Shown here: positions 1 through 64,000 of the stretch, piece after piece
Numbering within the stretch: the stretch's first letter is position 1
Layout of the letters: every line of letters starts with the position of its first letter
Source of the DNA: Victivallales bacterium
Lineage (GTDB): Bacteria > Verrucomicrobiota > Lentisphaeria > Victivallales > GWF2-38-69
Assembly: GCA_965228125.1 (NCBI GenBank)
Contig: OZ245791.1
Location: 385,596 to 449,595 of the forward strand
Length of the DNA: 64,000 nucleotides
Direction of reading: 5' to 3'
Made by a program: the position numbers and the translations under genes
The notes under the pieces: generated by a model
Told to the model about the DNA's origin: nothing
What the model saw: the letters and a program-made list of their open reading frames with translations, nothing else
Databases searched by the model: none

Positions 1-110
1 CTTCCTGTAGAGAGGTCATCTATTATTATAATCTCATCGCCTCTTTTGATTAAACTTTCTGCAAGATATGAACCTATGAAGCCAGCGCCTCCTGTAATTA
101 AACAACGCAT
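1..110 (-). CDS. NAD-dependent epimerase/dehydratase (SDR family), N-terminal fragment; gene runs off the window
   Basis: Minus-strand ATG at 110-108 reads [36 protein letters not shown], a Rossmann GxxGxxG start typical of UDP-sugar epimerases/dehydratases. Track ORF 34..267 is another, spurious frame. Confidence 0.6.
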
Positions 111-242
111 AACGAGTCCTAAATATTAAAGTTTGCAAAAGAAATAAAATATATAGAAAACATATATCATTTTCCTGACATATTAAATATAATAAATAGA
201 AAAACAGCCTTAATGTTAGTCCCTTAACAGCGAGTAAGATCT

Positions 243-521
243 GTGGATAGAATAACTTCTGAAGCAAAAATCAAAAATAATTTGGGTCTTCATGCCAGGC
301 CCTCTGCTGTTTTTGTACAAACTGCATCTAAATTTGATGCAGATATCACGATTGAAAGAAATGGCGATACAGTCAACGGGAAAAGCATTTTAGGCTTACT
401 AATGCTTGCCGCAGGGCAAGGCAGCATAATTAGAATAACAGCATCAGGTTCGGATGCTGATTTTGCTGTCAGATCTCTTGTAAAGCTAGTAGAAGAAGAC
501 CCAGAATTTAATGAGATATGA
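243..521 (+). CDS. ptsH: Phosphocarrier protein HPr
   Basis: GTG start. GLHARPS (His15 site) and NGKSILGLLML (Ser46 site) motifs. ATGA overlap with downstream ptsI. Confidence 0.9.
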   Translation: MDRITSEAKIKNNLGLHARPSAVFVQTASKFDADITIERNGDTVNGKSILGLLMLAAGQGSIIRITASGSDADFAVRSLVKLVEEDPEFNEI

Positions 522-2311
522 CAGATAACGTTGGCCTAAAATCTGAGATGGTACTCTCTGGCATTCCAGCTTCGCCGGGGATAGCTGTAGGTACGGCACT
601 TGTCTTAGTTAATAGAATATCTAATGTTGAAAAACGCTTTATATCCCCTCAACAAGTACCCGAAGAATTCGATAAGTTGGAAAATGCAGTAGAGTTAACA
701 AAAAAACAAATTTTCAGTTTTAAAGAAAAAGTGCTGAACGAGCTGGAGAATCAGCTAGATGCAAAAATTTTCGATGCCCATATTCTTATTTTAGATGATA
801 TCACCCTACTAAACTCCGTTAAAGAAGAAATCAAGCAAAATCTCCTATGTGCTGACTATGTCTTCTTCGAAAAAATTCAATCATACATAAAAGCCGTATC
901 CAAAATTGAAGACCTCTATCTAAAAGAAAGGGCCTCTGACATAAGAGACGTGGCATCGCGGGTTATACTGAATATTCACGGCAAGGAACTTGAAGATCTC
1001 AAAAATCTTCCGGGACAGAGAATCATTGTTGGACTTGAACTCTCCCCTTCAGATACCGTTACGATGGACAGAGACAATGTTCAGGCATTTGCTACTGAAA
1101 CAGGCAGCAGGACTTCTCACGCTACCATTATAGCAAGATCCATGAAAATTCCGGCTGTAGTTGGCATAAAATCCGGCCTGGCGCAGGCACATTCAGGCGA
1201 TATTATAATTATTGACGGCTATCAAGGAATAGTAATAATCAATCCTTCTTTGCATACTTTAAATTTGTATGCTGAAAAAGAAATTGTTGGTGGAAAACTC
1301 ATCGGAGCACTTAAAGAAGTATCCAATCTTAGTTCTGAAACTATTGACGGATACAATATTCACTTGAGAGCTAATATTGAGTTGCTGGAAGATATAAATG
1401 ACGCAGAAGTTAATAATGCAGCAGGTATTGGGTTGTATAGAACTGAATATCTTTACATCTCCAGGAGCGAACTGCCAAGCGAAGAAGTTCAGTTTGAAAA
1501 CTATAGTGCTGTTGCTCGTTCCGCCAAAGGTAAACCGGTAATAATCAGAACCCTTGATTTAGGGGGAGACAAACTTCTCTTAAACGACATCATTTTTAGC
1601 GCCGAAAAAAATCCTTTTCTGGGATTTCGATCCATAAGACTATGCCTCGCCTATCCCGAAATTTTCAAAATTCAGTTAAGGGCAATTTTGCGGGCAAGCA
1701 TATATGGCGATATTAAAATTATGTTTCCAATGATCAGTTGTCTGGAAGAGGTAACTCAAGCCCTGCAACTACTGAATGAATCAAAACATGAACTAGACCA
1801 GAAACATATTCCTTACTCAAAAAATATCGAAGTTGGAATTATGATTGAAACCCCTTCGGCCGCTCTCATGTCCGACAAGCTGGCAGAAAAAGTTAATTTC
1901 CTCAGCTTGGGAACCAATGATCTTGTCCAATACACAATGGCAGTTGACAGGAACAGTGAAGAAGTATCTTACCTTTACCAACCGTCCCATCCTTCAGTAC
2001 TTAGACTTATTAAACAAACTATAGATGCTGCAAAAAAACACGGCATATCAGTAGGCATATGTGGAGAAATGGCCAGCGATCCTCAATATACAGTGCTTCT
2101 TATTGGGCTTGAATTCAATGAATTCAGTATGAGCCCTGTTTCTATAAATATCATCAAAAAGATTATAAGAAATACAAACATGCACGAAGCTAAAAAAATT
2201 GTGGAACAAGCTTTAAATTGCTCCACGGCTGACGAAACTTTGAATTTATCTCTCGAATACCTAAAAAAAGTAGTGCCCGATATTTATAACATAGTAATTA
2301 AAGGTTCGTAA
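518..2311 (+). CDS. ptsI: Phosphoenolpyruvate-protein phosphotransferase (PTS enzyme I)
   Basis: 597 aa. TGSRTSHATIIARS phosphohistidine region, GLYRTEYLY and SLGTNDLVQYT PEP-utilising motifs. Coupled to ptsH. Confidence 0.95.
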   Translation: MTDNVGLKSEMVLSGIPASPGIAVGTALVLVNRISNVEKRFISPQQVPEEFDKLENAVELTKKQIFSFKEKVLNELENQLDAKIFDAHILILDDITLLNSVKEEIKQNLLCADYVFFEKIQSYIKAVSKIEDLYLKERASDIRDVASRVILNIHGKELEDLKNLPGQRIIVGLELSPSDTVTMDRDNVQAFATETGSRTSHATIIARSMKIPAVVGIKSGLAQAHSGDIIIIDGYQGIVIINPSLHTLNLYAEKEIVGGKLIGALKEVSNLSSETIDGYNIHLRANIELLEDINDAEVNNAAGIGLYRTEYLYISRSELPSEEVQFENYSAVARSAKGKPVIIRTLDLGGDKLLLNDIIFSAEKNPFLGFRSIRLCLAYPEIFKIQLRAILRASIYGDIKIMFPMISCLEEVTQALQLLNESKHELDQKHIPYSKNIEVGIMIETPSAALMSDKLAEKVNFLSLGTNDLVQYTMAVDRNSEEVSYLYQPSHPSVLRLIKQTIDAAKKHGISVGICGEMASDPQYTVLLIGLEFNEFSMSPVSINIIKKIIRNTNMHEAKKIVEQALNCSTADETLNLSLEYLKKVVPDIYNIVIKGS

Positions 2312-2313
2312 AA

Positions 2314-2769
2314 ATGGATGCCAGACCAAATTGGGATGAATATTTCATGAAAATTGCTGAAGCAACTGCTGCAAGAAGCAATTGCTGCCGAAGACATGTC
2401 GGCGCAGTGATAGTCAAAGACAACAGAATAATTTCCACAGGATACAATGGAACCCCAAGGGGAATTAAAAATTGTTTTGATGGCGGTTGCCCTCGTTGCA
2501 ACTCCAATGCTACAACCGGTGAAAAACTAGATCAGTGCATTTGTTCACATGCCGAAGAAAATGCAATCGTTCAGGCAGCTTATCACGGGGTAGCCGTGAA
2601 AGACTCAAAAATATACACGACTTATAGCCCATGCCTTATATGTACTAAAATGATAATAAATGCAGGAATCAAAGAAGTAGTCTACAAAGATATCTACAAA
2701 TTTGAGGAAACTGTTAAAAATCTTTTTGCTGAGGCAAATATTATAATCAGAGAAATATTCAAAAATTGA
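2314..2769 (+). CDS. dCMP deaminase / ComEB-type cytidine-deoxycytidylate deaminase
   Basis: 151 aa with zinc motifs HAEENA and PCLICTKMI (H-A-E ... P-C-x-x-C). Confidence 0.85.
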   Translation: MDARPNWDEYFMKIAEATAARSNCCRRHVGAVIVKDNRIISTGYNGTPRGIKNCFDGGCPRCNSNATTGEKLDQCICSHAEENAIVQAAYHGVAVKDSKIYTTYSPCLICTKMIINAGIKEVVYKDIYKFEETVKNLFAEANIIIREIFKN

Positions 2770-2775
2770 CGAACA

Positions 2776-3264
2776 ATGTTTACAAAAGCCACAACTTTCA
2801 ATGATTTTAATCTGATTGAGTCTCTCGCCAGAGAGATATGGACAGAACATTACACTCCTATTATAGGCAAGCCTCAGGTTAACTATATGCTAATGAAGTA
2901 TAGTTCGGCAAAATACATGTCAGAGCAAACAAAAGATCCAAACTGCCATTACTACATTATAAAAGACAGCAAAGACCCCATAGGGTACATCTCTATCACA
3001 TTCAAAAATAATGACTTATTCCTAAATAAATTTTATGTAATATCATCAGAACGCGGTAGAGGTTTCGGAAGAATGGCGATAAATTTTATTGAAAGTCTAG
3101 CCAGAGGAAAAGGTTTGGAGAAAATCACTCTGAGAGTCAACAAACTTAATAAAGATACCATAGATAAATATGAGAAGTTGGGATTTCTTAAAGTTGAATC
3201 CCTAGTCCAGGACATTGGTAATGGCTATGTTATGGATGACTACAAAATGGAAAAACTTTTATAG
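2776..3264 (+). CDS. GNAT family N-acetyltransferase
   Basis: 162 aa. Acetyl-CoA pocket pattern RGRGFGRMAINFIE (R/Q-x-x-G-x-G/A). Confidence 0.7.
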   Translation: MFTKATTFNDFNLIESLAREIWTEHYTPIIGKPQVNYMLMKYSSAKYMSEQTKDPNCHYYIIKDSKDPIGYISITFKNNDLFLNKFYVISSERGRGFGRMAINFIESLARGKGLEKITLRVNKLNKDTIDKYEKLGFLKVESLVQDIGNGYVMDDYKMEKLL

Positions 3265-3282
3265 CCATCCATTCTTAGAACT

Positions 3283-4689
3283 TTAGAAATTGGATCTGTA
3301 CTTATAATAATCTATTTTGGTTCTTCTCGATGTCTTTTCAATAATCTTCTTTGTAAAGGCGTTAGCTCTATGAAAAATATCCTTTTCGTCAATGCTTGTG
3401 AGTTTTCCATTCTCTACAACAACATTGCCGTTTACAATAGTATAATCGGTTCTCATTCCAGCGCCGCAAAATACAATTGCAGACATCGGATCTGACATTG
3501 CTCCTGCGAAGTCTAATCTCTCCAAATTAAATATAGCTATATCGGCCGCCTGCCCTGCTTTTATTGAACCAATCTTAGGGTTATTGAACACCCTGCTTCC
3601 TCCACTGGTTGCAATATACAAGGCCTTCTGAGGCGTCATTCTCTCTTCTGAAGAACCGATTCTATTTATAAGCATGGCAAGCTGTATTTCCCTGACAAAA
3701 TTTCCGGCATCATTGCTTGCGCTTCCATCAACAGCAAGGCTGACCTTCACGCCTGCATCAATCATGTCAGGAACACGGCATATGCCTGATCCAAGCCTCA
3801 TATTTGACGCAGGACAATGTGCTATACCTGTTCCGGTTTTTGCCAGAACTTTGATTTCTTCATCGTTAAAGTGGATCCCGTGCGCATAAAACACGTCATT
3901 TCCGATCCATCCGCAATCGTCCATATATTCCAAAGGCCGCTTGTTAAACATCCTAAGACAGTATTCTTCTTCATCCTTGGTTTCGCAAAGATGGGTATGC
4001 ATCAGTACGCCCATTTTTCTGGCATACTTAGCTGTGTCCTTCAAAATATCCGTTGTTACTGAAAAAGGAGAACATGGAGCAAGAATGATCTTGTTCATCG
4101 CAAAAGGATCTACATCGTGATATTTTTTGATAATCCTGTCGCAGTCTTTCAGTATCTCTTCAGGAGACTGGACTACAGTATCGGGAGGAAGTCCGCCATT
4201 TGATTTGCCCCTTGTCATACTACCTCTGCAAGGATAGAATCTCATCCCCATTTTATTCGCTATATCTATTTCAATGTCAAGAATTTCATTAGAAGTTCCC
4301 TTTGGGTAAACATAATAATGGTCGGTGCTTGTAGTACAACCCGAGAGAAGAAGTTCTCCTACAGCTATCTTTGTACTTAGCTCTACGAATTCTTCATTCA
4401 ATTCCGTCCAGATTTCATAGAGAAGTACCAGCCAATCGAAAAGTTTTACGCTTTGTATGGCAGGAATATTCCTTGTTAATGTCTGATAGAAATGGTGGTG
4501 CGTATTGATGAATCCCGGATAAACCACTTTATTGCTTCCATCAATGACTCTTGCCCCTGTCGGAACAGCAATATCTTTTCCTATTTCAGCTATTTTATTT
4601 CCTTCTATTCTGAGATCTACTCCGGTAAGAACCGTGAACTTTTCATCCATCGTAACAAGATTCCGGATATTTTTAATCAGAATAGACAT
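3283..4689 (-). CDS. Amidohydrolase of the ATZ/TRZ (chlorohydrolase / 8-oxoguanine-deaminase-like) group
   Basis: FINTHHHFYQTLTR metal-binding HxH motif, HTHLCET and AVDGSASND motifs. I prefer the ATG at 4689 (MSILIKN), preceded by AGGGGAGGG, over the track start at 4731. Confidence 0.8.
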   Translation of the reverse strand: MSILIKNIRNLVTMDEKFTVLTGVDLRIEGNKIAEIGKDIAVPTGARVIDGSNKVVYPGFINTHHHFYQTLTRNIPAIQSVKLFDWLVLLYEIWTELNEEFVELSTKIAVGELLLSGCTTSTDHYYVYPKGTSNEILDIEIDIANKMGMRFYPCRGSMTRGKSNGGLPPDTVVQSPEEILKDCDRIIKKYHDVDPFAMNKIILAPCSPFSVTTDILKDTAKYARKMGVLMHTHLCETKDEEEYCLRMFNKRPLEYMDDCGWIGNDVFYAHGIHFNDEEIKVLAKTGTGIAHCPASNMRLGSGICRVPDMIDAGVKVSLAVDGSASNDAGNFVREIQLAMLINRIGSSEERMTPQKALYIATSGGSRVFNNPKIGSIKAGQAADIAIFNLERLDFAGAMSDPMSAIVFCGAGMRTDYTIVNGNVVVENGKLTSIDEKDIFHRANAFTKKIIEKTSRRTKIDYYKYRSNF

Positions 4690-4771
4690 AGACCCTCCCC
4701 TTTTTTCTTCATGCTTTTCATGTTCATTCATCCTGCTTCTTTAAATGGAAGTATATCTTTAAAATGAATAT

Positions 4772-4796
4772 AAAAAAGCTCGGGGCCGAACTTTTA
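4772..4796 (-). terminator. Possible intrinsic terminator downstream of intI
   Basis: The minus strand reads AAAAGTTCGGCCCCGAGCTTTTTT: a short GC stem followed by a T-run, about 140 nt after the intI stop. Confidence 0.35.
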
Positions 4797-4935
4797 AAAT
4801 AATTCAGTCTTACATTGAATTTGATAGAATGAGCCAAAACCGTAACATCCGCGGCGAGGCAATGTTAACGTAAAAGAGGATATATTATCGTGCTATAAAT
4901 TGTTTAGCTGCTTTTAAATATGGGAGGTTTTGGCA

Positions 4936-6177
4936 TTATGCCACATCCAATGGGCTTTTTACCCCCAACTTGTTCCGCTTTGCGATATGTGTGTATATCA
5001 TTGTTGTCTGAACATTGGAATGCCCCAGCAGTTCCTGGATTGTCCTGATGTCATACCCTGCTTCAAGAAGATGCGTGGCAAAACTATGCCTGAAAGTATG
5101 AACTGAAGCCTTTTTGATAATTCCTGCATTATCCACAGCTCTCTTAATCTGTTTTTGCAAAGTAATAGGCTGTACATGATGTCTTCTTACTATAGCCGTT
5201 CTGGGATCGATGCTCAGGTTACTTGATGGGAACAGCCAGAACCATTTCCATTCTTTTCCAGCATTTGGATATTTTCTATCAAGGCCTTCCGGCAGTTTTA
5301 CTCCTTCAATATTGTTTGCCCTGTCATTATCATAAACATGCTTTGTTTCTGCGATATGCGCCTGCAGATTATTAATAATAGAATCAGGCAGAAGGGTTTC
5401 CCTGTCTTTCTCTCCTTTGCCTCCTCTTACAGATATTACACGCCGTTCGAAATCAACATCCTGAATTCTAAGCCTTATACATTCCGCAAGCCTCAACCCT
5501 CCTCCATATATTATCTGAGTCATCAGTTTATAAACACCTTTAAGGTTGCCGATTACTTTCAGACACTCATCTGAGGTCATGACAACCGGAATCTTTTCCC
5601 CTTTTTTTGCCCTTACCGTTTCCGATAAATCTCCGGGACTTTTATGCAGTACGTTTTTATAAACAAAAAGCAAAGAGTTGAAAGCCTGATTCTGTGATGA
5701 TGCCGACCTCTGCCTGCCAACAGCAAGACTGGAAATAAAATCCCTTATATCTTTCTGCTCGATTTTATCCACAGGCATGCCTTTTAAAAATTCATGAAAC
5801 TTTCCTAGCCAGCCCAAATATATTTTCTCCGTGGAATATGACAGATGTTTCAACCTTAGGACATTCTTTGTTTCATTGTAAAGCCTCAACCAGTCTTCAC
5901 TGTAAGAGCCGGCAGCATGATTAGCAAAACTGTTTTTCATGCTCTGAAAATAAAAATAATATCGTAAAGTGTCATCTGCCTGTTTTACCTGCCATTCCTC
6001 ATATCTCAAACTCAATTTTCCTAAAAACTGTTTAGTATGCTCAGCCTTCATTTCAAGGAGGTTCTCATTGCAGTATTTTACATATTCGCTCAGCCAGAAA
6101 ATATAATACTTTACATAATCTTTCCTGACACCGCATTTCAAAACCAGAAAATCGTTAAAATCTGTATCTTTATTCAT
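4936..6177 (-). CDS. intI: Integron integrase
   Basis: 413 aa. Tyrosine-recombinase boxes GGLRLAECIRLR, HTFRHSFATHLL and LGHSNVQTTMIYTH. IntI-specific insertion LPEGLDRKYPNAGKEWKWFWLFPS...IDPRTAIVRRHH. C-terminal GVKSPLD. Confidence 0.9.
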   Translation of the reverse strand: MNKDTDFNDFLVLKCGVRKDYVKYYIFWLSEYVKYCNENLLEMKAEHTKQFLGKLSLRYEEWQVKQADDTLRYYFYFQSMKNSFANHAAGSYSEDWLRLYNETKNVLRLKHLSYSTEKIYLGWLGKFHEFLKGMPVDKIEQKDIRDFISSLAVGRQRSASSQNQAFNSLLFVYKNVLHKSPGDLSETVRAKKGEKIPVVMTSDECLKVIGNLKGVYKLMTQIIYGGGLRLAECIRLRIQDVDFERRVISVRGGKGEKDRETLLPDSIINNLQAHIAETKHVYDNDRANNIEGVKLPEGLDRKYPNAGKEWKWFWLFPSSNLSIDPRTAIVRRHHVQPITLQKQIKRAVDNAGIIKKASVHTFRHSFATHLLEAGYDIRTIQELLGHSNVQTTMIYTHIAKRNKLGVKSPLDVA

Positions 6178-6293
6178 AAATAACCTTCAATATTTATTCT
6201 CCTAAATTATCAAGATAGAGCTTTAATATAAAATACGTATATCTTGCTTAATTTACATAGATTATATACAGTAGTTTTTCATTTTCTACTTAG

Positions 6294-6321
6294 TTGAAAA
6301 TCTTATTAAAAGAAATATAAT
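6294..6321 (+). promoter_or_regulatory. Candidate cassette promoter (Pc-like)
   Basis: TTGAAA (6294-6299), 16-nt spacer, TATAAT (6316-6321), pointing into the cassette array from the intI-attI spacer. The AT-rich background raises the chance of a random match. Confidence 0.35.
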
Positions 6322-6378
6322 GAGGCTATCAATCCTTCCACAGGAGAAATTAATACATATATAGAATTAATGTTAGAG
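6322..6378 (+). other. Candidate attI region with crossover box GTTAGAG
   Basis: AATGTTAGAG at 6369-6378 resembles the right ends of the array's attC sites (AATGTTAGC, AATGTTAAAT, TATGTTACC). It lies between intI and the first cassette ORF. Confidence 0.4.
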
Positions 6379-6402
6379 AGAAATAATAAAAAGGGCAAAC
6401 TT

Positions 6403-7533
6403 ATGACTTTAATTTCAGGTTTCAGTAAAAACTATTGCCCGATTATTTTGGGAGATTTATTAATTTCAAATAATGATAGTAAAGAGCAATTAATCACTCT
6501 CCCAACAATTGGAAAAATTTCAAAGCAAGATTTTTCTAGATGTAGTTACTCGCCATGTGGATTTTCACAGAAAATAAACCTACTTAGTCCCAAATTAGCC
6601 TTAGGTTGGGCAGGAAGCAAAATCCATGCAAAAACATTTATGGATGAATTAATCACCTTAGGTGTACATGATGATCCTTCCCATCAAGCAATAAATGATA
6701 TCTACAATAATATAGTGACTAATCCTAATGATTTATCAATAATTGGTATTTATAGAAACAATAGTGAAATAAGAATTTTTGATTTTAATGCTTGGCCAAC
6801 CGACTCTAACTCTAATTTTGAATATTTTAAGTCTGCAGGTTCAGGTTATGGAACTTTGTTAGATATTACTGAAATAAATGATTTTAATCTGAATGTGACT
6901 TCTGGAAAAATCAATAAACTAGAAATAGGAATTGCAACTGCTGTTAATATAATTACGGCTTTATTAAGTGAAGAATTACTAACACAGTCTTCAATTCAAA
7001 ATTTATTTGGTGCTGGTTATGAGTTAGTTCATCCTTATAAATCGATTTTAAAAAAATTTGATGATTTAACTTACTTATTTTGGTCTATAGAAGAGTTTGA
7101 AATAAATAATTGGCGACTTCAATCGTCTCCTTTTCTTGTTTCTAAATATTCGTACCACAATGATATACTAGTAATTAGAGCTATGCATATCAAACAAAAT
7201 GATAATATTAATTCCTGTAAAATTGAGAAAGATGAATTACATATTGTATCTCCAATATATGGGACATTTAATGCTGATAAGTTAATTGGTTTTGCTCCTC
7301 AAACACTAAATTCAAAAATGATATGCAATGTTTTTTTATATAAAACAGTTAATAATGAAGTTGGAACATTTGCTGAGTTTGGCAAATATAATACAGAATC
7401 TCCACCTGTAATATTCAAAAATGAATTTACTAAAAATGAAGGAATAGATATTAATACTAATTTCATAAAAAAAGTTTTATTAAAATTTAACTCTAAATTC
7501 TTAAAAGAAGGAAAAAAGAACTCTAACAAGTAG
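6403..7533 (+). CDS. Cassette 1: orphan protein with N-terminal proteasome/HslV-like Ntn-hydrolase signature and an unknown C-terminal domain
   Basis: The long ORF is certain. Start chosen at ATG 6403 (MTLISGF) because the track start at 6370 spans the putative attI crossover. Motifs: Met-Thr start, LGD 16 residues later, QKI...LGWAGS, SAGSGYG. Confidence 0.6.
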   Translation: MTLISGFSKNYCPIILGDLLISNNDSKEQLITLPTIGKISKQDFSRCSYSPCGFSQKINLLSPKLALGWAGSKIHAKTFMDELITLGVHDDPSHQAINDIYNNIVTNPNDLSIIGIYRNNSEIRIFDFNAWPTDSNSNFEYFKSAGSGYGTLLDITEINDFNLNVTSGKINKLEIGIATAVNIITALLSEELLTQSSIQNLFGAGYELVHPYKSILKKFDDLTYLFWSIEEFEINNWRLQSSPFLVSKYSYHNDILVIRAMHIKQNDNINSCKIEKDELHIVSPIYGTFNADKLIGFAPQTLNSKMICNVFLYKTVNNEVGTFAEFGKYNTESPPVIFKNEFTKNEGIDINTNFIKKVLLKFNSKFLKEGKKNSNK

Positions 7534-7591
7534 ATGCACTTAATATTTTCTTGCTCCGCTGCGAAAATATAAGTGATCATTAATGTTAGCT
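7521..7591 (+). repeat. attC site 1
   Basis: CTCTAAC over the last codons; CACTTAATATTTTC / GAAAATATAAGTG inverted arms with one unpaired A; ends GTTAGCT. Confidence 0.7.
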
Positions 7592-7675
7592 TGAAAAGAA
7601 ATTGATAAAATAGAGATCATCCAGTATAATTATATCAGAAACTGAATCCAAATATAAAAAGGAAAGGTTACAGAA

Positions 7676-7897
7676 ATGAGCATAACACTTCCATTAGATA
7701 AAATGACTGTTTTAGAAAAAATCCAGACTATGGAATCTCTATGGGATGATTTGTGCCATCATAACTCAAAGGACATTTCTTCCCCTGCCTGGCATAAGGA
7801 AATTCTCTCTGAAAGAGAAAAAAGTATAAAAACAGGGAAATCTTCATTTATTGATTGGGAACAAGCTAAGAAAGAAATCCGAGATGCCATAAAATGA
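7676..7897 (+). CDS. Cassette 2: addiction-module antitoxin (TIGR02574-like)
   Basis: 73 aa. LEKIQTMESLWDDL...SPAWHKEILSERE pattern of the putative addiction module component family. ATGA overlap with the toxin. Confidence 0.75.
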   Translation: MSITLPLDKMTVLEKIQTMESLWDDLCHHNSKDISSPAWHKEILSEREKSIKTGKSSFIDWEQAKKEIRDAIK

Positions 7898-8190
7898 GAA
7901 TTCAAATCCTTGATTCGGCAAAGCAAGATTTGATTGATGGCTATTCCTTCTACGAAAAACAATCTTACTATCTGGGAAACTATTTCCTTGATTCCCTCTA
8001 TTCTGATATAGACTCTTTATTGATATACAATGGGATTCAAGAAAAACATTTTGACTATTTCAGAGCATTATCCGTTAAATTCCCATTTGCTATTTATTAC
8101 AGAATCGAAGATAGCATTATTAGAGTTTACGCTGTTTTAGATTGCCGTAAAGAACCAGCTTGGATAAGAAGTAAATTAAAAATTTTGTAG
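7894..8190 (+). CDS. Cassette 2: RelE/ParE-family toxin
   Basis: 98 aa. C-terminal FPFAIYYRIEDSIIRVYAVLDCRKEP pattern typical of ParE/RelE toxins. Coupled to the upstream antitoxin. Confidence 0.75.
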   Translation: MRIQILDSAKQDLIDGYSFYEKQSYYLGNYFLDSLYSDIDSLLIYNGIQEKHFDYFRALSVKFPFAIYYRIEDSIIRVYAVLDCRKEPAWIRSKLKIL

Positions 8191-8262
8191 AGCTAACCAA
8201 TCATTCCACTTAATCTGGAAAACGCTCCGCTTTTTTCCAGATAAGTGATTTCATTGTTATAA
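8191..8262 (+). repeat. attC site 2
   Basis: AGCTAAC directly after the stop; CACTTAATCTGGAAAA / TTTTCCAGATAAGTG arms with an extra A; ends GTTATAA. Confidence 0.7.
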
Positions 8263-8283
8263 GAAAAGAAAATAGAGCGACAA

Positions 8284-8748
8284 ATGAAAATATTTCAATT
8301 ATGTGACAAACCTGAAATGGTTAAATATATTGCTGAATATTGCTACAAAGAATGGGGATACAAAAAATCAAATAACAGTATAGAGAAAACTATAGAGCAA
8401 ATAAATAAAAGAGTCTATAATAAAAAACCACCAATAACCTTAGTTGCCATAGAAAATGATAAATATATTGGATCAGTTTCTCTAAAAATCAGAGAAATGA
8501 GCATATATCCTCAAAAACAATACTGGTTTGGTGATCTTTTTATTGTTCCAGAGAAAAGGAAAATGGGAATTGGTAGTAAACTTGTAAAAGCAATTGAAGA
8601 GCTTGCAATATCTATGGGAATAACTGAACTTAATTTATATACTCCAGACCAAGAAAAATTATATTTTAGTTTGGGGTGGAATACTGATGAAATTGTTCAA
8701 TACGAGAATTCTCAAGTCGTAGTAATGTCAAAAAAATTGAATTTATAA
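8284..8748 (+). CDS. Cassette 3: GNAT family N-acetyltransferase
   Basis: 154 aa. RKMGIGSKLVKAIEE acetyl-CoA motif. Confidence 0.7.
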   Translation: MKIFQLCDKPEMVKYIAEYCYKEWGYKKSNNSIEKTIEQINKRVYNKKPPITLVAIENDKYIGSVSLKIREMSIYPQKQYWFGDLFIVPEKRKMGIGSKLVKAIEELAISMGITELNLYTPDQEKLYFSLGWNTDEIVQYENSQVVVMSKKLNL

Positions 8749-8815
8749 CCAGACATTTCTCTTAATATTTTTGGGCTCAGCCGCCCAAAAATATAAGAGA
8801 ATTCCAATGTTAAAT
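8743..8815 (+). repeat. attC site 3
   Basis: TTATAAC over the stop; TCTCTTAATATTTTTGGG / CCCAAAAATATAAGAGA arms with an extra A; ends GTTAAAT, a perfect GTTRRRY. Confidence 0.7.
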
Positions 8816-8817
8816 GA

Positions 8818-9147
8818 ATGAAAATAATCATGGAAGAATACATAAAAATTGGAAAATCAGTAATACAAAAATATTATGATTATTCTGTCAAAAATATGAT
8901 AGATGATGCTACAGAGTATTTCCCTACACTAAAAACAATAATCAATGGAATAGTTGAAAGCATTCCGAGCGCAAATGAAAAAAGTAAAATAAAAAAATAT
9001 CTTAGAAGTTTTTCAAAGGAACTTTATTTAGACATGTGGGTAAAACAAGCTCAAGAAGATGAAGATTTTCCTGACATAGAAGAAGAAAGAAAGATTGCAG
9101 ATAAAGAATTTGAAAAATTTTTTAATAGAAAAAAAGATTGGATTTAA
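8818..9147 (+). CDS. Cassette 4: hypothetical protein
   Basis: 109-aa ORF filling the cassette. Acidic C-terminal half (QAQEDEDFPDIEEERK). I recognise no family. Confidence 0.5.
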   Translation: MKIIMEEYIKIGKSVIQKYYDYSVKNMIDDATEYFPTLKTIINGIVESIPSANEKSKIKKYLRSFSKELYLDMWVKQAQEDEDFPDIEEERKIADKEFEKFFNRKKDWI

Positions 9148-9270
9148 CGAGGTCGCTTCTCCTAACAGGCGAATATCCGGGGCGATTTTAGCATAAAACA
9201 GAAAGGATAAAGTTCTCTTGAGGAGTCAAAGTTTACTCCCATTCGCCTGTACGAGAGCTTTATGTTACCA
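9142..9270 (+). repeat. attC site 4 (long form)
   Basis: ATTTAAC (perfect RYYYAAC) over the stop; GCTTCTCCTAACAGGCGAAT / ATTCGCCTGTACGAGAGC arms about 60 nt apart; ends GTTACCA. Confidence 0.65.
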
Positions 9271-9344
9271 AAAAAGAAAACATTAAGCGTTGAAGATAGC
9301 AACTATATTGCGTATTATATTTAGTACATAATATGGAGGTAAAT

Positions 9345-9623
9345 ATGAAACGCATTGTATTGGATCAAGATATTCACTCAGTTTCCGACTTCAGAGCTCA
9401 CGCTAATTTTTACATGAAACAGATAAAACAAACGGCACGCCCATTAGTTCTTACTCAAAACGGAAAAAGTTCAGCCGTTGTTTTAGATGTAACAGAGTAT
9501 GAAAATCTACTTGAAGAACTTGAATTGGCCAGAGAAGTTCGACAAGCTCGGAATGAAATTAGAAATGGTGAAGTTTTTACTCATGCCGATGTAAAAGAAA
9601 AATTCTCAAAGAAATTCAACTAA
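9345..9623 (+). CDS. Cassette 5: Phd/YefM-family antitoxin
   Basis: SVSDFRAHANFYMKQIKQTARPLVLTQNGKSSAVVLDVTEYENLLEELE is the Phd/YefM pattern. I prefer the ATG at 9345, after GGAGGT. The stop overlaps the toxin start. Confidence 0.8.
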   Translation: MKRIVLDQDIHSVSDFRAHANFYMKQIKQTARPLVLTQNGKSSAVVLDVTEYENLLEELELAREVRQARNEIRNGEVFTHADVKEKFSKKFN

Positions 9624-9916
9624 TGAAAATTATCTGGTCAAAAACTGCTTCGATTAAGGCAGATGAAATATCCGATTACATTGCTAAAGACAGTATTAAT
9701 GAAGCAAGAAAATGGATATCTCAATTGCTCTCAGAAGTTGAAAGACTTGAAACTTTTCCAGAACTAGGGAGAATTGTGCCAAATTTAAATGATAATAGCC
9801 TAAGAGAAATAATCTTTGGAAATTATAGAGTTATATATGAAGTCAAAAATGACTCTATAGAGATACTGACATTCTGGCATTCTAGGAGATTACTAAATAA
9901 AGAAAATTTAAAATGA
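9623..9916 (+). CDS. Cassette 5: RelE/ParE-family toxin
   Basis: 97 aa. NYRVIYEVKNDSIEILTFWHSRR C-terminal pattern. Coupled to the Phd-like gene. Confidence 0.8.
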   Translation: MKIIWSKTASIKADEISDYIAKDSINEARKWISQLLSEVERLETFPELGRIVPNLNDNSLREIIFGNYRVIYEVKNDSIEILTFWHSRRLLNKENLK

Positions 9917-9985
9917 TAATCAGACAGTTCACTTGATCTGAAAATCGCTCCGCTTTTTTCCAGATAAGTGATTTCATTGTTATGG
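9914..9985 (+). repeat. attC site 5
   Basis: Degenerate left box TGATAAT over the stop; CACTTGATCTGAAAA / TTTTCCAGATAAGTG arms; ends GTTATGG. The right-hand 38 nt are identical to attC 2. Confidence 0.6.
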
Positions 9986-10048
9986 AAGATGAAATTGAAT
10001 ATTCTATCGAAATAAATATAATATCCATTATTAAAGATGGAGGAAAAA

Positions 10049-10261
10049 ATGCTTACTCAAGAAATAAAAAAAGAAATATTGGGTTTAAATTCTTTAGATA
10101 AAATCCATTTGGCTGAAATGATTTTTGATAGCTTGGATAAACCAGATTCAGAAATTGAAAAAATTTGGATAAATGAATCAGAGAAACGTTATAAGGCATA
10201 CAAACAAAATAAAATTCAAGGTATTTTTTTGAGTGAGATAAAAGAGAAATATGAAAAATGA
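10049..10261 (+). CDS. Cassette 6: addiction-module antitoxin (TIGR02574-like)
   Basis: LNSLDKIHLAEMIFDSLDKPDSEIEKIWINESEKRYKAY pattern. ATG at 10049 after GGAGGA. ATGA overlap with the toxin. Confidence 0.7.
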   Translation: MLTQEIKKEILGLNSLDKIHLAEMIFDSLDKPDSEIEKIWINESEKRYKAYKQNKIQGIFLSEIKEKYEK

Positions 10262-10551
10262 ATATTATTCTCCTTCCTCCATCTGATAAAGAACTTGATG
10301 AAGCTATCGACTATTATAATGACCAACAGACAGATTTAGGAAATAGATTTTATAAAGAATTTATTAGAGCAACTGAGCTAATAGACAGATCCCCTAAAAC
10401 CTGGAAAAAAGTAGGCAAATGTACCCATAAGATAAATATCAAAAGATTTCCGTATCTTGTTTTGTATGTTATTGATGGAAATGAAATACTCATTACTTGC
10501 ATTGCGCACCAACACAGAAGTCCTGATTATTATATTGAAAAAATATATTAA
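10258..10551 (+). CDS. Cassette 6: RelE/ParE-family toxin
   Basis: 97 aa. FPYLVLYVIDGNEILITCIAHQHRSP C-terminal pattern. Confidence 0.75.
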   Translation: MNIILLPPSDKELDEAIDYYNDQQTDLGNRFYKEFIRATELIDRSPKTWKKVGKCTHKINIKRFPYLVLYVIDGNEILITCIAHQHRSPDYYIEKIY

Positions 10552-10623
10552 TCATAACGAAATCGCTTCTCCTAACAGCTATTACGCTTCGCTCTATAGC
10601 TGTAGGAGAGCTTTTTGTTAGCT
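10552..10623 (+). repeat. attC site 6
   Basis: TCATAAC after the stop; GCTTCTCCTAACAGCTAT / ATAGCTGTAGGAGAGC arms with bulges; ends GTTAGCT. The left arm is shared with attC 4. Confidence 0.7.
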
Positions 10624-10699
10624 TGATTGAAAATTGAATAGACAATCATAATATGATATTTTTTGATAAATGCTTATTCTAAAACATATGAGGTATAAT

Positions 10700-11078
10700 A
10701 TGAGCATTACTTTATCAATAGATAAAATGTCTACTAAAGACCGTATTCAGGCAATGGAAGATTTATGGGATGCATTAACTCATGAGAAAAATGAAATAGA
10801 ATCTCCTTCATGGCACGAGGATATATTAAATTCAAGAAGAAAAAGAGGAATGGTTGTGAGATTACTTCTTTGACTCTATTATTTCTGACTTGGATTCATT
10901 AAGAATTTATGCCGGTATTCATACAAAACATTATGGTTACCATAGAATGATGTCCAAAAGATTTCCCTTTGCAATTTACTATGATTTTTTTCAAGAAGTA
11001 GCAGTTGTTATTGCGGTTCTGGATATGAGACGTAAACCTTCATGGATACAAGAGAAATTAAAAAATAGAAAAAGCTAA
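10700..11078 (+). pseudogene. Cassette 7: decayed antitoxin/toxin pair, paralog of cassette 2, with an internal deletion
   Basis: MSITLSIDKMSTKDRIQAMEDLWDAL..SPSWHEDILNSRRK matches 7676..7897 and then breaks off. The toxin frame resumes as DYFFDSIISDLDSLRIYAGI..FPFAIYYDF..VLDMRRKPSWIQEKL (matching 7894..8190 from about residue 29), behind an in-frame TGA and with no start codon. Confidence 0.75.
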
Positions 11079-11098
11079 CTAAATCATTTCAGTTAGTA
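11073..11098 (+). repeat. Terminal minimal attC-like remnant
   Basis: AGCTAAC-taaatcatttca-GTTAGTA: only the outer boxes remain. It overlaps the stop of the convergent DUF2062 gene. Confidence 0.35.
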
Positions 11099-11589
11099 TT
11101 TTTCGATCTGCCGATTTTACGTTGCTTTCTATAAATACGAATCAGGTGAGCCGAAATAAAATAAGCTGGAATAGCCATAATCAATCCCAAAATAGGCCCC
11201 CCCAGCATAAAGGATATAAAAAGATTCCATCCCAATCCAGTAAGCGAACTAAAGTCAAAAGAATAAATGACTTTTTCTATAGCTGACTGTATTTGGATAA
11301 AAGTAATAGGAATGCCAAGAATTTTCGCCCCTATAAGGCATGCCACAGGATATAAAATCGGCGTAGTGTAAGGATTGGAGAAAAAAGTAAAAAAAACAGC
11401 CATTCCCCTATGAGCTTTAAATATAAAAGCAAGGGGGACAACTACAATAACCTGTCCAATCGGAATCGCTACACTCATAAAAAAACCTATAGCTATTCCC
11501 ATAGCCACACTATGAACTGTTCCTTTGGAATTGACAAGCTTAATATAATAGTACTTGTAAGCTCTCCTGAATTTTTTCGAAAGCATCAA
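11089..11589 (-). CDS. DUF2062-family membrane protein
   Basis: 166 aa, 4 predicted TM. SVAMGIAIGFFMSVAIPIGQ...FFSNPYTTPILYP pattern. Confidence 0.7.
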   Translation of the reverse strand: MMLSKKFRRAYKYYYIKLVNSKGTVHSVAMGIAIGFFMSVAIPIGQVIVVVPLAFIFKAHRGMAVFFTFFSNPYTTPILYPVACLIGAKILGIPITFIQIQSAIEKVIYSFDFSSLTGLGWNLFISFMLGGPILGLIMAIPAYFISAHLIRIYRKQRKIGRSKNTN

Positions 11590-11597
11590 AAAATCGG

Positions 11598-11963
11598 TTA
11601 TCTCCTGATTGAAATCATTAACTGTTTGCTATTTACGGAATCTCCTGCTTTCACCTCTACCTTATCTATGGTGCCTGCAATAGGAGACAAAATTGAGTTT
11701 TCCATCTTCATAGCTTCGAGAACAAGAAGCTTTTCCCCTGATTCCACATGTTGGCCTTCCTGCACACCGATTTCTACAATAAGCCCCGGAAGCGGAGCAT
11801 TGACAGAAAGAATACCTGAAGATTCTTTTTTCGATGAAGCATGGGCTAATTTGTCTGATAATTCGGCAGAGAGTTCCCTTTTGGAAAAACCAGCACAGGG
11901 AGTTTCTTCGACCTCCACGACATAGCATTTATCATTTACTTTTACATTGAAAGTTTTCTTCAT
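11598..11963 (-). CDS. Biotin carboxyl carrier subunit (1.3S / MmdC-like)
   Basis: 121 aa. Biotinyl-lysine motif LEAMKMEN near the C-terminus. Confidence 0.85.
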   Translation of the reverse strand: MKKTFNVKVNDKCYVVEVEETPCAGFSKRELSAELSDKLAHASSKKESSGILSVNAPLPGLIVEIGVQEGQHVESGEKLLVLEAMKMENSILSPIAGTIDKVEVKAGDSVNSKQLMISIRR

Positions 11964-11984
11964 AACAATTTACCTCAGAGTTCG

Positions 11985-12146
11985 TCAGTTTAGTACAACT
12001 TCTGTTGTTTCGTAGCGTTCGCCATTTTGAGAAACAATGGAAGTTATTTTGAATTCAGCAGTCCCTATGCAGGAAGCTATAGCAGAATATATTGCTGCTA
12101 TTTCTTCCTGAGGAATTACCAGTTTATTACAACAACAATTAGTCAT
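11985..12146 (-). CDS. Small (53 aa) subunit-like ORF between carboxyltransferase and BCCP
   Basis: Not in the track (below 60 aa). Reads MTNCCCNKLVIPQEEIAAIYSAIASCIGTAEFKITSIVSQNGERYETTEVVLN and fills the gap in the operon. It sits where the small delta/epsilon subunits lie in mmd/oad clusters. Confidence 0.45.
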   Translation of the reverse strand: MTNCCCNKLVIPQEEIAAIYSAIASCIGTAEFKITSIVSQNGERYETTEVVLN

Positions 12147-12158
12147 ATCATAACCTGT

Positions 12159-13718
12159 TTATAATGGAATATTACCGTGTTTCCTTGCGGGTCTCTCGAC
12201 ATTCTTTGTTACAGATATATCAAGAGCCTTTATTATCACTTCTCTAGTTTCTTTTGGATCTATAACGCCTTCGATATAACCTCTGGAAGCGGCCACATAA
12301 GGATTATTGAACATATCCTTGTATTCCTTGATTCTCGCCTTTCTGGTTTCTTCAGGATTCTGTGATGAAGATATATCCTTGGCAAATATAATATTAGCCG
12401 CTCCATCTGCGCCCATTACAGCTATTTCAGCATTCGGCCACGCATAAACAAAATCAGCCCCAAGATGCTGCGAAGCCATGGCAATATATGCACCGCCATA
12501 GGATTTCCTAAGGATAATGGAAACCATAGGAACAGTAGCTTCCGAGTATGCATAAAGGAGTTTAGCTCCATGCCTGATTACACCACCGTGCTCCTGACCT
12601 ACGCCTGGAAGAAATCCCGGAGTATCTACGAATGTAATAATAGGAATATTGAAAGCATCGCAGAACCTGATAAAACGGGATGATTTGTCAGATGCATCAA
12701 TATCTAAAACTCCGGCAAGAATATTTGGTTGATTTGCTATTATGCCTACGGATTTCCCGCTTATTCTGGCAAAAGCAGTTACCATATTCTGCGCAAAGTA
12801 AGGTTGAACTTCAAAGAGACTATCTTTATCAAAAACCAGATTCAGTATGTCTCTTATATCATAGGCTTTCTTTGGGTCAAGAGGCACGATATCATATATT
12901 TTTTCGTCAAGTCTATACTCTATATCATAAGCTGCGTCTCCAATCTTATTCTTATTTGAAGAAGGAATGTAAGAAAGAAGTTTTCTTGCGATATTTAACG
13001 CTTCCTCATCGCTCTTGGCAGAAAAATGAGCAACGCCGCTTACACTATTGTGCACTTTAGCACCACCAAGTCCATTCTTGTCAATATCTTCATTCGTAAC
13101 AGCTTTTACAACCGCAGGGCCTGTAATAAACATTTGTGAGAGTTCATCAACCATTATTATAAAATCTGTTATTGCAGGAGAATAAACAGCACCTCCTGCA
13201 CAAGGACCGGCTATTACGGAAATCTGAGGAATCACGCCTGAAGCATGAGTGTTTCTGAGAAAAATTCCACCGTATCCGAAAAGGGCATCCACTCCTTCCT
13301 GAATTCTGGCGCCGCCCGAATCATTGATACCTATAAGAGGCATCCCGTACTTCATGGCCATATCTTGAATCTTCATGATTTCCTTGGCATGCATTTCGCC
13401 TAACGAACCGCCTTGCACTGTAAAGTCCTGGGAAAAGACAGCAACTTTCCTGCCATCTATAGTACCAAAACCTGTTATTACCGCATCATAAGGTATTTCC
13501 TTTTTATCAAGGCCGAAATAATAACATCTGTGTTTTACAAACTTACCTATTTCTTCAAAGCTGCCTTCGTCCAGCAAAAGCTCAACTCTTTCTCTGGCAG
13601 TGAGTTTTCCTTGGGCATGCTGCTTATCTATAGCCGCACTCCCACCGCCTAAATCGAGTTTATCCATTTTAGCTTTCAGGCCATTTACAAGCTCCTTCAT
13701 ATTTTCTATTTCAGACAT
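12159..13718 (-). CDS. Methylmalonyl-CoA carboxyltransferase / propionyl-CoA carboxylase beta-type subunit
   Basis: 519 aa. Acyl-CoA carboxyltransferase pattern (GGSLGEMHAKEI, GPCAGGAVYSPA, RKSYGGAYIAM). Confidence 0.9.
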   Translation of the reverse strand: MSEIENMKELVNGLKAKMDKLDLGGGSAAIDKQHAQGKLTARERVELLLDEGSFEEIGKFVKHRCYYFGLDKKEIPYDAVITGFGTIDGRKVAVFSQDFTVQGGSLGEMHAKEIMKIQDMAMKYGMPLIGINDSGGARIQEGVDALFGYGGIFLRNTHASGVIPQISVIAGPCAGGAVYSPAITDFIIMVDELSQMFITGPAVVKAVTNEDIDKNGLGGAKVHNSVSGVAHFSAKSDEEALNIARKLLSYIPSSNKNKIGDAAYDIEYRLDEKIYDIVPLDPKKAYDIRDILNLVFDKDSLFEVQPYFAQNMVTAFARISGKSVGIIANQPNILAGVLDIDASDKSSRFIRFCDAFNIPIITFVDTPGFLPGVGQEHGGVIRHGAKLLYAYSEATVPMVSIILRKSYGGAYIAMASQHLGADFVYAWPNAEIAVMGADGAANIIFAKDISSSQNPEETRKARIKEYKDMFNNPYVAASRGYIEGVIDPKETREVIIKALDISVTKNVERPARKHGNIPL

Positions 13719-13735
13719 TGCAAAGCTCCTTAGTT

Positions 13736-14134
13736 TTAGTTATGTTGGCAGATTTCGGTCAAAACGCCATTGGTACATTTCGGATGCATAAACACTACCA
13801 AAGTATTATGAGCACCTTGTTTAGGAGTATCGCTAAGAGGTTTAAGCCCGAGTTCTTTAGCCTTATCTATGTATAGTTGGACATTGTCAACACAGTAAGC
13901 AAGGTGATGCAATCCTTCGCCCTTAGTCTCAAGGAACTTGGAAATCTCAGAATCTTCTCTTACAGGCTGAAGCAATTCAATTCGCGTATCCCCGACATTA
14001 ATAAAACAGACTTTTATCCCCCTTGCTTCGATTACTTCTTCTCCTGCAGGTTCAAAACCAAGAAGGCCTGAATAAAGTTTTAAAGCTTCTTCTATTGATT
14101 TGACGACGATGCCGATGTGATCAATTTTTTTCAT
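13736..14134 (-). CDS. mce: Methylmalonyl-CoA epimerase (VOC/glyoxalase fold)
   Basis: 132 aa. MKKIDHIGIVVKSIEEALKLY...GEGLHHLAY pattern. Sits in an operon with the carboxyltransferase. Confidence 0.8.
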   Translation of the reverse strand: MKKIDHIGIVVKSIEEALKLYSGLLGFEPAGEEVIEARGIKVCFINVGDTRIELLQPVREDSEISKFLETKGEGLHHLAYCVDNVQLYIDKAKELGLKPLSDTPKQGAHNTLVVFMHPKCTNGVLTEICQHN

Positions 14135-14406
14135 ATACTTGTCCTCTTTTTATATTTTGTAATGTATGTATAAAAACGCACAAACAGGCTATGCTGTTCT
14201 CGGTATAAATACTGCAAACTCGGTTAAAGCTTATCGTAAAGATATTCAAATTTCAATAAGGGCTTAAAGATATAAAGTTTAATGAATTATCCTTCTTTTT
14301 TTATTGCAACAGAGCTAATGATTTCCTATTGGATATTTTACCGAACTAGTTATAATGAACTCGTCAACCACTTTTTTAAACTCAAAATAACCCCAAGGAC
14401 ATTGTT

Positions 14407-14622
14407 ATGGCAAAAAAAAACGTAGAGGATATTGTCATCAATAAAGTGTGGTGCAAAGGTTGCGGCATCTGCGTTCATTTCTGTCCCAAAAAAGTACTCG
14501 AAATGGATAAAGATTCCAAAGCATCTGTAGTAAAACTCGAGGACTGCATAGGATGCAGACTTTGCGAACTCAGATGCCCTGATTTTGCTATTCAAGTAAA
14601 CTTTAAAGATAAGGACGAATAG
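14407..14622 (+). CDS. korD: 2-oxoacid:ferredoxin oxidoreductase delta subunit (2x[4Fe-4S])
   Basis: 71 aa with CKGCGICVHFCP and CIGCRLCELRCP. Confidence 0.85.
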   Translation: MAKKNVEDIVINKVWCKGCGICVHFCPKKVLEMDKDSKASVVKLEDCIGCRLCELRCPDFAIQVNFKDKDE

Positions 14623-14627
14623 GAAAT

Positions 14628-15776
14628 ATGGAAGGGAATGTAAAATTTGTACAAGGCAATGAAGCCTGCGTGGAAGGAGCAATGTACGCAGGTTGTAATT
14701 TTTTTGCAGGCTATCCTATTACTCCATCCACTGAAGTTGCCGAACAGTTAGCTTTAAGACTTCCTAAAAATGGCGGCAAGTTTATACAGATGGAAGATGA
14801 AATTGCCTCAATGTGCGCAATCATCGGCGCTTCGTTGACAGGCGCAAAGACTATGACAGCCACAAGCGGGCCTGGTTTTTCGCTCAAACAGGAAGCCTTG
14901 GGTTACGCAATAATGGCCGAAATCCCATGCGTCATAGTGAATGTACAAAGAGGCGGACCATCTACAGGCAATCCGACCCATGTCAGCCAAGGTGACGTGA
15001 TGCAGGCTAAATGGGGAACACATGGCGACCATTCAATTGTGGCTTTAACCGCATCAAACATTCAAGACGTGTTCGAGATCACGGTAGAAGCTTTCAATAT
15101 AGCAGAAACCTTCAGAACTCCTGTGGTACTCCTCTTCGATGAAATCGTTGGTCACATGAGAGAAAAACTGGTTGTACCCCAAAAAGGCGTGCTCCCTGTA
15201 ATCGAACGCCTTAGAACCTCTGTTCCTCCAGGTACAGATTATCACCCCTACTTTCCTAGAAAAGACGGTAGGCTGCCAATGTCCGACTTTGGGGCAGAAC
15301 ATCGTTACAATGTTACCGGATTGTTTCATGACATGTGGGGATTCCCGACAGACAAACCAGAACTCGTTCACAGTTTAATGCGTCATCTTATCGACAAAAT
15401 CGATACGCACCCTAAACACATTTGCAAAACTAAAAAATATTTTCTTGATGATGCGGAAACAGTTCTCGTATCTTATGGAGCATCTGCCAGAACCGCTCTT
15501 GAAGCAGTCAATTATTCCAGAGCCAGAGAAAGAAAAGTCGGGCTGCTTGAACTCCAGACGATATGGCCTTTTCCAAAAGACACAGTTGCCGAATACTGTG
15601 ATAAGGCTAAAAGAGTAGTCGTAATTGAGATGAATATGGGGCAAGTAATGGAACAGGTCAAAGCCTCCGTAAAATATCCAAACCACGTATTCCTCTGCAA
15701 CAGATACGACGGTACGCTCATTAATCCAAGTGATATAAAGAATGTCTTAAGAGTTATAGAAGGAAGGGGGTTCTAA
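14628..15776 (+). CDS. korA: 2-oxoglutarate:ferredoxin oxidoreductase alpha subunit
   Basis: 382 aa. GYPITPSTEV, SGPGFSLKQE and QRGGPSTG motifs. Confidence 0.85.
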   Translation: MEGNVKFVQGNEACVEGAMYAGCNFFAGYPITPSTEVAEQLALRLPKNGGKFIQMEDEIASMCAIIGASLTGAKTMTATSGPGFSLKQEALGYAIMAEIPCVIVNVQRGGPSTGNPTHVSQGDVMQAKWGTHGDHSIVALTASNIQDVFEITVEAFNIAETFRTPVVLLFDEIVGHMREKLVVPQKGVLPVIERLRTSVPPGTDYHPYFPRKDGRLPMSDFGAEHRYNVTGLFHDMWGFPTDKPELVHSLMRHLIDKIDTHPKHICKTKKYFLDDAETVLVSYGASARTALEAVNYSRARERKVGLLELQTIWPFPKDTVAEYCDKAKRVVVIEMNMGQVMEQVKASVKYPNHVFLCNRYDGTLINPSDIKNVLRVIEGRGF

Positions 15777-15777
15777 T

Positions 15778-16587
15778 ATGCCAGTACAAGATTATATACG
15801 AAAACGCTTTTTCCCTCATATTTGGTGTGCGGGATGCGGACATGGAATAGTTCTTCGGGGAATACTATCGGCAATTGAAGAACTCGAAATCAACAAAAAA
15901 AATGTCGCTATGGTTTCGGGTATCGGATGTTCCTCCAGAATTGTAGGGTACACCGATTTCCACACGCTCCACACGCTTCATGGCAGAGCTTTGTCATTTG
16001 CTACTGGTGTTAAGTTTAGCAAACCTGAACTTACAGTAATAGCACCTATGGGCGATGGTGATGCCATGGCTATCGGCGGCAACCACTTTATTCACGCATG
16101 CAGAAGAAATATTGACATGACAGCTGTCATTATGAATAACAGAATATACGGAATGACCGGAGGTCAATTCTCCCCTCTTTCAGGTCAGGGAATTCATGCT
16201 ACCACCGCTCCTTATGGTAACATAGACTATGAATTTGACACAGTAGAATTAGCCAGAGGTGCAGGAGCTACTTTTGTAGCAAGAACCACCGTATATCACG
16301 TTACTGAAATAACCAGTATTTTAAAGAAGGCTATTCAACACAAGGGATTCTCTGTAGTGGAAGTCCTTTCTCAGTGTCCTACTTATTTTGGCAGAAAGAA
16401 CAAAATTAAGAGTGCCATAGAGATGATGGAATTCTTTAAAAACAATACTACTAACATCGGTTCTGATGCAAAGAAAGCCAACCCTTCCCTGATTGAAAGG
16501 GGTATATTTGTGCAAACAGAAAAGGGCGAATACTGCAGTCAGTATGACAAAGTCATAGAAATCGCATCAAAAGCGAAGGAGGCTTAA
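15778..16587 (+). CDS. korB: 2-oxoglutarate:ferredoxin oxidoreductase beta (TPP) subunit
   Basis: 269 aa. WCAGCGHG cluster motif and GDGD..AIGGNH TPP motif. Confidence 0.85.
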   Translation: MPVQDYIRKRFFPHIWCAGCGHGIVLRGILSAIEELEINKKNVAMVSGIGCSSRIVGYTDFHTLHTLHGRALSFATGVKFSKPELTVIAPMGDGDAMAIGGNHFIHACRRNIDMTAVIMNNRIYGMTGGQFSPLSGQGIHATTAPYGNIDYEFDTVELARGAGATFVARTTVYHVTEITSILKKAIQHKGFSVVEVLSQCPTYFGRKNKIKSAIEMMEFFKNNTTNIGSDAKKANPSLIERGIFVQTEKGEYCSQYDKVIEIASKAKEA

Positions 16588-16593
16588 AGAATT

Positions 16594-17124
16594 ATGGATA
16601 TACATAGACTCGTATTTTCAGGTTCGGGCGGGCAAGGCGTAATTACAGCAGCTGTAATTCTTGCTGAGGCAGCCGTAATGTATGACAACCTACATGCTGT
16701 CCAAGCTCAGTCTTATGGCCCTGAAGCCAGAGGCGGGGCTACAAGAAGTGATGTAATTATCTCAAGCGAACAGATCAATTACCCCAAAGTAACAAACCCA
16801 AATATACTAGTTTGCCTTACACAGGAAGCCTATAATAAATTCTCAAGCATAGTTCTTCCCGGCGGGCTCATAATCACGGATTCAAGATTTGTAACCGTAA
16901 ACAGAAACTGCGACGCTGTCCAAAAAGAACTGCCTATCTATGACACCGTAGTCGGAAAGTTAGGCAATCCTATCGTTCTTAATGTATGCATGTTGGGAGT
17001 AGTAGTGAAATTTCTGCCTGTAGTCAAGAAAGAATCTGTAATAAAAGCTGTTACTACAAAGATAAATCCAAAATTTATAGATCTTAATACTCAGGCATTC
17101 AATATTGGATTAAGCCTTGCATAA
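16594..17124 (+). CDS. korC: 2-oxoglutarate:ferredoxin oxidoreductase gamma subunit
   Basis: 176 aa. GSGGQGV...SYGPEARGG pattern. Confidence 0.85.
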
Positions 17125-17168
17125 AAAAACAGATATATAACTTCAAAAAAAGAAATAAGAGGGTATCT

Positions 17169-19295
17169 ATGTCAGGAAATATCAATGACTGGAAAATAGA
17201 AGCTGAAAAACAAATGAAGGGAAAGCCGGCAACATCCCTTGACTGGGAGAGTCCGGAAAACATTAAAATTAAACCTCTTTATACAGCCGAGGATTTAGAG
17301 TCGTTGGAAACTCTTAGTTCATTCCCTGGCCTTCCTCCTTTCACAAGAGGCCCCTACCCGACAATGTACGCCGCAAGGCCTTGGACAATTCGTCAGTATG
17401 CCGGTTTTTCTACAGCTAAAGAGTCAAATGAATTTTACAGAAAGAACCTAGCCGCAGGTCAAATGGGACTGTCTGTAGCATTTGACCTTGCTACACATAG
17501 GGGATATGACTCGGACAACCCGCGTGTGGCTGGAGATGTAGGTAAAGCTGGCGTGGCAATCGATAGCGTAGAGGACATGAAAATATTATTCGACCAAATC
17601 CCTCTTGACAAGATGTCGGTATCCATGACAATGAACGGCGCTGTTCTTCCTATTTTAGCTAATTACATAGTAGCCGCCGAAGAACAGGGAGTTAAACAGG
17701 AAGCGCTCGCTGGTACTATCCAAAATGATATTCTCAAGGAATATTTGACTCGTAATACTTATATCTATCCTCCGACTCCTTCAATGAGAATAATTTCTGA
17801 CATCATAGGATACTGCTCAAAAAATATGCCAAAGTACAACACTATCAGCATAAGCGGCTACCACATGATGGAAGCCGGAGCTAATTCTGTAATGCAAACT
17901 GCATTCACAATCGCTGACGGTGTCGAATATATTAAATCTGCACTGCGTGCAGGACAGAGCATAGACGATTTCGGGCAAAGACTCTCTTTCTTCTTCGGAA
18001 TAGGAATGAATTTCTTCATGAATATAGCGATGCTCCGCGCCGCAAGGTTTTTGTGGTTTGAGGAAACCCAGAAGTTTAATCCGAAAAATACTAAATCATG
18101 TATGCTTAGGACTCATTGCCAGACCTCAGGATGGAGTTTGACCGAACAGGACCCATACAATAATATAATCAGAACCACTATTGAATGTATGGCAGCTGTA
18201 CTTGGCGGGACACAATCCCTTCATACTAATTCCTATGACGAAGCTATCGGGCTGCCAACTGAATTCTCAGCAAGAATAGCCAGAAACACCCAGATAGTAG
18301 TTCAGGAAGAGTCTCAGATATGCCGCGTAATTGACCCAATGGGTGGAAGTTATTATGTCGAGAGCCTTACCAACTCTATTATACAGGAATCCAGAAAAAT
18401 CCTTAAGGAAATAGAATCTCTCGGCGGCATGGCTAAAGCTATAGAATCAGGGCTTCCAAAGAAGATGATAGAAGAAGCCGCTGCCAGAACTCAGGCTAGG
18501 ATCGAAAGAGGTGAAGAAGTCATCGTCGGCGTTAATAAATACAAATTAAAAACCGAAACAGAAGTGCCTGTTCTTGAAATATCGGACAGCATCAGAATCG
18601 AACAAATCGAGTCCCTCAAAAAACTCAAGGCTTCGAGAAATAATGAATTAGTAAAAAAGACTCTTGCAGACCTTACAAACGCCGCTGAAAAAGGTGCAAA
18701 CCTTCTTGAAGCAACCATTCCGGCAGTAAGAGCCAGAGCAACTGTAGGAGAAATAAGTGACGCTATGGAAAAAGTTTTCGGGAGATATAAGGCTAAAACA
18801 GAATTGATCACGGGCATCTATTCTTCAGAATACAAAACAGGCAAACACGACGAGTTTGACTCCACTAGGACAAGAACTGATAATTTCGCAGCAAAACATG
18901 GAAGAAGGCCTAGGATCCTTGTCGCAAAAATCGGTCAGGACGGACATGACAGAGGAAGCAAGGTTATTGCTACTGCTTTTGCAGATTTGGGTTTCGATGT
19001 CGATTTAAGCCCAATGTTCGTTACTCCTGAAGAAGCAGCAAAGATGGCAGTGGAAAACGATGTACATGCAATAGGGGCCTCTTCCTTGGCAGCAGGGCAT
19101 AAATACATTGTTCCTACCCTGATTTCGGAACTAAAAAAACTCGGTTGCCCCGAAATAAAAGTCTTTATCGGTGGAGTAATCCCAAGACAGGATTATGAAG
19201 AGCTTTATAACGATGGAGCCGTCGGGGTGTTCGGTCCCGGCTCCAACATTGTAGAATGCGCAAATAAAGTATTAGACGAATTGGAAAAAAACTAA
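17169..19295 (+). CDS. scpA: Methylmalonyl-CoA mutase, single-chain (catalytic plus B12-binding domains)
   Basis: 708 aa. [18 protein letters not shown] and C-terminal B12 motif [11 protein letters not shown]. Confidence 0.9.
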
Positions 19296-19311
19296 AATTA
19301 CGGAGATTTTT

Positions 19312-20091
19312 ATGTCCCTTGTAATAAAAGAGATTGATGGTTGTGTCGGAACAATCACGTTAAATGACTCCAAAAGGCTTAATTCACTAAGCACTGAAAT
19401 AATTGGAGAAGTCATAACAGCTCTCAAAGAATTCAAAATCCAAAAACTCAGGTCTGTCGTAATCAAAGCCCCGAAAGGAGCAAAGGTTTTCTCAGCGGGA
19501 CACAATGTCAGAGAACTTCCTATGGGAATTACCGATCCTCTTACCTATAATGATCCTTTGAGAAGGGTCATAAGAGCTATTCAAAAACACCCCTGCCCTG
19601 TAATAGCTATGATAGAAGGCAGTGTGTGGGGCGGAGCATGCGAAATGGTTATGAGCTGTGATATCCTTATTTCTTCTGATAAGTCTACATTCGCAATTAC
19701 TCCTGCAAAACTCGGAGTCCCATACGATATTGTAGGAGTTCTTAACTTCATGAAAAGCGTCAATCTCCCTCTAATAAAGGAAATTTTATTTACAGCTCAG
19801 CCTATCTCTGCTCAGAGAGCCGTTTCAATTGGAATGATCAACCATGCTGTACCGGATGAAGAACTAGAAAAATTTACAAATGATATGGTAGGTATAATAG
19901 TTAAGAACGCTCCTCTTGCTATATCAGTCATAAAAGAAGAATTGAGAGTGCTTTCCAACGCCACACAATTAACTCCAAATGCATTTGAAAAAATTCAGGC
20001 AGGGCGCAGGCATGTTTATAACAGTTCTGATTATAAAGAGGGGCTGCAAGCATTTTTCGAAAAAAGAAGGCCAGTTTTCAAAGGCGAATGA
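19312..20091 (+). CDS. scpB: Biotin-independent methylmalonyl-CoA decarboxylase (crotonase family, YgfG/ScpB-like)
   Basis: 259 aa. KVFSAGHNVRELP, EGSVWGGACEM, APLAISVIKEELRVL and FFEKRRPVFKG track E. coli YgfG as I recall it. Confidence 0.8.
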   Translation: MSLVIKEIDGCVGTITLNDSKRLNSLSTEIIGEVITALKEFKIQKLRSVVIKAPKGAKVFSAGHNVRELPMGITDPLTYNDPLRRVIRAIQKHPCPVIAMIEGSVWGGACEMVMSCDILISSDKSTFAITPAKLGVPYDIVGVLNFMKSVNLPLIKEILFTAQPISAQRAVSIGMINHAVPDEELEKFTNDMVGIIVKNAPLAISVIKEELRVLSNATQLTPNAFEKIQAGRRHVYNSSDYKEGLQAFFEKRRPVFKGE

Positions 20092-20208
20092 GACTCTCTC
20101 AAAATACAAGCTATTGAATGTTTAGAGATGCAGAGTGTACAGGGCAAAATCACTAAATTTGGAATCATTCAGTAGCAATTGAGCGAATTTCATTTATGGT
20201 GTCATAAT

Positions 20209-20754
20209 ATGAAAATTATCGAAGGCAAACTTAAAGGCATTCTTATAATAGAACCCGATGTCTTTGCAGACAATCGAGGTTTTTTCCTAGAAAGTTACAG
20301 CAAAAAAAAATATCAAGAACTTGGAATAAAATGCGAGTTCGTACAAGACAACCATTCCGCTTCAACTAAAGGCACGTTGCGGGGAGTGCACTGGCAGCTA
20401 AATCCAGGACAAGCCAAATTAGTCAGGGTCACGCTTGGCGAAGTTTTTGATGTAGTCGTGGATATTAGAAGGGACTCGCCAACATTCGGCAAATGGGAAG
20501 GATTCAATTTAAGTGCCGAGAACAAAAAACAACTTTTCGTACCTGTCGGATTCGCTCACAGTTTCTGCGTGTTAAGTGAAAAAGCAGAGTTCATTTATAA
20601 GTGTGATACATATTATTCACCAAAAGATGAACGTGGATTTATGTGGAATGACCCCACTATCGGCATTAAATGGCCTATCAACTCCCCTGTACTCTCTCAG
20701 AGAGATTTAAAACAGCCTTTTTTTAGTAAAATCTCTCCCTCAGACCTTTTTTGA
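20209..20754 (+). CDS. rfbC: dTDP-4-dehydrorhamnose 3,5-epimerase
   Basis: DNRGFFLESY, QDNHSAS.KGTLRGVHWQ and FVPVGFAHSF motifs. I prefer the ATG at 20209 over the TTG at 20179. Confidence 0.9.
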   Translation: MKIIEGKLKGILIIEPDVFADNRGFFLESYSKKKYQELGIKCEFVQDNHSASTKGTLRGVHWQLNPGQAKLVRVTLGEVFDVVVDIRRDSPTFGKWEGFNLSAENKKQLFVPVGFAHSFCVLSEKAEFIYKCDTYYSPKDERGFMWNDPTIGIKWPINSPVLSQRDLKQPFFSKISPSDLF

Positions 20755-20775
20755 AATAAAAAACGTTTTTGCTTT

Positions 20776-20803
20776 TTGAATTACTTCTTTATACTACTAT
20801 AAT
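20776..20803 (+). promoter_or_regulatory. Candidate sigma70-type promoter of the EF-G-like gene
   Basis: TTGAAT, 16-nt spacer, TATAAT, about 60 nt upstream of the ATG at 20864. Confidence 0.35.
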
Positions 20804-20863
20804 TACAAATTTAGTGTTTTATAAATATTAACAAAAATAAACTTCTTGGAGAAACCAATTGCT

Positions 20864-22876
20864 ATGACTATTTCAGCAGCCAGCGTTAGAAATTTTTCAG
20901 TATCAGGACATTTGCGCTCAGGAAAAACTTCACTTTGCGATTTGATCCTGTTCAAATCCGGTAAGGTTGACAGACTGGGAAAAGTCACCGACAAAACAAG
21001 CATATCTGACTATACTCCTGAGGAACAACTCAAACTCAGCAGTATCTATTCGACAGTACTTAACTGCAAATGGAAAGATATTTGTTTCTTCTTCATGGAT
21101 ACTCCAGGCTATGGAGAGTTCATAGCCGAGCCTATTACAGCGATTGCCAATTCTGATATGAACATTATTGTCGTTGATGCTGTTGACGGCGTCCAAGTTG
21201 GCACGAACCGCTCATGGAAAATAGCTAAAAACAACAAACTTCCTGTCGCTTTCTTCATCAATGGCCTTGACAAAGATATGGCTGATTTCGACAAGGTGCT
21301 TTCTCAGATCCAGGAAAGTTTCGGAAAAACTGTCTGTGTCCCTGTAGTCATTCCTGATTCCAGCGGAGCTTCTTTTTCCTCCGTATTCAATATTCTTAAA
21401 ACACAAAATCCGACCGGCGATGCAAAAAGCTATCTGGAAAAAATTACTGATTCCGTTGCTGAATCTGATGAAGAATTAATGATGAAATATTTGGACGGCA
21501 CAAAATTAACCGATGAAGAAATTTCGAGCGGCCTCAAAAAAGCAATTCAGGCAGGTTCATTCGTTCCTGTATTTGCCGGCAGTGCCGCAAAAGATATCGG
21601 AGTAGAAGACCTTCTCAACGGAATGGTCGATTTAATGCCCAGTCCTCTTTCCAGAACCCTGACAGATAAAGATGACAATAAAATAGTTGTCTCTGAAAAT
21701 GGTACAGGGATAGCAAAAGTATTCAAAACTACCAACGATGCATTTCTTGGGCAGTTAGTATTCTTTAGAGTTTACAGCGGCACATTTAACTCAGACACAG
21801 AAGTTGTTAATGTTTCGAAAAATACAAAAGAAAGATTCGGCACGATACTTCTGGTAAACGGCAAAACTCAGGAAAAAGTCACTTCAGCAGTTCCTGGCAT
21901 GATCGGCGCTATGGTAAAGCTGAAAAACACCTTGCTTGATAACACATTGGGAAGTGCTTCTTCCGCTCCAGAGCTTCCGAACATGAACTTCCCTACCCCA
22001 GTGATGTCCTATGCTCTTACAGCAGTTAAAAGCGGCGAAGAAGACAAAATTGCATCCGGTCTAAATAAATTGTCTGCCAATGATCCTACTCTTAAATTGG
22101 AAAGGCATCCTGAGACCCATGAAATGCTCTTATCAGGAATGGGCGATCAGCATCTCTCTCTAGCTATTAAAAAACTAAAGGAAGACAGTAAAGTTGACGT
22201 AAATATAGCAAACCCAAAGATTCCTTATAGAGAAACTGTTACAGCTCTTGGAGAAGGACACTACAGACACAAGAAACAGTCTGGTGGACACGGACAGTTT
22301 GCTGAAGTTTACCTTAAAGTTTCTCCGAATGCCGAAGGTTATGCATTTGTCAACGACATAGTAGGAGGAAGCATCCCTAGAAACTTCATTCCGGCTGTAG
22401 AAAAGGGTGTGCTCGAAGCAATGGTGGACGGACCTCTTGCAGGATGCAATGTTGAGAATGTAAAAGTCTCTGTTTACGATGGAAAATTCCATGATGTTGA
22501 CTCTTCTGAAATGGCATTCAAAATTGCGTCAAGAGCAGCTTTCAGGGATGCAGTTGAAAAAGCAAAACCTATCCTGCTCGAGCCTATTCAAAACGTCAGA
22601 ATTTTTATACCTGACAAGTATATGGGAGACATAAGCGGCGACCTCAATCAAAAACGCGGACGCATTCTCGGAATGGAAGTTGAAGAAGGCATTCAGATAG
22701 TAAAAGCTGAAGTTCCATTGGCTGAACTTGCTAAATATGCTACCGAATTAAGAAGTATTACTCAAGGTAATGGTTCGTTCGAAATGAGTTTTGCCAGATA
22801 CGAAATGGTGCCTTCCAATGTAGCCAAGGAAATCATAGACAAACATAAGAAAGAACTTGAGGCTGAAAAAGAATAA
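20864..22876 (+). CDS. Elongation factor G paralog with degenerate GTPase motifs
   Basis: EF-G architecture, including domain IV HRHKKQSGGHGQFAEV. G1 is GHLRSGKTS, G3 is DTPGY (Tyr in place of the catalytic His), and G4 is NGLD (canonical NKxD). Confidence 0.8.
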   Translation: MTISAASVRNFSVSGHLRSGKTSLCDLILFKSGKVDRLGKVTDKTSISDYTPEEQLKLSSIYSTVLNCKWKDICFFFMDTPGYGEFIAEPITAIANSDMNIIVVDAVDGVQVGTNRSWKIAKNNKLPVAFFINGLDKDMADFDKVLSQIQESFGKTVCVPVVIPDSSGASFSSVFNILKTQNPTGDAKSYLEKITDSVAESDEELMMKYLDGTKLTDEEISSGLKKAIQAGSFVPVFAGSAAKDIGVEDLLNGMVDLMPSPLSRTLTDKDDNKIVVSENGTGIAKVFKTTNDAFLGQLVFFRVYSGTFNSDTEVVNVSKNTKERFGTILLVNGKTQEKVTSAVPGMIGAMVKLKNTLLDNTLGSASSAPELPNMNFPTPVMSYALTAVKSGEEDKIASGLNKLSANDPTLKLERHPETHEMLLSGMGDQHLSLAIKKLKEDSKVDVNIANPKIPYRETVTALGEGHYRHKKQSGGHGQFAEVYLKVSPNAEGYAFVNDIVGGSIPRNFIPAVEKGVLEAMVDGPLAGCNVENVKVSVYDGKFHDVDSSEMAFKIASRAAFRDAVEKAKPILLEPIQNVRIFIPDKYMGDISGDLNQKRGRILGMEVEEGIQIVKAEVPLAELAKYATELRSITQGNGSFEMSFARYEMVPSNVAKEIIDKHKKELEAEKE

Positions 22877-22964
22877 TTTTATTTTCCTACAGCACTCTAT
22901 ATTTCAGAGTGCTGAGTATTATTAACAATTAAACACAAACAATCTAAACGGAAAACAACAAACA

Positions 22965-24737
22965 ATGTCACAACAAAACAAACAACAAACCACTAACGAT
23001 CAAAACAATTTACCTCTGCTCCTTGACCTTGACAACATGCCTTCCATGGACTCCCTCCTCAGCGACACGACGAGTTCTATAGGGTATAAAGAAGGCTCCA
23101 TTATCAAAGGCAGAATAGCCGAAAAACGCGACAATGGAATACTCGTTGACATCGGGTGCAAAGCAGAAGGATTCATTTCAAAAGATGAATTCAAGGATTG
23201 GGATTCCATAGCAGTAGACGAAATAATAGATGTTTTTCTCGAACAAATAGAAGACAACAGACATCAACCTGTGTTAAGCATTCAGAAAGCCACCTTCTCT
23301 AAAGACTGGGCAAAAATTACTGAAAACTATAAGGAAGGCAGCATAACAAAGGGAACAATGAAACACCGCGTCAAAGGCGGCATAATCGTTGATGTTGACG
23401 GCATTGAAGCATTCCTGCCTGGTTCGCAAATTGATGTTGCGCCAGTTAAAGACATGGATGCTCTTATTGGCCTCGAGTTTGATTTTAAGATAGTAAAAAT
23501 TAATGAAGAAAGAAAAAATATAGTCGTATCAAGAAGAGAACTGCTTGAAGCAGACAGAGCCGACAAGAGGGCTAATATTCTTAAGAACATTACAAAAGGA
23601 AATGTCTATAAAGGCGTTATCAAGAACATTACAGATTTCGGCGCATTTATTGATATGGGCGGGGTTGATGGACTATTGCATATTACTGATATGTCATGGG
23701 GAAGAATCAATCACCCTTCAGAACTTGTTCAGGTCGGACAGGAAATCGAAGTTGTTGTTCTCGACATTGACTTTACCAAGGAAAGACTTTCTCTTGGGCT
23801 AAAACAAAAATCAAAGAACCCATGGGAAACTGTTGCTGAAAAATATCCTATCGGCACAAAGATTAAGGGTAAAGTTGTCAACATCATGCCTTATGGTGCG
23901 TTTGTTGAAGTGGAAACAGGTATTGAAGGATTGATTCATGTATCTGAAATGTCATGGACTAAGAGAATCAGCAAGCCTACCGAAATGGTAAAATTAGGCG
24001 ATGAAGTCGAAGCCGTTGTTCTTGATATTCAACCTGAAACCAAAAAAATATCGCTTGGGTTGCGTCAGACGACACAAAACCCATGGGAAGTCATAGCTAC
24101 AAAGTATCCGGTTGGAAGCAAAATCAAAGGTAATGTCAGAAATATGACCAGCTACGGCGCATTCATTGAAATCGAAAACGACATCGACGGAATGATACAT
24201 GTATCTGATATGTCTTGGACACGCAAAATAAACAACCCGACTGAAGTGTTGAAAATCGGGGATGAAGTAGAAGCTGTTGTTCTTGCCATAGACATTTCTC
24301 AGCAGAGAATTTCTCTCGGGATGAAACAGCTTGATACTGATCCTTGGCAGGATATCGAAAACATCTACAAAATAGGCGATGTCGTTACGGGCAAAGTTTC
24401 CAAGATTACAGCTTTCGGTGCATTTGTAGAGCTCAGCAACAAAATTGACGGACTTGTCCATGTATCTCAGATTACTGAAGAACATGTGGAAAGAGTCAAA
24501 GACGTACTTGATATCGGGCAGGAAATTAAGGCCAGGGTTATCAAGATAGACAAACCTGAAAGACGAATCGGACTAAGCATTAAGGCAGCCAATAAAGAGC
24601 ATGTCAATGAAGAAGAGCTCAAAGTGGTTGGCGAACAGGTAGCAGAAGCCCTCCGTTCAGGTGAAGCCCTTGTAGGATTCGGCGAAGCTCTTGAAAACTC
24701 AGGGTTCAAAAGCATAGATACTAATTCACAACTCTAA
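22965..24737 (+). CDS. rpsA: 30S ribosomal protein S1
   Basis: 590 aa with six S1 repeats (GxV..I..FGAF(V/I)..G.(D/E)GL(I/L)H(V/I)S). Carries an N-terminal Q/N-rich extension of about 40 aa. Confidence 0.9.
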   Translation: MSQQNKQQTTNDQNNLPLLLDLDNMPSMDSLLSDTTSSIGYKEGSIIKGRIAEKRDNGILVDIGCKAEGFISKDEFKDWDSIAVDEIIDVFLEQIEDNRHQPVLSIQKATFSKDWAKITENYKEGSITKGTMKHRVKGGIIVDVDGIEAFLPGSQIDVAPVKDMDALIGLEFDFKIVKINEERKNIVVSRRELLEADRADKRANILKNITKGNVYKGVIKNITDFGAFIDMGGVDGLLHITDMSWGRINHPSELVQVGQEIEVVVLDIDFTKERLSLGLKQKSKNPWETVAEKYPIGTKIKGKVVNIMPYGAFVEVETGIEGLIHVSEMSWTKRISKPTEMVKLGDEVEAVVLDIQPETKKISLGLRQTTQNPWEVIATKYPVGSKIKGNVRNMTSYGAFIEIENDIDGMIHVSDMSWTRKINNPTEVLKIGDEVEAVVLAIDISQQRISLGMKQLDTDPWQDIENIYKIGDVVTGKVSKITAFGAFVELSNKIDGLVHVSQITEEHVERVKDVLDIGQEIKARVIKIDKPERRIGLSIKAANKEHVNEEELKVVGEQVAEALRSGEALVGFGEALENSGFKSIDTNSQL

Positions 24738-24750
24738 CTTCAAATGAGAG

Positions 24751-24785
24751 ATATTGATGAGGAATTCCTCATCAATATTTTTTTG
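24751..24785 (+). terminator. Intrinsic terminator after rpsA
   Basis: Perfect hairpin ATATTGATGAGG-AATT-CCTCATCAATAT followed by TTTTTTTG. Confidence 0.8.
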
Positions 24786-24819
24786 ACTAAATAATAAAAT
24801 AATATAAAGGTTTTTTACT

Positions 24820-25158
24820 ATGAATTTTTTAACTCTTGCTACAGAAGCCGCTCCTAGCACTGGCGGACTCCAAGGAATGCTCGTAAGTTTCGGTCCATTT
24901 ATTCTTATAATCGTAGTCATGTACTTCCTTCTCTTCAGGTCACAAAGCAAAAAGGCTAAAGAACGCCAGAAGATGCTTGACGCAATTAGAGCTGGAGACA
25001 AAGTTCTCACAGCCGGCGGAGTCATCGGCGTGGTTGCTTCTATTAAAGAAAAAACCATGTCTATCAAAATTGCCGAAAATGTAAAAGTCGAAGTAATGAG
25101 AAGCTCTGTAAACGGCGTACTTGAAAAAGGCGAAGATCAGGGAAAAACTGTAGAATAA
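24820..25158 (+). CDS. yajC: Preprotein translocase subunit YajC
   Basis: 112 aa, single TM. FLLFRSQSKKAKERQKMLDAIRAGDKVLTAGGVIG pattern. Confidence 0.85.
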   Translation: MNFLTLATEAAPSTGGLQGMLVSFGPFILIIVVMYFLLFRSQSKKAKERQKMLDAIRAGDKVLTAGGVIGVVASIKEKTMSIKIAENVKVEVMRSSVNGVLEKGEDQGKTVE

Positions 25159-25177
25159 CTAAAGGCAATTTAACCAA

Positions 25178-27685
25178 ATGAGCAAACCAGTCCTAGCAAG
25201 AATCATAATTGTATTGATCATTATAGCTATTTTCGCATGGTCAATGTTTCCATTGCATCAGCAGAATTTCTATAAGGTTTTAGCATCCCTGTCAAATAAC
25301 AGCCCTGAGATAGTCAAGGTTATTGGCCTCGCTGAGAAAAAGCAAACTCAAGACCCAAATCTTTATCCGTCTGTAGCAGTCGATGAAGCAGCAAAAGAGC
25401 TCAATATTGACATGGCTAACTACCTGAATGTGAAAGATGTTTTAACTAATGCTGATGTACTAAGATTCGTAAGATCTAAATGCGCCAGCTCTATTAAGCT
25501 GGGACTGGATTTAAATGGTGGAACAGAATTTGATGTGAGCGTTGTACCCAACAAAGCTACAACAGACTCTGAAAAAGCCTCTCTTAAAGATGTTTCCATA
25601 CCTCAACTAAGAGACAGAGTTATGGAAATTCTCAGAAACAGGATAAACAAATCGGGTTTAGTGGAGCCGGAAATAGCCGCTGAAGGAACAAACAGGATAT
25701 CCATAAAAATACCTGTTTCCACAGAAGAGCAAAAAAAAGAATACATGAAGTTAATTCAGATGTCTGCTCGTCTGGAATTCAGGCTTGTGGCAGCTAATAA
25801 CGAGCAGTTGGTTTCTCAGTATGAAGCTGCTCCCCAAAACTTTGTACCCCCTGTTGGTGTCGAAAAAATGACAATGGTCACTTCTGACAGATTCGGGAAA
25901 AAGAGGACTGATACGGTATTTGTTCAGATTCACCCCGAAATGTCAGGAACTAATATTGTCAACGCATTTGTAACGGCCGATCAATACGGGCAGAGACAGA
26001 TTGCCTTGGAATTTAACACTGCCGGAGCCGCAGAGTTCGGCAAAGTCACAAGCGCCAATGTCGGCAGAAGACTAGCTATAGTCCTTGACGGCACGTTGTA
26101 TAGCGCGCCTACCATACAAAGCGCAATATATGGAGGGAATGCTTCGATTACTGGTGACTTCTCACAGGAAGAAGCCCAGAATGTAGCTACAGCCTTAGCT
26201 TGCGGCAACTTGCCGGCTACTATTAGAATTGACTCTACTTTCGACACGGCCCCTACACTAGGCAGAGAAGCAGTAAACAGCGGAATGATAGCTGGGATAT
26301 GCGGTCTAATTGCCATCGCCCTTTTCATGCTCATTTATTATATGAAAGCAGGGCTGGTAGCCAACGTTGCTCTAGTTGTTAATGTGATATTAATAATGGG
26401 AGCTATGGCTTCACTGGGTGCTACTCTTACCCTTCCTGGTATCGCAGGAATAATCCTGACAATGGGTATGGCTGTAGATGCTAATGTCCTTATATTTGAA
26501 CGAATTAGAGAAGAAATTGAGTCGAAGAAAACTCTTCTTAATGCCATAGATATAGGCTATAAAAGAGCCTTTGCTACAATCCTTGACTCAAATATTACTA
26601 CTTTGATAGTAGCTTTGGTACTTTATTGGCAGGGAACCGGTGCAGTAAAAGGTTTCGGTGCCACACTAAGCATAGGTATAGTTTGCAGTATATTCACTGC
26701 AGTCTTTGTGACCAGGCTCATCTTTGATATATATAACAAGTATTTCCATATCAAAGGATTGAGAATGTTAAGAATCTTCCATAATGTCAGAATAAAATTC
26801 TTGTCTCTATGGAAATACTGCATCACGATTTCCGCAGTCCTAATGATTGCGTCTGTTGTAATTGGCGTAGTAAGACATAGTTCTATGTTAAGTGTAGATT
26901 TCACTGGTGGAACTCAAATTATTATCAATTTTCAGAATTATGTCTCTCCTAGCAATGTAAAAAGTGCACTGGAAAAAGCCGGCTATGACGCTTCTATTTC
27001 TTATAAATATTCTCCTGTAGAAGGTAATAAACTTGAATTATTACTCAATAACAAAAATCAGGATACAGTTAAACAAAGCGGTGAGATGGCTAAAATAACA
27101 AATCTTCTAAATAAAGCATTTCCAAATGCCCAATATACAGATGGAACTGAAACTTCCATTGGAGGGTTTGTAGGCGCTGAATTTACTAAGTCTGCGATAA
27201 TTGCAACAATCATTTCTCTAATAGGCATACTCATCTATGTCACGTTGCGCTTCGAGTTCACTTATTCCATTTCCGCAATAATAGCACTTTTGCACGACCT
27301 TATTATTGGAACTGGAGTGCTTCTAGCATTTGATAGGCAAATAACCCTTACAGTTATTGCTGCGTTGCTTACAGTTGCAGGGTATTCAGTCAATGATACA
27401 ATTATCGTATTTGACAGAATAAGGGAAAATCTCAAGCTCCGCAAGGATATAAGTTATCGTGAAATAATAGATTTGAGTATTAACCAGACATTAAGCAGAA
27501 CAGTTATTACGTCTTTCCTGACATTTTTGGTAGTAGTCATGCTTTACTTCTTCGGAGGTGTGAGCATCAATAGTTTTGCGCTTGTAATGATGGCTGGAAT
27601 AATAGTGGGAACTTACTCCTCAATATTTGTGGCCTCCCCGTTAATCGCCTACTGGCATAAAAAAATAGCGGGAATCAGAGACTAA
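25178..27685 (+). CDS. secDF: Fused protein-export membrane protein SecDF
   Basis: 835 aa. SecD region LGLDLNGG and GIILTMGMAVDANVLIFERIREE, plus SecF region GYSVNDTIIVFDRIREN. Confidence 0.9.
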   Translation: MSKPVLARIIIVLIIIAIFAWSMFPLHQQNFYKVLASLSNNSPEIVKVIGLAEKKQTQDPNLYPSVAVDEAAKELNIDMANYLNVKDVLTNADVLRFVRSKCASSIKLGLDLNGGTEFDVSVVPNKATTDSEKASLKDVSIPQLRDRVMEILRNRINKSGLVEPEIAAEGTNRISIKIPVSTEEQKKEYMKLIQMSARLEFRLVAANNEQLVSQYEAAPQNFVPPVGVEKMTMVTSDRFGKKRTDTVFVQIHPEMSGTNIVNAFVTADQYGQRQIALEFNTAGAAEFGKVTSANVGRRLAIVLDGTLYSAPTIQSAIYGGNASITGDFSQEEAQNVATALACGNLPATIRIDSTFDTAPTLGREAVNSGMIAGICGLIAIALFMLIYYMKAGLVANVALVVNVILIMGAMASLGATLTLPGIAGIILTMGMAVDANVLIFERIREEIESKKTLLNAIDIGYKRAFATILDSNITTLIVALVLYWQGTGAVKGFGATLSIGIVCSIFTAVFVTRLIFDIYNKYFHIKGLRMLRIFHNVRIKFLSLWKYCITISAVLMIASVVIGVVRHSSMLSVDFTGGTQIIINFQNYVSPSNVKSALEKAGYDASISYKYSPVEGNKLELLLNNKNQDTVKQSGEMAKITNLLNKAFPNAQYTDGTETSIGGFVGAEFTKSAIIATIISLIGILIYVTLRFEFTYSISAIIALLHDLIIGTGVLLAFDRQITLTVIAALLTVAGYSVNDTIIVFDRIRENLKLRKDISYREIIDLSINQTLSRTVITSFLTFLVVVMLYFFGGVSINSFALVMMAGIIVGTYSSIFVASPLIAYWHKKIAGIRD

Positions 27686-27698
27686 TTATCACTCCAAT

Positions 27699-27730
27699 AG
27701 CCCGATTAAATTTCGGGCTTTTATTTTTTT
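27699..27730 (+). terminator. Intrinsic terminator after secDF
   Basis: AGCCCGA-ttaaatt-TCGGGCT followed by TTTATTTTTTT. Confidence 0.75.
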
Positions 27731-27734
27731 GACT

Positions 27735-28286
27735 ATGCATAAAGAAATCAAAAGCATCTGCGTTTTCTGCGGATCCGACTTTGGGATAAGAGATGAATAC
27801 GCTAACGCTGCCGCCAGTTTAGGCAAGATTATGGCAAAAAGAGGATTTCGGCTCGTCTATGGCGGCGCAAAAATCGGACTCATGGGGATAATCGCAAAAA
27901 GCGTCATTGAGAACGGCGGGCATGTAATAGGAATTATGCCTAAGCACTTGGCTGATTTGGAAATAGTATACAAAGACATTCCTGACATCCGTATAGTTAA
28001 TACTATGCATGAAAGAAAAGCTCTCATGGAGAGTATATCCGACGCATTTATAGCAATGCCGGGAGGAATGGGAACATTAGAGGAAATATTCGAAATTCTC
28101 ACATGGGCAAAACTCCAGCTTCACAATAAGCCATGCGGTTTTTTGAACATACTGGGATATTACGACAAACTTATGGATTTTCTGAACCATGCAAAAAATG
28201 AAAATTTCATAAAAGATGACTTTAATGCCTTATTTAAAATAGATGATGATATAGAATCTCTTTTGACAAAGCTTTCTCTTAATTGA
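27735..28286 (+). CDS. LOG-family (TIGR00730) nucleotide phosphoribohydrolase
   Basis: VYGGAKIGLMG and PGGMGTLEEIFE motifs. The ATG at 27735 is preferred because the TTG at 27729 lies in the terminator T-run. Confidence 0.85.
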   Translation: MHKEIKSICVFCGSDFGIRDEYANAAASLGKIMAKRGFRLVYGGAKIGLMGIIAKSVIENGGHVIGIMPKHLADLEIVYKDIPDIRIVNTMHERKALMESISDAFIAMPGGMGTLEEIFEILTWAKLQLHNKPCGFLNILGYYDKLMDFLNHAKNENFIKDDFNALFKIDDDIESLLTKLSLN

Positions 28287-28295
28287 TATCAAATA

Positions 28296-29432
28296 ATGCA
28301 AAATAAACCTATAAAATCTTTTTTCTTCTGGGTAGTTATAATTATCGGCTGCCTTATCGTATATTTCCAGTCAAGGCCATCCAAACCACAATTCTATATC
28401 CCTCAAAAGGAAAAAATAACCCCTGAAACCAAAAGCAAACCACTCTTTCAGTCAAACTTTATTCCGCAGCCCACATATCTGAAAGAATCTTACAGCCCTG
28501 CCCTGACCAGCATGCTTAACGGCGATTTGCTTTGTTTTTTCTATGCAGGAAGCAGTGAAGGAGCTCCTGATGTCAATATTTATCAGACAAGATATCATGA
28601 TGGCAAGTGGAGCGAACCCAAAGTCACGGTTACACCACAGATGCTGAGTAACGACACAAGACAATATATAAGAAAAATAGGCAATCCAGCTGTCTATAGA
28701 GCTAAGGATAACAAACTCCACCTATTCGTAGTTTCAGTAACTCTAGGAGGATGGGCAGGGTCAAAAATCAATCACTTGATTTCGACAGATGAAGGAGAAA
28801 CCTGGCAAAGTGCAATAAATCTAAAACTTTCTCCATTTATAAATATAAGCAATGCCTGCCGAACAAACCCTGTAGGACTGGAGGATGGCGGTTTTTATTT
28901 ACCAATTTATTATGAAATGATCCGTTGCTACCCTGAAATACTCCGGTTTGATAAAGATGGCAACTTCGTCGAAAAAATACGGTTAAACGATCACAATGAG
29001 CTTATTCAGCCTGCGATAGTCCCGACAAGCAACACAGACGCCTATGCCTATTTCCGAAATAAAGGCGATACAGACCAAATAACATATATGCAGACAACTT
29101 CTGATGGCGGATATACTTGGGAAACCCTCGAAAAAACAAACCTTGAAGGTCCCGATTCATCTTTAGTTGCCGCCAGATTAAATAAAAATCTCTACATAAT
29201 GATCTGTAATGTCGGTGACAGGAGCAAAATAGTCCTCATGGTTTCCAAAGACGGAACCAACTGGAGCCAAACCATGCTTTTTGACGAACTTAAAGATAAG
29301 ACTTTCGCATATCCAGCGATATGTGTCAACGGTGATATGGTAGATATAGTTTATTCCTGGAATGACAGGGTCGCCCTGAAACATATTAGATTCAATGAAG
29401 AATGGATTATAAGCAAGGAGGCCGCAAAATGA
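28296..29432 (+). CDS. Membrane-anchored BNR/Asp-box (sialidase-like beta-propeller) protein
   Basis: N-terminal TM helix. Asp-boxes STDEGETW, TSDGGYTW and SKDGTNW. Confidence 0.7.
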   Translation: MQNKPIKSFFFWVVIIIGCLIVYFQSRPSKPQFYIPQKEKITPETKSKPLFQSNFIPQPTYLKESYSPALTSMLNGDLLCFFYAGSSEGAPDVNIYQTRYHDGKWSEPKVTVTPQMLSNDTRQYIRKIGNPAVYRAKDNKLHLFVVSVTLGGWAGSKINHLISTDEGETWQSAINLKLSPFINISNACRTNPVGLEDGGFYLPIYYEMIRCYPEILRFDKDGNFVEKIRLNDHNELIQPAIVPTSNTDAYAYFRNKGDTDQITYMQTTSDGGYTWETLEKTNLEGPDSSLVAARLNKNLYIMICNVGDRSKIVLMVSKDGTNWSQTMLFDELKDKTFAYPAICVNGDMVDIVYSWNDRVALKHIRFNEEWIISKEAAK

Positions 29433-30043
29433 GTCAATTCATAGCTGGCAACCTCGTGCTTGTCACTTACTCCTTATTTGTTTCCTGGATTATCATATCC
29501 ATTCCTTTCCTAACCAGAAACAGAAAATCCGAAACCAAACTGATAATATTGTTATTAGCTTTTCTTTCTGTCAGATTCATTCCTATATTCCAGTATTACA
29601 GTTTAGCTTATATTATGTTTGGCGCATTTGGCAGTCTTAGTATAGCCACTTTGTGCTTACTTTTATATTTCATATATGCTGAACTTACTCATAATAATGA
29701 ACCCTACAGGATAAATCCTTCCGTGTTTCTTATACTCGTATTTATGGCTGCTCTGCTCTATCTATCTCTTTTTGGATATATAACATTTGATGTTTATTCC
29801 TGGGGTTACTATCCTACATGGATGTTGGTTTTGTATTTAGCATGCCAAATCTTCTTCTCAATACGAAGCAGATTATTCGCTATCCTATGGTTAATAGCTT
29901 TGATTGCTTTCATATTTAAAATGCAATCTTCAAACAATCTTTGGGACTATCTTTTCGATCCGTTACTCATCTCAATGTCTTTGATATACCTGCTTACCTT
30001 AGCCATTGCAAGAATTATTGGTTTCAGACAAAAAAGAAGATAA
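29429..30043 (+). CDS. Polytopic membrane protein, unknown function
   Basis: About 6-7 hydrophobic helices. The ATG at 29429 overlaps the upstream stop (ATGA). Confidence 0.55.
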   Translation: MSQFIAGNLVLVTYSLFVSWIIISIPFLTRNRKSETKLIILLLAFLSVRFIPIFQYYSLAYIMFGAFGSLSIATLCLLLYFIYAELTHNNEPYRINPSVFLILVFMAALLYLSLFGYITFDVYSWGYYPTWMLVLYLACQIFFSIRSRLFAILWLIALIAFIFKMQSSNNLWDYLFDPLLISMSLIYLLTLAIARIIGFRQKRR

Positions 30044-30065
30044 TATAGAACCATGGAGGATTCTT

Positions 30066-30626
30066 TTGAAAAAGATATTATTAGCTACTGTGTTTATCAT
30101 CTTAACTGCCGTGTTTTCTTCGATTCTTTCTGCCGAAGATTCTACTACTAATGTTTCTGATGCCAACTCAGCCTCAATAATAGATCAATTCGCAGAAATG
30201 CAAAAGAGTTTAGTAAGCAATGCCTTTACTAACGATCCCTTCTTTAAAAACAATACAGAAGAATCCAAGCAGTCATTAAACCTTGGCCTCACAGGAGGCT
30301 ATCCTCAGATGAAATACAAAAAAAATCCCGACAATTACACCATTACTTTTGTTACACCTGGCATCAAAAAAAAAGACTTGAACATTACTCTTAAAAACAA
30401 CACTTTGACAGTATCAGGCGCCCCTCCGACCAAATCATCTTCAAATACCCAATCAATGAGTTATGATGATGATATAGCCAAAAAATTTTCAAGAACAATT
30501 CCACTACCTGCTGACTCAAAACTAGCTGATATAAGTTCTAAATACGACAATGGAATCTTGACTATCATTGTCCCGCGAGACAACAAAGTAGATACCGAAA
30601 ACATCATGCCGATTACAATAGAATAA
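30066..30626 (+). CDS. Hsp20/alpha-crystallin-domain protein with an N-terminal signal peptide
   Basis: ACD pattern ITFVTPGIKKKDLNITLKNNTLTVSG...FSRTIPLP...YDNGILTIIVPR. TTG at 30066, 5 nt after GGAGGA, gives MKKILLATVFIILTAVFSSILSAED. Confidence 0.65.
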   Translation: MKKILLATVFIILTAVFSSILSAEDSTTNVSDANSASIIDQFAEMQKSLVSNAFTNDPFFKNNTEESKQSLNLGLTGGYPQMKYKKNPDNYTITFVTPGIKKKDLNITLKNNTLTVSGAPPTKSSSNTQSMSYDDDIAKKFSRTIPLPADSKLADISSKYDNGILTIIVPRDNKVDTENIMPITIE

Positions 30627-30660
30627 CCTATAATATTCCCATGCCAAAAAAGAGGCTATT

Positions 30661-31761
30661 ATGTATTATGTAGGAATCATGTCGGGAACAAGCGTTGACG
30701 GAATAGATGCCGTGCTGGTTAAAGATACATCGGCAGGACTCAAAATGTCGGGACAATACAGTTGCGAATTCCCCCCTGACCTTAAGCAAGACATATTGGA
30801 ACTGTTGTCCACTTTTCAAGTTCACCTAAAGAAACTTGGAGAAATTGACGCCAGACTCGGGACTTGTTATGCTAATGCGGTAAATGCCTTACTCAAAGAG
30901 ACAAAAGTTAATGCACAAGAAGTATTGGCCATAGGCTGTCATGGTCAGACCGTTTACCATGACCCTAGAGGAAAATACCCTTTCACGATGCAAATAGGAG
31001 ATGGAAACAGAGTTGCCGCATTAACCGGCATAAAAACTATCTGCGACTTCAGAAGGATGGATGTGGCATTCGGCGGTGACGGAGCCCCACTGGCTCCTGC
31101 TTTCCATAACGGTTATTTGAACTCTGAAACAGAACAAAGAGTAATACTCAACCTAGGCGGTATAGCAAATATTACTATCTTAAATAAAGACGAATCGAAA
31201 GTTCTTGGCTTTGATACCGGCCCTGCTAACTGCCTCATGGATTTATGGATTCAAAAATCAAAAGATACAAAATATGATAAAAATGGGCAATGGGCGAAAT
31301 CCGGCAAAGTAAATGCAAGCCTTTTGATCGATTTGTGCAGCGAAGAATACTTTGTCCTGTCCCCGCCCAAAAGCACAGGCAAGGAACTCTTTAATCTACT
31401 CTGGCTTGAACAGAAACTTGAAAAATACAGCCAAATTAAACATGAAGACATTCAAGCAACGCTATGTGACTTTACAGCCAAAACTGTTGCTGATGCGATT
31501 CAAAAGCATGCTCCCTTCTGCCAGGCGGTTTATTCATGCGGAGGCGGCAGCAGCAATATTTACCTTCAGGAAAGATTAAGCTTTTATCTAAAGGAAATAA
31601 AGGTCTCTACAACTGATGAATTAGGAATACCAGTACAATGGGTTGAAGCAATCGCTTTTGCTTGGCTGGCTAAAAGAAGGGTTGAGGGGAAATATGGAAA
31701 TATCCCCAGCGTCACAGGAGCCAAGGCCAAAGTAAAACTCGGCGCTTTGTATGAATTCTAA
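30661..31761 (+). CDS. anmK: Anhydro-N-acetylmuramic acid kinase
   Basis: 366 aa. MYYVGIMSGTSVDGIDAVLV N-terminus and GGGSSN motif. Confidence 0.9.
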   Translation: MYYVGIMSGTSVDGIDAVLVKDTSAGLKMSGQYSCEFPPDLKQDILELLSTFQVHLKKLGEIDARLGTCYANAVNALLKETKVNAQEVLAIGCHGQTVYHDPRGKYPFTMQIGDGNRVAALTGIKTICDFRRMDVAFGGDGAPLAPAFHNGYLNSETEQRVILNLGGIANITILNKDESKVLGFDTGPANCLMDLWIQKSKDTKYDKNGQWAKSGKVNASLLIDLCSEEYFVLSPPKSTGKELFNLLWLEQKLEKYSQIKHEDIQATLCDFTAKTVADAIQKHAPFCQAVYSCGGGSSNIYLQERLSFYLKEIKVSTTDELGIPVQWVEAIAFAWLAKRRVEGKYGNIPSVTGAKAKVKLGALYEF

Positions 31762-31792
31762 ACCATTGCTTTTACTTTAAGAGTCTTCTGTT

Positions 31793-32956
31793 ATGGAGTT
31801 TGATTTCACTAAAGTTGATGAGTTGATAAAAAACGATATAGCAAACGGCTTCCCTGGCGCTGTGTTGCAAATCTCTCACAAAGGAAAAACCATCAAGCAT
31901 TCCGCATATGGCTACAAACTCAGGTATGACAATGAATTCAATGAACTTCCTGTTCCTGAAAGAATGGATTTAGACACCGTATTTGACCTGGCATCGAATA
32001 CAAAAATATTTGCTACAACGCTCATCTCCATGGTCATGGCGCAAAAAGGATTGCTAGATTTAGATAAACCGCTAACTGACTTCTTGCCAGATTATCACAC
32101 TCATGACAAAATTACTACAAGAATGCTCCTTTCTCATTGCGCCGGATATGGCCCCGAAGTATGGTTTTTTGATTACAGCAATCCTCTAGGAAAAGATTTT
32201 TATTCTAATGATAGAGAACTTACCAAAAAACTGCTTATAAAAACCCCGTTAGATTATGCACCTCTCAGTGCTACAGTTTACTCAGACACAAGCTTCATGC
32301 TTCTTGGCATAGTTATAGAACATATTTTAGGGCAAAACATTTCTGACGCTGCAAAAGAACTTGTTTATAATCCGTTTGGCCTAAAAATGATGACTTTTCA
32401 GCCTCTCTCCAATGGCATAAACCTCAACCAAATTGCTGCAACCAGTATTGGCAACACCTGCAACAATACGATGAATTACCCAAATATCAGGACAGACCTG
32501 ATCAGAGGAGAAGTCCAGGATGAGAAAGCCTACTACTCCATGGGCGGCATAGCCGGGCACGCAGGGCTTTTTTCGGCTTCATCTGATTTGGTAAAACTTT
32601 GCGAACTCATCCAAAATGTTTATCGACAAAAGGGCAGCTTCTTGTCGAATAGAATTTTACGGGAATTCATTTCCCCGATAGGAACTGATGATTCGTTTGG
32701 TTGCGGATGGAGAGTTAATACAGATGGAAAAGTATCACACCTCTTCGGAAATAAAGCTTCCGATTTAACTATAGGGCATAGTGGATTTACAGGCACTCTG
32801 ACATTGATTGACCTAAAAAATGAAATCTCTATAGTCCTTCTCACAAATAAGATTCACTCGTACTGCTATGATAGGAAACACTATGCCGGTTCAGATTTTT
32901 ATACCGGCAAATACGCTCCGGTAATAGAAGAAGCTTATAATTCGATATTAAATTAG
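31793..32956 (+). CDS. Serine hydrolase of the beta-lactamase/transpeptidase-like family
   Basis: 387 aa. SxxK motif (SNTKIF), YSDTSF and HSGFTG motifs. Confidence 0.75.
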   Translation: MEFDFTKVDELIKNDIANGFPGAVLQISHKGKTIKHSAYGYKLRYDNEFNELPVPERMDLDTVFDLASNTKIFATTLISMVMAQKGLLDLDKPLTDFLPDYHTHDKITTRMLLSHCAGYGPEVWFFDYSNPLGKDFYSNDRELTKKLLIKTPLDYAPLSATVYSDTSFMLLGIVIEHILGQNISDAAKELVYNPFGLKMMTFQPLSNGINLNQIAATSIGNTCNNTMNYPNIRTDLIRGEVQDEKAYYSMGGIAGHAGLFSASSDLVKLCELIQNVYRQKGSFLSNRILREFISPIGTDDSFGCGWRVNTDGKVSHLFGNKASDLTIGHSGFTGTLTLIDLKNEISIVLLTNKIHSYCYDRKHYAGSDFYTGKYAPVIEEAYNSILN

Positions 32957-33591
32957 CAGCTCTGCCCCGACAGTCCTCCTGAAAGACCAAACCATATATT
33001 CTTATTGAGTTCAAATTCAATTCTTTCAAGCGCAAGCATCGTAGCTTTGTTTATTGGCATCATTTTAGCTTCATGCTCTGACCCAATGGCTATTATTCTC
33101 ATGGAATAGTCTGTCATGGAAAACCTTACTGGTTTTTTATCAAGGGACTCAATCGCTTTCTTGTATTGCTCAGGGAAATTCTCCTTTATGATTTTACAGA
33201 CCGAATAAGAGGCTTTTCCTTCTTTGTTTTTTAATGCGAAAAAACCAAACAATCTACAAATTATTGAACGATAAGTATAAGCCGTACAGCGCCCCTTCCA
33301 TTCCAGGTTTTCGTCTTTTTTAAAAAAAACGCAGGTACTATATTCATCTGTTTTTCTTAATAATTCTAGACACTCTCTGCCCTTTCCTATTTTCCAAAGC
33401 AAATAAGCTAACGGCAGCATCTCGAGAACTGTCGCTTCCACTTTTACACTGTTGCAGCAAAAACCACAGCCCTCTAGACAGTCAAGGCCTGTCTCTCTTT
33501 TCAGCTCAGTCGTTTTCCTGTCTATTTCGACATAGAGCCTAATCACCTGTGATATTTTGCTTCTATATTCTTTGGACAATAAAAAACTCAT
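32953..33591 (-). CDS. YkgJ-family cysteine-cluster protein (UPF0153)
   Basis: CLEGCGFCCN and CVFF...RCTAYTYRSIICRLFG motifs. Confidence 0.7.
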   Translation of the reverse strand: MSFLLSKEYRSKISQVIRLYVEIDRKTTELKRETGLDCLEGCGFCCNSVKVEATVLEMLPLAYLLWKIGKGRECLELLRKTDEYSTCVFFKKDENLEWKGRCTAYTYRSIICRLFGFFALKNKEGKASYSVCKIIKENFPEQYKKAIESLDKKPVRFSMTDYSMRIIAIGSEHEAKMMPINKATMLALERIEFELNKNIWFGLSGGLSGQSC

Positions 33592-33703
33592 ATTTTTAAT
33601 ATAATAAAAAATTAAGAATCGTATTATAATGTAGTTTTCTGTTACAAAAGAAATAGCAAGGAATTATAAATTCCGATTTAATTAATTATAGGACAAAAAA
33701 CGA

Positions 33704-35038
33704 ATGAATGAAAAAACCAAGATTAACAAGATAATATACTATTCGTTAATAAGCGGCGGTCTATGCGGATATACGCTCGGCGTAATTTCGGGCATACTAT
33801 CGGTCTACGAAAAGGATTTAAGTTTCTCACCATCACAAATTTCAATAATAGCCGGAGCCATACTTCTCGGGTGTTTCCTTGCCAGCATATTCACCGGCGT
33901 TATAAACGATTTCTTCGGCAGGAGAAAATCCATATTAATAACTTATTCTTTTTTTATTTTAGGCTCTGCAGCGCTGATTTTCAGTTCCGCTTTCAATCTG
34001 GTTTACATAAGCAGACTACTTCAGGGAATCGGATTCGGAATGGCAGTAATCGTATTGCCTGTTTATCTCTCAGAAATATCTTCTAAAACCAATAGAGGAA
34101 AAATCATCACTACATTCCAATTATCCCTGACTGGCGGAGTACTCTTCTCCAACATCCTTAACATGCTGTTAATTCCCATCATGGGCAGTCAGGCAATACT
34201 GATATTTTCCTTTGTCCTGTCTTGCTTTGTCTTTCTGCAGTTATTAAAGCTCCCTGAATCTCCGCGTTGGCTATACAATTCAGGTTCTCTGGACAAATCT
34301 AAAAAATCTCTTGTTACCTTGTGCTCAAAGTTTAACAATCCAATCCAATGGGAAGAGATAGACGTAATACAGGAAAAAGACAGAGTCAGTCTGATTAAAA
34401 CTTTATTGGACAAGAGAAATATATTCCCGATCTTTGTCGTGACAGCGGCTGTTTCGTTGAATCAACTCACTGGCTATAATAGTTTTATTCAATGCAGTGT
34501 GACTATCATAAAATCGTCGGGGATCAGTTCTGAACTTGTCGGGCTTATTGGTGGAGTCTTTATCACTTCCATCAATTTTATAGCAACTTTGCTTACCTTG
34601 ATTTTCGTTGAAAAAATAGGCAGAAAGAAAATATTAAAAATAGGAACTTCAGGCCTTCTTGCTGTACTAATTTTACTTAGCATATTTAATTTTGCACTTC
34701 CCAATGGCGAACTTAAAGGTTATGCGACAATGGTTGGAATAGTTCTGCTTGTCGGATTCTTTGCCTTTGGCCCAGGCGGAGTAATTTTAGTACTGTGTGC
34801 AGAACTGCTTCCTAATAAAATTAGAAGCATCGGTTTCACCATTTCTTTTACCATCGGTGCTCTAGTAGGAATGTTCTTTGTTTCTGGCTTCATTCCGTTA
34901 AGCGATATTATAGGATACAGCGGCCTATTCCTCTTAATAGCGTGCTTTGTCGGATGCTATTTGCTAATAGCCTTCATAATACCAGAAACCAAAGGCAAAA
35001 GCCTCGAAGAAATAGCTCAGGAATATAACAAAAAATGA
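33704..35038 (+). CDS. MFS sugar-porter-family transporter (paralog 1)
   Basis: 444 aa, 12 TM. GRRKS, PESPRWL and PETKGKSLEEI motifs. Confidence 0.85.
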   Translation: MNEKTKINKIIYYSLISGGLCGYTLGVISGILSVYEKDLSFSPSQISIIAGAILLGCFLASIFTGVINDFFGRRKSILITYSFFILGSAALIFSSAFNLVYISRLLQGIGFGMAVIVLPVYLSEISSKTNRGKIITTFQLSLTGGVLFSNILNMLLIPIMGSQAILIFSFVLSCFVFLQLLKLPESPRWLYNSGSLDKSKKSLVTLCSKFNNPIQWEEIDVIQEKDRVSLIKTLLDKRNIFPIFVVTAAVSLNQLTGYNSFIQCSVTIIKSSGISSELVGLIGGVFITSINFIATLLTLIFVEKIGRKKILKIGTSGLLAVLILLSIFNFALPNGELKGYATMVGIVLLVGFFAFGPGGVILVLCAELLPNKIRSIGFTISFTIGALVGMFFVSGFIPLSDIIGYSGLFLLIACFVGCYLLIAFIIPETKGKSLEEIAQEYNKK

Positions 35039-35064
35039 TTTGTTCTAAATAATGGAGAGATAAA

Positions 35065-36405
35065 ATGGAACTGTACAAAAAGTACCTTGCCTTGATGGTC
35101 GCTTTCTCAATATTGAACGGCCTGCTATGCGGATATGTCTATGGAGTTGTGGCAGGAATTATTCCGCTTCTGGAAAAAACAGTACTTGTAACAAAATTTC
35201 AGATTTCCCTTTTTGCGGGAGCCTTTGCCCTGGGATGCTTCGTGGCAAGTTTCTATACAGGAATCCTGAATGACCTGTGGGGCAGAAAAAAAGTGATGGT
35301 AATCACACTTGCTTTCTTCATTATCGGGATTGTTCTGTTTATCTTCTCAGAATCATTCGTGAGCATTTATATCAGCCGGACACTGCAATGCATCGGATTC
35401 GGGATGGCAACTGTAGTTGTTCCTATGTACCTTACGGAAATATCTCCAAACAGTAAACGCGGCGAAATAATGATTTGCTTCCAGCTATCAATGGGAGGCG
35501 GCATCCTGCTGTCAAGCTTAATCAATCTCTGGCTTCTTCCCGGAATGAATTGGCACTATCTTTTTTATATTCTAAATATTGTTCCAATATTGCTGATTAT
35601 TATGACGTTAATCCTTCCTGAATCACCAAGATGGTTTGTCATTAAAGGAAATTTTGGTAAAGCAAAAGAAGTCATTATGATGTTAAACTCAACTGAAGAT
35701 GCCCAAAGAGAACTTAGCAAGATACAAGTTCAGACACCTGGCAGAAAAGCAGTCAAAACTGAGTGGAAAACCATTCTTGAAAGAAGATACATGCTCCCCA
35801 TACTTCTAGTAACAGCCGCAGTTTCGCTTAATCAACTCTTCGGAATGCCGGTATTTATCCAATGCAGTGTAAAAATCCTGCAGGATTCAGGCGTCGAATC
35901 TGTTGTAATTGGACTTATCGGAAGCGTTTCAATAACCGGAATTAACTTCATAGCGGCAATTCTTACTATGTTCCTCGTAGAAAAAATCGGCAGGATGAAA
36001 ATCTTGAAAATCGGAACATTAGCTTTAACAATATCCTTACTATTTCTGGCCATGATAAACTTTTTTATGCCGGCGAACTTGTTAAAAGGTTACATTACCT
36101 TAGTGGGAATCGTCGTGACAGTCGGACTCTTTGGCTTTGGACCAGGCGGCGTGATTTTATTAATATGCACAGAACTTCTTCCAAATAAGGTTCGCGGCGT
36201 CGGCATAACAATAGCATTTGTCGTAGGAGCCACCATAAGTTTGTTTTTCGTATGCCTTTTCCTGCCCCTCACAGATTATATCGGATACGGCGGGTTATTC
36301 CTGTTGATAGGATTCTTTATGCTTTGCTACTTTGCCCTTGCCTTTGCTATTCCTGAAACCAAAGGAAAAACTCTCGAAGAAATAGAAAAAAGCTTCGAAA
36401 AATAA
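35065..36405 (+). CDS. MFS sugar-porter-family transporter (paralog 2)
   Basis: 446 aa, collinear with 33704..35038. GRKKV, PESPRWF and PETKGKTLEEI motifs. Confidence 0.85.
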   Translation: MELYKKYLALMVAFSILNGLLCGYVYGVVAGIIPLLEKTVLVTKFQISLFAGAFALGCFVASFYTGILNDLWGRKKVMVITLAFFIIGIVLFIFSESFVSIYISRTLQCIGFGMATVVVPMYLTEISPNSKRGEIMICFQLSMGGGILLSSLINLWLLPGMNWHYLFYILNIVPILLIIMTLILPESPRWFVIKGNFGKAKEVIMMLNSTEDAQRELSKIQVQTPGRKAVKTEWKTILERRYMLPILLVTAAVSLNQLFGMPVFIQCSVKILQDSGVESVVIGLIGSVSITGINFIAAILTMFLVEKIGRMKILKIGTLALTISLLFLAMINFFMPANLLKGYITLVGIVVTVGLFGFGPGGVILLICTELLPNKVRGVGITIAFVVGATISLFFVCLFLPLTDYIGYGGLFLLIGFFMLCYFALAFAIPETKGKTLEEIEKSFEK

Positions 36406-36428
36406 TGCCATTGAGTTCATTTTCTTTT

Positions 36429-36487
36429 ACAAGGCCTAACGTCTTCCTTAGCAAAATTTACGAATAGCCGTCCACTTTGTTGTCACC
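36429..36487 (-). pseudogene. Remnant of a GNAT gene 3' end (duplicate of the 37157..37639 C-terminus)
   Basis: The minus strand reads GDNKVDGYS*ILLRKTLGL, against the intact GNAT C-terminus IDNFIVNGYSELLLRKTLGPL. It has an in-frame stop and no upstream ORF. Confidence 0.65.
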
Positions 36488-36492
36488 ATTAT

Positions 36493-37083
36493 TTAGGAGA
36501 CACTAAGGCGTATTTCATTTGCGTAATCTCTAACAAAATCATGTGCTGTAAGTTTATGCTCGGTAATAGAAACAAAAACCTGATTAAAATTAATAAGACC
36601 TTTATAATTATTTATAAAAGAGTTATAGGGAATATTAAAACCTATCAGATTAACTAACACGCGGTTAAAATTAATGTTTCTTATATTTCCTGAAACAAAC
36701 CGGCTATATGAAATATTATGTTCTATGAGATAAACCAGAACATTATCAAGATCCAAACTCTTTCTATATTTTGATATCACCCTTTTATATGGAATATCCT
36801 TGGCTATCAAATTCACTATAAGATGGTCTAGATTAACATCTTTTTTATGCCGCTCGATATACTCTTCGTAACCCGTATTCTTAGCAACCAGATTCAGCAA
36901 TACGGCAATATTTTTATTTTTATCTTCTAAGATTGAAGAAGATAGCTTCTTGTTCCCAAAACAGCCTTTTTGCGAATTAACTGTATTAGCTTTTTCCACC
37001 CTGCCCCTCTTGTTATCCTTATTTATAGTTAAATTTAAGACTACTAATAAAGTAAATATACCCAATAATTGGGTGCAAAGCAA
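36493..37083 (-). CDS. Hypothetical exported/anchored protein with about five tandem 27-aa repeats
   Basis: N-terminal hydrophobic helix. Repeats of the form (I/L)N(F/L)(D/N)xVLVNLIxxNIxYxxFIxxYxx. I recognise no family. Confidence 0.5.
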   Translation of the reverse strand: MLCTQLLGIFTLLVVLNLTINKDNKRGRVEKANTVNSQKGCFGNKKLSSSILEDKNKNIAVLLNLVAKNTGYEEYIERHKKDVNLDHLIVNLIAKDIPYKRVISKYRKSLDLDNVLVYLIEHNISYSRFVSGNIRNINFNRVLVNLIGFNIPYNSFINNYKGLINFNQVFVSITEHKLTAHDFVRDYANEIRLSVS

Positions 37084-37156
37084 TGATAATTATTCAATCC
37101 CTCATACTAGGTGCTGAAATAATAATATTGATGATATAAACCGTCTAAGAAAAATG

Positions 37157-37639
37157 CTATTGGGCTCTATATCCCTTTAGAGGGCCTAACGTTTTCCTTA
37201 ACAGGAGTTCCGAGTAACCGTTCACTATAAAATTATCGATTTCCCCTATCTGCTTATATCCTAATTTATAGTAGAATTCCTGGGCTTTCTTGTTGAACGA
37301 AGAAACACAGATAAACACATTGGGAACTACTCTGAAAATTTTATCTTCAGCGAACTTAATAAGTTCAGATCCTACGCCTGAGCCCCTAGCCTCTTTAGAA
37401 ACAGCCAGGCATTTGATATAGCCTCTGAAAGTCCCATGCATGTAGAGAACTATAAATCCCAAAACAGTATCGCCTTGTTTCGCCACAAATGTTTCATTCA
37501 GGCTGTCTTTGAACATTTTTATTAAATCATCATATCCGATATTCAAGGTTTTCCATGGATCAGAATTTATCATCATCATTGTGCACTCATGAATTTCCCC
37601 ATCCGCAGAAAGCGGAACGATCTTGATTTCTCCATTCAT
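37157..37639 (-). CDS. GNAT family N-acetyltransferase
   Basis: 160 aa. ARGSGVGSELIKFAE acetyl-CoA motif. Confidence 0.75.
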   Translation of the reverse strand: MNGEIKIVPLSADGEIHECTMMMINSDPWKTLNIGYDDLIKMFKDSLNETFVAKQGDTVLGFIVLYMHGTFRGYIKCLAVSKEARGSGVGSELIKFAEDKIFRVVPNVFICVSSFNKKAQEFYYKLGYKQIGEIDNFIVNGYSELLLRKTLGPLKGYRAQ

Positions 37640-37666
37640 TATTAAGTTTCCTGGAATCTTTAGAGT

Positions 37667-38530
37667 TTAAGAAATGGATTCTATTGCATAAGATGCAGTA
37701 AAGTTTTTCCCACCATCTAGACTGATGATTCCTGGTTTCTGTTCAAGTGTTCCTTTAAAGTCGGCAGGATCATTATATCCAAACCAAGGTTCTATGCATA
37801 CATAATCGGCCCCGGGCTTAGCCCATATGCCCAAGTCAGGCGCTCCGCCAAAACAAACCTTTACGCATCTTTTGGTTTTATCATTCTTCAAATAGGCAAA
37901 GCGGGATTTTATCCCCGTAAAAATAAGAGCGTCTTCGTCAAAAATGTGGCTGCTGAGCCTGAAACTCCTCTCGTTATTCATGAATGGAGTTTTAAGCCTC
38001 TCAAGCAGCCCGTCATAAAGTTTGTACAGATAAACGGTTTCCGGCTGTTCAAACTCAATGTAATAATCTTCATGACATGTATCCTTAAGAGGCAAGTCTA
38101 TTGCCGGATGGCTGCCCAAGCTGAAAAACATTTTCTTATTATCAGTATTTTTAACTTCGTATTCTACAAGAAGTTTTTTTTCGGAAACAATGGAGAATTT
38201 AACGCTGAATTCAAAGTTGAAAGGATAGATTTTTAAAGTCTCTTCGCTGGAGAAAATAGAGAATTTGACTGATGATTCTGTTTTATCGGTTACCTCAAAT
38301 TTCTTATTCCTTACAAAGCCGTGTTTGGACATTTCATATTCTTTGCCGTCGTATGAATATTTGTTATCCCTGACTAACCCCACAAAAGGGAAAAGAACCG
38401 GTGCGGAACTATTCCAAATAGCCGGAATTGTTTGCCAAACCATTTGTTTGCCAGCAGCCTTGAAAGACTTAAGTTCAGCTCCGATTTCATTTATTTGCGC
38501 CGTAGAATTCCCAAGTTTAATTTCCTGCAT
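37667..38530 (-). CDS. Aldose 1-epimerase-family protein
   Basis: 287 aa. LFPFVG..., HGF(V)RN, SLGSHPA and CIEPW motifs of the galactose mutarotase-like fold. Confidence 0.8.
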   Translation of the reverse strand: MQEIKLGNSTAQINEIGAELKSFKAAGKQMVWQTIPAIWNSSAPVLFPFVGLVRDNKYSYDGKEYEMSKHGFVRNKKFEVTDKTESSVKFSIFSSEETLKIYPFNFEFSVKFSIVSEKKLLVEYEVKNTDNKKMFFSLGSHPAIDLPLKDTCHEDYYIEFEQPETVYLYKLYDGLLERLKTPFMNNERSFRLSSHIFDEDALIFTGIKSRFAYLKNDKTKRCVKVCFGGAPDLGIWAKPGADYVCIEPWFGYNDPADFKGTLEQKPGIISLDGGKNFTASYAIESIS

Positions 38531-39053
38531 ATTGCCGCCTTATATTTTTGAAAGTTACAAAATCTTACCTTGGTTTATAATTTTAAGGCGAATCCGTACA
38601 ACTGCAACAAAATCTTCTTTATAATAGTTCCGGTTTAGCATAAGCATTTAGTCATCAAACAGAGACAAGTAAATCTTAGTTCTTTCCAATGATCATCGAT
38701 ATTCTCCAAATTATCACTTGCCATGAATGCTAACAGCCCTTACTGCGACGTCTCTCGTAACAAGAAAAATCCCAAATAATTATTATAAAAAGATGCACTC
38801 CTCTATAAAAACACAGTGGCGGAATTTACAGAAAAATCATAAAATAAAGAGTAGCACTTTTGTTAAAAAAGAGAATCTGCATAGAGCCAATTAAATATTT
38901 GCATTCTATCGGCTGTTGTTTTGTACTCATTGAATTCTAATGATTTGAATAAAAAATGCACAAATCCGTATTTAAGGAGTTCGCTTAGGCCGCTTCTTAA
39001 TGTTAAGACATACCTTTTTGGGGAAAAAACAGATGGATTTTAGGAGTAAACTT

Positions 39054-39980
39054 ATGACAAGAACTGCTTATATTTCTGCTTTATTGGTTTGGCTGGCCAT
39101 TCTCTCTAGTTGTTCAAACTACATAACTACTGAAACAACTCAGAGTATGGATATTACCAGAACTCCAATAAAAAGTGAGCCTTCTTTAGAAGTCTCTGGC
39201 ATAAATAGCGAATCTATCATTAAGATAAAAGCAGAAAAGCTAATAGAGGAAAAAGTAGTTACAGACGAAGTCACAAAAAGAGAAGATGTCAGCACTCCGT
39301 ACAGAGGATACAGGAAACTCTACCAAATGCCATTAGGGCTTTTGCTCTTTCCTGCAGCAATAGTCGTAAGTGTCGCCGATGTATGTACATTAGGCCTGAT
39401 CCCAAATAGATTTACTGACGACCTGCTCGATTATTCTTTTACCGGAATGAACCCATTTCTTTGCTGGGAAGACAATAGCACCACAGTACGAACCCTGGAA
39501 TCATCAACCAAAAGGCAAATTGATGCCAAAGAGGAAATTACTGTGCTGCCATTGAGAAATGTTGACCTATACATAGTCAGTAATACTTCAGAAACATTCG
39601 ATTTAAAAATCGATGATAATAACCATTTGAATGTAACGTTGGTAAAAATAGCAGTTGAAGGAATTAAGAATCCGATTGACTTGCGTTATTTTGATCTCTA
39701 CTTAGAAAGCACTAACAACAAACCTGTTACCAAAATAGTAATAAGCAGAAAAATGGCTTTTAAATTCTTAGAAGCAAAAAAAATGGTTGACTCTCTGCAA
39801 ATAAACTCGTCTCCTGCAAATCTGGTTGAATGTGTGCTTGGACTGGAGAATCTTGGCTTTTCTGAGTATGCACTGAATGTTGAAAACGAATACAAAGAGA
39901 AAAACATTTCGGTTCCGGGATATAATGAGCAGTTTGATTCAGAAATGAAAAAGCAAATGAAGTTTTTCCCGCTAAATTAA
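39054..39980 (+). CDS. Lipoprotein, unknown function
   Basis: The ATG at 39054, 7 nt after AGGAG, gives MTRTAYISALLVWLAILSSC with a lipobox (LSSC). The rest has no recognisable family. Confidence 0.6.
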   Translation: MTRTAYISALLVWLAILSSCSNYITTETTQSMDITRTPIKSEPSLEVSGINSESIIKIKAEKLIEEKVVTDEVTKREDVSTPYRGYRKLYQMPLGLLLFPAAIVVSVADVCTLGLIPNRFTDDLLDYSFTGMNPFLCWEDNSTTVRTLESSTKRQIDAKEEITVLPLRNVDLYIVSNTSETFDLKIDDNNHLNVTLVKIAVEGIKNPIDLRYFDLYLESTNNKPVTKIVISRKMAFKFLEAKKMVDSLQINSSPANLVECVLGLENLGFSEYALNVENEYKEKNISVPGYNEQFDSEMKKQMKFFPLN

Positions 39981-40223
39981 GACACGAATGATTTCATCTA
40001 TGATTCTATAGAGAACTGCCCGAATAGATAGGTTCTTTCCAAAAAGCTTCCCGATAGAAATTCTAATCCTGATATTTTGAGTCCTAAGAAAAAAGTTTTA
40101 ATTTTTGTATTTTGTAACACATTTATTGCGGCTTATTTAATATATCTTTATCTAACCGGCCGGCTTATTATCTTTTAAGTGAGGTTGAAAACTCCCTCTT
40201 TCTAATTAATATTAGCCTTGAAG

Positions 40224-41495
40224 ATGGAGTTAAAACTAGAGAAAAAATCAATCCTGTATGCAATAGCAGGTACAGTCCTGGAGTGGTACGATTTTACCAT
40301 TTACATATATCTTGCGCCCATCCTCTCTGATATATTTTTTCCTACACACGATAAATTCGCTACATTGGTTTCAATATTCGCCATATTTTTTGCAGGATAC
40401 CTTGCCCGCCCGATCGGAGGAATGTTCTTTGGAAGTCTGGGCGACAGGATAGGAAGAAAAAACACCTTGATTATTTCTATTTCTCTCATGACTCTCATGA
40501 TGATCATTACATCAATACTTCCCTCATACGCTCTAATAGGAATAGCAGCTCCTGTCCTTCTGGCTTTTACCAGGATTTTCCAGGGATTTTCCGTGGGTGG
40601 GGAATATTCAGGAGTGCTGGTGATTTTATCGGAAAAAGCGCCTGAGGGGAAAAGAGGAATCATTACATCCCTTGGGCCATTGGTAAACGGATTTGGCCTT
40701 ATTGCAAGTTCAAGCGTAGTCGCAGTGCTTTATGAAACAATGACTAAAGAGCAAATGATGACATGGGGATGGAGAATACCTTTCATAATAGGGTCTATAG
40801 CTGGGATTTTTTTGGTGGCACTAAGAACCAAAATGACAGAATCAGCTCATTTTGAATTATTAAAGTCTCAAAACAAACTATCAAAAAGCCCACTTCGCGA
40901 AGTGATAGCCCAATACCCTAAAAAAATACTTCTGGGAATGTCTCTCAGCGGATACGGGAGCATTGTTTATTATGTGACGATCGCATTTATTCCGACACTT
41001 CTGAGTTCATATCTCCATGTTCAGGAAAATATTGTAATGATGTTTTCTACGATTACAGCGATATTTTACACTCTTACTGCTCCATTCTGGGGCTTTATCT
41101 CAGATAAATTCGGGAGAAAAAAAGTATTAACTTGCGTTGCTGCCTTAATAGCAATACTAATCGTTCCTCTGTTATTGCTCATGTCATATCATAATCTAAT
41201 GGCTATCTTGGCAGCTGAAATAATATTAACGCTTTTAGCCGTAGCATTCGGTGTCTCATATGACACTGCCACTACAGAGCTATTCCCTACCAAGGAAAGA
41301 TTCAGCGGGATGGCAATAAGCTACAATGTCGGAATATCTCTCTTAGGAGGAATATCCCCTTTAATATGCACCTTCTTAGTGAAACTAATCGACAGTCCGC
41401 TCGCACCGGGATATTTTTTAATTATTTGCTCTCTTTGCATGCTTGTGGCTCTTACAAAGATGAAAGAGACTGCGTTTATACCTCTTGAGGATTAA
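40224..41495 (+). CDS. MFS metabolite:H+ symporter (MHS) family transporter
   Basis: EWYDFTIY, GGMFFGSLGDRIGRK and 12 TM. The track start at 40218 is a TTG two codons upstream. Confidence 0.8.
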   Translation: MELKLEKKSILYAIAGTVLEWYDFTIYIYLAPILSDIFFPTHDKFATLVSIFAIFFAGYLARPIGGMFFGSLGDRIGRKNTLIISISLMTLMMIITSILPSYALIGIAAPVLLAFTRIFQGFSVGGEYSGVLVILSEKAPEGKRGIITSLGPLVNGFGLIASSSVVAVLYETMTKEQMMTWGWRIPFIIGSIAGIFLVALRTKMTESAHFELLKSQNKLSKSPLREVIAQYPKKILLGMSLSGYGSIVYYVTIAFIPTLLSSYLHVQENIVMMFSTITAIFYTLTAPFWGFISDKFGRKKVLTCVAALIAILIVPLLLLMSYHNLMAILAAEIILTLLAVAFGVSYDTATTELFPTKERFSGMAISYNVGISLLGGISPLICTFLVKLIDSPLAPGYFLIICSLCMLVALTKMKETAFIPLED

Positions 41496-41601
41496 TACTT
41501 AGGCTCCTGTACATTTTTATCAAGTATAGACTTTTTCATACATTTCAGTTAGACTTTAAAATGCATCTCTTTAAGTAAATTCTTTCAATCTGAATATCGT
41601 T

Positions 41602-42462
41602 ATGGAAATTTACATCGGGCTTGACATCGGCGGCACAAAAATAATGGTTGGCGCAACTGACCCCAATGGAAAAGAATTGTCCAGAATTAATGTAAGTACA
41701 CCACAGTCGCTAAATGAAGGGCTGGAACTACTGCACAAATTGATTGAGAAAGTATCCAAAAAGAACTCTATTCTAGGAATAGGCGCCGCTATAGGAGGGC
41801 CGCTGGATTCGGAAAAAGGAATAGTTTCCCCGCTCCATCAGGAAGAATGGAGAAACATCCCTTTAAAAGAACTCATGGAAAAAAAATGGAACTGCCCTTT
41901 TTATGTCGATGTTGATACGAATGTCGCCGCTCTTGGAGAATACCATTTAGGTAAATACAAAGAAAAATATTTCCTGTACATCACTTTAAGCACAGGAATG
42001 GGCGGAGGATTCCTTATAAACGGCAAAATCTATCATGGGCTTTCTCATCCTGAAATAGGCCATCAACGCATCAGTTACCATTGCTCGCATCCAGAAAGAG
42101 TCCAATGCGAATGCGGCGGCGGTTCATGCCTAGAGGCACTTGTTTCAGGTAACGGTATAAGGAGAATCTACCATAAGAATGCAGAAAATCTTGACCGCCA
42201 TGAATGGAAAGAAGTAGCATATAACTTAGGTATGGGACTGAGAAATATTACCACCATTCTTTCACCGGAAATTATAGTTTTTGGTGGCGGCGTGGCCCTT
42301 GGCGGAGGAGAATATCTGATGGAATACGCAAGCAAATATATGCTTACAGGACTTAAACTGGTCAAGCCTCCGGTTCTCAAACTTTCCTGTTTAGGCTATG
42401 ATACAGCTTTGAACGGAGCATATTTTATCGCCACAGGAAAGCATTTGGCAATAAGCCATTGA
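41602..42462 (+). CDS. ROK-family sugar kinase
   Basis: GLDIGGTKI N-terminus. Zinc motif GHQRISY..HPERVQCECGGGSCLEA. Confidence 0.85.
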   Translation: MEIYIGLDIGGTKIMVGATDPNGKELSRINVSTPQSLNEGLELLHKLIEKVSKKNSILGIGAAIGGPLDSEKGIVSPLHQEEWRNIPLKELMEKKWNCPFYVDVDTNVAALGEYHLGKYKEKYFLYITLSTGMGGGFLINGKIYHGLSHPEIGHQRISYHCSHPERVQCECGGGSCLEALVSGNGIRRIYHKNAENLDRHEWKEVAYNLGMGLRNITTILSPEIIVFGGGVALGGGEYLMEYASKYMLTGLKLVKPPVLKLSCLGYDTALNGAYFIATGKHLAISH

Positions 42463-42577
42463 TATTGTTTCAGGGATTTTCTTGCGTTAGTTATCATGAA
42501 TGCTTCTATCCTTGGCAAAAACCTTTTTCAAGCTATAATCAGTTTTTATTCATAAACATGAACCGTTACCAGCAAGC
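42427..42577. repeat. Direct repeat copy 1 (last 36 nt of the ROK gene plus downstream spacer)
   Basis: Segment A (42427-42465) and segment C (42500-42577) recur at 45622-45660 and 45827-45902. Confidence 0.8.
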
Positions 42578-42605
42578 ATGACAGGACTCCGAAACTTGAC
42601 ACTTT

Positions 42606-43181
42606 ATGATTAAAACCAGAAATCTTCTCATTTCGATAGTATTACTCTTTAGTTTAATTGGGTTGAATGGATACGCTCAAAATACAACAAGAATTATTAG
42701 AAAAGATAACAATACATATGAAGTTTTTTGTGAAATTACATTTCCTAACAATTGCATTGACAAACTTTGGGATTTTTGTTGGGACATGAATAGTATTTCA
42801 AGAATACTAACAAATGAACCTGTAACCATTATTTTTTCTGAGGCAAATTCCATTCAAACCATTTCATACGATTATCAGTTCTTATTTATGCACTATTACT
42901 CAGAATATGAGCGAGAACAAAGTCCGAATAAAAAAATGATTAGTTTTAAACTCACAAAAAGTGAATGTTCAATACCCTTTATACCTAATTTGGAAAATGG
43001 CTATGGCACTTACACTTTAAAAACTAACAATAAAATAACAACGATGCAATACTATCAATATACTAAAACCAATGGCATTTTGAGTGACTTCTATTTTAAT
43101 TATATAAAAAAAGACATTGAAGGTTTTTTCTTTAGTTTTGAGTCTGAATTTAAAAAATCCTTAAAGAATGCTAAAAACTAA
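42606..43181 (+). CDS. Secreted hypothetical protein (signal peptide; possibly SRPBCC/START-like)
   Basis: MIKTRNLLISIVLLFSLIGLNGYAQ signal peptide. Aromatic-rich beta-type sequence. The stop overlaps the next start by 14 nt. Confidence 0.55.
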   Translation: MIKTRNLLISIVLLFSLIGLNGYAQNTTRIIRKDNNTYEVFCEITFPNNCIDKLWDFCWDMNSISRILTNEPVTIIFSEANSIQTISYDYQFLFMHYYSEYEREQSPNKKMISFKLTKSECSIPFIPNLENGYGTYTLKTNNKITTMQYYQYTKTNGILSDFYFNYIKKDIEGFFFSFESEFKKSLKNAKN

Positions 43182-44091
43182 ATATTTGCTTAACTCATTT
43201 AAATATTCTTTTCGTACAAAGCTTCTAAGGCAAAAAACTCCTTTTATTGCAGGGATTGTATTAAACAATGAGTGCAATTTATCATGCAGTCAATGTTCAT
43301 TGCAATTGGAAAGCAAAACATCATTGTCGTATCAACAAATATCAGATGGCTTAGACGAATTATATTCAATGGGAATACGTTCAATAGCAATAACTGGAGG
43401 CGAGCCTTTTATGTGGAAAGATGGCACGCTAAGACTAAACAATATAATAGATTTAATTTACAAGAAGAAATTTCTGGTTTCGAGTGTCTATACCAACGGT
43501 ACGTTTGCATTGAATACCACCTTTGACAATGTATTTGTAAGCATAGACGGAACAGAATTAACAACGAACAAACTTCGTGGTCCAATATTTAATAAAGTCA
43601 TTGACAATATTAAAGCATCAAACCATCCAAAAATATTTGTTAATTTTACTATAAATAGCCAGAATTTTCCCGAAATAGAAGTGTTCTGCCAGTACATAAA
43701 AACTATTCCTCAAATTAAAGGCATATTCTTTTATTTTTATACACCTTATAATACGATTGATAATTTATATTTGGAAAGGAGCAAAAGAATTGAAATAGCT
43801 AAAAGTCTCATTGCTCTTAAAAAAAAGTATATAATTTTAAACTCAAAAGCAGCACTTACTGATTTTATTAATGACAACTGGAGTCGACCATCGGAAGTTT
43901 GTGTGGTGTATTCAGATAAAGCAGAAATTGTAAAATGTTGCAGAGCAGTAAAAAACAAAGCAACCTGTAAAGATTGTGGATATTTGGGCTATTTAGAAGT
44001 TCTTGATGTAACTAAATTTAAGTTAAGTGCAGTATGGGAGGCATTCAAATATTTACCAAGTAAAAAATCAAGAAAATCATATGTTAATTAA
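43168..44091 (+). CDS. Radical SAM enzyme with a C-terminal Cys cluster
   Basis: CNLSCSQC (CX3CX2C), GGEPFMW, and C-terminal CVVY..CCRAVKNKATCKDCGY, suggesting an auxiliary Fe-S site. Confidence 0.8.
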   Translation: MLKTKYLLNSFKYSFRTKLLRQKTPFIAGIVLNNECNLSCSQCSLQLESKTSLSYQQISDGLDELYSMGIRSIAITGGEPFMWKDGTLRLNNIIDLIYKKKFLVSSVYTNGTFALNTTFDNVFVSIDGTELTTNKLRGPIFNKVIDNIKASNHPKIFVNFTINSQNFPEIEVFCQYIKTIPQIKGIFFYFYTPYNTIDNLYLERSKRIEIAKSLIALKKKYIILNSKAALTDFINDNWSRPSEVCVVYSDKAEIVKCCRAVKNKATCKDCGYLGYLEVLDVTKFKLSAVWEAFKYLPSKKSRKSYVN

Positions 44092-45355
44092 TACAATAAC
44101 GAATGGTATTCGTTCGTACTATGCTGGTAATTCAAATCAGTTTACATTTACAAAACATCATACTCCTGACTTCGATAACCACAGTTTTGACAGCTTGCAT
44201 TTATACATACATGTTCCATTTTGTGCAAACAAATGCCCATATTGTCCATACAATAAAATTGAAGTTGATACTGTTTTAGTAACGCAATTTTTCAATGCCC
44301 TTCATACTGAAATTGAACTATATTTTAATAAACTTGGGAAAATAAATCTCCCATCCATTTATTTCGGAGGGGGTTCTCCCGCATTGTTTCCAGAAGAAAT
44401 ATGTAAAGTTATAGATCATTTATCGAAACGATTTTCAATAAAAGGAGAATATTGTATTGAAATCAACCCCAATGACTGTTTTTTTGAAGAACTACAAGCT
44501 TTGAAAAATGGGGGTATAAGTACGGTAAGCATTGGGGTTCAATCTTTTAATGATAAAAACTTAAAAACAATTGGACGTTCTTATAATGGCAATATTGCCG
44601 AAAAAGCAGTTGAAATGGTACGTAGTATTTTCGATTCGGTAAATATTGATTTAATGTTTGCATTGCCAGCACAGGACGAGATTAGTATATTGAAGGACTT
44701 ATCTAAAGCAGTAAGTTATGGGGTAACTCAAATTACCACCTATCCGCTGTTTACATTCCCATATTCAAAAGTTGGTGATTATAAGAAAATAAAGCATGTG
44801 AAAATGCCAAAATTGAGAACACGAAAAAAGCAATATTTCACAATTTATGATACACTTATACAACAAGAATATAGTCGAGTATCGGTTTGGAGCTTTAAAA
44901 AGGGAGCAGGGAACAAATATTCATCAGTAACACGCGATGGCTATTTGGGAATGGGAGCAGGAGCAGGAACACATATGCCTAATGGCTATTATTTGAATAC
45001 CTTCCCAGTTAAAGCATATATTTCGGCATTAGAAAAAGGGAATTTTCCTTTAGCCCTAAAATTTAACATGAATACCAATATTAATAATTTGTTTTGGCTT
45101 TATTGGAGATTTTATGATACAAAGATTCCACTTGCCGATTTCAATAGTCGATTTAAAAATAATGCAAAGATAAAAAAACTATTATTTCTTTTCCAGACAA
45201 TGGGATTGCTTTCTGTTACCCCAAATGATTTTGTTTTAACACGAAAGGGGTCGTTTTGGCTTCACTTAGCACAAAATTATTTCTCTTTAGGTTATATAAA
45301 TAAAATTTGGTCGAATGCAATGAATAATGATTACCCTAAAGAAATCAATTTTTAA
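44081..45355 (+). CDS. HemN-like (class C) radical SAM enzyme
   Basis: HVPFCANKCPYCPY signature, GGGSP and GVQSF motifs. The ATG at 44081 overlaps the upstream stop by 11 nt; the track start at 44027 is rejected. Confidence 0.8.
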   Translation: MLINTITNGIRSYYAGNSNQFTFTKHHTPDFDNHSFDSLHLYIHVPFCANKCPYCPYNKIEVDTVLVTQFFNALHTEIELYFNKLGKINLPSIYFGGGSPALFPEEICKVIDHLSKRFSIKGEYCIEINPNDCFFEELQALKNGGISTVSIGVQSFNDKNLKTIGRSYNGNIAEKAVEMVRSIFDSVNIDLMFALPAQDEISILKDLSKAVSYGVTQITTYPLFTFPYSKVGDYKKIKHVKMPKLRTRKKQYFTIYDTLIQQEYSRVSVWSFKKGAGNKYSSVTRDGYLGMGAGAGTHMPNGYYLNTFPVKAYISALEKGNFPLALKFNMNTNINNLFWLYWRFYDTKIPLADFNSRFKNNAKIKKLLFLFQTMGLLSVTPNDFVLTRKGSFWLHLAQNYFSLGYINKIWSNAMNNDYPKEINF

Positions 45356-45621
45356 GAACTTTATAAAATGCCAGCAGGTAACAACGGGTATATCCAATGC
45401 GGGTTTCAGAGTTTTTGCAAGTTTAGTTCCCGCAGGCAAGTTTTGTATCGTGGGATAAGAGACGCAGCCACGCAAACCCCAACATCGCATACCGACGACC
45501 GTTAGCTAAAATACTACGCCGCATGAAGACAAAAAGAAAGAGATACGCGCTACCAGGAAGCAAAAACCGAGGATTTAGGTTCGGCTTAAGGTAGAATTAC
45601 CCCCTCAAGGGTTCATGTTTC

Positions 45622-45902
45622 ATCGCCACAGGAAAGCATTTGACAATAAGCCATTAATATCGCTACTGCGTCGTCAGAAGCCGTATCACTGTCGAGGTTC
45701 TTGAATTCTCACACCCGAGACGACCGTGATACGTAGCACGGGCATCTTGCCCGTGTTTATTTTCGAGTTTTAAAGAACCTAATCAATATATATTCATTAG
45801 CACCAAGCATATGTCATTTATCGCTAATGCTTCTATCCTTGATAAAAACTTTTTTCAAACTATAATCGGTTTTACTCTGAACATGAACCGTTAACGCCAA
45901 GC
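45622..45902. repeat. Direct repeat copy 2 (pseudo-copy of the ROK 3' end plus spacer, expanded by a hairpin-containing insert)
   Basis: A2 (45622-45660) differs from A1 at 2 of 39 nt. C2 (45827-45902) is roughly 80-85% identical to C1 by eye. The middle part is about 130 nt longer. Confidence 0.8.
45737..45763 (+). terminator. GC-rich hairpin plus T-run (REP-like family member / intrinsic terminator)
   Basis: CACGGGC-ATCTT-GCCCGTG followed by TTTATTTT. Preceded by a second 13-bp stem (45682-45694 with 45721-45733). Confidence 0.5.
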
Positions 45903-45927
45903 TTAAAAAGACAGACGCAACATAACT

Positions 45928-46833
45928 ATGATACCAGATTTTCAATCAATTATGCTTCCGTTCTTAAAGATAATTTCTGACGGAGAAGAACATACAACTA
46001 TTGAGACAAACCAAAAGTTGGCGGAACATTTCAACTTGACAGCCGAAGAACTAGACGAATATCTTCCAAGTGGAGCGCAAAAGACTTTTCCGAATCGTGT
46101 TGCTTGGGCTAAATCTTATTTAAAAATGGCAGGACTTCTTAAAAATACAAAACGGAGTTCATTTAAACTTACGGAGACTGGGAAAAGTCTTCTTGACACA
46201 AATCCAGAAGAAATTAACCTTAAATTTTTAAAAACAATTCCAGCTTATCAAGAAAGGACAGGTCGAACACGAGACGAGGATTCTTCATCAGACTCAGATA
46301 GTTCTCAAACATCAGCGACTCCTGAAGAGGTTTTAGAAAATAGTTATTTAACTATTCGAAAGAGTTTAGCACAGGAATTACTTTTCAAAATTAAAAGTAG
46401 CAGCCCTGCTTTCTTTGAAAGTTTGGTAGTCGAATTATTGGTAAAAATGGGATATGGTGGTTCAATCAAAGATGCTGGTCGTTCTATTGGACGTTCAGGA
46501 GACGAAGGAATTGATGGAATTATTAAAGAGGACAAGCTCGGACTTGATGTAATTTATGTGCAAGCCAAAAGATGGGAAAACGTTGTTGGCAGACCAGAGA
46601 TTCAGAAATTTGTTGGAGCTTTAGCCGGACAAGGAGCAAAAAAAGGAGTATTCATCACAACTTCACGCTACACCAATGAAGCAAAAGAATATCAACCGAG
46701 AAATGAGTCTAAAATAGTTTTGATTGACGGAGAGCAATTAGCTGAATTAATGATTGACCATAATCTTGCAGTATCGACAGTCAATACTTTTGAGATAAAA
46801 CGAATTGACAATGATTACTTTGGAGACGAATAA
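45928..46833 (+). CDS. mrr: Mrr-family restriction endonuclease
   Basis: N-terminal Mrr_N winged-helix pattern (FQSIMLPFLKIISDG..., NRVAWAKSYLKMAGLL). Catalytic core GDEGIDGII...LDVIYVQAKRW. Confidence 0.85.
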   Translation: MIPDFQSIMLPFLKIISDGEEHTTIETNQKLAEHFNLTAEELDEYLPSGAQKTFPNRVAWAKSYLKMAGLLKNTKRSSFKLTETGKSLLDTNPEEINLKFLKTIPAYQERTGRTRDEDSSSDSDSSQTSATPEEVLENSYLTIRKSLAQELLFKIKSSSPAFFESLVVELLVKMGYGGSIKDAGRSIGRSGDEGIDGIIKEDKLGLDVIYVQAKRWENVVGRPEIQKFVGALAGQGAKKGVFITTSRYTNEAKEYQPRNESKIVLIDGEQLAELMIDHNLAVSTVNTFEIKRIDNDYFGDE

Positions 46834-46978
46834 AAGCCTGGTGTTAACAAAAACTATATGTCAATTGGGGTTTCCGTGTTGACAACAAAGTCCGTAGCCC
46901 GCACCTACTTAATATCGGCTTGACAGGAAATCGCCTGCAATCCACACCTGCGTGTAGCTTCCAACGTTAAAATTTCAT

Positions 46979-48529
46979 TCAATTTGAAACAATATGAGTT
47001 TTGCTTTCTGATTCCTGTCTGCCCTTTTTAAGCTTCTTTATTGCAATTATCAAAGAAACAGCCACGCTTAGAGCCGCCAGGATATAAGCAAGAGAAATAC
47101 TTATAGACATTGCCATTTTCAGTTTTGAAACAAGAACCGGAACGTTATCATCCGTTATTATTCCCTTCAATACTTTGTCCCTTAGAATATCAGGAACTGA
47201 CAGGGTTTTCATTATTGTATAATAGTATTTTGAATCTATGGAAAGAGAAGACATTATTGTTTCAATCCGCATTTTATCAGAATGATTAAAAATAGTGGAC
47301 AGTAAAGCCAACCCAATAGTAGCCCCCATTTGCCGCGAAGTCTGAGTCAGGCCGGCTGCCTGTCCTCTTAAGGTAGCCGGAACTCTGTTTAGAGCATCAG
47401 TCTGGGAAGGGCCTATGGCAAAACCTGTTCCTACTCCAAGCAAAACCATATAAGGCAATATGAAGTATATGTTCTGAAACTGAAGGACAATCGGTGCTAT
47501 AATGTAACTCAGAAGCACCAGAGTAAGCCCGAAAAGTACAGGTTTTCTCACCCCTACCTTGTCAAAAAGCCTGCCTGAAACATGCACGACTGTCGCCAAA
47601 GGCAAAATGGTGGCCATAGAAATAAGTCCTGAGTGCAATGGGGAAAAGCCAAGAACATTTTGTATGTATATAACATTAAAAAATGTTTGTCCTATCATCG
47701 CCAGTGACAGAAAAAACAGAACAAAAAAATTCACGCCAAAATTATCATATTTGAACAATCTTAAGTCTATAAGAGGAGATCCTTTTTTAACTTCCAGTTT
47801 TATAAAAAATAGAAGCATACCTATCCCAACTAAGATAAGCCCGATAGTCAATGGGGAATCCCATCCCATATTGGTAGCTTCCTGCAACCCAAGGACCAAA
47901 CAAACTGCGCCAATAACAAAAGTAAGTGCACCTCGAAAATCAAATTTCTGTCCCCGTACTATAAACTCTTTCGGGCTTGAAATAAGTGTTAAAGTTATAC
48001 TTACTACAGCTACCGGAAGATTTATATAGAAACACCATCTCCAAGAAATATATTGAGACAAGAAACCGCCTATAAGCGGCCCCAATGCCATGAATACCAT
48101 TGATATCCCTGCATAAATGGACATAGCCTTTCCCCGCTCCTTCAGATCGAAAGATGTATTGACTATGGCAGCAGAAGCCGGCACCATCAAGGCACCGCCA
48201 ATTCCCTGTAAGCCTCTGGAAAATATCAGGAAAGTCCCGGTCGAAGCAATTCCGCAAAAAGCAGAAGATAATGCAAATATAACCATCCCGGCAATGAAAG
48301 TTTTCCTTCTCCCGATTATATCTCCTAAATTGCCCCCAACAGCTACCAGAGAAGCCACCGCTAGGACATAGGCATTCATTACCCATTCAAGCCCGGTGTT
48401 TGACATACCCAGCTGGTATTGAATAGTTGGCAGACAGACCCCTACTATTGTTCCGTCCAGAAATATCATCGACAATGAACCGGTCATTGCAATGAGAACC
48501 CACCATTTCCTGTTCTCTTCGTTAATCAC
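46979..48529 (-). CDS. MFS drug:H+ antiporter, DHA2 (EmrB/QacA) family, 14 TM
   Basis: 516 aa. LDGTIVGV, GNLGDIIGRRK and LQGIGGALMVP motifs. Confidence 0.85.
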   Translation of the reverse strand: MINEENRKWWVLIAMTGSLSMIFLDGTIVGVCLPTIQYQLGMSNTGLEWVMNAYVLAVASLVAVGGNLGDIIGRRKTFIAGMVIFALSSAFCGIASTGTFLIFSRGLQGIGGALMVPASAAIVNTSFDLKERGKAMSIYAGISMVFMALGPLIGGFLSQYISWRWCFYINLPVAVVSITLTLISSPKEFIVRGQKFDFRGALTFVIGAVCLVLGLQEATNMGWDSPLTIGLILVGIGMLLFFIKLEVKKGSPLIDLRLFKYDNFGVNFFVLFFLSLAMIGQTFFNVIYIQNVLGFSPLHSGLISMATILPLATVVHVSGRLFDKVGVRKPVLFGLTLVLLSYIIAPIVLQFQNIYFILPYMVLLGVGTGFAIGPSQTDALNRVPATLRGQAAGLTQTSRQMGATIGLALLSTIFNHSDKMRIETIMSSLSIDSKYYYTIMKTLSVPDILRDKVLKGIITDDNVPVLVSKLKMAMSISISLAYILAALSVAVSLIIAIKKLKKGRQESESKTHIVSN

Positions 48530-48667
48530 TTTATCAGGCGCTTATTTAGAATAATTTAGGAATATGAATTTAATTTTTAAGAGCTAAAATTCATTAGATT
48601 ATAGACTAAAATTTTAGTAAAGCTATATTTAGAGAACAGTATGAACTTCAAAATAAGGGGAGGCAAT

Positions 48668-49861
48668 ATGTTCCAGCACATCGAAAAAGCACCGGCAGAT
48701 CCGATTCTCGGACTAAATGAAGCATTTAAAAACGAACCATCTCCAAATAAAATCAATTTAGGTGTGGGTGTCTACAAAAATGAATCAGGCGATACACCTG
48801 TCCTTGACTGCGTAAAGAAAGCTGAAACAATTATGCTGGCCAAAGAAAAAACCAAATCTTATCTTGGAATACAAGGAACAGATGAATATGTAAAAATTGT
48901 TAAAGAACTCGTATTTGGCAAAGACAGCCCTCTGATTGCTGAAAAAAGAATTGCTACAGTCCAATCTCCCGGCGGAACAGGAGCCTTGAGGATCGGTGCT
49001 GATTTTATACGAAAATTCTTTCCGAAAGCCGGAATTTGGATAAGTGACCCGACATGGGAAAACCACAGGCAATTATTCGGCGATGCTGGACTGAAAGTTA
49101 ATAATTATCCTTATTACTGCCCAAAATCCAAATGGCTAGACTTCGAGGGAATGAAGAGAACCCTCTCTTCTGTACCTTCTACTGATGTCGTCCTTCTCCA
49201 CGCCTGTTGCCACAACCCGACAGGAATTGACCTGACTCAGGAACAATGGAATGAAATCGCAAAAATAGCCTCAGAAAGAGGATTTATCGTGTTCTTTGAC
49301 TTCGCTTATCAGGGTTTTGGAAATGGCCTAGACGAAGATGCTTACGCTGTAAGATACTTTGCAGGAAAAATCAAAAACTTCCTGGTTGCCAACTCATATT
49401 CTAAAAACTTCGGTGTTTACAATGAGCGAGTAGGTGCGCTGTCAGTTGTAACAGAAACAGCACAAGAAGCAGACAAAGTATTATCCCAATTAAAAATATG
49501 CGTAAGAGTACTCTACTCTAACCCGCCAGGACATGGTTCATCAATCGTTACGACAGTCCTGTCAGATGCAGAACTTACAAAGCAATGGGTTGCCGAAGTA
49601 GCTGACATGAGGAAAAGAATACTCTCATACAGGCTTAAACTCGTTGAGGCTATTAAAGGAAAAGGCGTCAAACAGGATTTCTCCTATATCGCAAAACAGC
49701 GCGGCATGTTTTCTTACACAGGGCTTAATCCTGATCAGGTAAAAGAACTGAGAGAAAAGTATGCAATCTATATGGTGAACACAGGCAGAATTAACCTTGC
49801 CGGACTTAATGGGAAGAACCTGGACAAAGTAGCAGAAGCCATCGCTTCTGTAGTTAAATAA
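48668..49861 (+). CDS. aspC: Aspartate/aromatic amino acid aminotransferase (class I)
   Basis: MFQHIEKAPADPILGL start after AGGGGAGG. SYSKNFGVYNERVG PLP-lysine motif. Confidence 0.9.
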   Translation: MFQHIEKAPADPILGLNEAFKNEPSPNKINLGVGVYKNESGDTPVLDCVKKAETIMLAKEKTKSYLGIQGTDEYVKIVKELVFGKDSPLIAEKRIATVQSPGGTGALRIGADFIRKFFPKAGIWISDPTWENHRQLFGDAGLKVNNYPYYCPKSKWLDFEGMKRTLSSVPSTDVVLLHACCHNPTGIDLTQEQWNEIAKIASERGFIVFFDFAYQGFGNGLDEDAYAVRYFAGKIKNFLVANSYSKNFGVYNERVGALSVVTETAQEADKVLSQLKICVRVLYSNPPGHGSSIVTTVLSDAELTKQWVAEVADMRKRILSYRLKLVEAIKGKGVKQDFSYIAKQRGMFSYTGLNPDQVKELREKYAIYMVNTGRINLAGLNGKNLDKVAEAIASVVK

Positions 49862-49879
49862 CAAATGCTGCAATAGACG

Positions 49880-49910
49880 CCACGGGCATCTTGCCCGTGG
49901 TTCTTTTTTT
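49880..49910 (+). terminator. Intrinsic terminator after aspC (same hairpin family)
   Basis: CCACGGGC-ATCTT-GCCCGTGG followed by TTCTTTTTTT. Confidence 0.8.
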
Positions 49911-49920
49911 AAGAAAATCC

Positions 49921-50949
49921 ATGAAAAATTTCATATCTTCCCTGAATGATGCTTCTAAAAAACTCGGACTGGAATTCGATGAATCCATCTATACCGTCGA
50001 AAAAGAGTACCCTTTCCTTATATCTGACTATTACCTGAATTTGATAGATAAAAAAAAGCCTCTTTCTGATCCTGTCTTCATTCAGTCATTTCCATCTACT
50101 GCCGAAATGTCCGACGATAAAAACCTTTCTGAAGACCCGCAATGCGAAAAGAATTTCGTTCCTGTTCCTAAACTCATCCACAGATACAAAGACAGAGCGC
50201 TAATATTAACTACGAACAGATGTAGTTCTTATTGCCGTTTCTGTTTTCGTAAACGCTACTGGAAAAACGGCTCTGAAAAAGAAGATATTTCATCTGAAGA
50301 ATTGAATCAGATTCTTTCATATATAAAGAAAACAAAATCACTTGAAGAGATCATTCTCTCAGGAGGAGATCCTCTTATGCTGTCCAATGCCAAACTGAAA
50401 CTGATACTTGATTCTTTGCATGAATTGCCTCAAATTCGAACAATAAGACTGGCAACGAGAATTCCTGTCGCTTTCCCGCAACGCATCACACCCAGCCTTG
50501 TCAGGATGCTTTCAAAGTATAATAATCTCTGGATTGTGACCCATTTTAACCATCCCAACGAGATAACACCCGATTCCATGGAAGCATGCAGAAAAATAAC
50601 ATCAGCAGGTATACCAGTTTTGAATCAGACAGTACTGCTTAAAGGCGTCAATGATTTATCTATGACATTAAGGAAGTTATTCAGGGAATTGGTAAGCCAT
50701 AGGATAAAGCCTTACTATCTATTTCATATTGATCCGGTAAAGGGAGTTACTCACTTTGCCACCGGCATTGAAAAAGGGCTTGAGCTTATGCGCTATTTCA
50801 GGAAAAACCTTTCAGTCATGGCCACCCCGCAATTTGCAATAGACCTTCCTGAAGGCGGCGGCAAAGTATCCCTTCAACCCTGTTACACAGAAGATAACAT
50901 AAGTTTTCTGTCCACCGATGAAAATCGCAAAATAAAATATTACAGGTGA
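49921..50949 (+). CDS. KamA-family radical SAM aminomutase (lysine 2,3-aminomutase / EpmB-like)
   Basis: CSSYCRFCFRK motif, SGGDPL, and KPYYLFH-type region. The ATG at 49921 is preferred because the track TTG at 49891 lies inside the terminator hairpin. Confidence 0.8.
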   Translation: MKNFISSLNDASKKLGLEFDESIYTVEKEYPFLISDYYLNLIDKKKPLSDPVFIQSFPSTAEMSDDKNLSEDPQCEKNFVPVPKLIHRYKDRALILTTNRCSSYCRFCFRKRYWKNGSEKEDISSEELNQILSYIKKTKSLEEIILSGGDPLMLSNAKLKLILDSLHELPQIRTIRLATRIPVAFPQRITPSLVRMLSKYNNLWIVTHFNHPNEITPDSMEACRKITSAGIPVLNQTVLLKGVNDLSMTLRKLFRELVSHRIKPYYLFHIDPVKGVTHFATGIEKGLELMRYFRKNLSVMATPQFAIDLPEGGGKVSLQPCYTEDNISFLSTDENRKIKYYR

Positions 50950-50952
50950 TCT

Positions 50953-51882
50953 ATGAAGAAAAAAATAATAATTGATACAGACCCCGGCATTGATGACGCT
51001 ATGGCTATCTTTATGGCACTGAAATCTCCTGAGATTCAGCTAATGGGATTGACTTCAATTTTTGGAAATGTTAATTGCAGACAATCAACAATCAATGCTC
51101 TAAGATTACTCGAAATAGCCGAACGAAGCGACATTCCGGTAGCCAAAGGTTGCGATACACCTCTCATAGTAGAACCACATAGACACGCAACACATGTGCA
51201 TGGCGAAGACGGAATGGGCAACACCTATTTGCCTACTCCTACAACTAGCCCCATTGATATACCGGCGGCGCTTTTCATTGTTAATACAATTCTTGAAAAC
51301 CCCGGCGAAGTTACATTAGTTCCCATCGGGCCTTTAACCAATATTGCGTTGGCACTAAAGCTAGAACCAAAAATCGTAAACATCGTTAAAGAAGTAGTAA
51401 TTATGGGCGGGGCCGCAACAGTCCAAGGCAATGTTACGCCAGTAGCAGAGGCCAACATCTGGCAGGACCCACATGCAGCATCTATCGTCTTTAGTTCAGG
51501 CCTGCCGTTAACTATGGTAGGACTCGATGTTACAAAAAAAGTAATTCAAACTGAAGCCTATCTTAATGAAATTTTCTCTGCTAACAACAGAGCCACCAAT
51601 CTCCTGAAACTCATTACGCCTTGTTATCAGGACTTCTATTACGAAGCTTTCGGTTCAAAAAATCTCCATACCCACGATCCGTCCACTATTGCCTATTTGA
51701 TCAACCCTGACCTTTTTATTACTCAAAAAATGCCCATTTTTGTTGAAACTGAGGGTCGCTGCGCAGGACAGACGGTACCGGATTATCGTAAACAATGGGG
51801 TAATCTTCCGTTAAGCAATGTCTGCATAGAAGTAAACTCATCAGGAGTGCTCGAGCTTATTAAAAACAGGCTGGTTCGCTAG
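50953..51882 (+). CDS. Nucleoside hydrolase (IUNH family)
   Basis: DTDPGIDDAMAI N-terminal aspartate cluster; 309 aa. Confidence 0.85.
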   Translation: MKKKIIIDTDPGIDDAMAIFMALKSPEIQLMGLTSIFGNVNCRQSTINALRLLEIAERSDIPVAKGCDTPLIVEPHRHATHVHGEDGMGNTYLPTPTTSPIDIPAALFIVNTILENPGEVTLVPIGPLTNIALALKLEPKIVNIVKEVVIMGGAATVQGNVTPVAEANIWQDPHAASIVFSSGLPLTMVGLDVTKKVIQTEAYLNEIFSANNRATNLLKLITPCYQDFYYEAFGSKNLHTHDPSTIAYLINPDLFITQKMPIFVETEGRCAGQTVPDYRKQWGNLPLSNVCIEVNSSGVLELIKNRLVR

Positions 51883-52385
51883 ATAATAGAATTCTGCCCT
51901 TTTAAAATAGAAACTATTTCTTTGGCAGACCTGAGGCCGACATCTTCAATAAAAATGTTTTCTATCGAAATAAATTTATAACCCGATACATCATCATCAG
52001 TCTTGATATTGCTGAAATCTTTAACAGTGCAGGTAAAAGCCAAATCAAGGGTATGATATAGAATCCCTTCATATTCGTATATATTTGGAATAGATAGAAA
52101 ATATTCTATATTAAATATTTCTAGATTGAGTTCTTCCTTAATTTCGCGGGCCAATGCTTCTTCCGCATTTTCTTCGTAATCAACAAACCCACCGGGAAAA
52201 TCCAGCATTCCTGCATAGGGATCATGCTTTCTTTCGGTAAGAAGAATTTCGTTTTTTTCGTTTCTGATTATCGCTATGACAGCAGCTCCGGCATTAAGAA
52301 AAATCCGAAACCCGCATTTATGGCACATTACGGACTTGACAGTATCTTCATTGAAAGCATCTATTCCGCATTTCGGGCAGAACAT
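51879..52385 (-). CDS. NUDIX hydrolase with N-terminal zinc ribbon
   Basis: CPKCG...CHKCG, then Nudix box GGFVDYEENAEEALAREIKEELNL. Confidence 0.8.
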   Translation of the reverse strand: MFCPKCGIDAFNEDTVKSVMCHKCGFRIFLNAGAAVIAIIRNEKNEILLTERKHDPYAGMLDFPGGFVDYEENAEEALAREIKEELNLEIFNIEYFLSIPNIYEYEGILYHTLDLAFTCTVKDFSNIKTDDDVSGYKFISIENIFIEDVGLRSAKEIVSILKGQNSII

Positions 52386-52392
52386 AACAACT

Positions 52393-52800
52393 CTACCTTA
52401 ATTTGCCTAGATATTGAGCAATGCCATATATAAGGACAAAGAAACCAATATTCTTCAATCCATTGGACAAGAGCATAAATTTTACAGATCTGACTGAATA
52501 CTGCCTCCTCTTCATTTCAACATAAAGCCAATACCCTAAAATCCCAACTAGGAATATCACGCACAAAACAAAGAAAGAGGATACAGCTACAATACCAAAT
52601 TGAAGCTTCTTAAGAATAAAGAGAACAAATACTGCAAATACTACTATGGCACTTATAAAATACTTATTCAGTTCCGAATATAACTTGGAAAGTTCGACTT
52701 TTTTATCGATAGGAATATGGTTGGCCGCTCTTACTACAAAGATGTGGCCAAGCACATTGCATATCGAAAACAGGACTATGCCTAAAACAAGAAACAACAT
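52393..52800 (-). CDS. Small membrane protein, unknown function
   Basis: 135 aa with 4 hydrophobic helices, packed between NUDIX and SPFH genes. Confidence 0.5.
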   Translation of the reverse strand: MLFLVLGIVLFSICNVLGHIFVVRAANHIPIDKKVELSKLYSELNKYFISAIVVFAVFVLFILKKLQFGIVAVSSFFVLCVIFLVGILGYWLYVEMKRRQYSVRSVKFMLLSNGLKNIGFFVLIYGIAQYLGKLR

Positions 52801-52818
52801 CTAAGAACCTATTTACTC

Positions 52819-53775
52819 CTAGCTGGATATTTTAGCAGCAGTGTCTTTTTCCTGAACTGTCTGATCAGTAAATACACTTGTGGCAACTTTAACAATTGAA
52901 GCTATATCAGCAAGATTTGATGGGATAATTATGGAGTTATTGGCCTTGGCTAATTTACCGAACTCGCCAAGGTACTGTTCCGCTACTCTGAGGTTAACAG
53001 CATTCATTCCGCCTTTCTCATTTATTGCAGTCGCAATAGCTCTTATTCCTGTAGCAGTAGCATCTGCTATTTTTCTTATTTCCACGGCTTTGCCTTCGGC
53101 AAGATTGATTCTCTTCTGCATTTCACCTTCAGAATTGGCTATGGCAGCCTGCTTTTCACCTTCTGCTCTGTTAATTTGTGATTGTCTCTGTCCTTCTGAT
53201 TCTGCTATTATAGCCCTCTTCTCTCTTTCAGCGCGCATTTGTTTTTCCATAGCGTCTTTAATGCTCTGCGGAGGGGATATGTTTTTTACTTCGTATCTGG
53301 AAACTTTTACACCCCAAGGTTCTGCAGCTTTGTCGAGAGCATCGACTATAGCCACATTGATAGTATCTCTCTCTTCAAAAGTCTTATCAAGTTCGAGTTT
53401 GCCCATAACGCTTCTCATTGTAGTTTGTGACAACTGTATTGAAGCCCATGCATAATTACCTATACCATAGGAAGCTAACTGCGGGTCAATTACCTGCATA
53501 TATAAAACACCGTCAACTTCTACAGTAATATTGTCCTTGGTAATGCACTGCTGCGGAGGCACATCAATTGCCTGTTCCTTGAGTGTATGGATGTAAGCCA
53601 CACGATCCATCAGTGGTATTAGGATATGCAACCCGGCTTCAAGAGTAGCCCTATATTTACCAAATCTCTCAACTATAAAAGCCGATTTCTGAGGGACTAT
53701 TTTGATTGATTTTAAGATCAGAATTACGATAAATACTACTACTACTATGAGTGCGATCGTATTGGGATGAATCAT
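52819..53775 (-). CDS. SPFH/band-7 (stomatin-like) protein
   Basis: 318 aa. N-terminal TM, SPFH core, and EAEREKRA / AEGEKQA coiled-coil repeats. Confidence 0.85.
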   Translation of the reverse strand: MIHPNTIALIVVVVFIVILILKSIKIVPQKSAFIVERFGKYRATLEAGLHILIPLMDRVAYIHTLKEQAIDVPPQQCITKDNITVEVDGVLYMQVIDPQLASYGIGNYAWASIQLSQTTMRSVMGKLELDKTFEERDTINVAIVDALDKAAEPWGVKVSRYEVKNISPPQSIKDAMEKQMRAEREKRAIIAESEGQRQSQINRAEGEKQAAIANSEGEMQKRINLAEGKAVEIRKIADATATGIRAIATAINEKGGMNAVNLRVAEQYLGEFGKLAKANNSIIIPSNLADIASIVKVATSVFTDQTVQEKDTAAKISS

Positions 53776-54248
53776 TGTTTATCACCTTTAGTTTGGGGTT
53801 TTACTTCAAAAGTTAAATTATTCTGTTTTTTTATCACAACCATTGCCCCTTTAGGAATCACAGTATCAGAGACGGCGTTCCAAAGCGCACCATGGAATTC
53901 TACTTTGCCTACTGAATCAGGATGTATATCCTCCCTGACAACGGCACTCTTTCCTACATTTGTATCAATGTTTTTAGGCAGGAAATCCTTTCCTGAAAGA
54001 AAACCTTTAAAAATACTTTTAAACCATTTTCTCAGAAGGAAAAGAGATAATAGCGAACTAACTATAAATATTATTATTTGGAGATTGATACCAATATCTG
54101 CAAAAAAAGTCACCAGAGCCACAATAAACGCCCCTAGCCCAAAGAAAAGGATGACGAAACCAGGAGAGGCGAATTCCCCAAAGAGCATAACTATACCAAT
54201 TAAACACCAGATAATCTCCGGTCTCCAAAATGAACTCATTTCATGCAT
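53772..54248 (-). CDS. NfeD-family membrane protein
   Basis: 158 aa. TM helices plus a C-terminal OB-like GKVEFHGALWNAV..IPKGAMV. Overlaps the SPFH start, the classic NfeD-SPFH pair. Confidence 0.8.
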   Translation of the reverse strand: MHEMSSFWRPEIIWCLIGIVMLFGEFASPGFVILFFGLGAFIVALVTFFADIGINLQIIIFIVSSLLSLFLLRKWFKSIFKGFLSGKDFLPKNIDTNVGKSAVVREDIHPDSVGKVEFHGALWNAVSDTVIPKGAMVVIKKQNNLTFEVKPQTKGDKQ

Positions 54249-54340
54249 AAAATCGCCTTTTCCTTAATTTGTTAGCATACCTTGTTACAGTAAAGCAGAA
54301 TTTATTCTAAACAACCGTGGTAAGAATTCTTTTCTCATGT

Positions 54341-55246
54341 TTAATATCGTGCTGCATCTTTAAAAAGAGCCAGAATAGTCTCTTTCTTGTAGCCAAGTCC
54401 TATTAGGACAAGCGTCGTTGTCTTAAAGTCGTTAAAGTGAGCCAAAGCGTCTTTAAGTTCGGCTTTTTCTGTAGTGCCGTCAACTATATATTCTTTCCCG
54501 TCTATTCTGGCAAATCCTTTCAGCCTGAAAACCACCTCTTTAATCTTATCCAAAAATTGATTGAAGCTATCAAAAGTAAAACCCTTATCCGATTCAAGAG
54601 TCATTGAATTAAAAGGGTCTGGCAAACCGCTTCCAGGAAGCTCATCTGCGATGGTTCCTTTCCTATCTAAATTATCCAGTAGGCCAACGTCCAAATCTGC
54701 GTACTTTGTAGCTATGACAGGAGTCATAGGAGCTAAACTCTTAACGCTTTCTTTTACTTTATCTAAAGCGTCATTATCAACCAAATCTGATTTATTGAGC
54801 AGAACAATGTCTGCGGATTCCACCTGAGACACAGGAGCTTTTGCGTATTTTCTTATCTTGATAAAATTAGTGGCATCGACCAGACAAACACATGCTTTAA
54901 GACGAATCCTGTTTCTCAGTGACGGAAGAGACAGCATCTTCTCCATCTCGTCAGTATCAGCAAGGCCGGTGGCTTCAATTATCAGAAGATCGGGTTTAAT
55001 CCTGTCAGCTATTCGTTCGACTTCCTTGATGAAATCAGTCCTGATGCAGATGCAGAAAAGACTCCCTTTATTAAGTTCGACCTTCTCATAATTTCCTTGC
55101 CTCAGAAGAGTTCCGTCAATCCCGACAGAACCGAATTCATTAATAAGTAAAACGCTTCTCTTAGAGCGATAATGCCCAATAAGCCTATTAAGCAATGTTG
55201 TCTTTCCTGCGCCAAGAAAACCCGTCAAAAGAATTGTTGGGATCAT
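54341..55246 (-). CDS. CobW/COG0523-type G3E GTPase
   Basis: GFLGAGKTTLLNRL P-loop and IIEATGLAD. CICI sits where the family usually has CxCC. Confidence 0.8.
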   Translation of the reverse strand: MIPTILLTGFLGAGKTTLLNRLIGHYRSKRSVLLINEFGSVGIDGTLLRQGNYEKVELNKGSLFCICIRTDFIKEVERIADRIKPDLLIIEATGLADTDEMEKMLSLPSLRNRIRLKACVCLVDATNFIKIRKYAKAPVSQVESADIVLLNKSDLVDNDALDKVKESVKSLAPMTPVIATKYADLDVGLLDNLDRKGTIADELPGSGLPDPFNSMTLESDKGFTFDSFNQFLDKIKEVVFRLKGFARIDGKEYIVDGTTEKAELKDALAHFNDFKTTTLVLIGLGYKKETILALFKDAARY

Positions 55247-56865
55247 TGAATATCCTTAATCCATTCCTTCACTACATCCACACTTGGTATTCTTCCTGAT
55301 GATTTGACTCTTCTTTGTTCTATCATAACAGCAGGCAATGTGTTTATGCCATAATCAGCAATGATTTTCTGATCTTCTATTAACTCTACATCAATATCGC
55401 TACCCAACTCCATTTTTGCCTGATCTGCCACCGATTCAAGAGAGTTCAATTGTTCCTTATTCCCGAAAAGGATAAGTTTATTGCTCTTTTTGGATACATT
55501 GATGTGAAGCTTCTCATTTATTCTTTTTTGAATAGCCTTTACGAGTTCTTCCTTGGATGGTATAACACTGACAAACTTGATAATTCCGTCGATACAAATA
55601 GTCGGTATATTTTTAACGCTTAACCACATCATGAATTCTACGGCCTCGCGCTGCTTTACTTTGTGCTCTCTCCATGCCACGAGATCTCCAAACTCTTCTG
55701 CTGCGCTTTTTACTGCTTCTACCATATATTGACATGGAGCACAAGCCTCAGAGTCCAAGGTAATCACATCTATGACAACCTTATCTGACACGCCGTATTC
55801 ATTAAGATTAACTTTCTTAACATCAGACACCTCTTCCGTCTTTGAAAGTTCTTTGACTATCTGCCTCTTATACGGATCGTTAACGATTTCAGTAACGGCT
55901 ATCAGATTTTCTATAGGCGTATCGTAAGGAAGATCGCATCCCGGGGCGAGGATAAAACCTTTTCCTACGCCAAATTCAATGCATTCCACAGCGTCTTTTC
56001 TAGCATCATCCTGAGTTCCCATAAGTAAAACTACAGTAAGCTTAAGATTTCCGCCGTAAGATACGCCATGACTTGCACAAATGTTTTTTACATAATCAAG
56101 TGGGATATTTTCATCTACAGAAATATTGTCCGGCTTCGTCTCGCACATCGCCTCAATATTCTTCTGGGCATGGCCGCAGACAAAGAAGGAACCGGGAACC
56201 TGCTTCTCTCTTAAAAAGGCAAACAATTCTGTCACGTATGGAGTTACAAACTCTCTGAATGCTTCAGGGGATATCTGGCTGGTCATCGGGTCCACAAGCG
56301 CAATAATATCGCACCCGGCTTCAATGTACATCTGTGCCATCTTTTTACAGACTTTGTTACAGAATGCCATTAATTCCATAACATCAGTTGGAGTGTCGTA
56401 CATGTCCATAAAAATATTTGTGCCCTTGAGGTGAAGAGCCAAAGTAAATGGTCCAATCACCAGGCCGTATAAGGCCACATCATGATTTTTAGCTTTTAAA
56501 AGCCTTGTCGCTTCCAGGGCGACCGGGATTCTTCCGCTCTTTTCATCTATTACCGTAAGTTCAGTCAGCTTTTTTGTATCCAAAATATGCGAAACTACTG
56601 CCGGAGGATTGTCTTTTGCCCAAACAAGTTCGCAACCAAGAGCTTCAGCCTCTATTTGCAAATCAAAGACCACAGGTATTCCGTCTGGTTTGTATAGCCT
56701 TATAGCCTCTTCAATCCCTTTGACTATGAGTTCAGGAGATTTTAAATATGTTTCTGCATCAACGCTTATGAGCTTTGCCCCGTGAACTCCTACAAAAGGA
56801 ACCCATGGTATTCTGGCACTAGTGTTTTCTGATCTTAACGCGTCAAAAAGCAGTTTTTTACCCAT
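55243..56865 (-). CDS. Uroporphyrinogen-decarboxylase-fold (MtaA/CmuA-like methyltransferase) protein fused to two thioredoxin-like domains
   Basis: 540 aa. The first 340 aa or so are URO-D-like. Then comes a CAPC-containing thioredoxin-like module and a second module resembling redox-active disulfide protein 2 (LPAVMIEQRRVKSSGRIPS) without its CxxC. Confidence 0.65.
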   Translation of the reverse strand: MGKKLLFDALRSENTSARIPWVPFVGVHGAKLISVDAETYLKSPELIVKGIEEAIRLYKPDGIPVVFDLQIEAEALGCELVWAKDNPPAVVSHILDTKKLTELTVIDEKSGRIPVALEATRLLKAKNHDVALYGLVIGPFTLALHLKGTNIFMDMYDTPTDVMELMAFCNKVCKKMAQMYIEAGCDIIALVDPMTSQISPEAFREFVTPYVTELFAFLREKQVPGSFFVCGHAQKNIEAMCETKPDNISVDENIPLDYVKNICASHGVSYGGNLKLTVVLLMGTQDDARKDAVECIEFGVGKGFILAPGCDLPYDTPIENLIAVTEIVNDPYKRQIVKELSKTEEVSDVKKVNLNEYGVSDKVVIDVITLDSEACAPCQYMVEAVKSAAEEFGDLVAWREHKVKQREAVEFMMWLSVKNIPTICIDGIIKFVSVIPSKEELVKAIQKRINEKLHINVSKKSNKLILFGNKEQLNSLESVADQAKMELGSDIDVELIEDQKIIADYGINTLPAVMIEQRRVKSSGRIPSVDVVKEWIKDIQ

Positions 56866-57146
56866 AGTTTCTGTCTCCTAAACAACTGAATGTTTTCTAA
56901 ATTAATTCCAGAAAAAATCTTCTCCTCTTCTATTTTAGAGCTTCCATATAAAATAACAGCAGCCACTAAAATAGAAAGTCTTTTTATCTCCATGCTATCG
57001 TCGTAAATGCTAAAACGGAGCAGATAAACTACGATAAAAGCCAAACACTGGAAATAGCCAAGTCAAAAAAATAATAGTTGAATTAAACTTGCGCATTTCT
57101 ATGTTATAATAACCATAGAATTAACTTAACAAAACTATTCATTAGA

Positions 57147-57794
57147 ATGGATTTGAAAAGCATAAAAAAAGCCATACCAAAAACGCCAGGAGTAATCTGG
57201 AGTAAACACTACAGAAATGCTTCCATTTTTATTCCGCTTGTAAAAATTAATAAAGAGTATCACCTTCTTTTCGAAATTAGAAGCGAAGGAATAAGACAGG
57301 GCTCTGAAGTCTGCTTTCCTGGCGGCAGAATTGATAGCACTCTAGACAAATCTGAAAAAGACACTGCTCTAAGGGAAACAGTTGAAGAGCTTGGAATAGA
57401 TAAAAAGAAAATAAGTATTATAGGCCAGTACAATACATTGGTTCATCACATCGGAATGCTTATTTATACTTTCGTAGGGTTGCTTAAGATTAAGTCTCTT
57501 GATGAACTCAATATAGACAAAAAAGAAGTTGCTTCGGTCTTTACACTTCCACTGAGTTATTTCAAAGAAAATCCCCCGTCTGAATACAGATTAAGAATAG
57601 AGGCTAAACCTGAAATAATAGATGAAGCAGGCAACAAAATTACACTTTTTCCTGTAAAAGAATTGGGGTTGCCAGATCGCTATCTAAAACCATGGGGTTC
57701 GGATGATCACAAAGTAATCGTTTATAAAACACCAAAAGCTGTCATCTGGGGGATGACGGCCAATGTAGTTCATGATTTTTTAGATTCTATTTAA
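57147..57794 (+). CDS. NUDIX hydrolase, CoA pyrophosphatase-like
   Basis: LLFEIRSEGIRQGSEVCFPGG plus Nudix box ...ALRETVEELGI. Confidence 0.75.
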   Translation: MDLKSIKKAIPKTPGVIWSKHYRNASIFIPLVKINKEYHLLFEIRSEGIRQGSEVCFPGGRIDSTLDKSEKDTALRETVEELGIDKKKISIIGQYNTLVHHIGMLIYTFVGLLKIKSLDELNIDKKEVASVFTLPLSYFKENPPSEYRLRIEAKPEIIDEAGNKITLFPVKELGLPDRYLKPWGSDDHKVIVYKTPKAVIWGMTANVVHDFLDSI

Positions 57795-57838
57795 TTTTTT
57801 ACTGAATAACATTACCTGAGGCAAAGCAGAAATATAAT

Positions 57839-59767
57839 TCAACCGAAACCAGGAAGAAAATCATCCTCTTTCTTATTGATCGCTTCTTCTCTGTTTTGTA
57901 AAGGTTTAATGCTTTTCAGCCATTCTTCAAGCGATAATGTCCTAACTCCAAGCAATCTGGCTCTCTTAATTTTAGAGCTTTCAGATGAGACATCAGCAGC
58001 CACTAAAACAGAAAGTCCCTTTGTTACGCTGTCAACAGCTTTGTACCCTTGTTTTGATGCTAAATCCTCATAGAAGGATCTTTTCTCTGGCATCTCTCCG
58101 GTAAAACAGATTGACCTCAGATCTTCTTTGAGAGAAGAACCTTTGGTATTTGATATTTTGACACACTCCAAAAGTTCATCAATAATATCAGATTTCTCAC
58201 GAAAAGCTTTAAAAATAGCTTCAGACATTGTCGGCCCAATCTGGTCAATTTGTAAAAGCTCATCCCGAGACATTTGTCTTAATTCGCCTAGTGAATGTTC
58301 AGTAAGAATCTTAGATGCTAAAGTCTGACCTAAGCCTTGGATATTCAAACTTGCCACCAACTGATAATCAGTTGTCTCTCTGGCCATCTGGATGTTCTTA
58401 TATAAGTTGGACGCTGATTTTTCTTTAAAACCATCAAGTTTGAGTATGTCGCTCTTTGTCAATTTGAATATATCGGACAGAGATTTAACTCCCAAAGTGT
58501 TAATCATTTTTCTTATAGTAGGTTCGCCCAGTTCCTCTATTCCGATATTGCGGACTGACGCAAGAATCCTCTGTAATTTTGTCTCCGGACAGTCAGGATT
58601 GATACACCGCAATTCCTTATCATCTCTGGCAAGTTTGAATGAACATGACGGACACTCTGAGATAATGCATGGTTTGCGTTCATCTCCAGGTTCCGAATCG
58701 ACAATATGCGGTATGACATCTCCTGCCCTTTCGACAGTAACAATATCTCCTATCTGAATATCCCTCTCCTCAACATTGGCAATGTTGTGTAAAGTAACGT
58801 TAGAGATTGTAACTCCGCCTATTTCGACCGGCTCAATTCTCCCGACCGGAGTCAAACAATTCTTGCCAAAACTCCATTCCACGCCAATCAGTCTGGATTT
58901 CTTCCTTAATCCACTGAATTTAAATGCTATCTGTCCTCTCGGATGATGCGCAGTTTCGCCTAGTGATTCGCTGTAAGTTTCATCAGCAAGTTTGACTACT
59001 ATACCATCCATCGGATATGGCAGATTTTCTATCTCATCAACGACAGATTCCCATTTGCCTTCTATCTCATTAAACGGCACAGAATATGATATCATGTCAT
59101 AGTCAACAAGGGTGAGTTTTGCACCTTGGACAAGCATAGGTTTTATATCTTTGAGCCCCATGATTCCTGCAACGGCGTTGCGTGGATTCTTATATGATGA
59201 ACCATCAGTTTTCTTTATCCTAGAGTAGAGGGTTTTAAAGTCATCATCCCTGATGATTATCTCTCCTCTGACATATCTATCCAGAGTACCCTTGTATCCG
59301 GTCGTCTCAAGTTCGATCAATGGAACTTTGTCCGTCACATTCTCATCTTCCGTTCCCTGCCCTCTTGTGGCAAGAATACCATTTGAGTAACATGAGGATA
59401 TCCCATCGTACTTGGGTTGAATCAGAAAAATCTCGTCTTCACTTCTCTTTATTTCTGACGCCCATTTAATCAAACTCTTTTTGCCTTTAGGAGCATCTTT
59501 GAAGAAATAAGTTTTCTCCAGTGAGATCATTGGCTTGTTAAGTACAACCTTGCCAAGACTTGCCACATCGGCAGAACCCACAGTATCCAGAAGCGGGTTC
59601 TCTGGATCAAGCTCTTCAAGCCTTTGAAGCAGCAAATCATAATATTCATCCGATATCTCTGGAGTGTTCTTATCCCAATAGAGCTTATTATGCCGCTCAA
59701 TCTCTTGAACAAGCTCTTCCAAACTAAACTTTTTTATCTTATCAGTATCCATTCTCTTCCGTACCAT
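57839..59767 (-). CDS. ligA: NAD-dependent DNA ligase
   Basis: 642 aa. Adenylation motif QPKYDGIS, Zn finger CPSCSFKL...CINPDCP, HhH region, C-terminal BRCT. The first two codons lie inside a repeat, so M6 is an alternative start. Confidence 0.9.
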   Translation of the reverse strand: MVRKRMDTDKIKKFSLEELVQEIERHNKLYWDKNTPEISDEYYDLLLQRLEELDPENPLLDTVGSADVASLGKVVLNKPMISLEKTYFFKDAPKGKKSLIKWASEIKRSEDEIFLIQPKYDGISSCYSNGILATRGQGTEDENVTDKVPLIELETTGYKGTLDRYVRGEIIIRDDDFKTLYSRIKKTDGSSYKNPRNAVAGIMGLKDIKPMLVQGAKLTLVDYDMISYSVPFNEIEGKWESVVDEIENLPYPMDGIVVKLADETYSESLGETAHHPRGQIAFKFSGLRKKSRLIGVEWSFGKNCLTPVGRIEPVEIGGVTISNVTLHNIANVEERDIQIGDIVTVERAGDVIPHIVDSEPGDERKPCIISECPSCSFKLARDDKELRCINPDCPETKLQRILASVRNIGIEELGEPTIRKMINTLGVKSLSDIFKLTKSDILKLDGFKEKSASNLYKNIQMARETTDYQLVASLNIQGLGQTLASKILTEHSLGELRQMSRDELLQIDQIGPTMSEAIFKAFREKSDIIDELLECVKISNTKGSSLKEDLRSICFTGEMPEKRSFYEDLASKQGYKAVDSVTKGLSVLVAADVSSESSKIKRARLLGVRTLSLEEWLKSIKPLQNREEAINKKEDDFLPGFG

Positions 59768-59826
59768 GGGTATCCTGCCCGTGTGTTTTATCTTATTATT
59801 TACACGGGCGAGACGCCCGTGCTACA
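59762..59826. repeat. Direct repeat DR1 (double GC hairpin unit overlapping the ligA RBS and start)
   Basis: TACCATGGGTATCCTGCCCGTG-n19-CACGGGCGAGACGCCCGTGCTACA. About 86% identical (9 differences by hand alignment) to 61327-61392. Confidence 0.8.
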
Positions 59827-59863
59827 TTTCAATTTCATACCCTTCCGTATGGGTTGCGACACA

Positions 59864-60913
59864 TCATTTACTCTCACTTTCGTCATCAAGTTGCATTTCC
59901 TGCATTAAAGACAATTTCAACGCATCTGCATCTGGAAGATTATCTTTAAACTCTTTAGGCAGTTTCTTCGTAAAATAGTATTCAGCTACACCTATAGGCT
60001 TTCTGGCACCGCGTAGCGCATATTCAACCACAATGTTTTCTTTATCTGCGCACAAAATAATGCCAATAGAAGGATTCTCGTCTTTTAACCGCACCTGTTC
60101 ATCCAGAAGATGCAGATAAAAATCCATCTTCCCTGCATATTCAACTTCAAATTTGCCTGTTTTAAGTTCAATCGCCACAAGGCATTTAAGTTTTCTGTTG
60201 TAAAATAGCAGGTCGATGAAGTATTCATTATCATTTAATGTCAGGCGATATTGATTACCGATAAAGGAGAAACCAAAGCCAAGTTCCAATATAAACTGCT
60301 TCATTTTCTCGATAAGTCTCTTTTCCAGTTCTCTTTCAAGCACAGGCTTTGTGATTCCCAGAAAATCGAGATTATAAATGCTTTTGATCGATTCATCAGC
60401 CTGCTCGGCAAGATGGGTAGGTAAAACTTTTGAAAAATTATGAGTCTTTTGTTTTAGACTCATCTCATAAGCGCCTGCCTTTATCTGATTTAAAAGCACA
60501 TTTCTTGACCAGCCAAATTCACGAGACGATCTAAGATAATATTCCCGTTCTTTATCTAAGGCTACTTTTTCCATAACCAACACATTGTGACCCCACGGTA
60601 ATTCTGCAACAAGCTGTTGCAGAATTAGGGTGTCTTTGTATTCCTCATAAAATCTGCGCATATTCCAAAGATTTCTTTCCGAAAACCCTAATGAGCCGGG
60701 TAAGGCTTTTTTCAAATCGCGGGCAAGTTGTTCTATTATAGATTCGCCCCATTTATATTTTTTCTGCCGTTCAACAATGCTTCTGCCAATATCCCAGTAG
60801 AGCATTATAAGCTCTTTATTGACAGCTCGAACAGCCTGAATCCTGGCAGTGACAATCCTGGACTTTATCTCATTGAGGAAACTAACATATTCTTTTGTAA
60901 TTATGCTTTTCAT
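59864..60913 (-). CDS. yhcG: YhcG-type PDDEXK nuclease (DUF1016)
   Basis: 349 aa. LPWGHN, FLGNQYRL-type FIGNQYRL and FIDLLFYNRKLKCLVAIELKTGKF (D...E-x-K core) motifs. Confidence 0.85.
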   Translation of the reverse strand: MKSIITKEYVSFLNEIKSRIVTARIQAVRAVNKELIMLYWDIGRSIVERQKKYKWGESIIEQLARDLKKALPGSLGFSERNLWNMRRFYEEYKDTLILQQLVAELPWGHNVLVMEKVALDKEREYYLRSSREFGWSRNVLLNQIKAGAYEMSLKQKTHNFSKVLPTHLAEQADESIKSIYNLDFLGITKPVLERELEKRLIEKMKQFILELGFGFSFIGNQYRLTLNDNEYFIDLLFYNRKLKCLVAIELKTGKFEVEYAGKMDFYLHLLDEQVRLKDENPSIGIILCADKENIVVEYALRGARKPIGVAEYYFTKKLPKEFKDNLPDADALKLSLMQEMQLDDESESK

Positions 60914-60921
60914 TTTAACCT

Positions 60922-61252
60922 CTACTTTTCTCCCTCTACGATTTTTATCTCGTCATCGGTCAATCCATATAATTCACAAACAAGTCTGTCTATCTCTAGC
61001 TCAAGTTAATATCGACCTGTTGTATTCACCCCATAATGAACGAAGGAAATGGTGTCCACATCGACCATAAGTGTTACAGATATTATCTGCATCATTTTTA
61101 CAGTTGTTGTCGTAAAGTTTTTTAACAATAGATTCAATCATATCAAGTAATTCTTTGCCGTATTTAAGGTTTTGTTCCATTTGTTCTGATAATTTTTCTA
61201 AGTAAACTAAAGTATTAGAAAAATGTTTATCCATATCATTGCCACGGGTCAA
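60922..61252 (-). pseudogene. Decayed fragment of a restriction-modification (N6-methylase/specificity type) gene
   Basis: Minus frame at 61002-60922 reads ELEIDRLVCELYGLTDDEIKIVEGEK*, the stereotyped C-terminus of type I/IIG R-M methylase proteins. It is out of frame with the 83-codon ORF 61001..61252 upstream. Confidence 0.55.
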
Positions 61253-61326
61253 TACACTATCTTCCCCTTATATTATACCATTTTGCAGCTAGACCTTTTT
61301 CTTTGCAGTAGTGTTTTCCTTCCCCA

Positions 61327-61392
61327 TACCATGGGCATCCTGCCAATGTTTCTTATCTTAGTTATTTACACGTGCAAGACGCCCGTGGTACA
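61327..61392. repeat. Direct repeat DR2
   Basis: TACCATGGGCATCCTGCCAATG-n20-CACGTGCAAGACGCCCGTGGTACA: a second copy of the ligA upstream unit, sitting just downstream of ade. Confidence 0.8.
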
Positions 61393-61404
61393 TCTGAGAA
61401 CCAA

Positions 61405-63210
61405 CTAAATAAACAATGGGACTTTTTCAGGGCCTGCCGGTGTCATTTTGATTAAAGATTTATCGGAAATTTTGAGTTCGGGTATAACAGGAAGCTGAAG
61501 GAAAGCCATCGTTAGAAATGAAGAAGTAAGAGTCCCTCCCAATTTTCTATAGGCTTTATCTATCTCCTCGTGCGATTCAACAACTTTTGCAGGTTCTTCT
61601 ATAGACATCAACCCCGCAAACTTCAAAGGCATTGAAGCAAGGACTTTTTCGTTTTTAACAACGACTATCCCGCCTTGGATTTTTTTGATTTCCTCGACAG
61701 CAAGTGCCATGTCCTTGCCATTTGTCCCAATTACCCCCAAGTTGTGCGAATCATGGCCGATAGTTGATGCCACAGCTCCTTCCTTAAGCCCAAATCCCAT
61801 GAGCAACCCCAGGGCATAATTCCCTTTATTGTTATGCCTGTTTATGACGGCTATTTTGAGAATATCTCTATTGATATCAGCTTCTATCTCTCCGTTGCAA
61901 GGGCGAAATTCCTCTATGGCCTCATCTGTTACCAACTGGTCTTTTCTGAGTTTAATAACTCTTGCCTTTTGTACAGGAGCAGAAGATAAAATTTTAAAAT
62001 CATCCTCCTTAAATTCTTTTTCAATTTTTACGGAGTTCAAAATATAAGCAGGATGCGGATATTCCTCGTACTTAGTAAGGAGCTTATCCTTCAGGTAAAC
62101 AGTTTTGCCATTTACAAAAGTGGCATAAGATTCAAAATTCTCCAAATCCTCAAAGACAGCAATATCCGCTCTGGACTGAATGGAGAGTTTGCCTTGGTAT
62201 TTAAAATCAAAAAACTCGGCAGCATTTATTGTGGCCATCCTGATTATGTCGAAGATAGATGTTTTGGAATTCTTCTTTGTTTTTAAAATAGCAGCCGCTT
62301 TTCTGAGAGTATCGTCTATGTGTCCCTTGGAAATAAGATCATGAGGATTCTTATCATCCGCACAGAAAATCAGTCTTCTTGTATCCAGTTTTTTATCCAG
62401 AACATAGTTTAGGAGGCCTTCCATGTTCTGAGCGCTGCTCCCATCCCTTAGCATGACATATAGGCCTTTTGAAAGCTTCTCTTCCAATTCCTCTCCTTTC
62501 GAACATTCATGATCTGCCATTATACCGGCATTGATATAAGCAGACAACTCTCTGCCATGCAGCCCTGGACAATGTCCGTCAACAATCAGCCTATTTTTCT
62601 TGAATCCTCTGGCACGATATGTTTCACTTATTTTAGAAAGCAGGTCAGGAAATGATTGAATTACTCCCGGGTAGTTCATCACTTCGCCAAGCCCTATAAT
62701 GTTGTTGTATTTCAAAAGGGATTTGACATCGTCCACAGATATCATAGCTCCGCTCTCTTCAAATTCCCCGCCTAATGCAGGAACACACGACGGAATGGTA
62801 AAATAACACCGGAGATTAGTATCCATCGCTTCATTTATTATATGCCTTATCCCTCTCTTGCCTAAAACATTTGCTATTTCATGCGGGTCATTGATAACAG
62901 TGGTTGTACCATGTGCAATAACAATTGAGGCAAAATTAGAAAATGTCATCATTGAGCTTTCGATGTGTATGTGAGGCTCAATCAACCCGGGAAGAGCAAA
63001 TCGCCCGCCTAAATCAACTATCTTAGTATTAGCATCGGCATAACCTGAATAGTCCTCGTAAAGGCCGACTATCCTACGGCCCTTAATTGTTATGGAACCT
63101 TCTCTTATTTTGCCTGATAAAACATCTACAATGGACGCATTCTTCAGTATAAGGTCAGGCGGGGTTTTCCCGAGCGAACAGTCTATACTTCGGCCATATC
63201 TGTCATCCAT
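61405..63210 (-). CDS. ade: Adenine deaminase
   Basis: 601 aa. GLIEPHIHIESSM metal site, then a long Ade-type C-terminal domain. Confidence 0.85.
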   Translation of the reverse strand: MDDRYGRSIDCSLGKTPPDLILKNASIVDVLSGKIREGSITIKGRRIVGLYEDYSGYADANTKIVDLGGRFALPGLIEPHIHIESSMMTFSNFASIVIAHGTTTVINDPHEIANVLGKRGIRHIINEAMDTNLRCYFTIPSCVPALGGEFEESGAMISVDDVKSLLKYNNIIGLGEVMNYPGVIQSFPDLLSKISETYRARGFKKNRLIVDGHCPGLHGRELSAYINAGIMADHECSKGEELEEKLSKGLYVMLRDGSSAQNMEGLLNYVLDKKLDTRRLIFCADDKNPHDLISKGHIDDTLRKAAAILKTKKNSKTSIFDIIRMATINAAEFFDFKYQGKLSIQSRADIAVFEDLENFESYATFVNGKTVYLKDKLLTKYEEYPHPAYILNSVKIEKEFKEDDFKILSSAPVQKARVIKLRKDQLVTDEAIEEFRPCNGEIEADINRDILKIAVINRHNNKGNYALGLLMGFGLKEGAVASTIGHDSHNLGVIGTNGKDMALAVEEIKKIQGGIVVVKNEKVLASMPLKFAGLMSIEEPAKVVESHEEIDKAYRKLGGTLTSSFLTMAFLQLPVIPELKISDKSLIKMTPAGPEKVPLFI

Positions 63211-63220
63211 CTAAGCCCAC

Positions 63221-64000
63221 CTATTGTTTATTATGGGTCATTATATCAAGGATTACATCATCAGTTTTTTGCATTCCGGCACTGGCTAGTTCGCCAATAT
63301 TCCTAATGGTATCTTCAACATTTTTCCCAACGATTCCATCGCCGCCATGCAGCGCTTTGTGATTCTGAGCTAACATCGCTCCGTCGAAGGCCGCATAAAT
63401 ACCTGTAGCTATTTTCATAGCGCAGGAAGCCTTGGCACCGTCGCAGATCATACCGGAAATAGTTCCCAGAGTATTGCTGATGGCATTGGATACAGTCAGA
63501 AAATCTTCATCATCGAGAAAAGCTATTGCTCCGCTCACAGCCGCAGCTGCACATACGGCTCCGCAATAAGCTGAAAGTTCGCCGACTTCAGTTTTTATAT
63601 GGATCGTTGTAAGATGAGAGAAAAAAAGACTGCGAATCAACTTTTCATGATCGATTTTCTTTTCTTTGCAGTATTTTATCAGAGGAAGAGACGCTGTCAT
63701 GCCCTGATTCCCGCTTCCGCTTGTAATCATTACAGGCATAGCACAGCCGCTCATCCTGGCATCACTCCCAGCCGCAGCATAACTGGCACAAACATTTTTC
63801 CTATCGTACCCATAAAAACCTTGGCCTATAGTTTTCATAATGCAGCTTCCGAGATTGACACCGTAAGTCTCTTTCAATCCCTCTTCAGCTATGTTGGAAT
63901 TAAGTTCAATGACCTTTTCAAGCAGCGGTTGTATAAGCTTAAGATCAATTGTTTTGGCTAAATTGTAGAGAAGCTCCACTGTTAAGATTTTTCTGTCTGT
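63221..64000 (-). CDS. Serine-dehydratase-alpha-like / UPF0597 (YhaM, L-cysteine desulfidase-like) protein; N-terminus outside the window
   Basis: ITSGSGNQGMTASLP and GMICDGAKASCA motifs. The reading frame stays open to the window edge. Confidence 0.7.
   Translation of the reverse strand, partial: TDRKILTVELLYNLAKTIDLKLIQPLLEKVIELNSNIAEEGLKETYGVNLGSCIMKTIGQGFYGYDRKNVCASYAAAGSDARMSGCAMPVMITSGSGNQGMTASLPLIKYCKEKKIDHEKLIRSLFFSHLTTIHIKTEVGELSAYCGAVCAAAAVSGAIAFLDDEDFLTVSNAISNTLGTISGMICDGAKASCAMKIATGIYAAFDGAMLAQNHKALHGGDGIVGKNVEDTIRNIGELASAGMQKTDDVILDIMTHNKQ

What the first reader, a model, noticed from the sequence alone, without database searches (positions are those of the whole stretch)
6373..7591. 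First (promoter-proximal) cassette encodes an orphan protein with a proteasome/HslV-like Ntn-hydrolase signature
Seen:
- The putative attI crossover GTTAGAG (6372) cuts through the track start codon, so the likely start is ATG 6403.
- That start gives Met-Thr-Leu-Ile-Ser-Gly. With Thr as residue 1, an Asp falls at position 17 (LGD).
- A Lys (QKI) lies exactly 14 residues before an A-G-S motif (LALGWAGS).
- An A-G-S-G-Y-G motif follows about 75 residues later.

Established knowledge: proteasome beta/HslV-type Ntn hydrolases use Thr1, Asp17, Lys33, Gly47 and a G-S-G near residue 129.

Inference: this is an N-terminal Ntn-protease-like domain of about 200 aa, with an insertion of about 23 aa after Asp17. 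It is fused to a C-terminal domain of about 170 aa that I cannot place.

The gene occupies the best-expressed cassette position. Integron cassettes have been reported to carry compact single-gene phage-defence functions, so a cassette-borne self-compartmentalised-protease relative would be unusual.
Basis: inference. Interest (0 to 1): 0.65.

Follow-up and report, generated by a model that had tools for sequence, protein, structure and literature searches.

The report
Cassette-borne solitary proteasome-like threonine hydrolase
The first gene cassette of this integron encodes a member of a large, unnamed family of stand-alone proteasome-type enzymes whose catalytic threonine is their very first residue; about half of the relatives examined sit beside restriction-modification, toxin-antitoxin or prophage genes, but its target is unknown.

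Summary
From ATG 6403 the ORF reads Met-Thr. With Thr as residue 1, Asp is residue 17, Lys56 lies 14 residues before a Gly, and a G-S-G loop follows 76 residues after that Gly.

The interpretation also holds. The AlphaFold model (pLDDT 81, pTM 0.82) gives 688 Foldseek matches in the PDB, and all 50 listed are 20S proteasome subunits. A profile of 134 homologues reaches proteasome alpha-7 by sequence (E 2e-4), in register at the Lys and G-S-G motifs. Of 152 relatives with an intact N-terminus, 143 start Met/Val/Leu-Thr or Met-Ser. The other 9 have an upstream gene call; 7 of them carry Met-Thr and one Leu-Thr at the aligned place.

The protein is not an orphan: at least 871 clusters at 50% identity match, none named. 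A roughly 30-residue insertion lies before the Lys strand, the site of the Connectase insertion. The C-terminal beta domain (about 157 aa) matches nothing in the PDB or BFVD.

No ATPase or other conserved partner was found in about 20 loci. Neighbours are often type I restriction-modification genes (once inside the operon), defence candidates, toxin-antitoxin pairs or prophage genes.

It is most likely an ATPase-independent, site-specific Thr1 hydrolase used in conflicts between mobile elements and phages. The defence role is inferred, not shown.

The parts
4936..6177 (-). Integron integrase gene (413 aa), divergent from the cassette array
   Evidence: TIGR02249 integron integrase 401.8 bits (cut-off 265); Pfam Phage_integrase and Phage_int_SAM_4
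6294..6321 (+). Sigma-70-like promoter candidate (TTGAAA-16-TATAAT, 11/12) facing the cassettes; a possible Pc
   Evidence: This is a consensus match only; the total number of matches in this AT-rich region is not above the shuffled expectation
6372..6378 (+). Putative attI crossover GTTAGAG; its G is the last base of the upstream ATG 6370
   Evidence: Sequence; same G|TTA form as the R' ends of the attC sites
6403..7533 (+). CDS of the proteasome-like Thr1 hydrolase (376 aa plus stop); true start at ATG 6403, not 6370
   Evidence: ORF. Relatives start at the aligned Met-Thr. The public 387-aa call P0001 starts at 6370
6406..6408 (+). Thr2 codon, predicted N-terminal nucleophile (Thr1 once the initiator Met is removed)
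   Evidence: At least 90% conserved in 134 sequences; 143 of 152 N-termini are start+Thr/Ser
6403..7059 (+). Proteasome-beta/HslV-type Ntn domain (residues 1-219)
   Evidence: The order of secondary-structure elements in the model follows the proteasome fold. Foldseek PDB matches are all proteasome subunits. Profile-to-sequence matches reach alpha-7, beta-1, beta-3 and HslV
6454..6456 (+). Asp18 codon, counterpart of proteasome Asp17
   Evidence: Invariant in 134 sequences. It lies on the second strand of the N-terminal hairpin. The correspondence is by position, not by a superposition I could inspect
6466..6558 (+). Family-specific insertion (residues 22-52) between the N-terminal hairpin and the Lys strand, carrying invariant Pro34 and conserved Thr35/Gly37
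   Evidence: pLDDT below 50; P34 invariant. It occupies the same site as the Connectase and PMI-5/6 insertions described in PMC8665760
6571..6573 (+). Lys57 codon, counterpart of proteasome Lys33
   Evidence: At least 90% conserved. It aligns with the conserved Lys of proteasome alpha-7 in the HMM alignment
6613..6615 (+). Gly71 codon, counterpart of Gly47 (oxyanion hole)
   Evidence: At least 90% conserved. W-A-G aligns with F-A-G of alpha-7. It ends strand 65-71, just before helix 73-85
6838..6846 (+). Gly146-Ser147-Gly148, counterpart of the proteasome Gly128-Ser129-Gly130 loop
   Evidence: G146 invariant and G148 at least 90% conserved. It aligns with G-R-G of alpha-7
7060..7530 (+). C-terminal beta-rich domain (residues ~220-376: nine strands and a long terminal helix) of unknown fold
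   Evidence: Separate model with pLDDT 84.6. No Foldseek match in the PDB (best E 0.32) or BFVD (best E 0.044). Conserved K218, W227, Y251, L256, P284
7521..7591 (+). attC site closing the cassette (R'' TCTAAC 7522, R' GTTAGC 7585); it overlaps the last codons of the CDS
   Evidence: Five further attC sites of the same build follow (R' ends at 8256, 8809, about 9268, 9979 and 10617), and a possible short or truncated one begins near 11074

Best explanation
**What it is.** Cassette 1 encodes a two-domain enzyme. The N-terminal ~220 residues are a proteasome-beta/HslV-type Ntn hydrolase domain.

**How it probably works.**
1. Translation starts at ATG 6403.
2. Methionine aminopeptidase removes the initiator Met, because the next residue is the small Thr. 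This step rests on established knowledge and was not shown here.
3. Removal exposes Thr1, whose side-chain oxygen is the nucleophile and whose free amino group acts as the general base.
4. Lys57, Asp18, Gly71 and the G146-S147-G148 loop supply the rest of the proteasome active site. They correspond to Lys33, Asp17, Gly47 and Gly128-Ser129-Gly130.
5. A flexible ~30-residue insertion with invariant Pro34 lies where Connectase carries its substrate-clamping insertion. It probably forms a lid that restricts access to the active site (inferred).
6. The C-terminal beta domain is of unknown fold and is confidently packed on the catalytic domain. It probably recognises the substrate or a trigger (inferred).

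**Role.** The gene is always solitary and has no AAA+ unfoldase next to it. I therefore propose an ATPase-independent, site-specific peptide-bond hydrolase rather than a bulk degradation chamber. Its repeated placement in an integron cassette, in or beside type I restriction-modification operons, next to defence-candidate and toxin-antitoxin genes and in prophage ends suggests a role in conflict between mobile elements and phages. This biological role is the least certain step.
For: **Fold and sequence**
- Fold: model with pLDDT 81 and pTM 0.82. Foldseek finds 688 PDB chains at E<=1e-3, and the 50 listed are all proteasome subunits.
- Sequence: the 134-sequence profile hits proteasome alpha-7 at E 1.9e-4, HslV at 0.034 and beta-3 at 0.37, in register at Q-K...W-A-G and G-S-G.
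- With the insertion cut out, beta-1 matches from profile position 15 (E 0.034).
- 6 of 134 members give weak PF00227 hits.

**Catalytic residues**
- T2, D18, K57, G71, G146 and G148 are conserved at 20-57% identity.
- 143 of 152 intact N-termini are start+Thr/Ser.

**Solitary gene**
- No conserved neighbour and no AAA+ gene in about 20 loci.

**Neighbourhood**
- Integron cassette among toxin-antitoxin cassettes.
- Inside an hsdM-x-hsdS-[member]-hsdR operon on Oscillatoria plasmid pOSC7112.01.
- Convergent with a type I restriction-modification operon in L032.
- Behind a Dam-type methylase and a 645-aa unknown protein in L037.
- Next to PADLOC candidates PDC-M05A/B in L005 and near (one gene away from) PDC-S23 in L007; about 4 kb from a HamB-like helicase in L002.
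- Inside IMG/VR provirus calls: the Desulfosarcina widdelii Mu-like element, and L034 with two tandem copies.
Against: - No activity, N-terminal processing or oligomeric state was or could be measured.
- Sequence similarity to the proteasome family is marginal. No member reaches the Pfam threshold. T. acidophilum beta and E. coli HslV are not matched by the profile.
- The protein matches no PADLOC model and has no relative in 50,697 phage records.
- About half of the loci show only housekeeping neighbours.
- The locus sample is small and biased towards long contigs.
- PDC families are candidates, not proven defence systems.
- Toxin-antitoxin cassettes are common in chromosomal integrons whatever their neighbours do.
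Confidence: 0.6

Rival explanations
1. It is a Connectase-like, sequence-specific transpeptidase or protein ligase. The same Thr1 chemistry forms an acyl-enzyme, which is resolved by a protein amine rather than by water.
For: The gene is solitary and encodes an extra C-terminal domain. The insertion lies at the site that gives Connectase its specificity, according to PMC8665760. No unfoldase partner was found.
Against: The model keeps helices H1 and H2 (73-85, 94-104), which Connectase lacks. No sequence match to Connectase chains appeared in three profile searches of the PDB. The family is bacterial, and no MtrA-like substrate gene is nearby.
Confidence: 0.15
2. It is a ring-forming, self-compartmentalised protease. 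It would assemble like HslV, BPH or Anbu and degrade unfolded proteins.
For: All four flanking helices of the proteasome fold, which mediate ring contacts, are present in the model. The best structural matches are ring subunits.
Against: No AAA+ partner was found in any locus. The ~30-residue insertion next to the active site and the 157-residue C-terminal domain are the kinds of additions that PMC8665760 regards as likely to hinder multi-layered rings. Oligomeric state could not be predicted here.
Confidence: 0.15
3. It is a small-molecule or peptide amidase that gives resistance or detoxification, as many integron cassettes do and as other Ntn hydrolases (penicillin and acyl-homoserine-lactone acylases) do.
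For: It occupies the first cassette position of an integron, with a GNAT acetyltransferase two cassettes downstream. Ntn hydrolases as a class include such amidases (general knowledge).
Against: The structural matches are to the proteasome branch only. The protein has no signal peptide and no internal autoprocessing site; its N-terminus is itself the catalytic strand. Relatives sit with restriction-modification and prophage genes rather than resistance genes.
Confidence: 0.08
4. It is a catalytically dead scaffold, like proteasome alpha subunits, that only binds a partner.
For: The best sequence-level matches are to inactive alpha-7 subunits.
Against: Alpha subunits lack Thr1 and carry an N-terminal extension. 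Here Thr directly follows the start codon in 140 of 152 relatives. Asp18 is invariant, and Lys57 and Gly71 are at least 90% conserved, across 20-57% identity. That pattern indicates selection on the active site.
Confidence: 0.03

Closest known systems
HslV (ClpQ), the bacterial proteasome-beta homologue
   Same: Both have the proteasome-type Ntn fold. In both, Thr follows the initiator Met directly with no propeptide. Lys and Gly lie on consecutive strands, and a G-S-G loop is present. The family profile reaches an HslV chain at E 0.034 with Lys57 aligned near Lys33.
   Different: HslV is about 175 aa with a single domain, forms double hexamers and is encoded next to its AAA+ partner hslU. This protein is 376 aa, with a ~30-residue insertion and an extra C-terminal domain, and has no ATPase neighbour. 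E. coli HslV itself is not matched by the profile.
Connectase (archaeal monomeric proteasome homologue; PMC7980362, PMC8665760)
   Same: Both are solitary, with a Thr/Ser1 nucleophile directly after Met. Both carry an insertion between the N-terminal hairpin and the Lys strand, and both have an additional C-terminal domain.
   Different: Connectase lacks helices H1 and H2, which this model has. Connectase is confined to methanogens and acts on MtrA. No sequence match was found.
The 22 uncharacterised proteasome-homologue families of Fuchs, Alva and Lupas 2021 (PMC8665760), especially DAH, PMI-5 and PMI-6
   Same: They are the same kind of thing: distant prokaryotic and phage-associated proteasome homologues with conserved Thr1/Asp17/Lys33/Gly47 plus insertions or C-terminal domains. 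DAH has a C-terminal domain matching no known structure and occurs in cyanobacteria, proteobacteria and phages. PMI-5 and PMI-6 have an insertion at the same site.
   Different: None of them was reported from integron cassettes or restriction-modification operons, and none has a known function.
20S proteasome beta subunits
   Same: They are the best structural matches (Foldseek E 2e-6, TM-score on the target up to 0.65). The Lys-to-Gly spacing of 14 is identical, as is the position of Asp at residue 17.
   Different: Proteasome beta subunits have autocleaved propeptides, form heptameric rings with alpha subunits and have no C-terminal domain. The Pfam Proteasome model is not matched at threshold.

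Membership tests
Proteasome-like Ntn hydrolases (proteasome beta / HslV superfamily) | Proteasome-type alpha-beta-beta-alpha sandwich, with the element order hairpin, two strands, two helices, three strands, G-S-G, two helices, two strands | tested here: met
   The model's secondary-structure order follows this pattern. Foldseek finds 688 PDB matches at E<=1e-3, and the top 50 are all proteasome subunits.
Proteasome-like Ntn hydrolases (proteasome beta / HslV superfamily) | Thr (or Ser) as the first residue of the mature chain | tested here: met
   Met-Thr at 6403-6408. Of 152 relatives with intact N-termini, 143 are start+Thr/Ser. Actual removal of Met was not testable.
Proteasome-like Ntn hydrolases (proteasome beta / HslV superfamily) | Asp17, Lys33, Gly47 and the Gly-Ser-Gly loop | tested here: met
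   D18 and G146 are invariant; K57, G71 and G148 are at least 90% conserved. Lys, Gly and G-x-G align with proteasome alpha-7. Asp is matched by position only.
Proteasome-like Ntn hydrolases (proteasome beta / HslV superfamily) | Match to Pfam PF00227 at the gathering score | tested here: not met
   The window protein gives no hit at E<=1. 6 of 134 relatives give weak hits, best E 0.006. It is therefore a remote relative at superfamily level and not a member of the curated family.
Proteasome-like Ntn hydrolases (proteasome beta / HslV superfamily) | Peptide-bond hydrolysis through Thr1 | not testable with these tools
   Needs biochemistry.
HslV | Encoded with, and dependent on, the AAA+ unfoldase HslU | tested here: not met
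   No AAA+ gene lies next to the gene in the window or in about 20 related loci.
HslV | Single domain of about 175 aa forming a double hexamer | tested here: not met
   The protein is 376 aa with two domains. Oligomeric state was not testable.
Connectase | Absence of helices H1 and H2 | tested here: not met
   The model has helices at 73-85 and 94-104 with pLDDT above 90. The feature is defined in PMC8665760.
Connectase | Insertion covering the active site, located before the Lys33 strand | tested here: inconclusive
   An insertion is present at residues 22-52 with invariant Pro34. It is modelled at pLDDT below 50, so its position over the active site is unknown.
Families of Fuchs et al. 2021 (DAH, PMI-5, PMI-6 and others) | Sequence clustering with the published representatives (for example WP_085249540.1, WP_179179973.1, WP_103790100.1) | not testable with these tools
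   The accessions are named in the paper, but the sequences cannot be fetched and the supplement holds none.
Integron gene cassette | A promoterless ORF bounded by the attI/attC crossover (G|TT) and a 3' attC with paired R''/L''-L'/R', next to intI | tested here: met
   IntI meets the TIGR02249 cut-off. GTTAGAG lies at 6372. The attC spans 7521-7591, and five more attC sites of the same build follow, plus a possible truncated one near 11074. The array has 29-33% G+C against 38-41% in the flanks.
Known anti-phage defence proteins (PADLOC-DB 2.0) | HMM match to a catalogued defence or candidate protein | tested here: not met
   No family matched at E<=1.

The most novel reading that the evidence does not exclude
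This family is a single-gene anti-phage or anti-plasmid immune protein. An infection cue, sensed by the unclassified C-terminal domain or by the Pro34 lid, would unleash a proteasome-type Thr1 protease on a specific host or invader protein. That would be the first proteasome-family enzyme found in bacterial immunity. It would also be a 23rd proteasome-homologue family, outside those catalogued in 2021.
Probability: 0.25. Interest if true: 0.8.

Novelty: new variant of a known kind. Interest (0 to 1): 0.55.

Why it matters
- **Proteasome biology.** Proteasome-type Thr1 enzymes are known in bacteria mainly as ATPase-driven degradation chambers (HslV, the 20S proteasome) and in archaea as one odd ligase (Connectase). 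A 2021 survey showed many more distant homologues exist, none with a known function.
- **What this adds.** This cassette belongs to a large family (at least 871 clusters at 50% identity) that no curated library names. The family combines an intact proteasome active site with a lid-like insertion and a domain of unrecognised fold. It is carried by integrons, plasmids and prophages, and often sits next to restriction-modification and defence-candidate genes.
- **Testable handle.** That gives a function hypothesis for one class of these homologues: one 1.1-kb gene and one T2A control.
- **If it is a defence gene.** It would add threonine-protease chemistry to the known repertoire of bacterial immunity.
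- **Annotation.** The public gene call starts 33 nt too early, at an ATG created by the attI junction. This hides the N-terminal Thr from anyone reading the annotation.

Tried and rejected
**Searches that found nothing**
- Single-sequence searches of Pfam, NCBIfam, PADLOC and PDB sequences.
- The profile of 28 close relatives against the PDB gave only chance hits. The 134-sequence profile was needed.
- hhalign of the family profile against E. coli HslV aligned only 22 columns around W-A-G.
- A local hmmsearch against T. acidophilum beta and E. coli HslV was not significant.
- Cutting the insertion out of the profile did not extend the alpha-7 alignment to the N-terminus. It did bring in beta-1 from profile position 15.

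- The second profile search of the 5.8-billion-protein set added few distant members and no names.
- Cluster look-ups gave no organism for the window or for distant members.

**Ideas rejected**
- A conserved partner gene: 149 neighbouring ORFs from 18 loci share no family beyond the two restriction-modification loci.
- A phage origin: there was no hit in 50,697 phage records.
- A literature link between proteasome homologues and defence: none found.
Full report
**1. Setting**

The window carries a small chromosomal-type integron.
- ORF 4936..6177 on the minus strand (413 aa) matches the integron-integrase model TIGR02249 at 401.8 bits, against a curated cut-off of 265. It also has the two Pfam tyrosine-recombinase domains.
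- Downstream on the plus strand I found six attC sites of the same build, each with R'' ...TAAC, paired inner arms and R' GTTA.... A possible seventh, short or truncated, begins near 11074.
- The R' ends lie at 7585, 8256, 8809, about 9268, 9979 and 10617. The array therefore runs from about 6373 to about 11100.
- The array has 29-33% G+C, against 38-41% in the flanks.
- The other cassettes carry three toxin-antitoxin pairs (Unstab_antitox or Phd with ParE-type toxins), a GNAT acetyltransferase, one unknown ORF and a decayed toxin-antitoxin copy.
- A sigma-70-like site (TTGAAA-16-TATAAT, 11/12) at 6294-6321 faces the cassettes. It is only a consensus match.

**2. The observation**

- The longest ORF starts at ATG 6370. 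The G of that codon is the first base of GTTAGAG (6372), which has the same G|TTA form as the attC R' ends. That ATG is therefore assembled at the attI junction and does not belong to the cassette.
- The next in-frame ATG (6403) gives M-T-L-I-S-G-F.
- With Thr as residue 1, Asp is residue 17 and Lys56 (Q-K-I) lies exactly 14 residues before the Gly of W-A-G-S.
- A-G-S-G-Y-G follows, with its Ser 76 residues after that Gly.
- The Asp-to-Lys distance is 39 residues, against 16 in the proteasome. This confirms an insertion of 23.

**3. Not an orphan, and the N-terminus is the point**

- A word-indexed search found about 28 full-length relatives at 45-53% identity, all unnamed.
- An exhaustive HMMER scan of 1.84 billion cluster representatives found 871 clusters at E<=1e-3 and 402 at E<=1e-10. 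Nearly all are about 365 aa and align from residue 1.
- Of 152 relatives whose N-terminal region is intact, 140 begin with a start codon followed by Thr, and 3 begin Met-Ser.
- The other 9 are longer gene calls; 7 of them contain Met-Thr and one Leu-Thr at the aligned position. The window's own public 387-aa call (P0001) is of the same kind.
- In an alignment of 134 full-length members at 20-57% identity to the window protein, D18, P34, G146 and G203 are invariant.
- In the same alignment M1, T2, G17, L20, S22, Q56, K57, W69, G71, A76, G148, E191, G205, E207, K218, W227, Y251, L256 and P284 are at least 90% conserved.

**4. Fold**

- An AlphaFold2 model built on the 28-sequence alignment has mean pLDDT 81 and pTM 0.82.
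- Its N-terminal half has the element order of a proteasome beta subunit:
  - a hairpin (strands 4-9 and 12-21);
  - a low-confidence stretch (residues 22-52);
  - two strands (54-62 and 65-71);
  - two helices (73-85 and 94-104);
  - three strands (111-118, 123-128 and 141-145);
  - the G-S-G loop;
  - two helices (149-158 and 172-193);
  - two strands (206-212 and 215-218).
- Foldseek against the PDB returned 688 chains at E<=1e-3. The 50 listed are all 20S proteasome subunits, with best E 2e-6, probability 1.00, about 237 aligned columns and TM-score on the target of 0.45-0.65.

**5. Sequence-level link**

- The single sequence and the 28-sequence profile hit nothing in Pfam, NCBIfam, PADLOC or the PDB.
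- The 134-sequence profile does reach the proteasome family: alpha-7 at E 1.9e-4, a kinetoplastid HslV at 0.034 and beta-3 at 0.37.
- That alignment is in register. Q-K aligns with R-K, W-A-G-S-x-x-x-A with F-A-G-L-T-A-D-A, and G-S-G with G-R-G.
- This places Lys57 on Lys33, Gly71 on Gly47 and Ala76 on Ala52. It also agrees with Gly71 ending a strand just before the first helix in the model.
- With the insertion and the C-terminal domain cut out, beta-1 matches from profile position 15, just before the Gly-Asp pair (profile positions 16-17) (E 0.034).
- 6 of 134 members give weak PF00227 hits, best E 0.006.
Neither is matched significantly.
- The family is thus a remote relative, recognisable by fold and by a deep profile only.

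**6. What is special about the family**

- **The insertion.** Residues 22-52 lie between the N-terminal hairpin and the Lys strand. They carry the invariant Pro34 and the conserved Thr35 and Gly37, and are modelled at pLDDT below 50. According to Fuchs, Alva and Lupas (PMC8665760), this is the site of the two-helix insertion that covers the active site of Connectase and gives it specificity. PMI-5 and PMI-6 also have an insertion there.
- **The C-terminal domain.** Residues ~220-376 form nine strands and a long helix. Modelled alone, the domain has pLDDT 84.6. It has no Foldseek match in the PDB (best E 0.32, TM below 0.25) or in BFVD (best E 0.044). The pTM of 0.82 for the whole chain suggests it is packed in a fixed way on the catalytic domain.
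- **Family-only motifs.** F/Y-G-G/A-G-Y-E (202-207) and Glu191 at the end of the fourth helix have no counterpart I can name. Glu191 might stand in for Asp166, but that is inference only.

**7. Neighbourhood**

The gene is always solitary. No AAA+ gene and no other conserved partner appears in the window or in about 20 distinct related loci. A scan of 149 neighbouring ORFs from 18 loci found no shared family beyond those in the two restriction-modification loci.

Mobile or defence-type company is frequent:
- this integron cassette;
- a true family member (WP_015211639.1, MTLVVAL...) inside an hsdM-x-hsdS-[member]-hsdR-SprT operon on the conjugative Oscillatoria nigro-viridis plasmid pOSC7112.01, beside ThiF and DUF6527 genes;
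- a member convergent with a type I restriction-modification operon in L032;
- a member behind a Dam-type methylase and a 645-aa unknown protein in L037;
- two Omnitrophota loci (L005, L007) with the gene at the same site upstream of a miaB-like gene, but with different PADLOC candidates in the variable stretch upstream of it (PDC-M05A/B adjacent in L005; PDC-S23 one gene away in L007);
- a locus (L002) with a serine recombinase, a caspase/HamB-like helicase fusion and a zeta toxin;
- an ankyrin PDC-M72A neighbour in L004;
- the Desulfosarcina widdelii copy, which lies on the repressor side of a Mu-like prophage and within an IMG/VR provirus call;
- another provirus contig (L034) with two tandem paralogues next to an RHS protein.

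Roughly half of the loci show only housekeeping neighbours. There is no relative in 50,697 phage genome records.

The sample is small and favours long contigs. I therefore treat the link to conflict systems as suggestive. Two or three direct adjacencies to restriction-modification systems in about 20 loci are, however, far more than I would expect by chance; that judgement is my own rough estimate and was not computed.

**8. Mechanism proposed**

- **Shown:** the fold, the conserved active-site set, Thr directly after the start codon, the absence of a partner, and the insertion and extra domain.
- **From established knowledge:**
  - Methionine aminopeptidase removes Met before Thr.
  - In proteasome-type Ntn hydrolases the free amino group and side-chain oxygen of Thr1 carry out catalysis, assisted by Lys33 and Asp17, with Gly47 forming the oxyanion hole.
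- **Inferred:**
  - The insertion acts as a lid or specificity clamp.
  - The C-terminal domain binds a substrate or trigger.
  - The enzyme cuts (or, less likely, ligates) a particular protein rather than degrading unfolded chains.
  - It serves in conflict between mobile elements and phages.

**9. Comparison with what is known**

- It works like HslV or a proteasome beta subunit at the active site, and resembles Connectase in being solitary with an insertion at the same site.
- It is not HslV: there is no HslU partner, and it is twice the size.
- It is not Connectase: it has helices H1 and H2, is bacterial, and shows no sequence match.
- It does not meet the Pfam Proteasome threshold.
- The 2021 survey already established that many distant proteasome homologues exist, some with insertions, unknown C-terminal domains and phage links.
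- By description, DAH and PMI-5/6 come closest. I could not obtain their sequences, so whether this family is one of the 22 or a further one stays open.
- I found no paper that ties any proteasome homologue to integron cassettes, restriction-modification operons or phage defence.
- Integron cassettes have been reported to encode phage-defence systems (bioRxiv 10.1101/2024.07.02.601719). I saw only the start of that abstract.

**10. Verdict**

- 'Orphan' and 'self-compartmentalised' are not supported.
- The defence role is plausible but unproven.
- I rate it a new variant of a known kind, with moderate interest.

Noticed in passing
window 6370-6402: The public gene call (P0001, 387 aa) starts at ATG 6370, whose G is the attI crossover base. 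The 11 extra residues (MLERNNKKGKL) are in frame and would bury the catalytic Thr. This junction-created start codon is probably an annotation artefact. If it were used, it would produce a blocked 'pro-form'.
   Followed up: partly
window 7587-11100: Cassettes 2, 5 and 6 are toxin-antitoxin pairs (Unstab_antitox or Phd with ParE-type toxins) and cassette 3 is a GNAT acetyltransferase. Cassette 4 is a 109-aa unknown ORF. Cassette 7 (67 and 62 aa) looks like a decayed copy of the cassette-2 type pair.
   Followed up: partly
window 8190-8260 and 9916-9985: The attC sites of cassettes 2 and 5 share an identical 3' half (CGCTCCGCTTTTTTCCAGATAAGTGATTTCATTGTTAT), although the cassettes carry different toxin-antitoxin genes.
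   Followed up: no
window 7602-7630: A second 11/12 sigma-70-like site (TTGATA-17-TATAAT) lies just inside cassette 2, upstream of its antitoxin gene. This fits toxin-antitoxin cassettes carrying their own promoter.
   Followed up: no
L017 (NC_019763.1, Oscillatoria nigro-viridis plasmid pOSC7112.01) 1-12885: A distant family member sits between hsdS and hsdR of a type I restriction-modification operon, followed by a SprT-family metalloprotease. A ThiF-family adenylyltransferase plus a DUF6527 gene lie upstream, so the region looks like a plasmid defence island.
   Followed up: partly
L034 (IMGVR_UViG_2540341244_000004) 2838-5935: Two tandem paralogues of the family (365 aa each, both probably starting at a GTG-Thr) lie 0.9 kb apart on a predicted provirus contig, next to a 1348-aa RHS-repeat protein.
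   Followed up: no
L005 4840-7140 and L007 6217-9113: In two Omnitrophota genomes the family gene occupies the same site upstream of a miaB-like radical-SAM gene. The genes just upstream of it differ: PADLOC candidates PDC-M05A/B in one, and PDC-S23 plus DUF6448 in the other. The site behaves like a small variable islet.
   Followed up: partly
L002 1-1881: A 1009-aa protein combines a caspase-like Peptidase_C14 domain with a DEAD/HamB-like helicase. It lies 4 kb upstream of the family member, with HTH regulators and a large serine recombinase in between.
   Followed up: no

Follow-up and report, generated by a model that had tools for sequence, protein, structure and literature searches.

Small gene islets bordered by diverged partial duplicates of neighbouring gene ends in a Lentisphaerota chromosome

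Results

A 64-kb stretch of a Lentisphaerota chromosome (the window, meaning the whole stretch analysed) was compared with itself by BLAST (E≤1e-3), and five of the ten non-self matches were found to be repeat pairs around small gene islets, with E values of 3e-7 to 6e-16. The three pairs of the original prediction were recovered where they had been placed, far above chance, together with a fourth islet of the same type whose pair had not been listed. The matches were:

Case 1: 36389-36476 vs 37138-37226, 89 nt, 74% identity, E 3e-7
Case 2, ROK end: 42419-42465 vs 45614-45660, 91% identity, E 1e-11
Case 2, spacer: 42491-42577 vs 45818-45902, 83% identity, E 6e-16
Case 3: 59759-59827 vs 61324-61393, 70 nt, 86% identity, E 8e-15
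Case 4: 56932-56980 vs 57969-58017, 49 nt, 86% identity, E 2e-8

The repeats are real, with one copy working and the second decayed. By this approach, no sequence core common to the four cases was detected in the window. None of the islet ORFs matched recombinase or transposase families in Pfam or NCBIfam, as had been predicted, and the claim that the repeats are not transposase target duplications was likewise supported. The G+C content of islets 1, 2 and 4 was 30%, 32% and 34%, compared to 38-40%. The flanking-repeat pattern is not general: repeats of this type were found neither at the ORF326+MFS425 islet of the window nor at the islets of L001 and L010, two of the related metagenome contigs (L numbers) used for comparison, which at 74-82% DNA identity are species-level relatives.

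Case 1 lies between a sugar-transporter gene and a convergent GNAT gene:

36389-36476, no strand: copy 1 of the convergent junction, with the sugar-transporter gene's final 17 nt, intact, and a GNAT 3' pseudo-remnant of ~70 nt
36493-37083, minus strand: cargo ORF196, a tandem-repeat protein
37138-37226, no strand: copy 2 of the junction, with a 17-nt sugar-transporter 3' pseudo-remnant and the working GNAT 3' end

The GNAT 3'-end repeat was thus confirmed, but its predicted extent of ~60 nt was too short: the whole convergent junction is duplicated, with 17 nt from the end of the sugar-transporter gene and ~70 nt from the end of the GNAT gene. The GNAT pseudo-remnant reads KVDGYS*ILLRKTLG, with a stop in frame, and the working 3' end agrees with the consensus of relatives. 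ORF196 had no family matches in Pfam or NCBIfam, and this islet has 30% G+C compared to 38% for the window.

Case 2 lies between a ROK gene and the MFS516 gene:

42412-42465, plus strand: working ROK gene 3' end, encoding ...LNGAYFIATGKHLAISH and stop
42486-42587, plus strand: spacer copy b, with a sigma-70-like promoter, TTGGCA-16-TATAAT, at 42512-42539
42565-45382, plus strand: radical-SAM unit (ORF191 and two radical-SAM genes), with ends GTTACCAGCAAGCAT and ATGCCAGCAGGTAAC
45383-45606, no strand: intervening ~220 nt between the radical-SAM unit and the ROK pseudo-copy, including an attC-like imperfect palindrome
45607-45660, plus strand: ROK 3'-end pseudo-copy, encoding ...LKGSCFIATGKHLTISH and stop; left edge of a block resembling L008
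45661-45812, plus strand: segment of the right copy only, with a degraded hairpin and the hairpin CACGGGCATCTTGCCCGTG (45737-45755), then a T-run; also in L008
45813-45912, plus strand: spacer copy a, with promoter TTGATA-16-TATAAT at 45839-45866
45890-46848, plus strand: Mrr restriction-endonuclease gene, bracketed by GTTAACGCCAAGCTT and AAGCCTGGTGTTAAC
46965-48463, minus strand: MFS516 gene and 3' flank, 90-93% identical to L008; recently exchanged block

The predicted repeat of the ROK 3' end plus spacer is real, with the correction that its right copy holds an additional ~150 nt, in which the hairpin is terminator-like or REP-like, as the T-run follows it. Identity to L008 was 83-89% over 45604-45892 and 90-93% over 46965-48463, compared to 72-83% over the working ROK gene. 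The L008-like block therefore runs from the ROK pseudo-copy rightward to the 5' end of MFS516, with the Mrr insert excepted, and this 83-93% identity bears out the prediction that DNA from a related lineage was involved. At fourfold sites MFS516 was 72% identical to L008, compared to 28-48% between the window and its relatives for the ROK, aldose epimerase, aminotransferase, sugar-transporter and ligA genes; silent sites of these core genes are saturated. The L001 and L010 equivalents of MFS516 were only ~50% identical in protein.

The ROK pseudo-copy has an L008-type tail (...KGSCFIATGKHLTISH and stop) and differs by one residue from the L008 ROK C-terminus, whereas the working tail shows N and Y at two positions at which the six nearest homologues carry K or R and C. 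In a manual count on the alignment, the pseudo-copy differed from L008 at 5 of 56 nt and the working copy at 11. These results revealed the pseudo-copy to be the left edge of a recently exchanged foreign block, shared with the relative L008. As it sits at the far edge of the imported block beside a non-homologous joint, it looks like a hitch-hiked flank and not an anchor that mediated integration.

L008 itself has two spacer copies, which bracket a different gene. Spacer b was nearest to the second of these (85-88%), and the positional counterpart of spacer a is the L008 spacer immediately downstream of ROK. In three of the four spacer copies from the two species, different genes are joined directly after ACCGTT, the fourth meeting the MFS flank at GTTAAAA; similarity among the copies runs ~20 nt beyond GTTA. 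Mrr meets spacer a at the identical nucleotide at which the radical-SAM unit meets spacer b. The ends of the radical-SAM unit are inverted repeats that are kept around homologous units in three other genomic contexts, degraded in L022 and absent from L021. In L104, repeats of 136 nt around a radical-SAM unit duplicate the entire junction of two convergent genes. Inverted repeats of 12-13/15 that bracket a gene were found at 7 of 56 window genes. JGI metagenomes gave no match to the spacer motif.

Case 3 lies between the adenine deaminase gene and ligA:

59759-59827, minus strand: ligA-side copy, with hairpins at 59765-59783 and 59803-59821 and the ligA leader, including its ribosome-binding region
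59864-61252, minus strand: cargo, a YhcG/DUF1016 PD-(D/E)XK nuclease gene (59864-60913) and ORF83 (61001-61252)
61324-61393, minus strand: adenine-deaminase-side copy, with both hairpins, partly degraded, and a pseudo-leader

Comparison with relatives placed the ligA start at 59752 (ATGGATACT, with GGAAGAG before it). The repeat hence consists of the ligA leader and two hairpins of a dispersed family; leader and repeat stood as predicted, while the ligA coding sequence that had been included lies wholly outside. The hairpin family (CAYGGG-N5-CCCGTG) is short, GC-rich and dispersed in intergenic regions, with five matches in the window compared to 0.02 expected and further copies in L001, L008 and L020. 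Among 80 YhcG relatives (55-77% identity), the coding region alone was common, and neither the hairpins nor ORF83 was detected nearby in any; YhcG thus does not travel with these ends.

Case 4, the islet added here, lies beside ligA:

56932-56980, minus strand: pseudo-fragment of the ligA BRCT region (KRLSILVAAVILYGSSKIEE), beyond the NUDIX gene
57147-57794, plus strand: cargo, a NUDIX hydrolase gene, in a segment of 34% G+C
57969-58017, minus strand: matching stretch in the working ligA gene

Identical core-gene gaps carry lineage-specific cargo, or none, across the relatives. The gap between the sugar-transporter and GNAT genes holds ORF196 in the window; in L001 it is filled by a 370-aa ORF and a NUDIX fragment, and L010 has an unrelated gene there, for a Mac/hexapeptide acetyltransferase. 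From ROK to the MFS gene, the window carries the radical-SAM unit and Mrr; L001 has two different genes there, L008 a GNAT of 285 aa, and in L010 the gap is 35 nt. The gap between adenine deaminase and ligA is occupied by YhcG and ORF83 in the window. L018 and L020 have a transposase gene of the IS200 family there (NF033573, 84 bits), and in L019 the gap measures 38 nt. At the case 4 position, L018 and L020 lack the NUDIX gene and a DEAD-box helicase gene comes after ligA. The transposase of the relatives scored 22 bits against the REP-associated transposase model (cut-off 80), and no Y1 transposase gene was detected in the window by tblastn. In L020, similar hairpin blocks in direct orientation lie on both sides of the transposase gene, which is truncated. 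Some duplicated blocks, these and the L008 spacers, thus border different genes in relatives and are not bound to the window's inserts, so that the predicted link between duplicates and inserts held only in part.

A real integron, 30 kb from the islets, is also present in the window; its integrase scored 402 bits against TIGR02249, and the array that goes with it counts no fewer than six attC sites. A covariance model built from these attC sites matched only the integron in the window and gave no hit in ten related loci. At the islet ends, candidate palindromes gave folding z-scores of +0.4 and +0.1, no better than shuffles, compared to -2.7 to -4.1 for three short attC sites used as controls; the attC-like palindrome in 45383-45606 folded no better than shuffled sequence. 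IntI-driven site-specific insertion, proposed as an alternative in the original prediction, was not supported, given these results and the absence of a core common to the pairs.

Discussion

We consider it about an even chance (roughly 0.5) that the islet repeats are overlap scars of homology-anchored or illegitimate recombination at gene-turnover hotspots, and recombination that forms such scars is a known kind of process. Homology-facilitated illegitimate recombination, a mechanism described in PMC3240628, has left displaced 3' ends and orphan genes at T6SS effector and Rhs loci (PMC5361080). The region from 36 to 61 kb would be a series of such hotspots among conserved core genes. A segment from a related lineage, bringing its own version of a neighbouring gene end or intergenic block, would be joined next to the version of that short stretch already resident. 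The joining recombination would be homologous on at most one side (homology-facilitated or plainly illegitimate), so that resident and incoming copies both survive, one remaining functional and the other decaying to a pseudo-remnant. A dedicated recombinase or att site would not be involved. Cases 1 and 4 would share the origin of case 2. Case 3 has a further component: what is duplicated there is a doublet of hairpins from a dispersed REP-like family.

Several observations count against these scars. In case 1 the working copy is consensus-like, and simple decay of the remnant fits equally well. The exact joint shared by the radical-SAM and Mrr units is not expected of random illegitimate joints, and the radical-SAM operon as a discrete unit with conserved inverted ends is left unexplained. 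The whole-junction duplicates of case 1 and L104 would need a prior rearrangement in the donor if the event was linear and one-ended; a single Campbell crossover explains them in one step. By such Campbell-type integration, a circle bearing the cargo together with a short, diverged version of the target would enter by one homologous crossover, leaving the anchor duplicated on both sides. This would give the observed geometry at once (L105 included), with both copies spanning the same interval of ancestral sequence, and the divergence between copies suits an anchor from another lineage; a repeat-flanked islet could also excise as a loop and insert again at that locus in a relative. Of this predicted route, the related-lineage DNA stood, but a circular intermediate is not required. 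In case 2, L008-like sequence resumes past Mrr and reaches the 5' end of MFS516, so that the pseudo-copy terminates a long stretch of imported sequence instead of being a short anchor. The repeat parts there are unequal in divergence (91% vs 78-83%), and the spacer copies are at least as similar to the L008 copies as to each other. No source of circles is evident, and RecA-mediated recombination works poorly with anchors of 50-90 nt that are 74-86% identical; we regard the Campbell route as unlikely. Divergence in place, from an identical long target or a small tandem duplication at insertion followed by drift, needs no second lineage. The saturation of silent sites means that repeats at 74-91% could post-date the species splits and still be lineage-specific, and case 1, with its working copy at the family consensus and a remnant bearing a stop codon and extra changes, conforms to it. 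The case 2 pseudo-copy, however, holds ancestral or L008-like states and is continuous with the L008-like block, whereas the working copy has two replacements at conserved residues. We know of no bacterial insertion mechanism that makes target duplications of 50-300 nt, and drift in place appears quite improbable.

It is more doubtful still that a site-specific cassette system acted through an enzyme encoded elsewhere, be it the integron integrase in trans or an enzyme recognizing the inverted cargo ends, with insertion at a promoter-bearing attI-like site at the spacer end (between ...CATGAACCG and TTA...). Such a system would account for the precise, inverted and conserved radical-SAM ends, for the similar Mrr ends, for the different genes that follow ACCGTT in the spacers and for an outward-facing promoter like Pc beside attI, and an integron with its array is at hand. 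However, the attC model and the folding found sites at the integron alone, bracketing inverted repeats also occur at other window genes, and the ends are degraded or lacking in L022 and L021. The similarity of the spacers past GTTA and the failure to find their motif in JGI metagenomes also argue against it. It would explain case 2 at most, as the junctions of cases 1, 3 and 4 are unrelated in sequence, and integron insertion is not known to duplicate 50-300 nt of target. For case 3 only, the hairpin blocks might be ends of an IS200/IS605-derived element mobilized in trans by a Y1 transposase encoded elsewhere, with YhcG and ORF83 as passengers. The IS200-family genes of L018 and L020 at the same intergenic site, the direct hairpin blocks of L020 and the dispersal of the hairpin family speak for this. 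The window lacks a Y1 gene, YhcG was not carried with hairpin ends in any of the 80 relatives, and the adenine-deaminase-side pseudo-copy of the ligA leader points to local sequence having been duplicated, as opposed to element ends; the chance of this origin is very slight.

Compared to known systems, the case 3 hairpins resemble systems of REP elements and IS200/IS605-family transposases in being dispersed and in lying beside a Y1 transposase gene at this site in relatives, but differ in that the window has no Y1, the blocks flank a gene in direct orientation and the protein of the relatives is of IS200 and not REP-associated type. Like integron cassettes and integrase-less attC clusters, the cargo is small, discrete, recombinase-free and behind an outward promoter, with GTTA junctions and a real integron nearby. 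The differences are that attC was undetected at the islets by model or folding, that inverted ends bracket the genes of a unit on either side, in place of one 3' attC, and that integron recombination does not yield long duplications. Elements that integrate at gene 3' ends, with a replacement gene end at attP and attL/attR direct repeats, are alike in that the direct repeat runs from inside the gene past the stop codon, the gene is kept intact and the displaced end lies at the far border. The islets differ in having no integrase, repeats of just 74-91% identity, inserts of 0.66-3 kb, four unrelated sequences at four sites and, in case 2, a pseudo-end that edges a longer foreign block.

The minimal mobile elements of Neisseria (Saunders and Snyder 2002), as they are cited in PMC1538595, are similarly lineage-specific whole-gene cassettes between the same conserved flanks, without mobility genes and presumed to move by flank recombination. 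By that account, they vary among strains of one species by clean double crossovers with no duplicates, whereas our comparison spans species-level relatives and diverged partial duplicates remain. The T6SS effector-immunity arrays of Vibrio cholerae and the Rhs/CDI orphan arrays, formed by homology-facilitated illegitimate recombination (PMC5361080), differ in that they build on toxin genes whose 5' part is constant and whose 3' part varies; the window has ordinary housekeeping or metabolic genes as flanks and remnants of just 50-130 nt, and its mechanism is one that we infer. They are alike in the placement of new genes beside a conserved gene, the 3' remnant of an earlier or incoming copy on the far side, an insert free of recombinase, DNA from relatives and a mosaic outcome.

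Diverged repeat pairs flank four islets

The whole window was examined by self-BLAST, which returned 10 non-self matches at E<=1e-3. Half of these (5 of 10) were islet repeat pairs, and the other five consisted of one attC pair, two within-gene repeat matches, one palindrome and one match between the two paralogous sugar-transporter genes. All three repeat pairs of the original prediction, each composed of a working stretch and a diverged second copy on either side of a small block of accessory genes (islet), were present with E values of 3e-7 to 6e-16. A fourth pair, absent from that prediction, was found at ligA (case 4, with a NUDIX gene as cargo), where a 49-nt piece of its BRCT region (57969-58017) recurs as a pseudo-fragment at 56932-56980, beyond the NUDIX gene and just upstream of the URO-D/thioredoxin gene. 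The repeat pairs were 49-300 nt long and 74-91% identical, with exact runs of 10-21 nt in each (e.g., ATCGCCACAGGAAAGCATTTG in case 2) that are expected anyway at such identity, and no sequence core common to all four pairs was detected by self-BLAST. Internal direct repeats (about 66%, with a period of about 258 nt) were also observed at 23639-24328, in a 590-aa ORF at 22965-24737.

The extent of the repeats was revised at each of the three predicted sites. At the junction of the sugar-transporter and GNAT genes (case 1, cargo ORF196), the duplicate itself was confirmed but is not restricted to about 60 nt of the GNAT end; it is 89 nt long and covers the whole convergent junction, with 17 nt from the end of the sugar-transporter gene and about 70 nt from that of the GNAT gene. 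The duplicated ROK 3' end and spacer (case 2, cargo a radical-SAM unit) were likewise found, with about 150 extra nt on the right copy, namely a hairpin followed by a T-run. Between the adenine deaminase (Ade) gene and ligA (case 3, cargo YhcG and ORF83), the ligA leader is duplicated as proposed but the ligA 5' coding end is not, the start codon being placed at 59752 by comparison to relatives. This repeat is made up of the ligA leader and two hairpins, with ligA coding sequence absent. The Ade-side copy carries a degraded ligA leader; thus, local sequence was duplicated in case 3 as well.

The statement that no recombinase lies inside the islets held, in that Pfam and NCBIfam gave no match to recombinases or transposases for any islet ORF; ORF196 is a tandem-repeat protein and ORF191 a secreted-type protein. 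A transposon with target-site duplication was rejected based on repeats that are too long and too diverged (49-300 nt, 74-91%) and on the lack of a transposase gene, and an integrative element that brings its own integrase to a gene 3' end did not fit, with no tyrosine or serine recombinase gene among the islet ORFs. Rfam and tRNA scans of the window gave no match, which leaves the islets devoid of known RNAs and of a tRNA target.

Islet-bearing gaps hold different cargo in relatives

For both ROK and ligA, the window protein formed a singleton cluster from one 3,081,560-nt contig only, the nearest relatives were Lentisphaerota metagenome sequences of 73-84% protein identity, and no same-species genome was found in the collections searched. 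Syntenic metagenome contigs of relatives were retrieved by use of ROK (L001, L008 and L009), aldose epimerase (L010 and L011) and ligA (L018, L019 and L020). The empty-site comparison was run against these relatives only, with which the window shares genes of 74-82% DNA identity. Genes and inserts that frame the first two sites are as follows.

Sugar-transporter and epimerase/ROK regions of the window
33704-36405: two tandem paralogous sugar-transporter genes (about 65% DNA identity), found in L001 and L010 too
38554-41515: 3-kb insert of ORF326 and a gene for a 425-aa MFS transporter, between the aldose epimerase gene and ROK

The comparison covered three sites in L001, L008, L009, L010, L018, L019 and L020, which are species-level relatives and not strains. 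The gap between the sugar-transporter and GNAT genes was occupied by ORF196 in the window, by a 370-aa ORF and a NUDIX fragment in L001, and by an unrelated Mac/hexapeptide acetyltransferase in L010. The gap behind ROK contained the three-gene radical-SAM unit and Mrr in the window, two other genes in L001 and a 285-aa GNAT in L008, and measured only 35 nt in L010 before a convergent MFS gene. A tRNA-like sequence was noted by eye on the minus strand of L009 (3915-3990), directly downstream of ROK. The adenine deaminase-ligA gap was 38 nt in L019 and included an IS200-family transposase gene (NF033573, 84 bits) in L018 and L020. Downstream of ligA, a DEAD-box helicase gene was present in L018 and L020, and NUDIX, URO-D/thioredoxin and CobW-family genes were present in the window. 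Islets 1, 2 and 4 were 30%, 32% and 34% G+C, respectively, compared to 38-40%. With contents that vary in every relative, the islet-bearing gaps are hotspots of gene turnover. Flanking repeats were not universal at such inserts: they were absent at the ORF326 and MFS425 insert of the window, where the aldose epimerase and ROK genes are adjacent in L001, L009, L010 and L011, as well as at the islets of L001 and L010.

The ROK pseudo-copy is the edge of an L008-like block

The right copy of the case 2 repeat (45607-45912) aligned with L008 over 291 nt at 86% identity, with ROK 3' end, hairpin doublet and spacer in the same order. In a sliding comparison of the window with L008, identity was 83-89% over 45604-45892 and rose to its highest values over MFS516, to the right of Mrr.

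Transporter gene right of Mrr
46965-48463: MFS516, 90-93% DNA identity to L008 9333-10856

Over the working ROK gene the sliding identity was 72-83%, and right of 48464 it was 62-80%. The right border of the L008-like block coincides with the 5' end of MFS516 (48464-48613). When per-gene protein identities between the window and its relatives were compared, MFS516 was the sole clear outlier; at fourfold-degenerate sites it was 72% identical to L008 versus 28-48% for five core genes, and the MFS gene at this position in L001 and L010 had only about 50% protein identity. This pattern indicates a recent exchange between lineages. The protein tails point the same way as the window-L008 identities: the pseudo-copy ends in ...LKGSCFIATGKHLTISH before its stop, one residue off the tail of L008, and the working ROK ends in ...LNGAYFIATGKHLAISH before its stop, with N and Y at positions where K or R and C occur in the six closest homologues. 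Because of the sliding identity, the fourfold sites and the L008-type tail, the ROK pseudo-copy is the left end of a block that was exchanged with an L008-like lineage well after these species had separated. A decayed resident gene end was ruled out by the L008-like sequence, the fourfold sites and the tail residues. Case 2 shows an overlap of the resident and imported versions of one stretch in place of a simple duplicate, with two lineages involved. The origin of the ROK pseudo-copy is the strongest single result of this analysis.

Hairpins and the promoter-bearing spacer

The hairpin CACGGGC-N5-GCCCGTG matched 5 times in the window compared to 0.02 expected, and copies were also detected in intergenic regions of L001, L008, L018 and L020.

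Hairpin family CAYGGGY-N5-GCCCGTG, often paired and often with a T-run behind
Window: 45737, 49881, 59765, 59803, 61369
L001: 15666
L008: 7932, 7959, 12217
L020: 439, 759, 12788

Based on this distribution, the family is REP-like and dispersed. In L020, a truncated IS200-family gene that directly precedes ligA has related hairpin blocks in direct orientation on either side, and in L018 hairpins were found only on the upstream side; the transposase at this case 3 site of L018 and L020 was assigned to NF033573 with 83.8 bits. No Y1 (HUH) transposase gene was detected in the window by tblastn (best E 1.7). A hairpin element that carries YhcG was also considered and rejected: 80 loci of YhcG relatives from JGI metagenomes had only the coding region in common and nothing beyond it, and thus YhcG does not travel with the hairpins.

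The spacer of case 2 has a core of about 85 nt with an 11/12 match to the sigma-70 consensus facing the cargo (TTGGCA or TTGATA, 16 nt, TATAAT). L008 also has two spacer copies, which flank its own GNAT gene; since these surround another gene, spacer duplication is not tied to the insert of the window. The left spacer copy of the window, behind the working ROK, was closest to the second copy of L008 (85-88%), the right copy, behind the pseudo-copy, was closest to the first (79-82%), and the two window copies were 78-81% alike. An exact-pattern search of JGI metagenomes for the spacer core gave no match. The spacer end ATTCATAA-ACATGA-ACCGTTAAAAG resembles the proteobacterial dif consensus only loosely, and the dif site of this phylum may differ.

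The chromosomal integron and the islets

The original prediction had offered a site-specific system, with IntI as one candidate enzyme, as an alternative source of the repeats.

Integron of the window
4936-6177, minus strand: IntI, a true integron integrase (TIGR02249, 402 bits)
4936-11100: chromosomal integron with an attI-like GTTAGAG near 6372 and at least six attC sites at 7.5-10.6 kb; 29% G+C

Among its cassettes are those for a GNAT, a Phd/YefM-ParE pair and a second ParE. The islets are located among core genes, 25-50 kb past the end of the array near 11.1 kb. A covariance model (R1) was built from five attC sites of this integron, and every position of the window was scored with filters off. 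R1 recovered only its own five sites, with no match at E<2 outside the integron and none at the islet junctions, and it also missed the integron's own long attC at 9144-9270; in ten related loci it returned nothing convincing. Two imperfect palindromes, chosen by eye where the radical-SAM and Mrr segments end (45372-45512 and 46843-46974), had folding z-scores of +0.44 and +0.14, compared to -2.7 to -4.1 for three short attC sites used as controls. The islets were rejected as integron gene cassettes, with no attC found by R1 or folding and no place in the array by intI or attI. With R1 negative, palindromes that fold like shuffles and four repeat pairs that have no common core, the site-specific alternative is not supported. 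This applies to an involvement of IntI as well, with the caveat that R1 misses one long attC.

Radical-SAM and Mrr units

Homologues of the radical-SAM genes were located on further contigs (L022, L103, L104 and L105), of which L104 and L105 derive from an unrelated organism.

Radical-SAM units and associated repeats
Window 42565-45382, L103 2487-3884, L104 2414-3819, L105 3701-5106, L022 327-2460: radical-SAM operon or its last gene alone, with 15-nt inverted ends
L104 2001-2132 and 3869-4004, L105 3288-3419 and 5156-5291: diverged direct repeats flanking the radical-SAM unit, from the local intergenic stretch that separates two convergent neighbours
Window 45890-45895, 46843-46848 and 46965-46969, L008 9333-9337: GTTAA(C/A), at both Mrr segment ends and the joint of the second spacer and MFS flank of L008

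The radical-SAM operon of the window is a discrete unit with ends GTTACCWGCAAGCAT and ATGCCAGCAGGTAAC, which recur around homologous units (73-81% identity) in three other, unrelated genomic contexts, kept in L103 and L104/L105 and degraded in L022. In L103, ORF191 and the first radical-SAM gene are missing and the same leader as in the window is fused directly to the last gene. L022 also contains, at 3063-6913, two tandem genes of about 570 aa with many internal repeats (self-matches of 64-81% identity). Mrr (45890-46848) has ends similar to those of the radical-SAM unit and meets the second spacer copy at the very nucleotide where that unit meets its own copy; no direct repeat was seen by eye beside the inverted ends of either unit. 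In L104 and L105, 136-nt direct repeats of 79-81% identity flank the unit. As a stand-alone statistical signal the inverted ends are weak, since gene-bracketing inverted repeats of at least 12/15 matches (12-13) were reached by 7 of the 56 window genes. The GTTAA(C/A) motif may reflect 5 nt of microhomology or serve as a recombination core. The roughly 130 nt behind the radical-SAM genes were rejected as a covarying attC-like hairpin, with mixed z-scores (-2.75 to +0.99) in five contexts, and are probably flanking DNA, because homology among the contexts stops at GGTAAC. A small ORF starting MPAGN in this stretch was dismissed, its length varying by eye from 7 to 45 codons.

We regard it as unlikely that the gap between ROK and MFS516 is an integrase-less cassette platform, at which an enzyme acting in trans would insert inverted-end units at the end of the promoter module. 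If so, the insertion point would be the end ...CATGAACCG/TTA of the outward sigma-70 module of about 85 nt, the units with 15-nt inverted ends (GTTAMC-N-GCMRGCWT) would be the radical-SAM operon, Mrr and perhaps the L008 GNAT, the enzyme could be IntI, 36 kb off, or an unknown one, and the diverged flank duplicates would be a by-product, also around the radical-SAM unit in the unrelated L104 context. A dedicated cassette system is unlikely to the same degree; should an enzyme recognize the radical-SAM unit ends, the system would be new.

Recombination between lineages as the source of the repeats

The best-supported reading is that the repeats would be overlap scars, left at hotspots when DNA of related lineages recombined with the chromosome. 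Joining would be homologous on one side at most, like homology-facilitated illegitimate recombination (PMC3240628), a process proposed as the source of displaced 3' ends and orphan genes at T6SS and Rhs loci (PMC5361080). The original idea of recombination from a relative was broadly right, with case 2 as an import from an L008-like lineage. Campbell-type crossover of a circle is a possible alternative and accounts more simply for case 1, with its duplication of a whole junction. An identical duplication that diverged in place is compatible with the timing, because silent sites between these species are saturated, but is contradicted by case 2, in which the pseudo-copy looks more ancestral than the working copy.

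Under the overlap-scar reading, short pseudo-copies of core-gene ends would mark the edges of imported or resident segments and could serve as genome-wide markers of past recombination between lineages. They would offer a readable record of gene gain without visible mobile elements in Lentisphaerota, a little-studied phylum. Of potentially greater importance is the discrete radical-SAM unit, with its conserved inverted ends and fixed-nucleotide joint to a promoter-bearing repeat. The overlap-scar process itself belongs to a kind known from other bacteria and is useful but not surprising. The three sites compared are hotspots of the minimal-mobile-element type, in which varied cassettes devoid of mobility genes lie between the same conserved flanking genes.

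Follow-up and report, generated by a model that had tools for sequence, protein, structure and literature searches.

A horizontally acquired operon of two radical-SAM enzymes and a predicted exported protein, bracketed by diverged copies of a ROK gene end

In the 64,000-nt stretch of Victivallales DNA analyzed here (the window), three genes with overlaps of 14 and 11 nt lie between a resident ROK-family sugar kinase gene and the restriction gene mrr, and a repeat that includes the end of the kinase gene stands on both sides of them. This raises the question of how the three genes (genes 1 to 3) came to be there and what their products might do together. The operon was imported; on balance, we favor the reading that it integrated by way of a diverged copy of its target carried on the incoming DNA and that its enzyme pair and a carrier act on a hydrophobic small molecule. 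The gene coordinates of an earlier first-pass annotation were confirmed, all three genes being intact (Table 1).

Table 1. Features of the locus, in positions of the window
Feature	Coordinates	Strand	Basis
ROK-family sugar kinase gene, 286 aa, resident, 3′ end duplicated	41602..42462	+	Pfam ROK, 176 bits
Left unit copy: ROK end 42412-42465, 20-nt linker, spacer 42486-42546 and 42555-42587	42412..42587	+	Repeat alignment
Gene 1, predicted exported 191-aa protein, modeled Bet v 1/SRPBCC helix-grip fold	42606..43181	+	AF2 model, Foldseek
Gene 2, 307-aa radical-SAM enzyme, family-specific five-cysteine C-terminal domain	43168..44091	+	Pfam Radical_SAM, Fer4_12
Gene 3, 424-aa HemN-like (class C) radical-SAM enzyme	44081..45355	+	NCBIfam scores below cut-off
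Mobile module proper, nucleotide-level block common to cassettes elsewhere	42565..45406	+	blastn
Filler segment X, GC ~0.45, module end to orphan ROK fragment	45407..45606		No match found
Right unit copy: orphan ROK 45607-45660, ~150 nt including hairpin, spacer 45813-45873 and 45880-45912	45607..45912	+	Repeat alignment
mrr, type IV methyl-directed restriction endonuclease	45928..46833	+	Pfam Mrr_N, Mrr_cat; PADLOC mREase_IV, 280 bits
Convergent MFS transporter gene, right border of variable region	46979..48529	-	Orthologue adjoins ROK in L008

Two diverged copies of one unit

The repeat is a unit of about 175 nt, present in two copies, that joins the 3′ end and stop codon of ROK to a promoter-bearing spacer; the copies align in three collinear blocks. 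The core of the first block had been recognized before: the last 36 nt of ROK and its stop (42427-42465) recur at 45622-45660 with 2 mismatches in 39 nt (94.9% identity), and weaker flanks extend the block to 54 nt at 87%. The spacer, for which an identity of about 80 to 85% had been put forward, resolves into blocks of 61 nt (84%) and 33 nt (79%). When the two units were aligned locally with gaps, the score was 93.6, compared to a mean of 23.4 (standard deviation, 3.5; maximum, 34.8) for 300 mononucleotide shuffles; the likeness of the two units is far above chance. As the first-pass annotation had it, each spacer copy ends just upstream of an open reading frame, 15 to 18 nt before the ATG (42606 and 45928). 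Neither the rest of the window nor any of the fetched loci has a further copy.

In the right unit, about 132 additional nt (within 45661-45812) separate the ROK fragment from the spacer. Of the terminator-like hairpins in the region, the best by consensus match lies in this extra sequence (45735-45757); the left unit is without a terminator. The two best sigma-70-like sites in 41400-47100, also consensus matches, fall one in each spacer copy: TTGGCA-16-TATAAT on the left (42512-42539; 11 of 12 matches) and TTGATA-16-TATAAT on the right (45839-45866). The order on the right is thus orphan ROK end, predicted terminator, predicted promoter, and mrr. The orphan fragment is in frame, keeps its stop codon, and encodes KGSCFIATGKHLTISH*. 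Where the resident ROK has Tyr, it has a Cys codon, as does the ROK of three relatives (L008, L009, and L010), and therefore the fragment is not a recent duplicate of the resident gene.

Foreign origin and a proposed route of integration

Horizontal insertion of the module, as initially proposed, is supported by a dip in GC, an empty site in a relative, and the occurrence of the same cassette in unrelated contexts. GC is 0.306 in the module and 0.375 and 0.399 in the flanks. ROK orthologues in Lentisphaerota MAGs are 75 to 84% identical; in the closest genome found (MAG ELA751, L008; ROK, 84% amino acid identity, with synteny on both sides), a convergent MFS gene lies 35 nt past ROK, and the module and mrr are both absent. 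This MFS orthologue (10891-12423, minus strand) is at most 62% identical at the amino acid level in tblastx segments. The cassette itself occurs at 69 to 83% nucleotide identity in five loci that have no other DNA in common with the window (L001, L002, L003, L005, and L007). Identity by blastn was 82.7% over 42565-45383 in L001, 75.5% over 42596-45377 in L003, 79 to 80% over 42565-45406 in L005, and 79.4% in L007; a further locus (L014) has the same three genes by protein similarity. The block conserved between genomes runs from about 35 to 40 nt before gene 1 to 25 to 50 nt past gene 3. In some hosts the cassette has decayed, with gene 2 deleted in L005 (an internal deletion) and L006 and gene 3 truncated in L002. 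An ancestral duplication had been considered as well, and not every relative has the three genes at this site. The filler segment gave no Rfam match, no folding signal, and no match in any fetched locus.

The repeats bracket the module here, as had been described; around the cassette in five other loci examined there are none, and so we ascribe them to a single insertion event at this site, separate from the module itself. The first-pass annotation had predicted an empty site in which a single repeat copy separates ROK from mrr; none was found, and the only informative relative is without mrr too. Comparison of ROK with that of three relatives gave an identity profile free of breakpoints. No single-copy ROK-terminator-promoter-mrr or ROK-promoter-module site was found in a close relative, and the integration route is therefore a reconstruction. 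We propose that the incoming DNA bore a diverged target copy, consisting of the last ~50 nt of a ROK gene and the downstream promoter-bearing spacer, and that it recombined inside this homeologous stretch, either by Campbell-type integration of a circle or by homology-facilitated illegitimate recombination of a linear fragment. The module would then have come to lie after the resident ROK's stop codon and ahead of that gene's own terminator. By either route, the product would read, in order, intact ROK, one promoter copy, the three genes, filler, the orphan 3′ fragment of ROK, the terminator that was there originally, the other promoter copy, and mrr; prophages that replace the 3′ end of their target gene with one of their own leave such a pattern. 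The operon would be transcribed from the left promoter copy, possibly together with readthrough from ROK, and transcription would stop at the terminator of the right copy.

One can also envision the unit as a dedicated recombination site. It would be either a capture site of the integron type that carries a promoter or the attL/attR left by an integrative element that has since degraded, and a promoterless module and a promoterless mrr would have been inserted there site specifically. Both cargoes begin at the same short distance past a unit, and the conserved 5′ boundary of the module falls within the unit's last block. A 21-nt core is identical in both copies, a 14-nt inverted repeat lies at the ends of the right unit, and end-to-end folding of the units beats that of shuffles (z, −2.55 and −3.62). 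Even so, we consider this improbable: the attC-like candidates after gene 3 and mrr show no folding advantage over shuffles (z, +0.99 to −0.15), the unit is confined to its two copies here, the module does without such repeats in the five other loci, and, in agreement with the first-pass annotation, no integrase, transposase, or tyrosine or serine recombinase was found from about 8 kb upstream to about 12 kb downstream.

The restriction gene does adjoin the module, and mrr is a neighbor, outside the module itself; the link is incidental, given the lack of meaningful PADLOC matches and of defense genes beside the module elsewhere. That the two form an anti-phage defense island, for example with the module making a viperin-like antiviral molecule, is hardly to be credited. 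Apart from the position of a type IV restriction gene next to the module in a variable region, this idea draws on weak PADLOC pVip matches of genes 2 and 3 (40 and 24 bits), which are confined to the generic radical-SAM core; gene 1 has no PADLOC match. The other contexts examined have no restriction or recurrent defense genes beside the module, and mrr has its own promoter copy, with a predicted terminator between it and the module.

The enzyme pair and its accessory protein

Gene 2 has the radical-SAM motif CNLSCSQC, conserved as CNLxCxxC, together with GGEP. The C-terminal cysteines reported earlier (C245, C257, C258, C267, and C270) are each present in at least 90% of 18 aligned homologues and are followed by GYLGY; this domain probably binds an auxiliary Fe-S cluster, judging by the sequence. 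The best Foldseek matches of the AF2 model (pLDDT, 91) are SkfB, SuiB, BlsE, GDGT-MAS, viperin, and anSME; the first three are nearest, and the nearest structures are mostly peptide-modifying enzymes. Gene 2 resembles the SPASM/twitch group, which the first-pass annotation had named as an assignment to check; no SPASM Pfam domain was detected, and the C-terminal 118 aa matched no NCBIfam model. Similarity to the tetrapyrrole enzymes NirJ and AhbC is far under the family cut-offs.

Gene 3 is HemN-like, as proposed. It carries HVPFCANKCPYC and FGGGSP, with the CX3CX2C and GGGSP motifs, and HemN-like models match most of its length. All of its NCBIfam scores are below cut-off: PRK08629, 196 bits (cut-off, 355); STM4012, 165; ChuW/HutW, 162; HemW, 158 (cut-off, 205); and HemN, 117 (cut-off, 325). 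The closest solved structures are NocN (9p2u) and HemN (1olt). The C-terminal domain is nearest to those of PRK08629 and ChuW/HutW. Similarity of gene 3 to the latter, a tetrapyrrole enzyme, is far under the family cut-off.

The signal peptide of gene 1 was borne out by a basic start, a hydrophobic core, and GYA|Q, and all 22 family members found have an N terminus of this type. Gene 1 matched nothing in Pfam or NCBIfam. Its AF2 model (pLDDT, 77; order, beta-beta-alpha-alpha-beta6-alpha) has ZhuI, Ara h 8, TTHA0849, and PYL as best Foldseek matches in the PDB (E, ~3e-7; TM, 0.6 to 0.7). The predicted exported protein thus has, by this model, a Bet v 1/SRPBCC helix-grip fold, as had been guessed, and presumably binds a hydrophobic ligand. 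Its relatives are rare (52 representative clusters among 1.84e9).

Gene 2 has at least 531 relatives in metagenomes. Gene 3 adjoins a gene 2 relative in 58 of 81 loci, and in 20 of the 27 with at least 2 kb on both sides. Five gene orders occur (g1-g2-g3, g3-g1-g2, g2-g1-g3, g2-g3, and g3-g2), and in one locus gene 1 is convergent to the pair. The three genes do co-occur elsewhere, but the conserved core is genes 2 and 3; gene 1 is accessory, present in about one-fourth to one-third of loci. No other recurrent neighbor was found, and the module contains no transporter gene. None of the three genes reaches a Pfam-specific or NCBIfam cut-off, and full-text literature searches found no description of such a system, in keeping with the first impression that the combination is undescribed. 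The pair occurs widely across metagenomes and matches no curated family. In four loci (L052, L062, L065, and L072), CPBP/Rce1-like intramembrane proteases are encoded directly upstream of gene 2. Such proteases and the peptide-modifying structural neighbors of gene 2 suit a peptide substrate better.

Possible substrates

Might these simply be tetrapyrrole housekeeping genes clustered by chance, gene 3 being an anaerobic coproporphyrinogen dehydrogenase or heme chaperone and gene 2 an enzyme of the AhbC/AhbD/NirJ type? Homologues are annotated in their sources as coproporphyrinogen III oxidase and Fe-coproporphyrin III synthase, and there are weak NCBIfam matches to HemN, HemW, NirJ, and AhbC. 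We regard this as quite improbable. The HemN and HemW scores given above fall far short, as does that for NirJ (36 versus 515). Neither enzyme belongs to a housekeeping HemN or MoaA equivalog, and Pfam detects no HemN_C domain. The module is also patchy, low in GC, missing from the nearest relative, exchanged between unrelated hosts, and decaying in some of them.

In peptide or protein maturation, which we think unlikely rather than far-fetched, the target of both enzymes would be a ribosomal peptide whose gene lies elsewhere, or gene 1 before its export, much as anSME acts on sulfatases; methylation would fall to the class C enzyme, by analogy with TbtI and NosN in thiopeptides. The matches of gene 2 to SkfB, SuiB, CteB-type sactisynthases, and anSME are consistent with this, as are the upstream proteases, and gene 1, being predicted to be Sec exported, would pass the cytoplasmic enzymes unfolded. 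However, the conserved block ends so close to the gene 1 start and gene 3 end that it leaves no space for a precursor gene, gene 1 is absent from most loci with the pair, and no cysteine is conserved across its distant family. Nor was a RiPP recognition element, SPASM Pfam domain, or leader-peptidase/transporter set found.

The reading we favor, a hydrophobic small molecule as the substrate, would have the two cytoplasmic enzymes modify one such molecule jointly. Gene 3, as a class C enzyme, would use two SAM to form a SAM-derived methylene radical for C1 transfer or related chemistry; gene 2, with its probable auxiliary cluster, would carry out a further radical step; and the exported gene 1 protein would hold the substrate or product outside the cytoplasm. 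It seems likely that a hydrophobic metabolite undergoes radical tailoring and is then held by a secreted carrier. We infer that a tetrapyrrole such as heme is the leading single candidate for the substrate; a quinone or lipid could serve as well.

The three proteins of the module

The three-gene module lies between two copies of a repeat consisting of the 3′ end of a sugar kinase (ROK) gene and a promoter-bearing spacer. As the first-pass annotation had read them, the three ORFs between the copies are intact and overlap by 14 and 11 nt (see the table). Its statement that the combination is not a described system also holds within the reach of our searches; no curated family covers the enzyme pair, and neither full-text literature searches nor the reviews consulted yielded a description of the pair or the trio. 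Each protein falls in a known superfamily, but no curated entry exists for the particular families, for their pairing, or for the SRPBCC partner that is secreted.

Gene 3 encodes a 424-aa protein whose N-terminal CX3CX2C motif reads HVPFCANKCPYC (Pfam Radical_SAM, 63 bits), and its translation contains the second-SAM motif FGGGSP, of the GGGTP type defined from HemN (PMC10114718). According to that source, class C comprises HemN/CpdH, HemW, ChuW/HutW, MenK/MqnK, TbtI, NosN/NocN, Jaw5, and C10P, enzymes that bind two SAM molecules and act via a SAM-derived methylene radical. Gene 3 shares with them the CX3CX2C and GGGxP motifs and HemN-like similarity over most of its length (PRK08629 spans residues 38 to 401), but it is tightly linked to another radical-SAM enzyme to which it is unrelated, and the part of PMC10114718 consulted describes no such combination. 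All scores against the curated NCBIfam models fell below the cutoffs (PRK08629, 196 of 355 bits; STM4012, 165 of 380; ChuW/HutW, 162 of 400; HemW, 158 of 205; HemN, 117 of 325; and, with HemZ included in the set, a further 107 of 321), as did those of 10 further gene 3 homologues. NocN and HemN, the only PDB sequence matches, are the nearest solved structures. Pfam found no HemN_C domain, and the C-terminal 194 aa, presumably the substrate-binding part, matched only PRK08629, ChuW/HutW, and, weakly, STM4012, not HemN or HemW. With more members than the gene 2 family, the gene 3 subfamily also occurs by itself, for example in Fervidobacterium thailandense.

Two known arrangements invite comparison. 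In STM4011/STM4012, a HemN-like enzyme is likewise paired with another radical-SAM enzyme, and gene 3 relatives score 154 to 187 bits on the STM4012 model. These scores are, however, below the 380-bit cutoff, the remaining STM cluster proteins are missing here, and STM4011 was not among the best 25 NCBIfam matches of gene 2. The ChuW/HutW-ChuX-ChuY operon for anaerobic haem degradation (described in part in PMC10114669) is also a small operon with a class C enzyme and a small ligand-binding protein, patchily distributed among anaerobes. It differs in that gene 3 reaches only 162 bits against the TIGR04107 cutoff, our presumed binding protein is an exported one with an SRPBCC fold, unlike ChuX, and a radical-SAM protein takes the place of the ChuY-type reductase as second enzyme.

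Gene 2 (307 aa) has the CX3CX2C core as CNLSCSQC, conserved in the family, together with GGEP, and matches Pfam Radical_SAM and Fer4_12. Five conserved cysteines near its C terminus (C245-x11-C257C258-x8-C267-x2-C270, then GYLGY) form a family-specific pattern, and in the structural model (pLDDT 91) they follow a predicted beta-hairpin. The top Foldseek ranks were SkfB (twitch), SuiB (SPASM), BlsE, GDGT-MAS, viperins, and anSME. Gene 2 resembles the SPASM/twitch enzymes (SkfB, SuiB, anSME, BtrN, MoaA) in its radical-SAM core, predicted beta-hairpin, and Cys-rich C-terminal extension, but it has no SPASM domain (PF13186) by Pfam and a Cys pattern of its own; the isolated C-terminal 118 aa matched no NCBIfam model. 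Its best family match was PTO1314 (68 bits; cutoff, 306), and it scored 40 bits on the N_Twi model (cutoff, 170). Neither gene 2 (moaA_archaeal, 47 of 325; NirJ, 36 of 515; AhbC, 32 of 650; AhbD likewise) nor 18 of its homologues reached the cutoffs for MoaA, NirJ, AhbC, or AhbD. From its model and motifs, we consider gene 2 a probable twitch-like enzyme with a family-specific putative auxiliary-cluster domain. The family is discrete, with about 100 clusters running from 100% to 35% identity before a gap from E of ~1e-48 to ~1e-10; at least 531 relatives were present in the metagenome collection.

Gene 1 (191 aa) matched nothing in Pfam, NCBIfam, or PADLOC. The earlier guess that it is an SRPBCC protein is nonetheless confirmed by an AlphaFold2 model built on 10 homologues (pLDDT 77, pTM 0.72), with the order beta-beta-alpha-alpha-beta6-long alpha, in which a beta sheet surrounds a long C-terminal helix, as in the helix-grip fold. 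Foldseek against the PDB gave 279 matches at E<=1e-3, and the best 50 of these, with TM up to 0.74, were all Bet v 1/START/SRPBCC proteins (the ZhuI aromatase/cyclase, Ara h 8, TTHA0849, PR-10, and PYL receptors among them). Such a fold implies a presumed hydrophobic pocket; Coq10 belongs to the same superfamily. An N-terminal signal peptide (of the Sec type in gene 1) was recognised in all 22 family members recovered, which places the domain outside the cytoplasm. Gene 1 shares the helix-grip fold and long C-terminal helix with ZhuI, PR-10, PYL, and TTHA0849, but it falls in no Pfam family by sequence, is exported, and belongs to a tiny family tied to the radical-SAM pair: a word-indexed search of 5.8e9 proteins returned 10 homologues, and a profile search of 1.84e9 representatives returned 52 clusters.

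Positions of the features discussed, in the window unless another locus is named
Feature	Position	Strand	Remark
Gene 1	42606-43181	+	
Gene 2	43168-44091	+	
Gene 3	44081-45355	+	
Block shared with other copies of the cassette	~42565-42596 to ~45377-45406		starts 10-40 nt upstream of gene 1, ends 25-50 nt past gene 3
ROK gene	41602-42462	+	
ROK-end repeat, core	42427-42465; 45622-45660		39 nt, 2 mismatches
ROK-end repeat with weaker flanks	42412-42465; 45607-45660		54 nt, 87%
Spacer repeat, first block	42486-42546; 45813-45873		61 nt, 84%
Spacer repeat, second block	42555-42587; 45880-45912		33 nt, 79%
14-nt inverted repeat	45607-45620; 45879-45892 (also 42554-42567)		AAGGGTTCATGTTT / AAACATGAACCGTT, at right-unit ends
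Sigma-70-like site, left spacer copy	42512-42539		TTGGCA-16-TATAAT; among two best in 41400-47100
Sigma-70-like site, right spacer copy	45839-45866		TTGATA-16-TATAAT; among two best in 41400-47100
Terminator-like hairpin, right copy	45735-45757		10 pairs then T run; best of region
Orphan ROK fragment	45607-45660		in frame; KGSCFIATGKHLTISH then stop
GC-richer non-coding stretch after module (filler)	45407-45606		
GC-richer non-coding stretch after mrr	46834-46978		
Convergent MFS gene	46979-48529	-	
Extra segment relative to L008	38560-41580		between aldose-epimerase-like gene and ROK
326-aa protein	39000-39980		no Pfam match; inside extra segment
425-aa MFS/sugar transporter	40218-41495		inside extra segment
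KamA-like radical-SAM aminomutase	49891-50949	+	
URO-D-family/thioredoxin fusion	55246-56865	-	540 aa
Gene 2 remnant	L005 972-1172; L006 1212-1412		66 aa
Truncated gene 3	L002 11476-12177		233 aa
CPBP/Rce1-like protease genes	L052 208-966; L062 83-634; L065 458-1171; L072 32-736		
Sub-clade with ligase and reductase	L080 5311-7943; L084 152-2787; L086 41-2478		

Foreign origin of the module and its insertion scar

The proposal that the module was inserted horizontally is supported by a dip in GC content (0.306, against 0.375 in the upstream and 0.399 in the downstream flank), by absence of the interval from the closest relative, and by recurrence of the cassette in unrelated contexts. In a scan with one genome per species, close relatives of the ROK protein were found only in Lentisphaerota/Victivallales-type MAGs. 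The closest locus (L008, in Lentisphaerota MAG ELA751) has a ROK protein of 84% amino acid identity and shows synteny with our sequence on the upstream side of ROK. There the orthologue of our convergent MFS gene lies 35 nt after ROK, and thus the interval 42463-46978 (module, filler, second repeat copy, and the restriction gene mrr) is absent. The single-copy empty site between ROK and mrr that the first-pass annotation had suggested looking for was not found: L008 lacks the module, but it lacks mrr and the second repeat copy as well. A second segment of the window, just upstream of ROK, is also extra relative to L008, and the DNA around ROK resembles a gene-gain hot spot. ELA751 has two ROK paralogues in different contexts, 84% (L008) and 80% (L010) identical to ours, one followed by the MFS gene and the other by an uncharacterised ORF starting immediately downstream.

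The cassette recurs in other, unrelated surroundings with its gene lengths (189 to 192, 307, and 424 aa) and overlaps unchanged. At the nucleotide level, these copies are 82.7% (L001), 75.5% (L003), ~79% (L005), 79.4% (L007), and 69.4% (L002) identical to the window; L014, outside the nucleotide comparison, has the same three genes, with gene 1 at 70% amino acid identity. No flanking direct repeats surround the copies in L001, L002, L003, L005, and L014. Therefore, the repeats record this one insertion and are not a property of the cassette. Decay was seen in some copies: gene 2 is reduced to a remnant in L005 and L006, with genes 1 and 3 intact, and gene 3 is truncated in L002. An apparent double module in L004 (ENA ERZ25074342 ctg11544_3x_l) was rejected as most likely a fold-back artefact of a 3x long-read assembly of the same organism; positions 1-7350 are a near-perfect palindrome matching window 42439-46152, with the module twice, divergently, on arms 99.97% and 98.4% identical to the window.

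As had been stated, no integrase or transposase accompanies the module; none is encoded among the ORFs from 33.7 to 57.8 kb, which include sugar transporters, GNAT, ROK, mrr, an MFS transporter, an aminotransferase-like protein, the KamA-like enzyme, a nucleoside hydrolase, NUDIX proteins, a Band 7 protein, CobW, and a URO-D-family protein. Carriers were sought in collections of mobile DNA: gene 2 had no tblastn match in 72,556 plasmids, nor 42400-47000 a blastn match in 50,697 phages. A structured RNA as target was also rejected, with no tRNA, tmRNA, or Rfam match in the whole window and none in a permissive Rfam scan of 45300-47000. The GC-richer stretches after the module and after mrr had neither an Rfam match nor a folding signal, resembled none of the fetched loci, and may represent decayed donor DNA.

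Every feature that the first-pass annotation described is present. Both parts of the repeat were recovered, the ROK end and, as two collinear blocks, the spacer. A gapped local alignment of one unit with the other scored 93.6, compared to a mean of 23.4 (sd, 3.5; maximum, 34.8) in 300 shuffles. About 132 additional nucleotides, missed earlier, lie between ROK fragment and spacer in the right copy and contain the terminator-like hairpin; the sigma-70-like sites in the two spacer copies had been missed too. With its hairpin and sigma-70-like site, the right copy reads as normal, complete intergenic DNA (gene end, terminator, promoter, mrr); to judge from its sequence, the left copy reads like the same region minus the terminator.

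The orphan ROK end is probably no recent copy of the resident gene. It has a Cys codon where the resident ROK has Tyr (NGAYFIATG), and this Cys is the residue in ROK of L008, L009, and L010 (GACFIATG); both window copies share a derived C-terminal xISH* ending absent from those three. Together, the Cys/Tyr difference and the common ending suggest that the copies descend from two diverged alleles of one sequence, a ROK 3′ end plus spacer. Sliding identity against the three relatives revealed no recombination breakpoint inside ROK, the profile only mirroring protein conservation. In the simplest route that we envision, the imported DNA brought along a homeologous copy of its target and underwent recombination there, either as a circle, by Campbell-style integration, or as a linear piece joined through homology at one end and illegitimately, at 45606/45607, at the other. 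Either route would yield the order ROK, promoter copy, genes 1 to 3, filler, orphan ROK end, terminator, promoter copy, mrr.

The direct repeats include the ROK 3′ end while ROK itself is intact, the arrangement of islands inserted at gene 3′ ends. The scars of prophages e14 and 21 in icd are of this kind too. As with these and with integrase-less cis-mobilisable elements, the insert sits at a gene 3′ end, leaves the gene intact, and has a diverged orphan 3′ end at its far side and imperfect direct repeats. Unlike in e14 and phage 21, there is no integrase (the insert is three genes only, and none lies within ~8 kb upstream or 12 kb downstream), the repeat extends past the gene into the promoter-bearing spacer, and the insert is only 3.2 kb, with metabolic content. 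Homologous or homology-facilitated illegitimate recombination accounts for the scar no less well than site-specific integration.

More exotically, the repeat unit could be a dedicated, promoter-bearing capture site. Both cargoes, the module and mrr, start 15 to 18 nt past a unit, a 14-nt inverted repeat marks the ends of the right unit, and the end-to-end folding of each unit surpasses that of shuffles (z of -2.55 and -3.62); the inverted repeat and folding may be due to chance or may represent recombination-site arms. Against such a site, the ORFs from 33.7 to 57.8 kb include no recombinase, the unit occurs nowhere else in the window or the fetched loci, and the attC-like stretches after gene 3 and mrr fold no better than shuffles. 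Integron cassettes were rejected on similar grounds: R″/R′-like boxes could be picked out by eye after both genes, but single-strand folding matched shuffles on both strands (z of +0.99, +0.13, +0.62, and -0.15 for 45366-45515 and 46836-46978, either strand), and no recombinase domain that might represent IntI beside an attI was present in the same ORFs. The scar is neat but nothing out of the ordinary for recombination with homeologous DNA. It exemplifies how a cassette can enter without an integrase via a diverged target copy, which is instructive rather than surprising.

Gene linkage and possible function

ORFs were called in 80 fetched loci to follow gene linkage. A gene 3 homologue adjoins gene 2 in 58 of 81 loci, and in 20 of the 27 with at least 2 kb of flank on both sides. 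Five gene orders occur (g1-g2-g3, g3-g1-g2, g2-g1-g3, g2-g3, and g3-g2), and linkage outlasting such rearrangement argues for a joint function of genes 2 and 3. Gene 1 relatives, including very distant ones at 28% identity, are present in 22 loci (9 of the 27 complete ones), in one of them convergent to the pair; an iterated HMM search run with filters off brought no divergent gene 1 to light beside the pairs without it. What is delimited here is a tightly linked enzyme pair, a subset of which comes with its own secreted, presumed carrier protein.

We favor two-step radical tailoring of a hydrophobic small molecule, given two cytoplasmic radical-SAM enzymes and an exported, presumed binder of hydrophobic ligands. 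Characterised members of both radical-SAM groups act in haem synthesis or degradation, C-methylation of unactivated carbons, cyclopropanation, and cross-linking. Gene 3 would carry out C1 transfer or related chemistry, gene 2, with its probable auxiliary cluster, a further radical step, and the gene 1 carrier would then keep either the substrate or the product, in the periplasm or extracellularly. Among single candidates, a tetrapyrrole ranks first, suggested by sequence resemblance of the gene 3 C-terminal domain to ChuW/HutW and by weak matches of gene 2 to NirJ and AhbC; these similarities are far below family level, and so quinones and lipids are candidates too. Housekeeping haem synthesis by the same enzymes is unlikely, given the low scores, the patchy distribution, and a module that is exchanged between hosts and has decayed in L005/L006 and L002. 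Since the three-gene form has crossed unrelated hosts at ~70 to 83% nucleotide identity, it probably works on a substrate common to many of them.

The main rival is maturation of a peptide or protein. The structural neighbors of gene 2 are consistent with it, and in clades without gene 1, gene 2 usually begins 7 to 60 nt after a gene for a CPBP/Rce1-like intramembrane protease; these proteases may hint at a peptide or prenyl-related substrate. The conserved block, however, leaves no room for a precursor gene, and gene 1, the exported partner, is often absent. No fourth gene recurred broadly when 312 neighbouring ORFs were clustered and ~60 operon-linked neighbours were run against Pfam; beside the CPBP proteases, scattered themes were an AMP-ligase with a 3beta-HSD/epimerase-type reductase, SDRs, lipoproteins, and DUF7670. 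In one sub-clade (L080, L084, L086), an AMP-dependent ligase and a 3beta-hydroxysteroid-dehydrogenase/epimerase-family reductase are encoded directly upstream of gene 2. In L080 and L086, a lipoprotein with a weak CBM_4_9-like match directly follows gene 3, and in L080 a TPR protein follows the lipoprotein; the L084 contig ends at that point.

Within the small-molecule tailoring that we favor, one can envision something more specific, if rather improbable: a new two-radical-SAM pathway for a hydrophobic molecule, for example anaerobic haem ring-opening or methylation, or modification of a quinone or lipid, whose mobile form hands the molecule to, or receives it from, the secreted Bet v 1-like carrier. 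If so, the module would be a portable system for small-molecule capture or export, moving between Lentisphaerota and other hosts without a transporter or mobility gene of its own. The module offers a compact, well-delimited, and portable target for heterologous expression and new radical-SAM enzymology, and not a new biological principle.

A defence role together with mrr is unsupported by either the PADLOC results or the contexts of the module elsewhere. PADLOC found no match for gene 1 and, for genes 2 and 3, only pVip at 23 to 40 bits over the radical-SAM core; mrr alone was a clear mREase_IV. On the far side of mrr, a KamA-like radical-SAM aminomutase is encoded a few kilobases downstream of the module, and farther on lies a gene for a fusion of a URO-D-family protein with a thioredoxin domain, closely followed downstream by one for a CobW-like GTPase.
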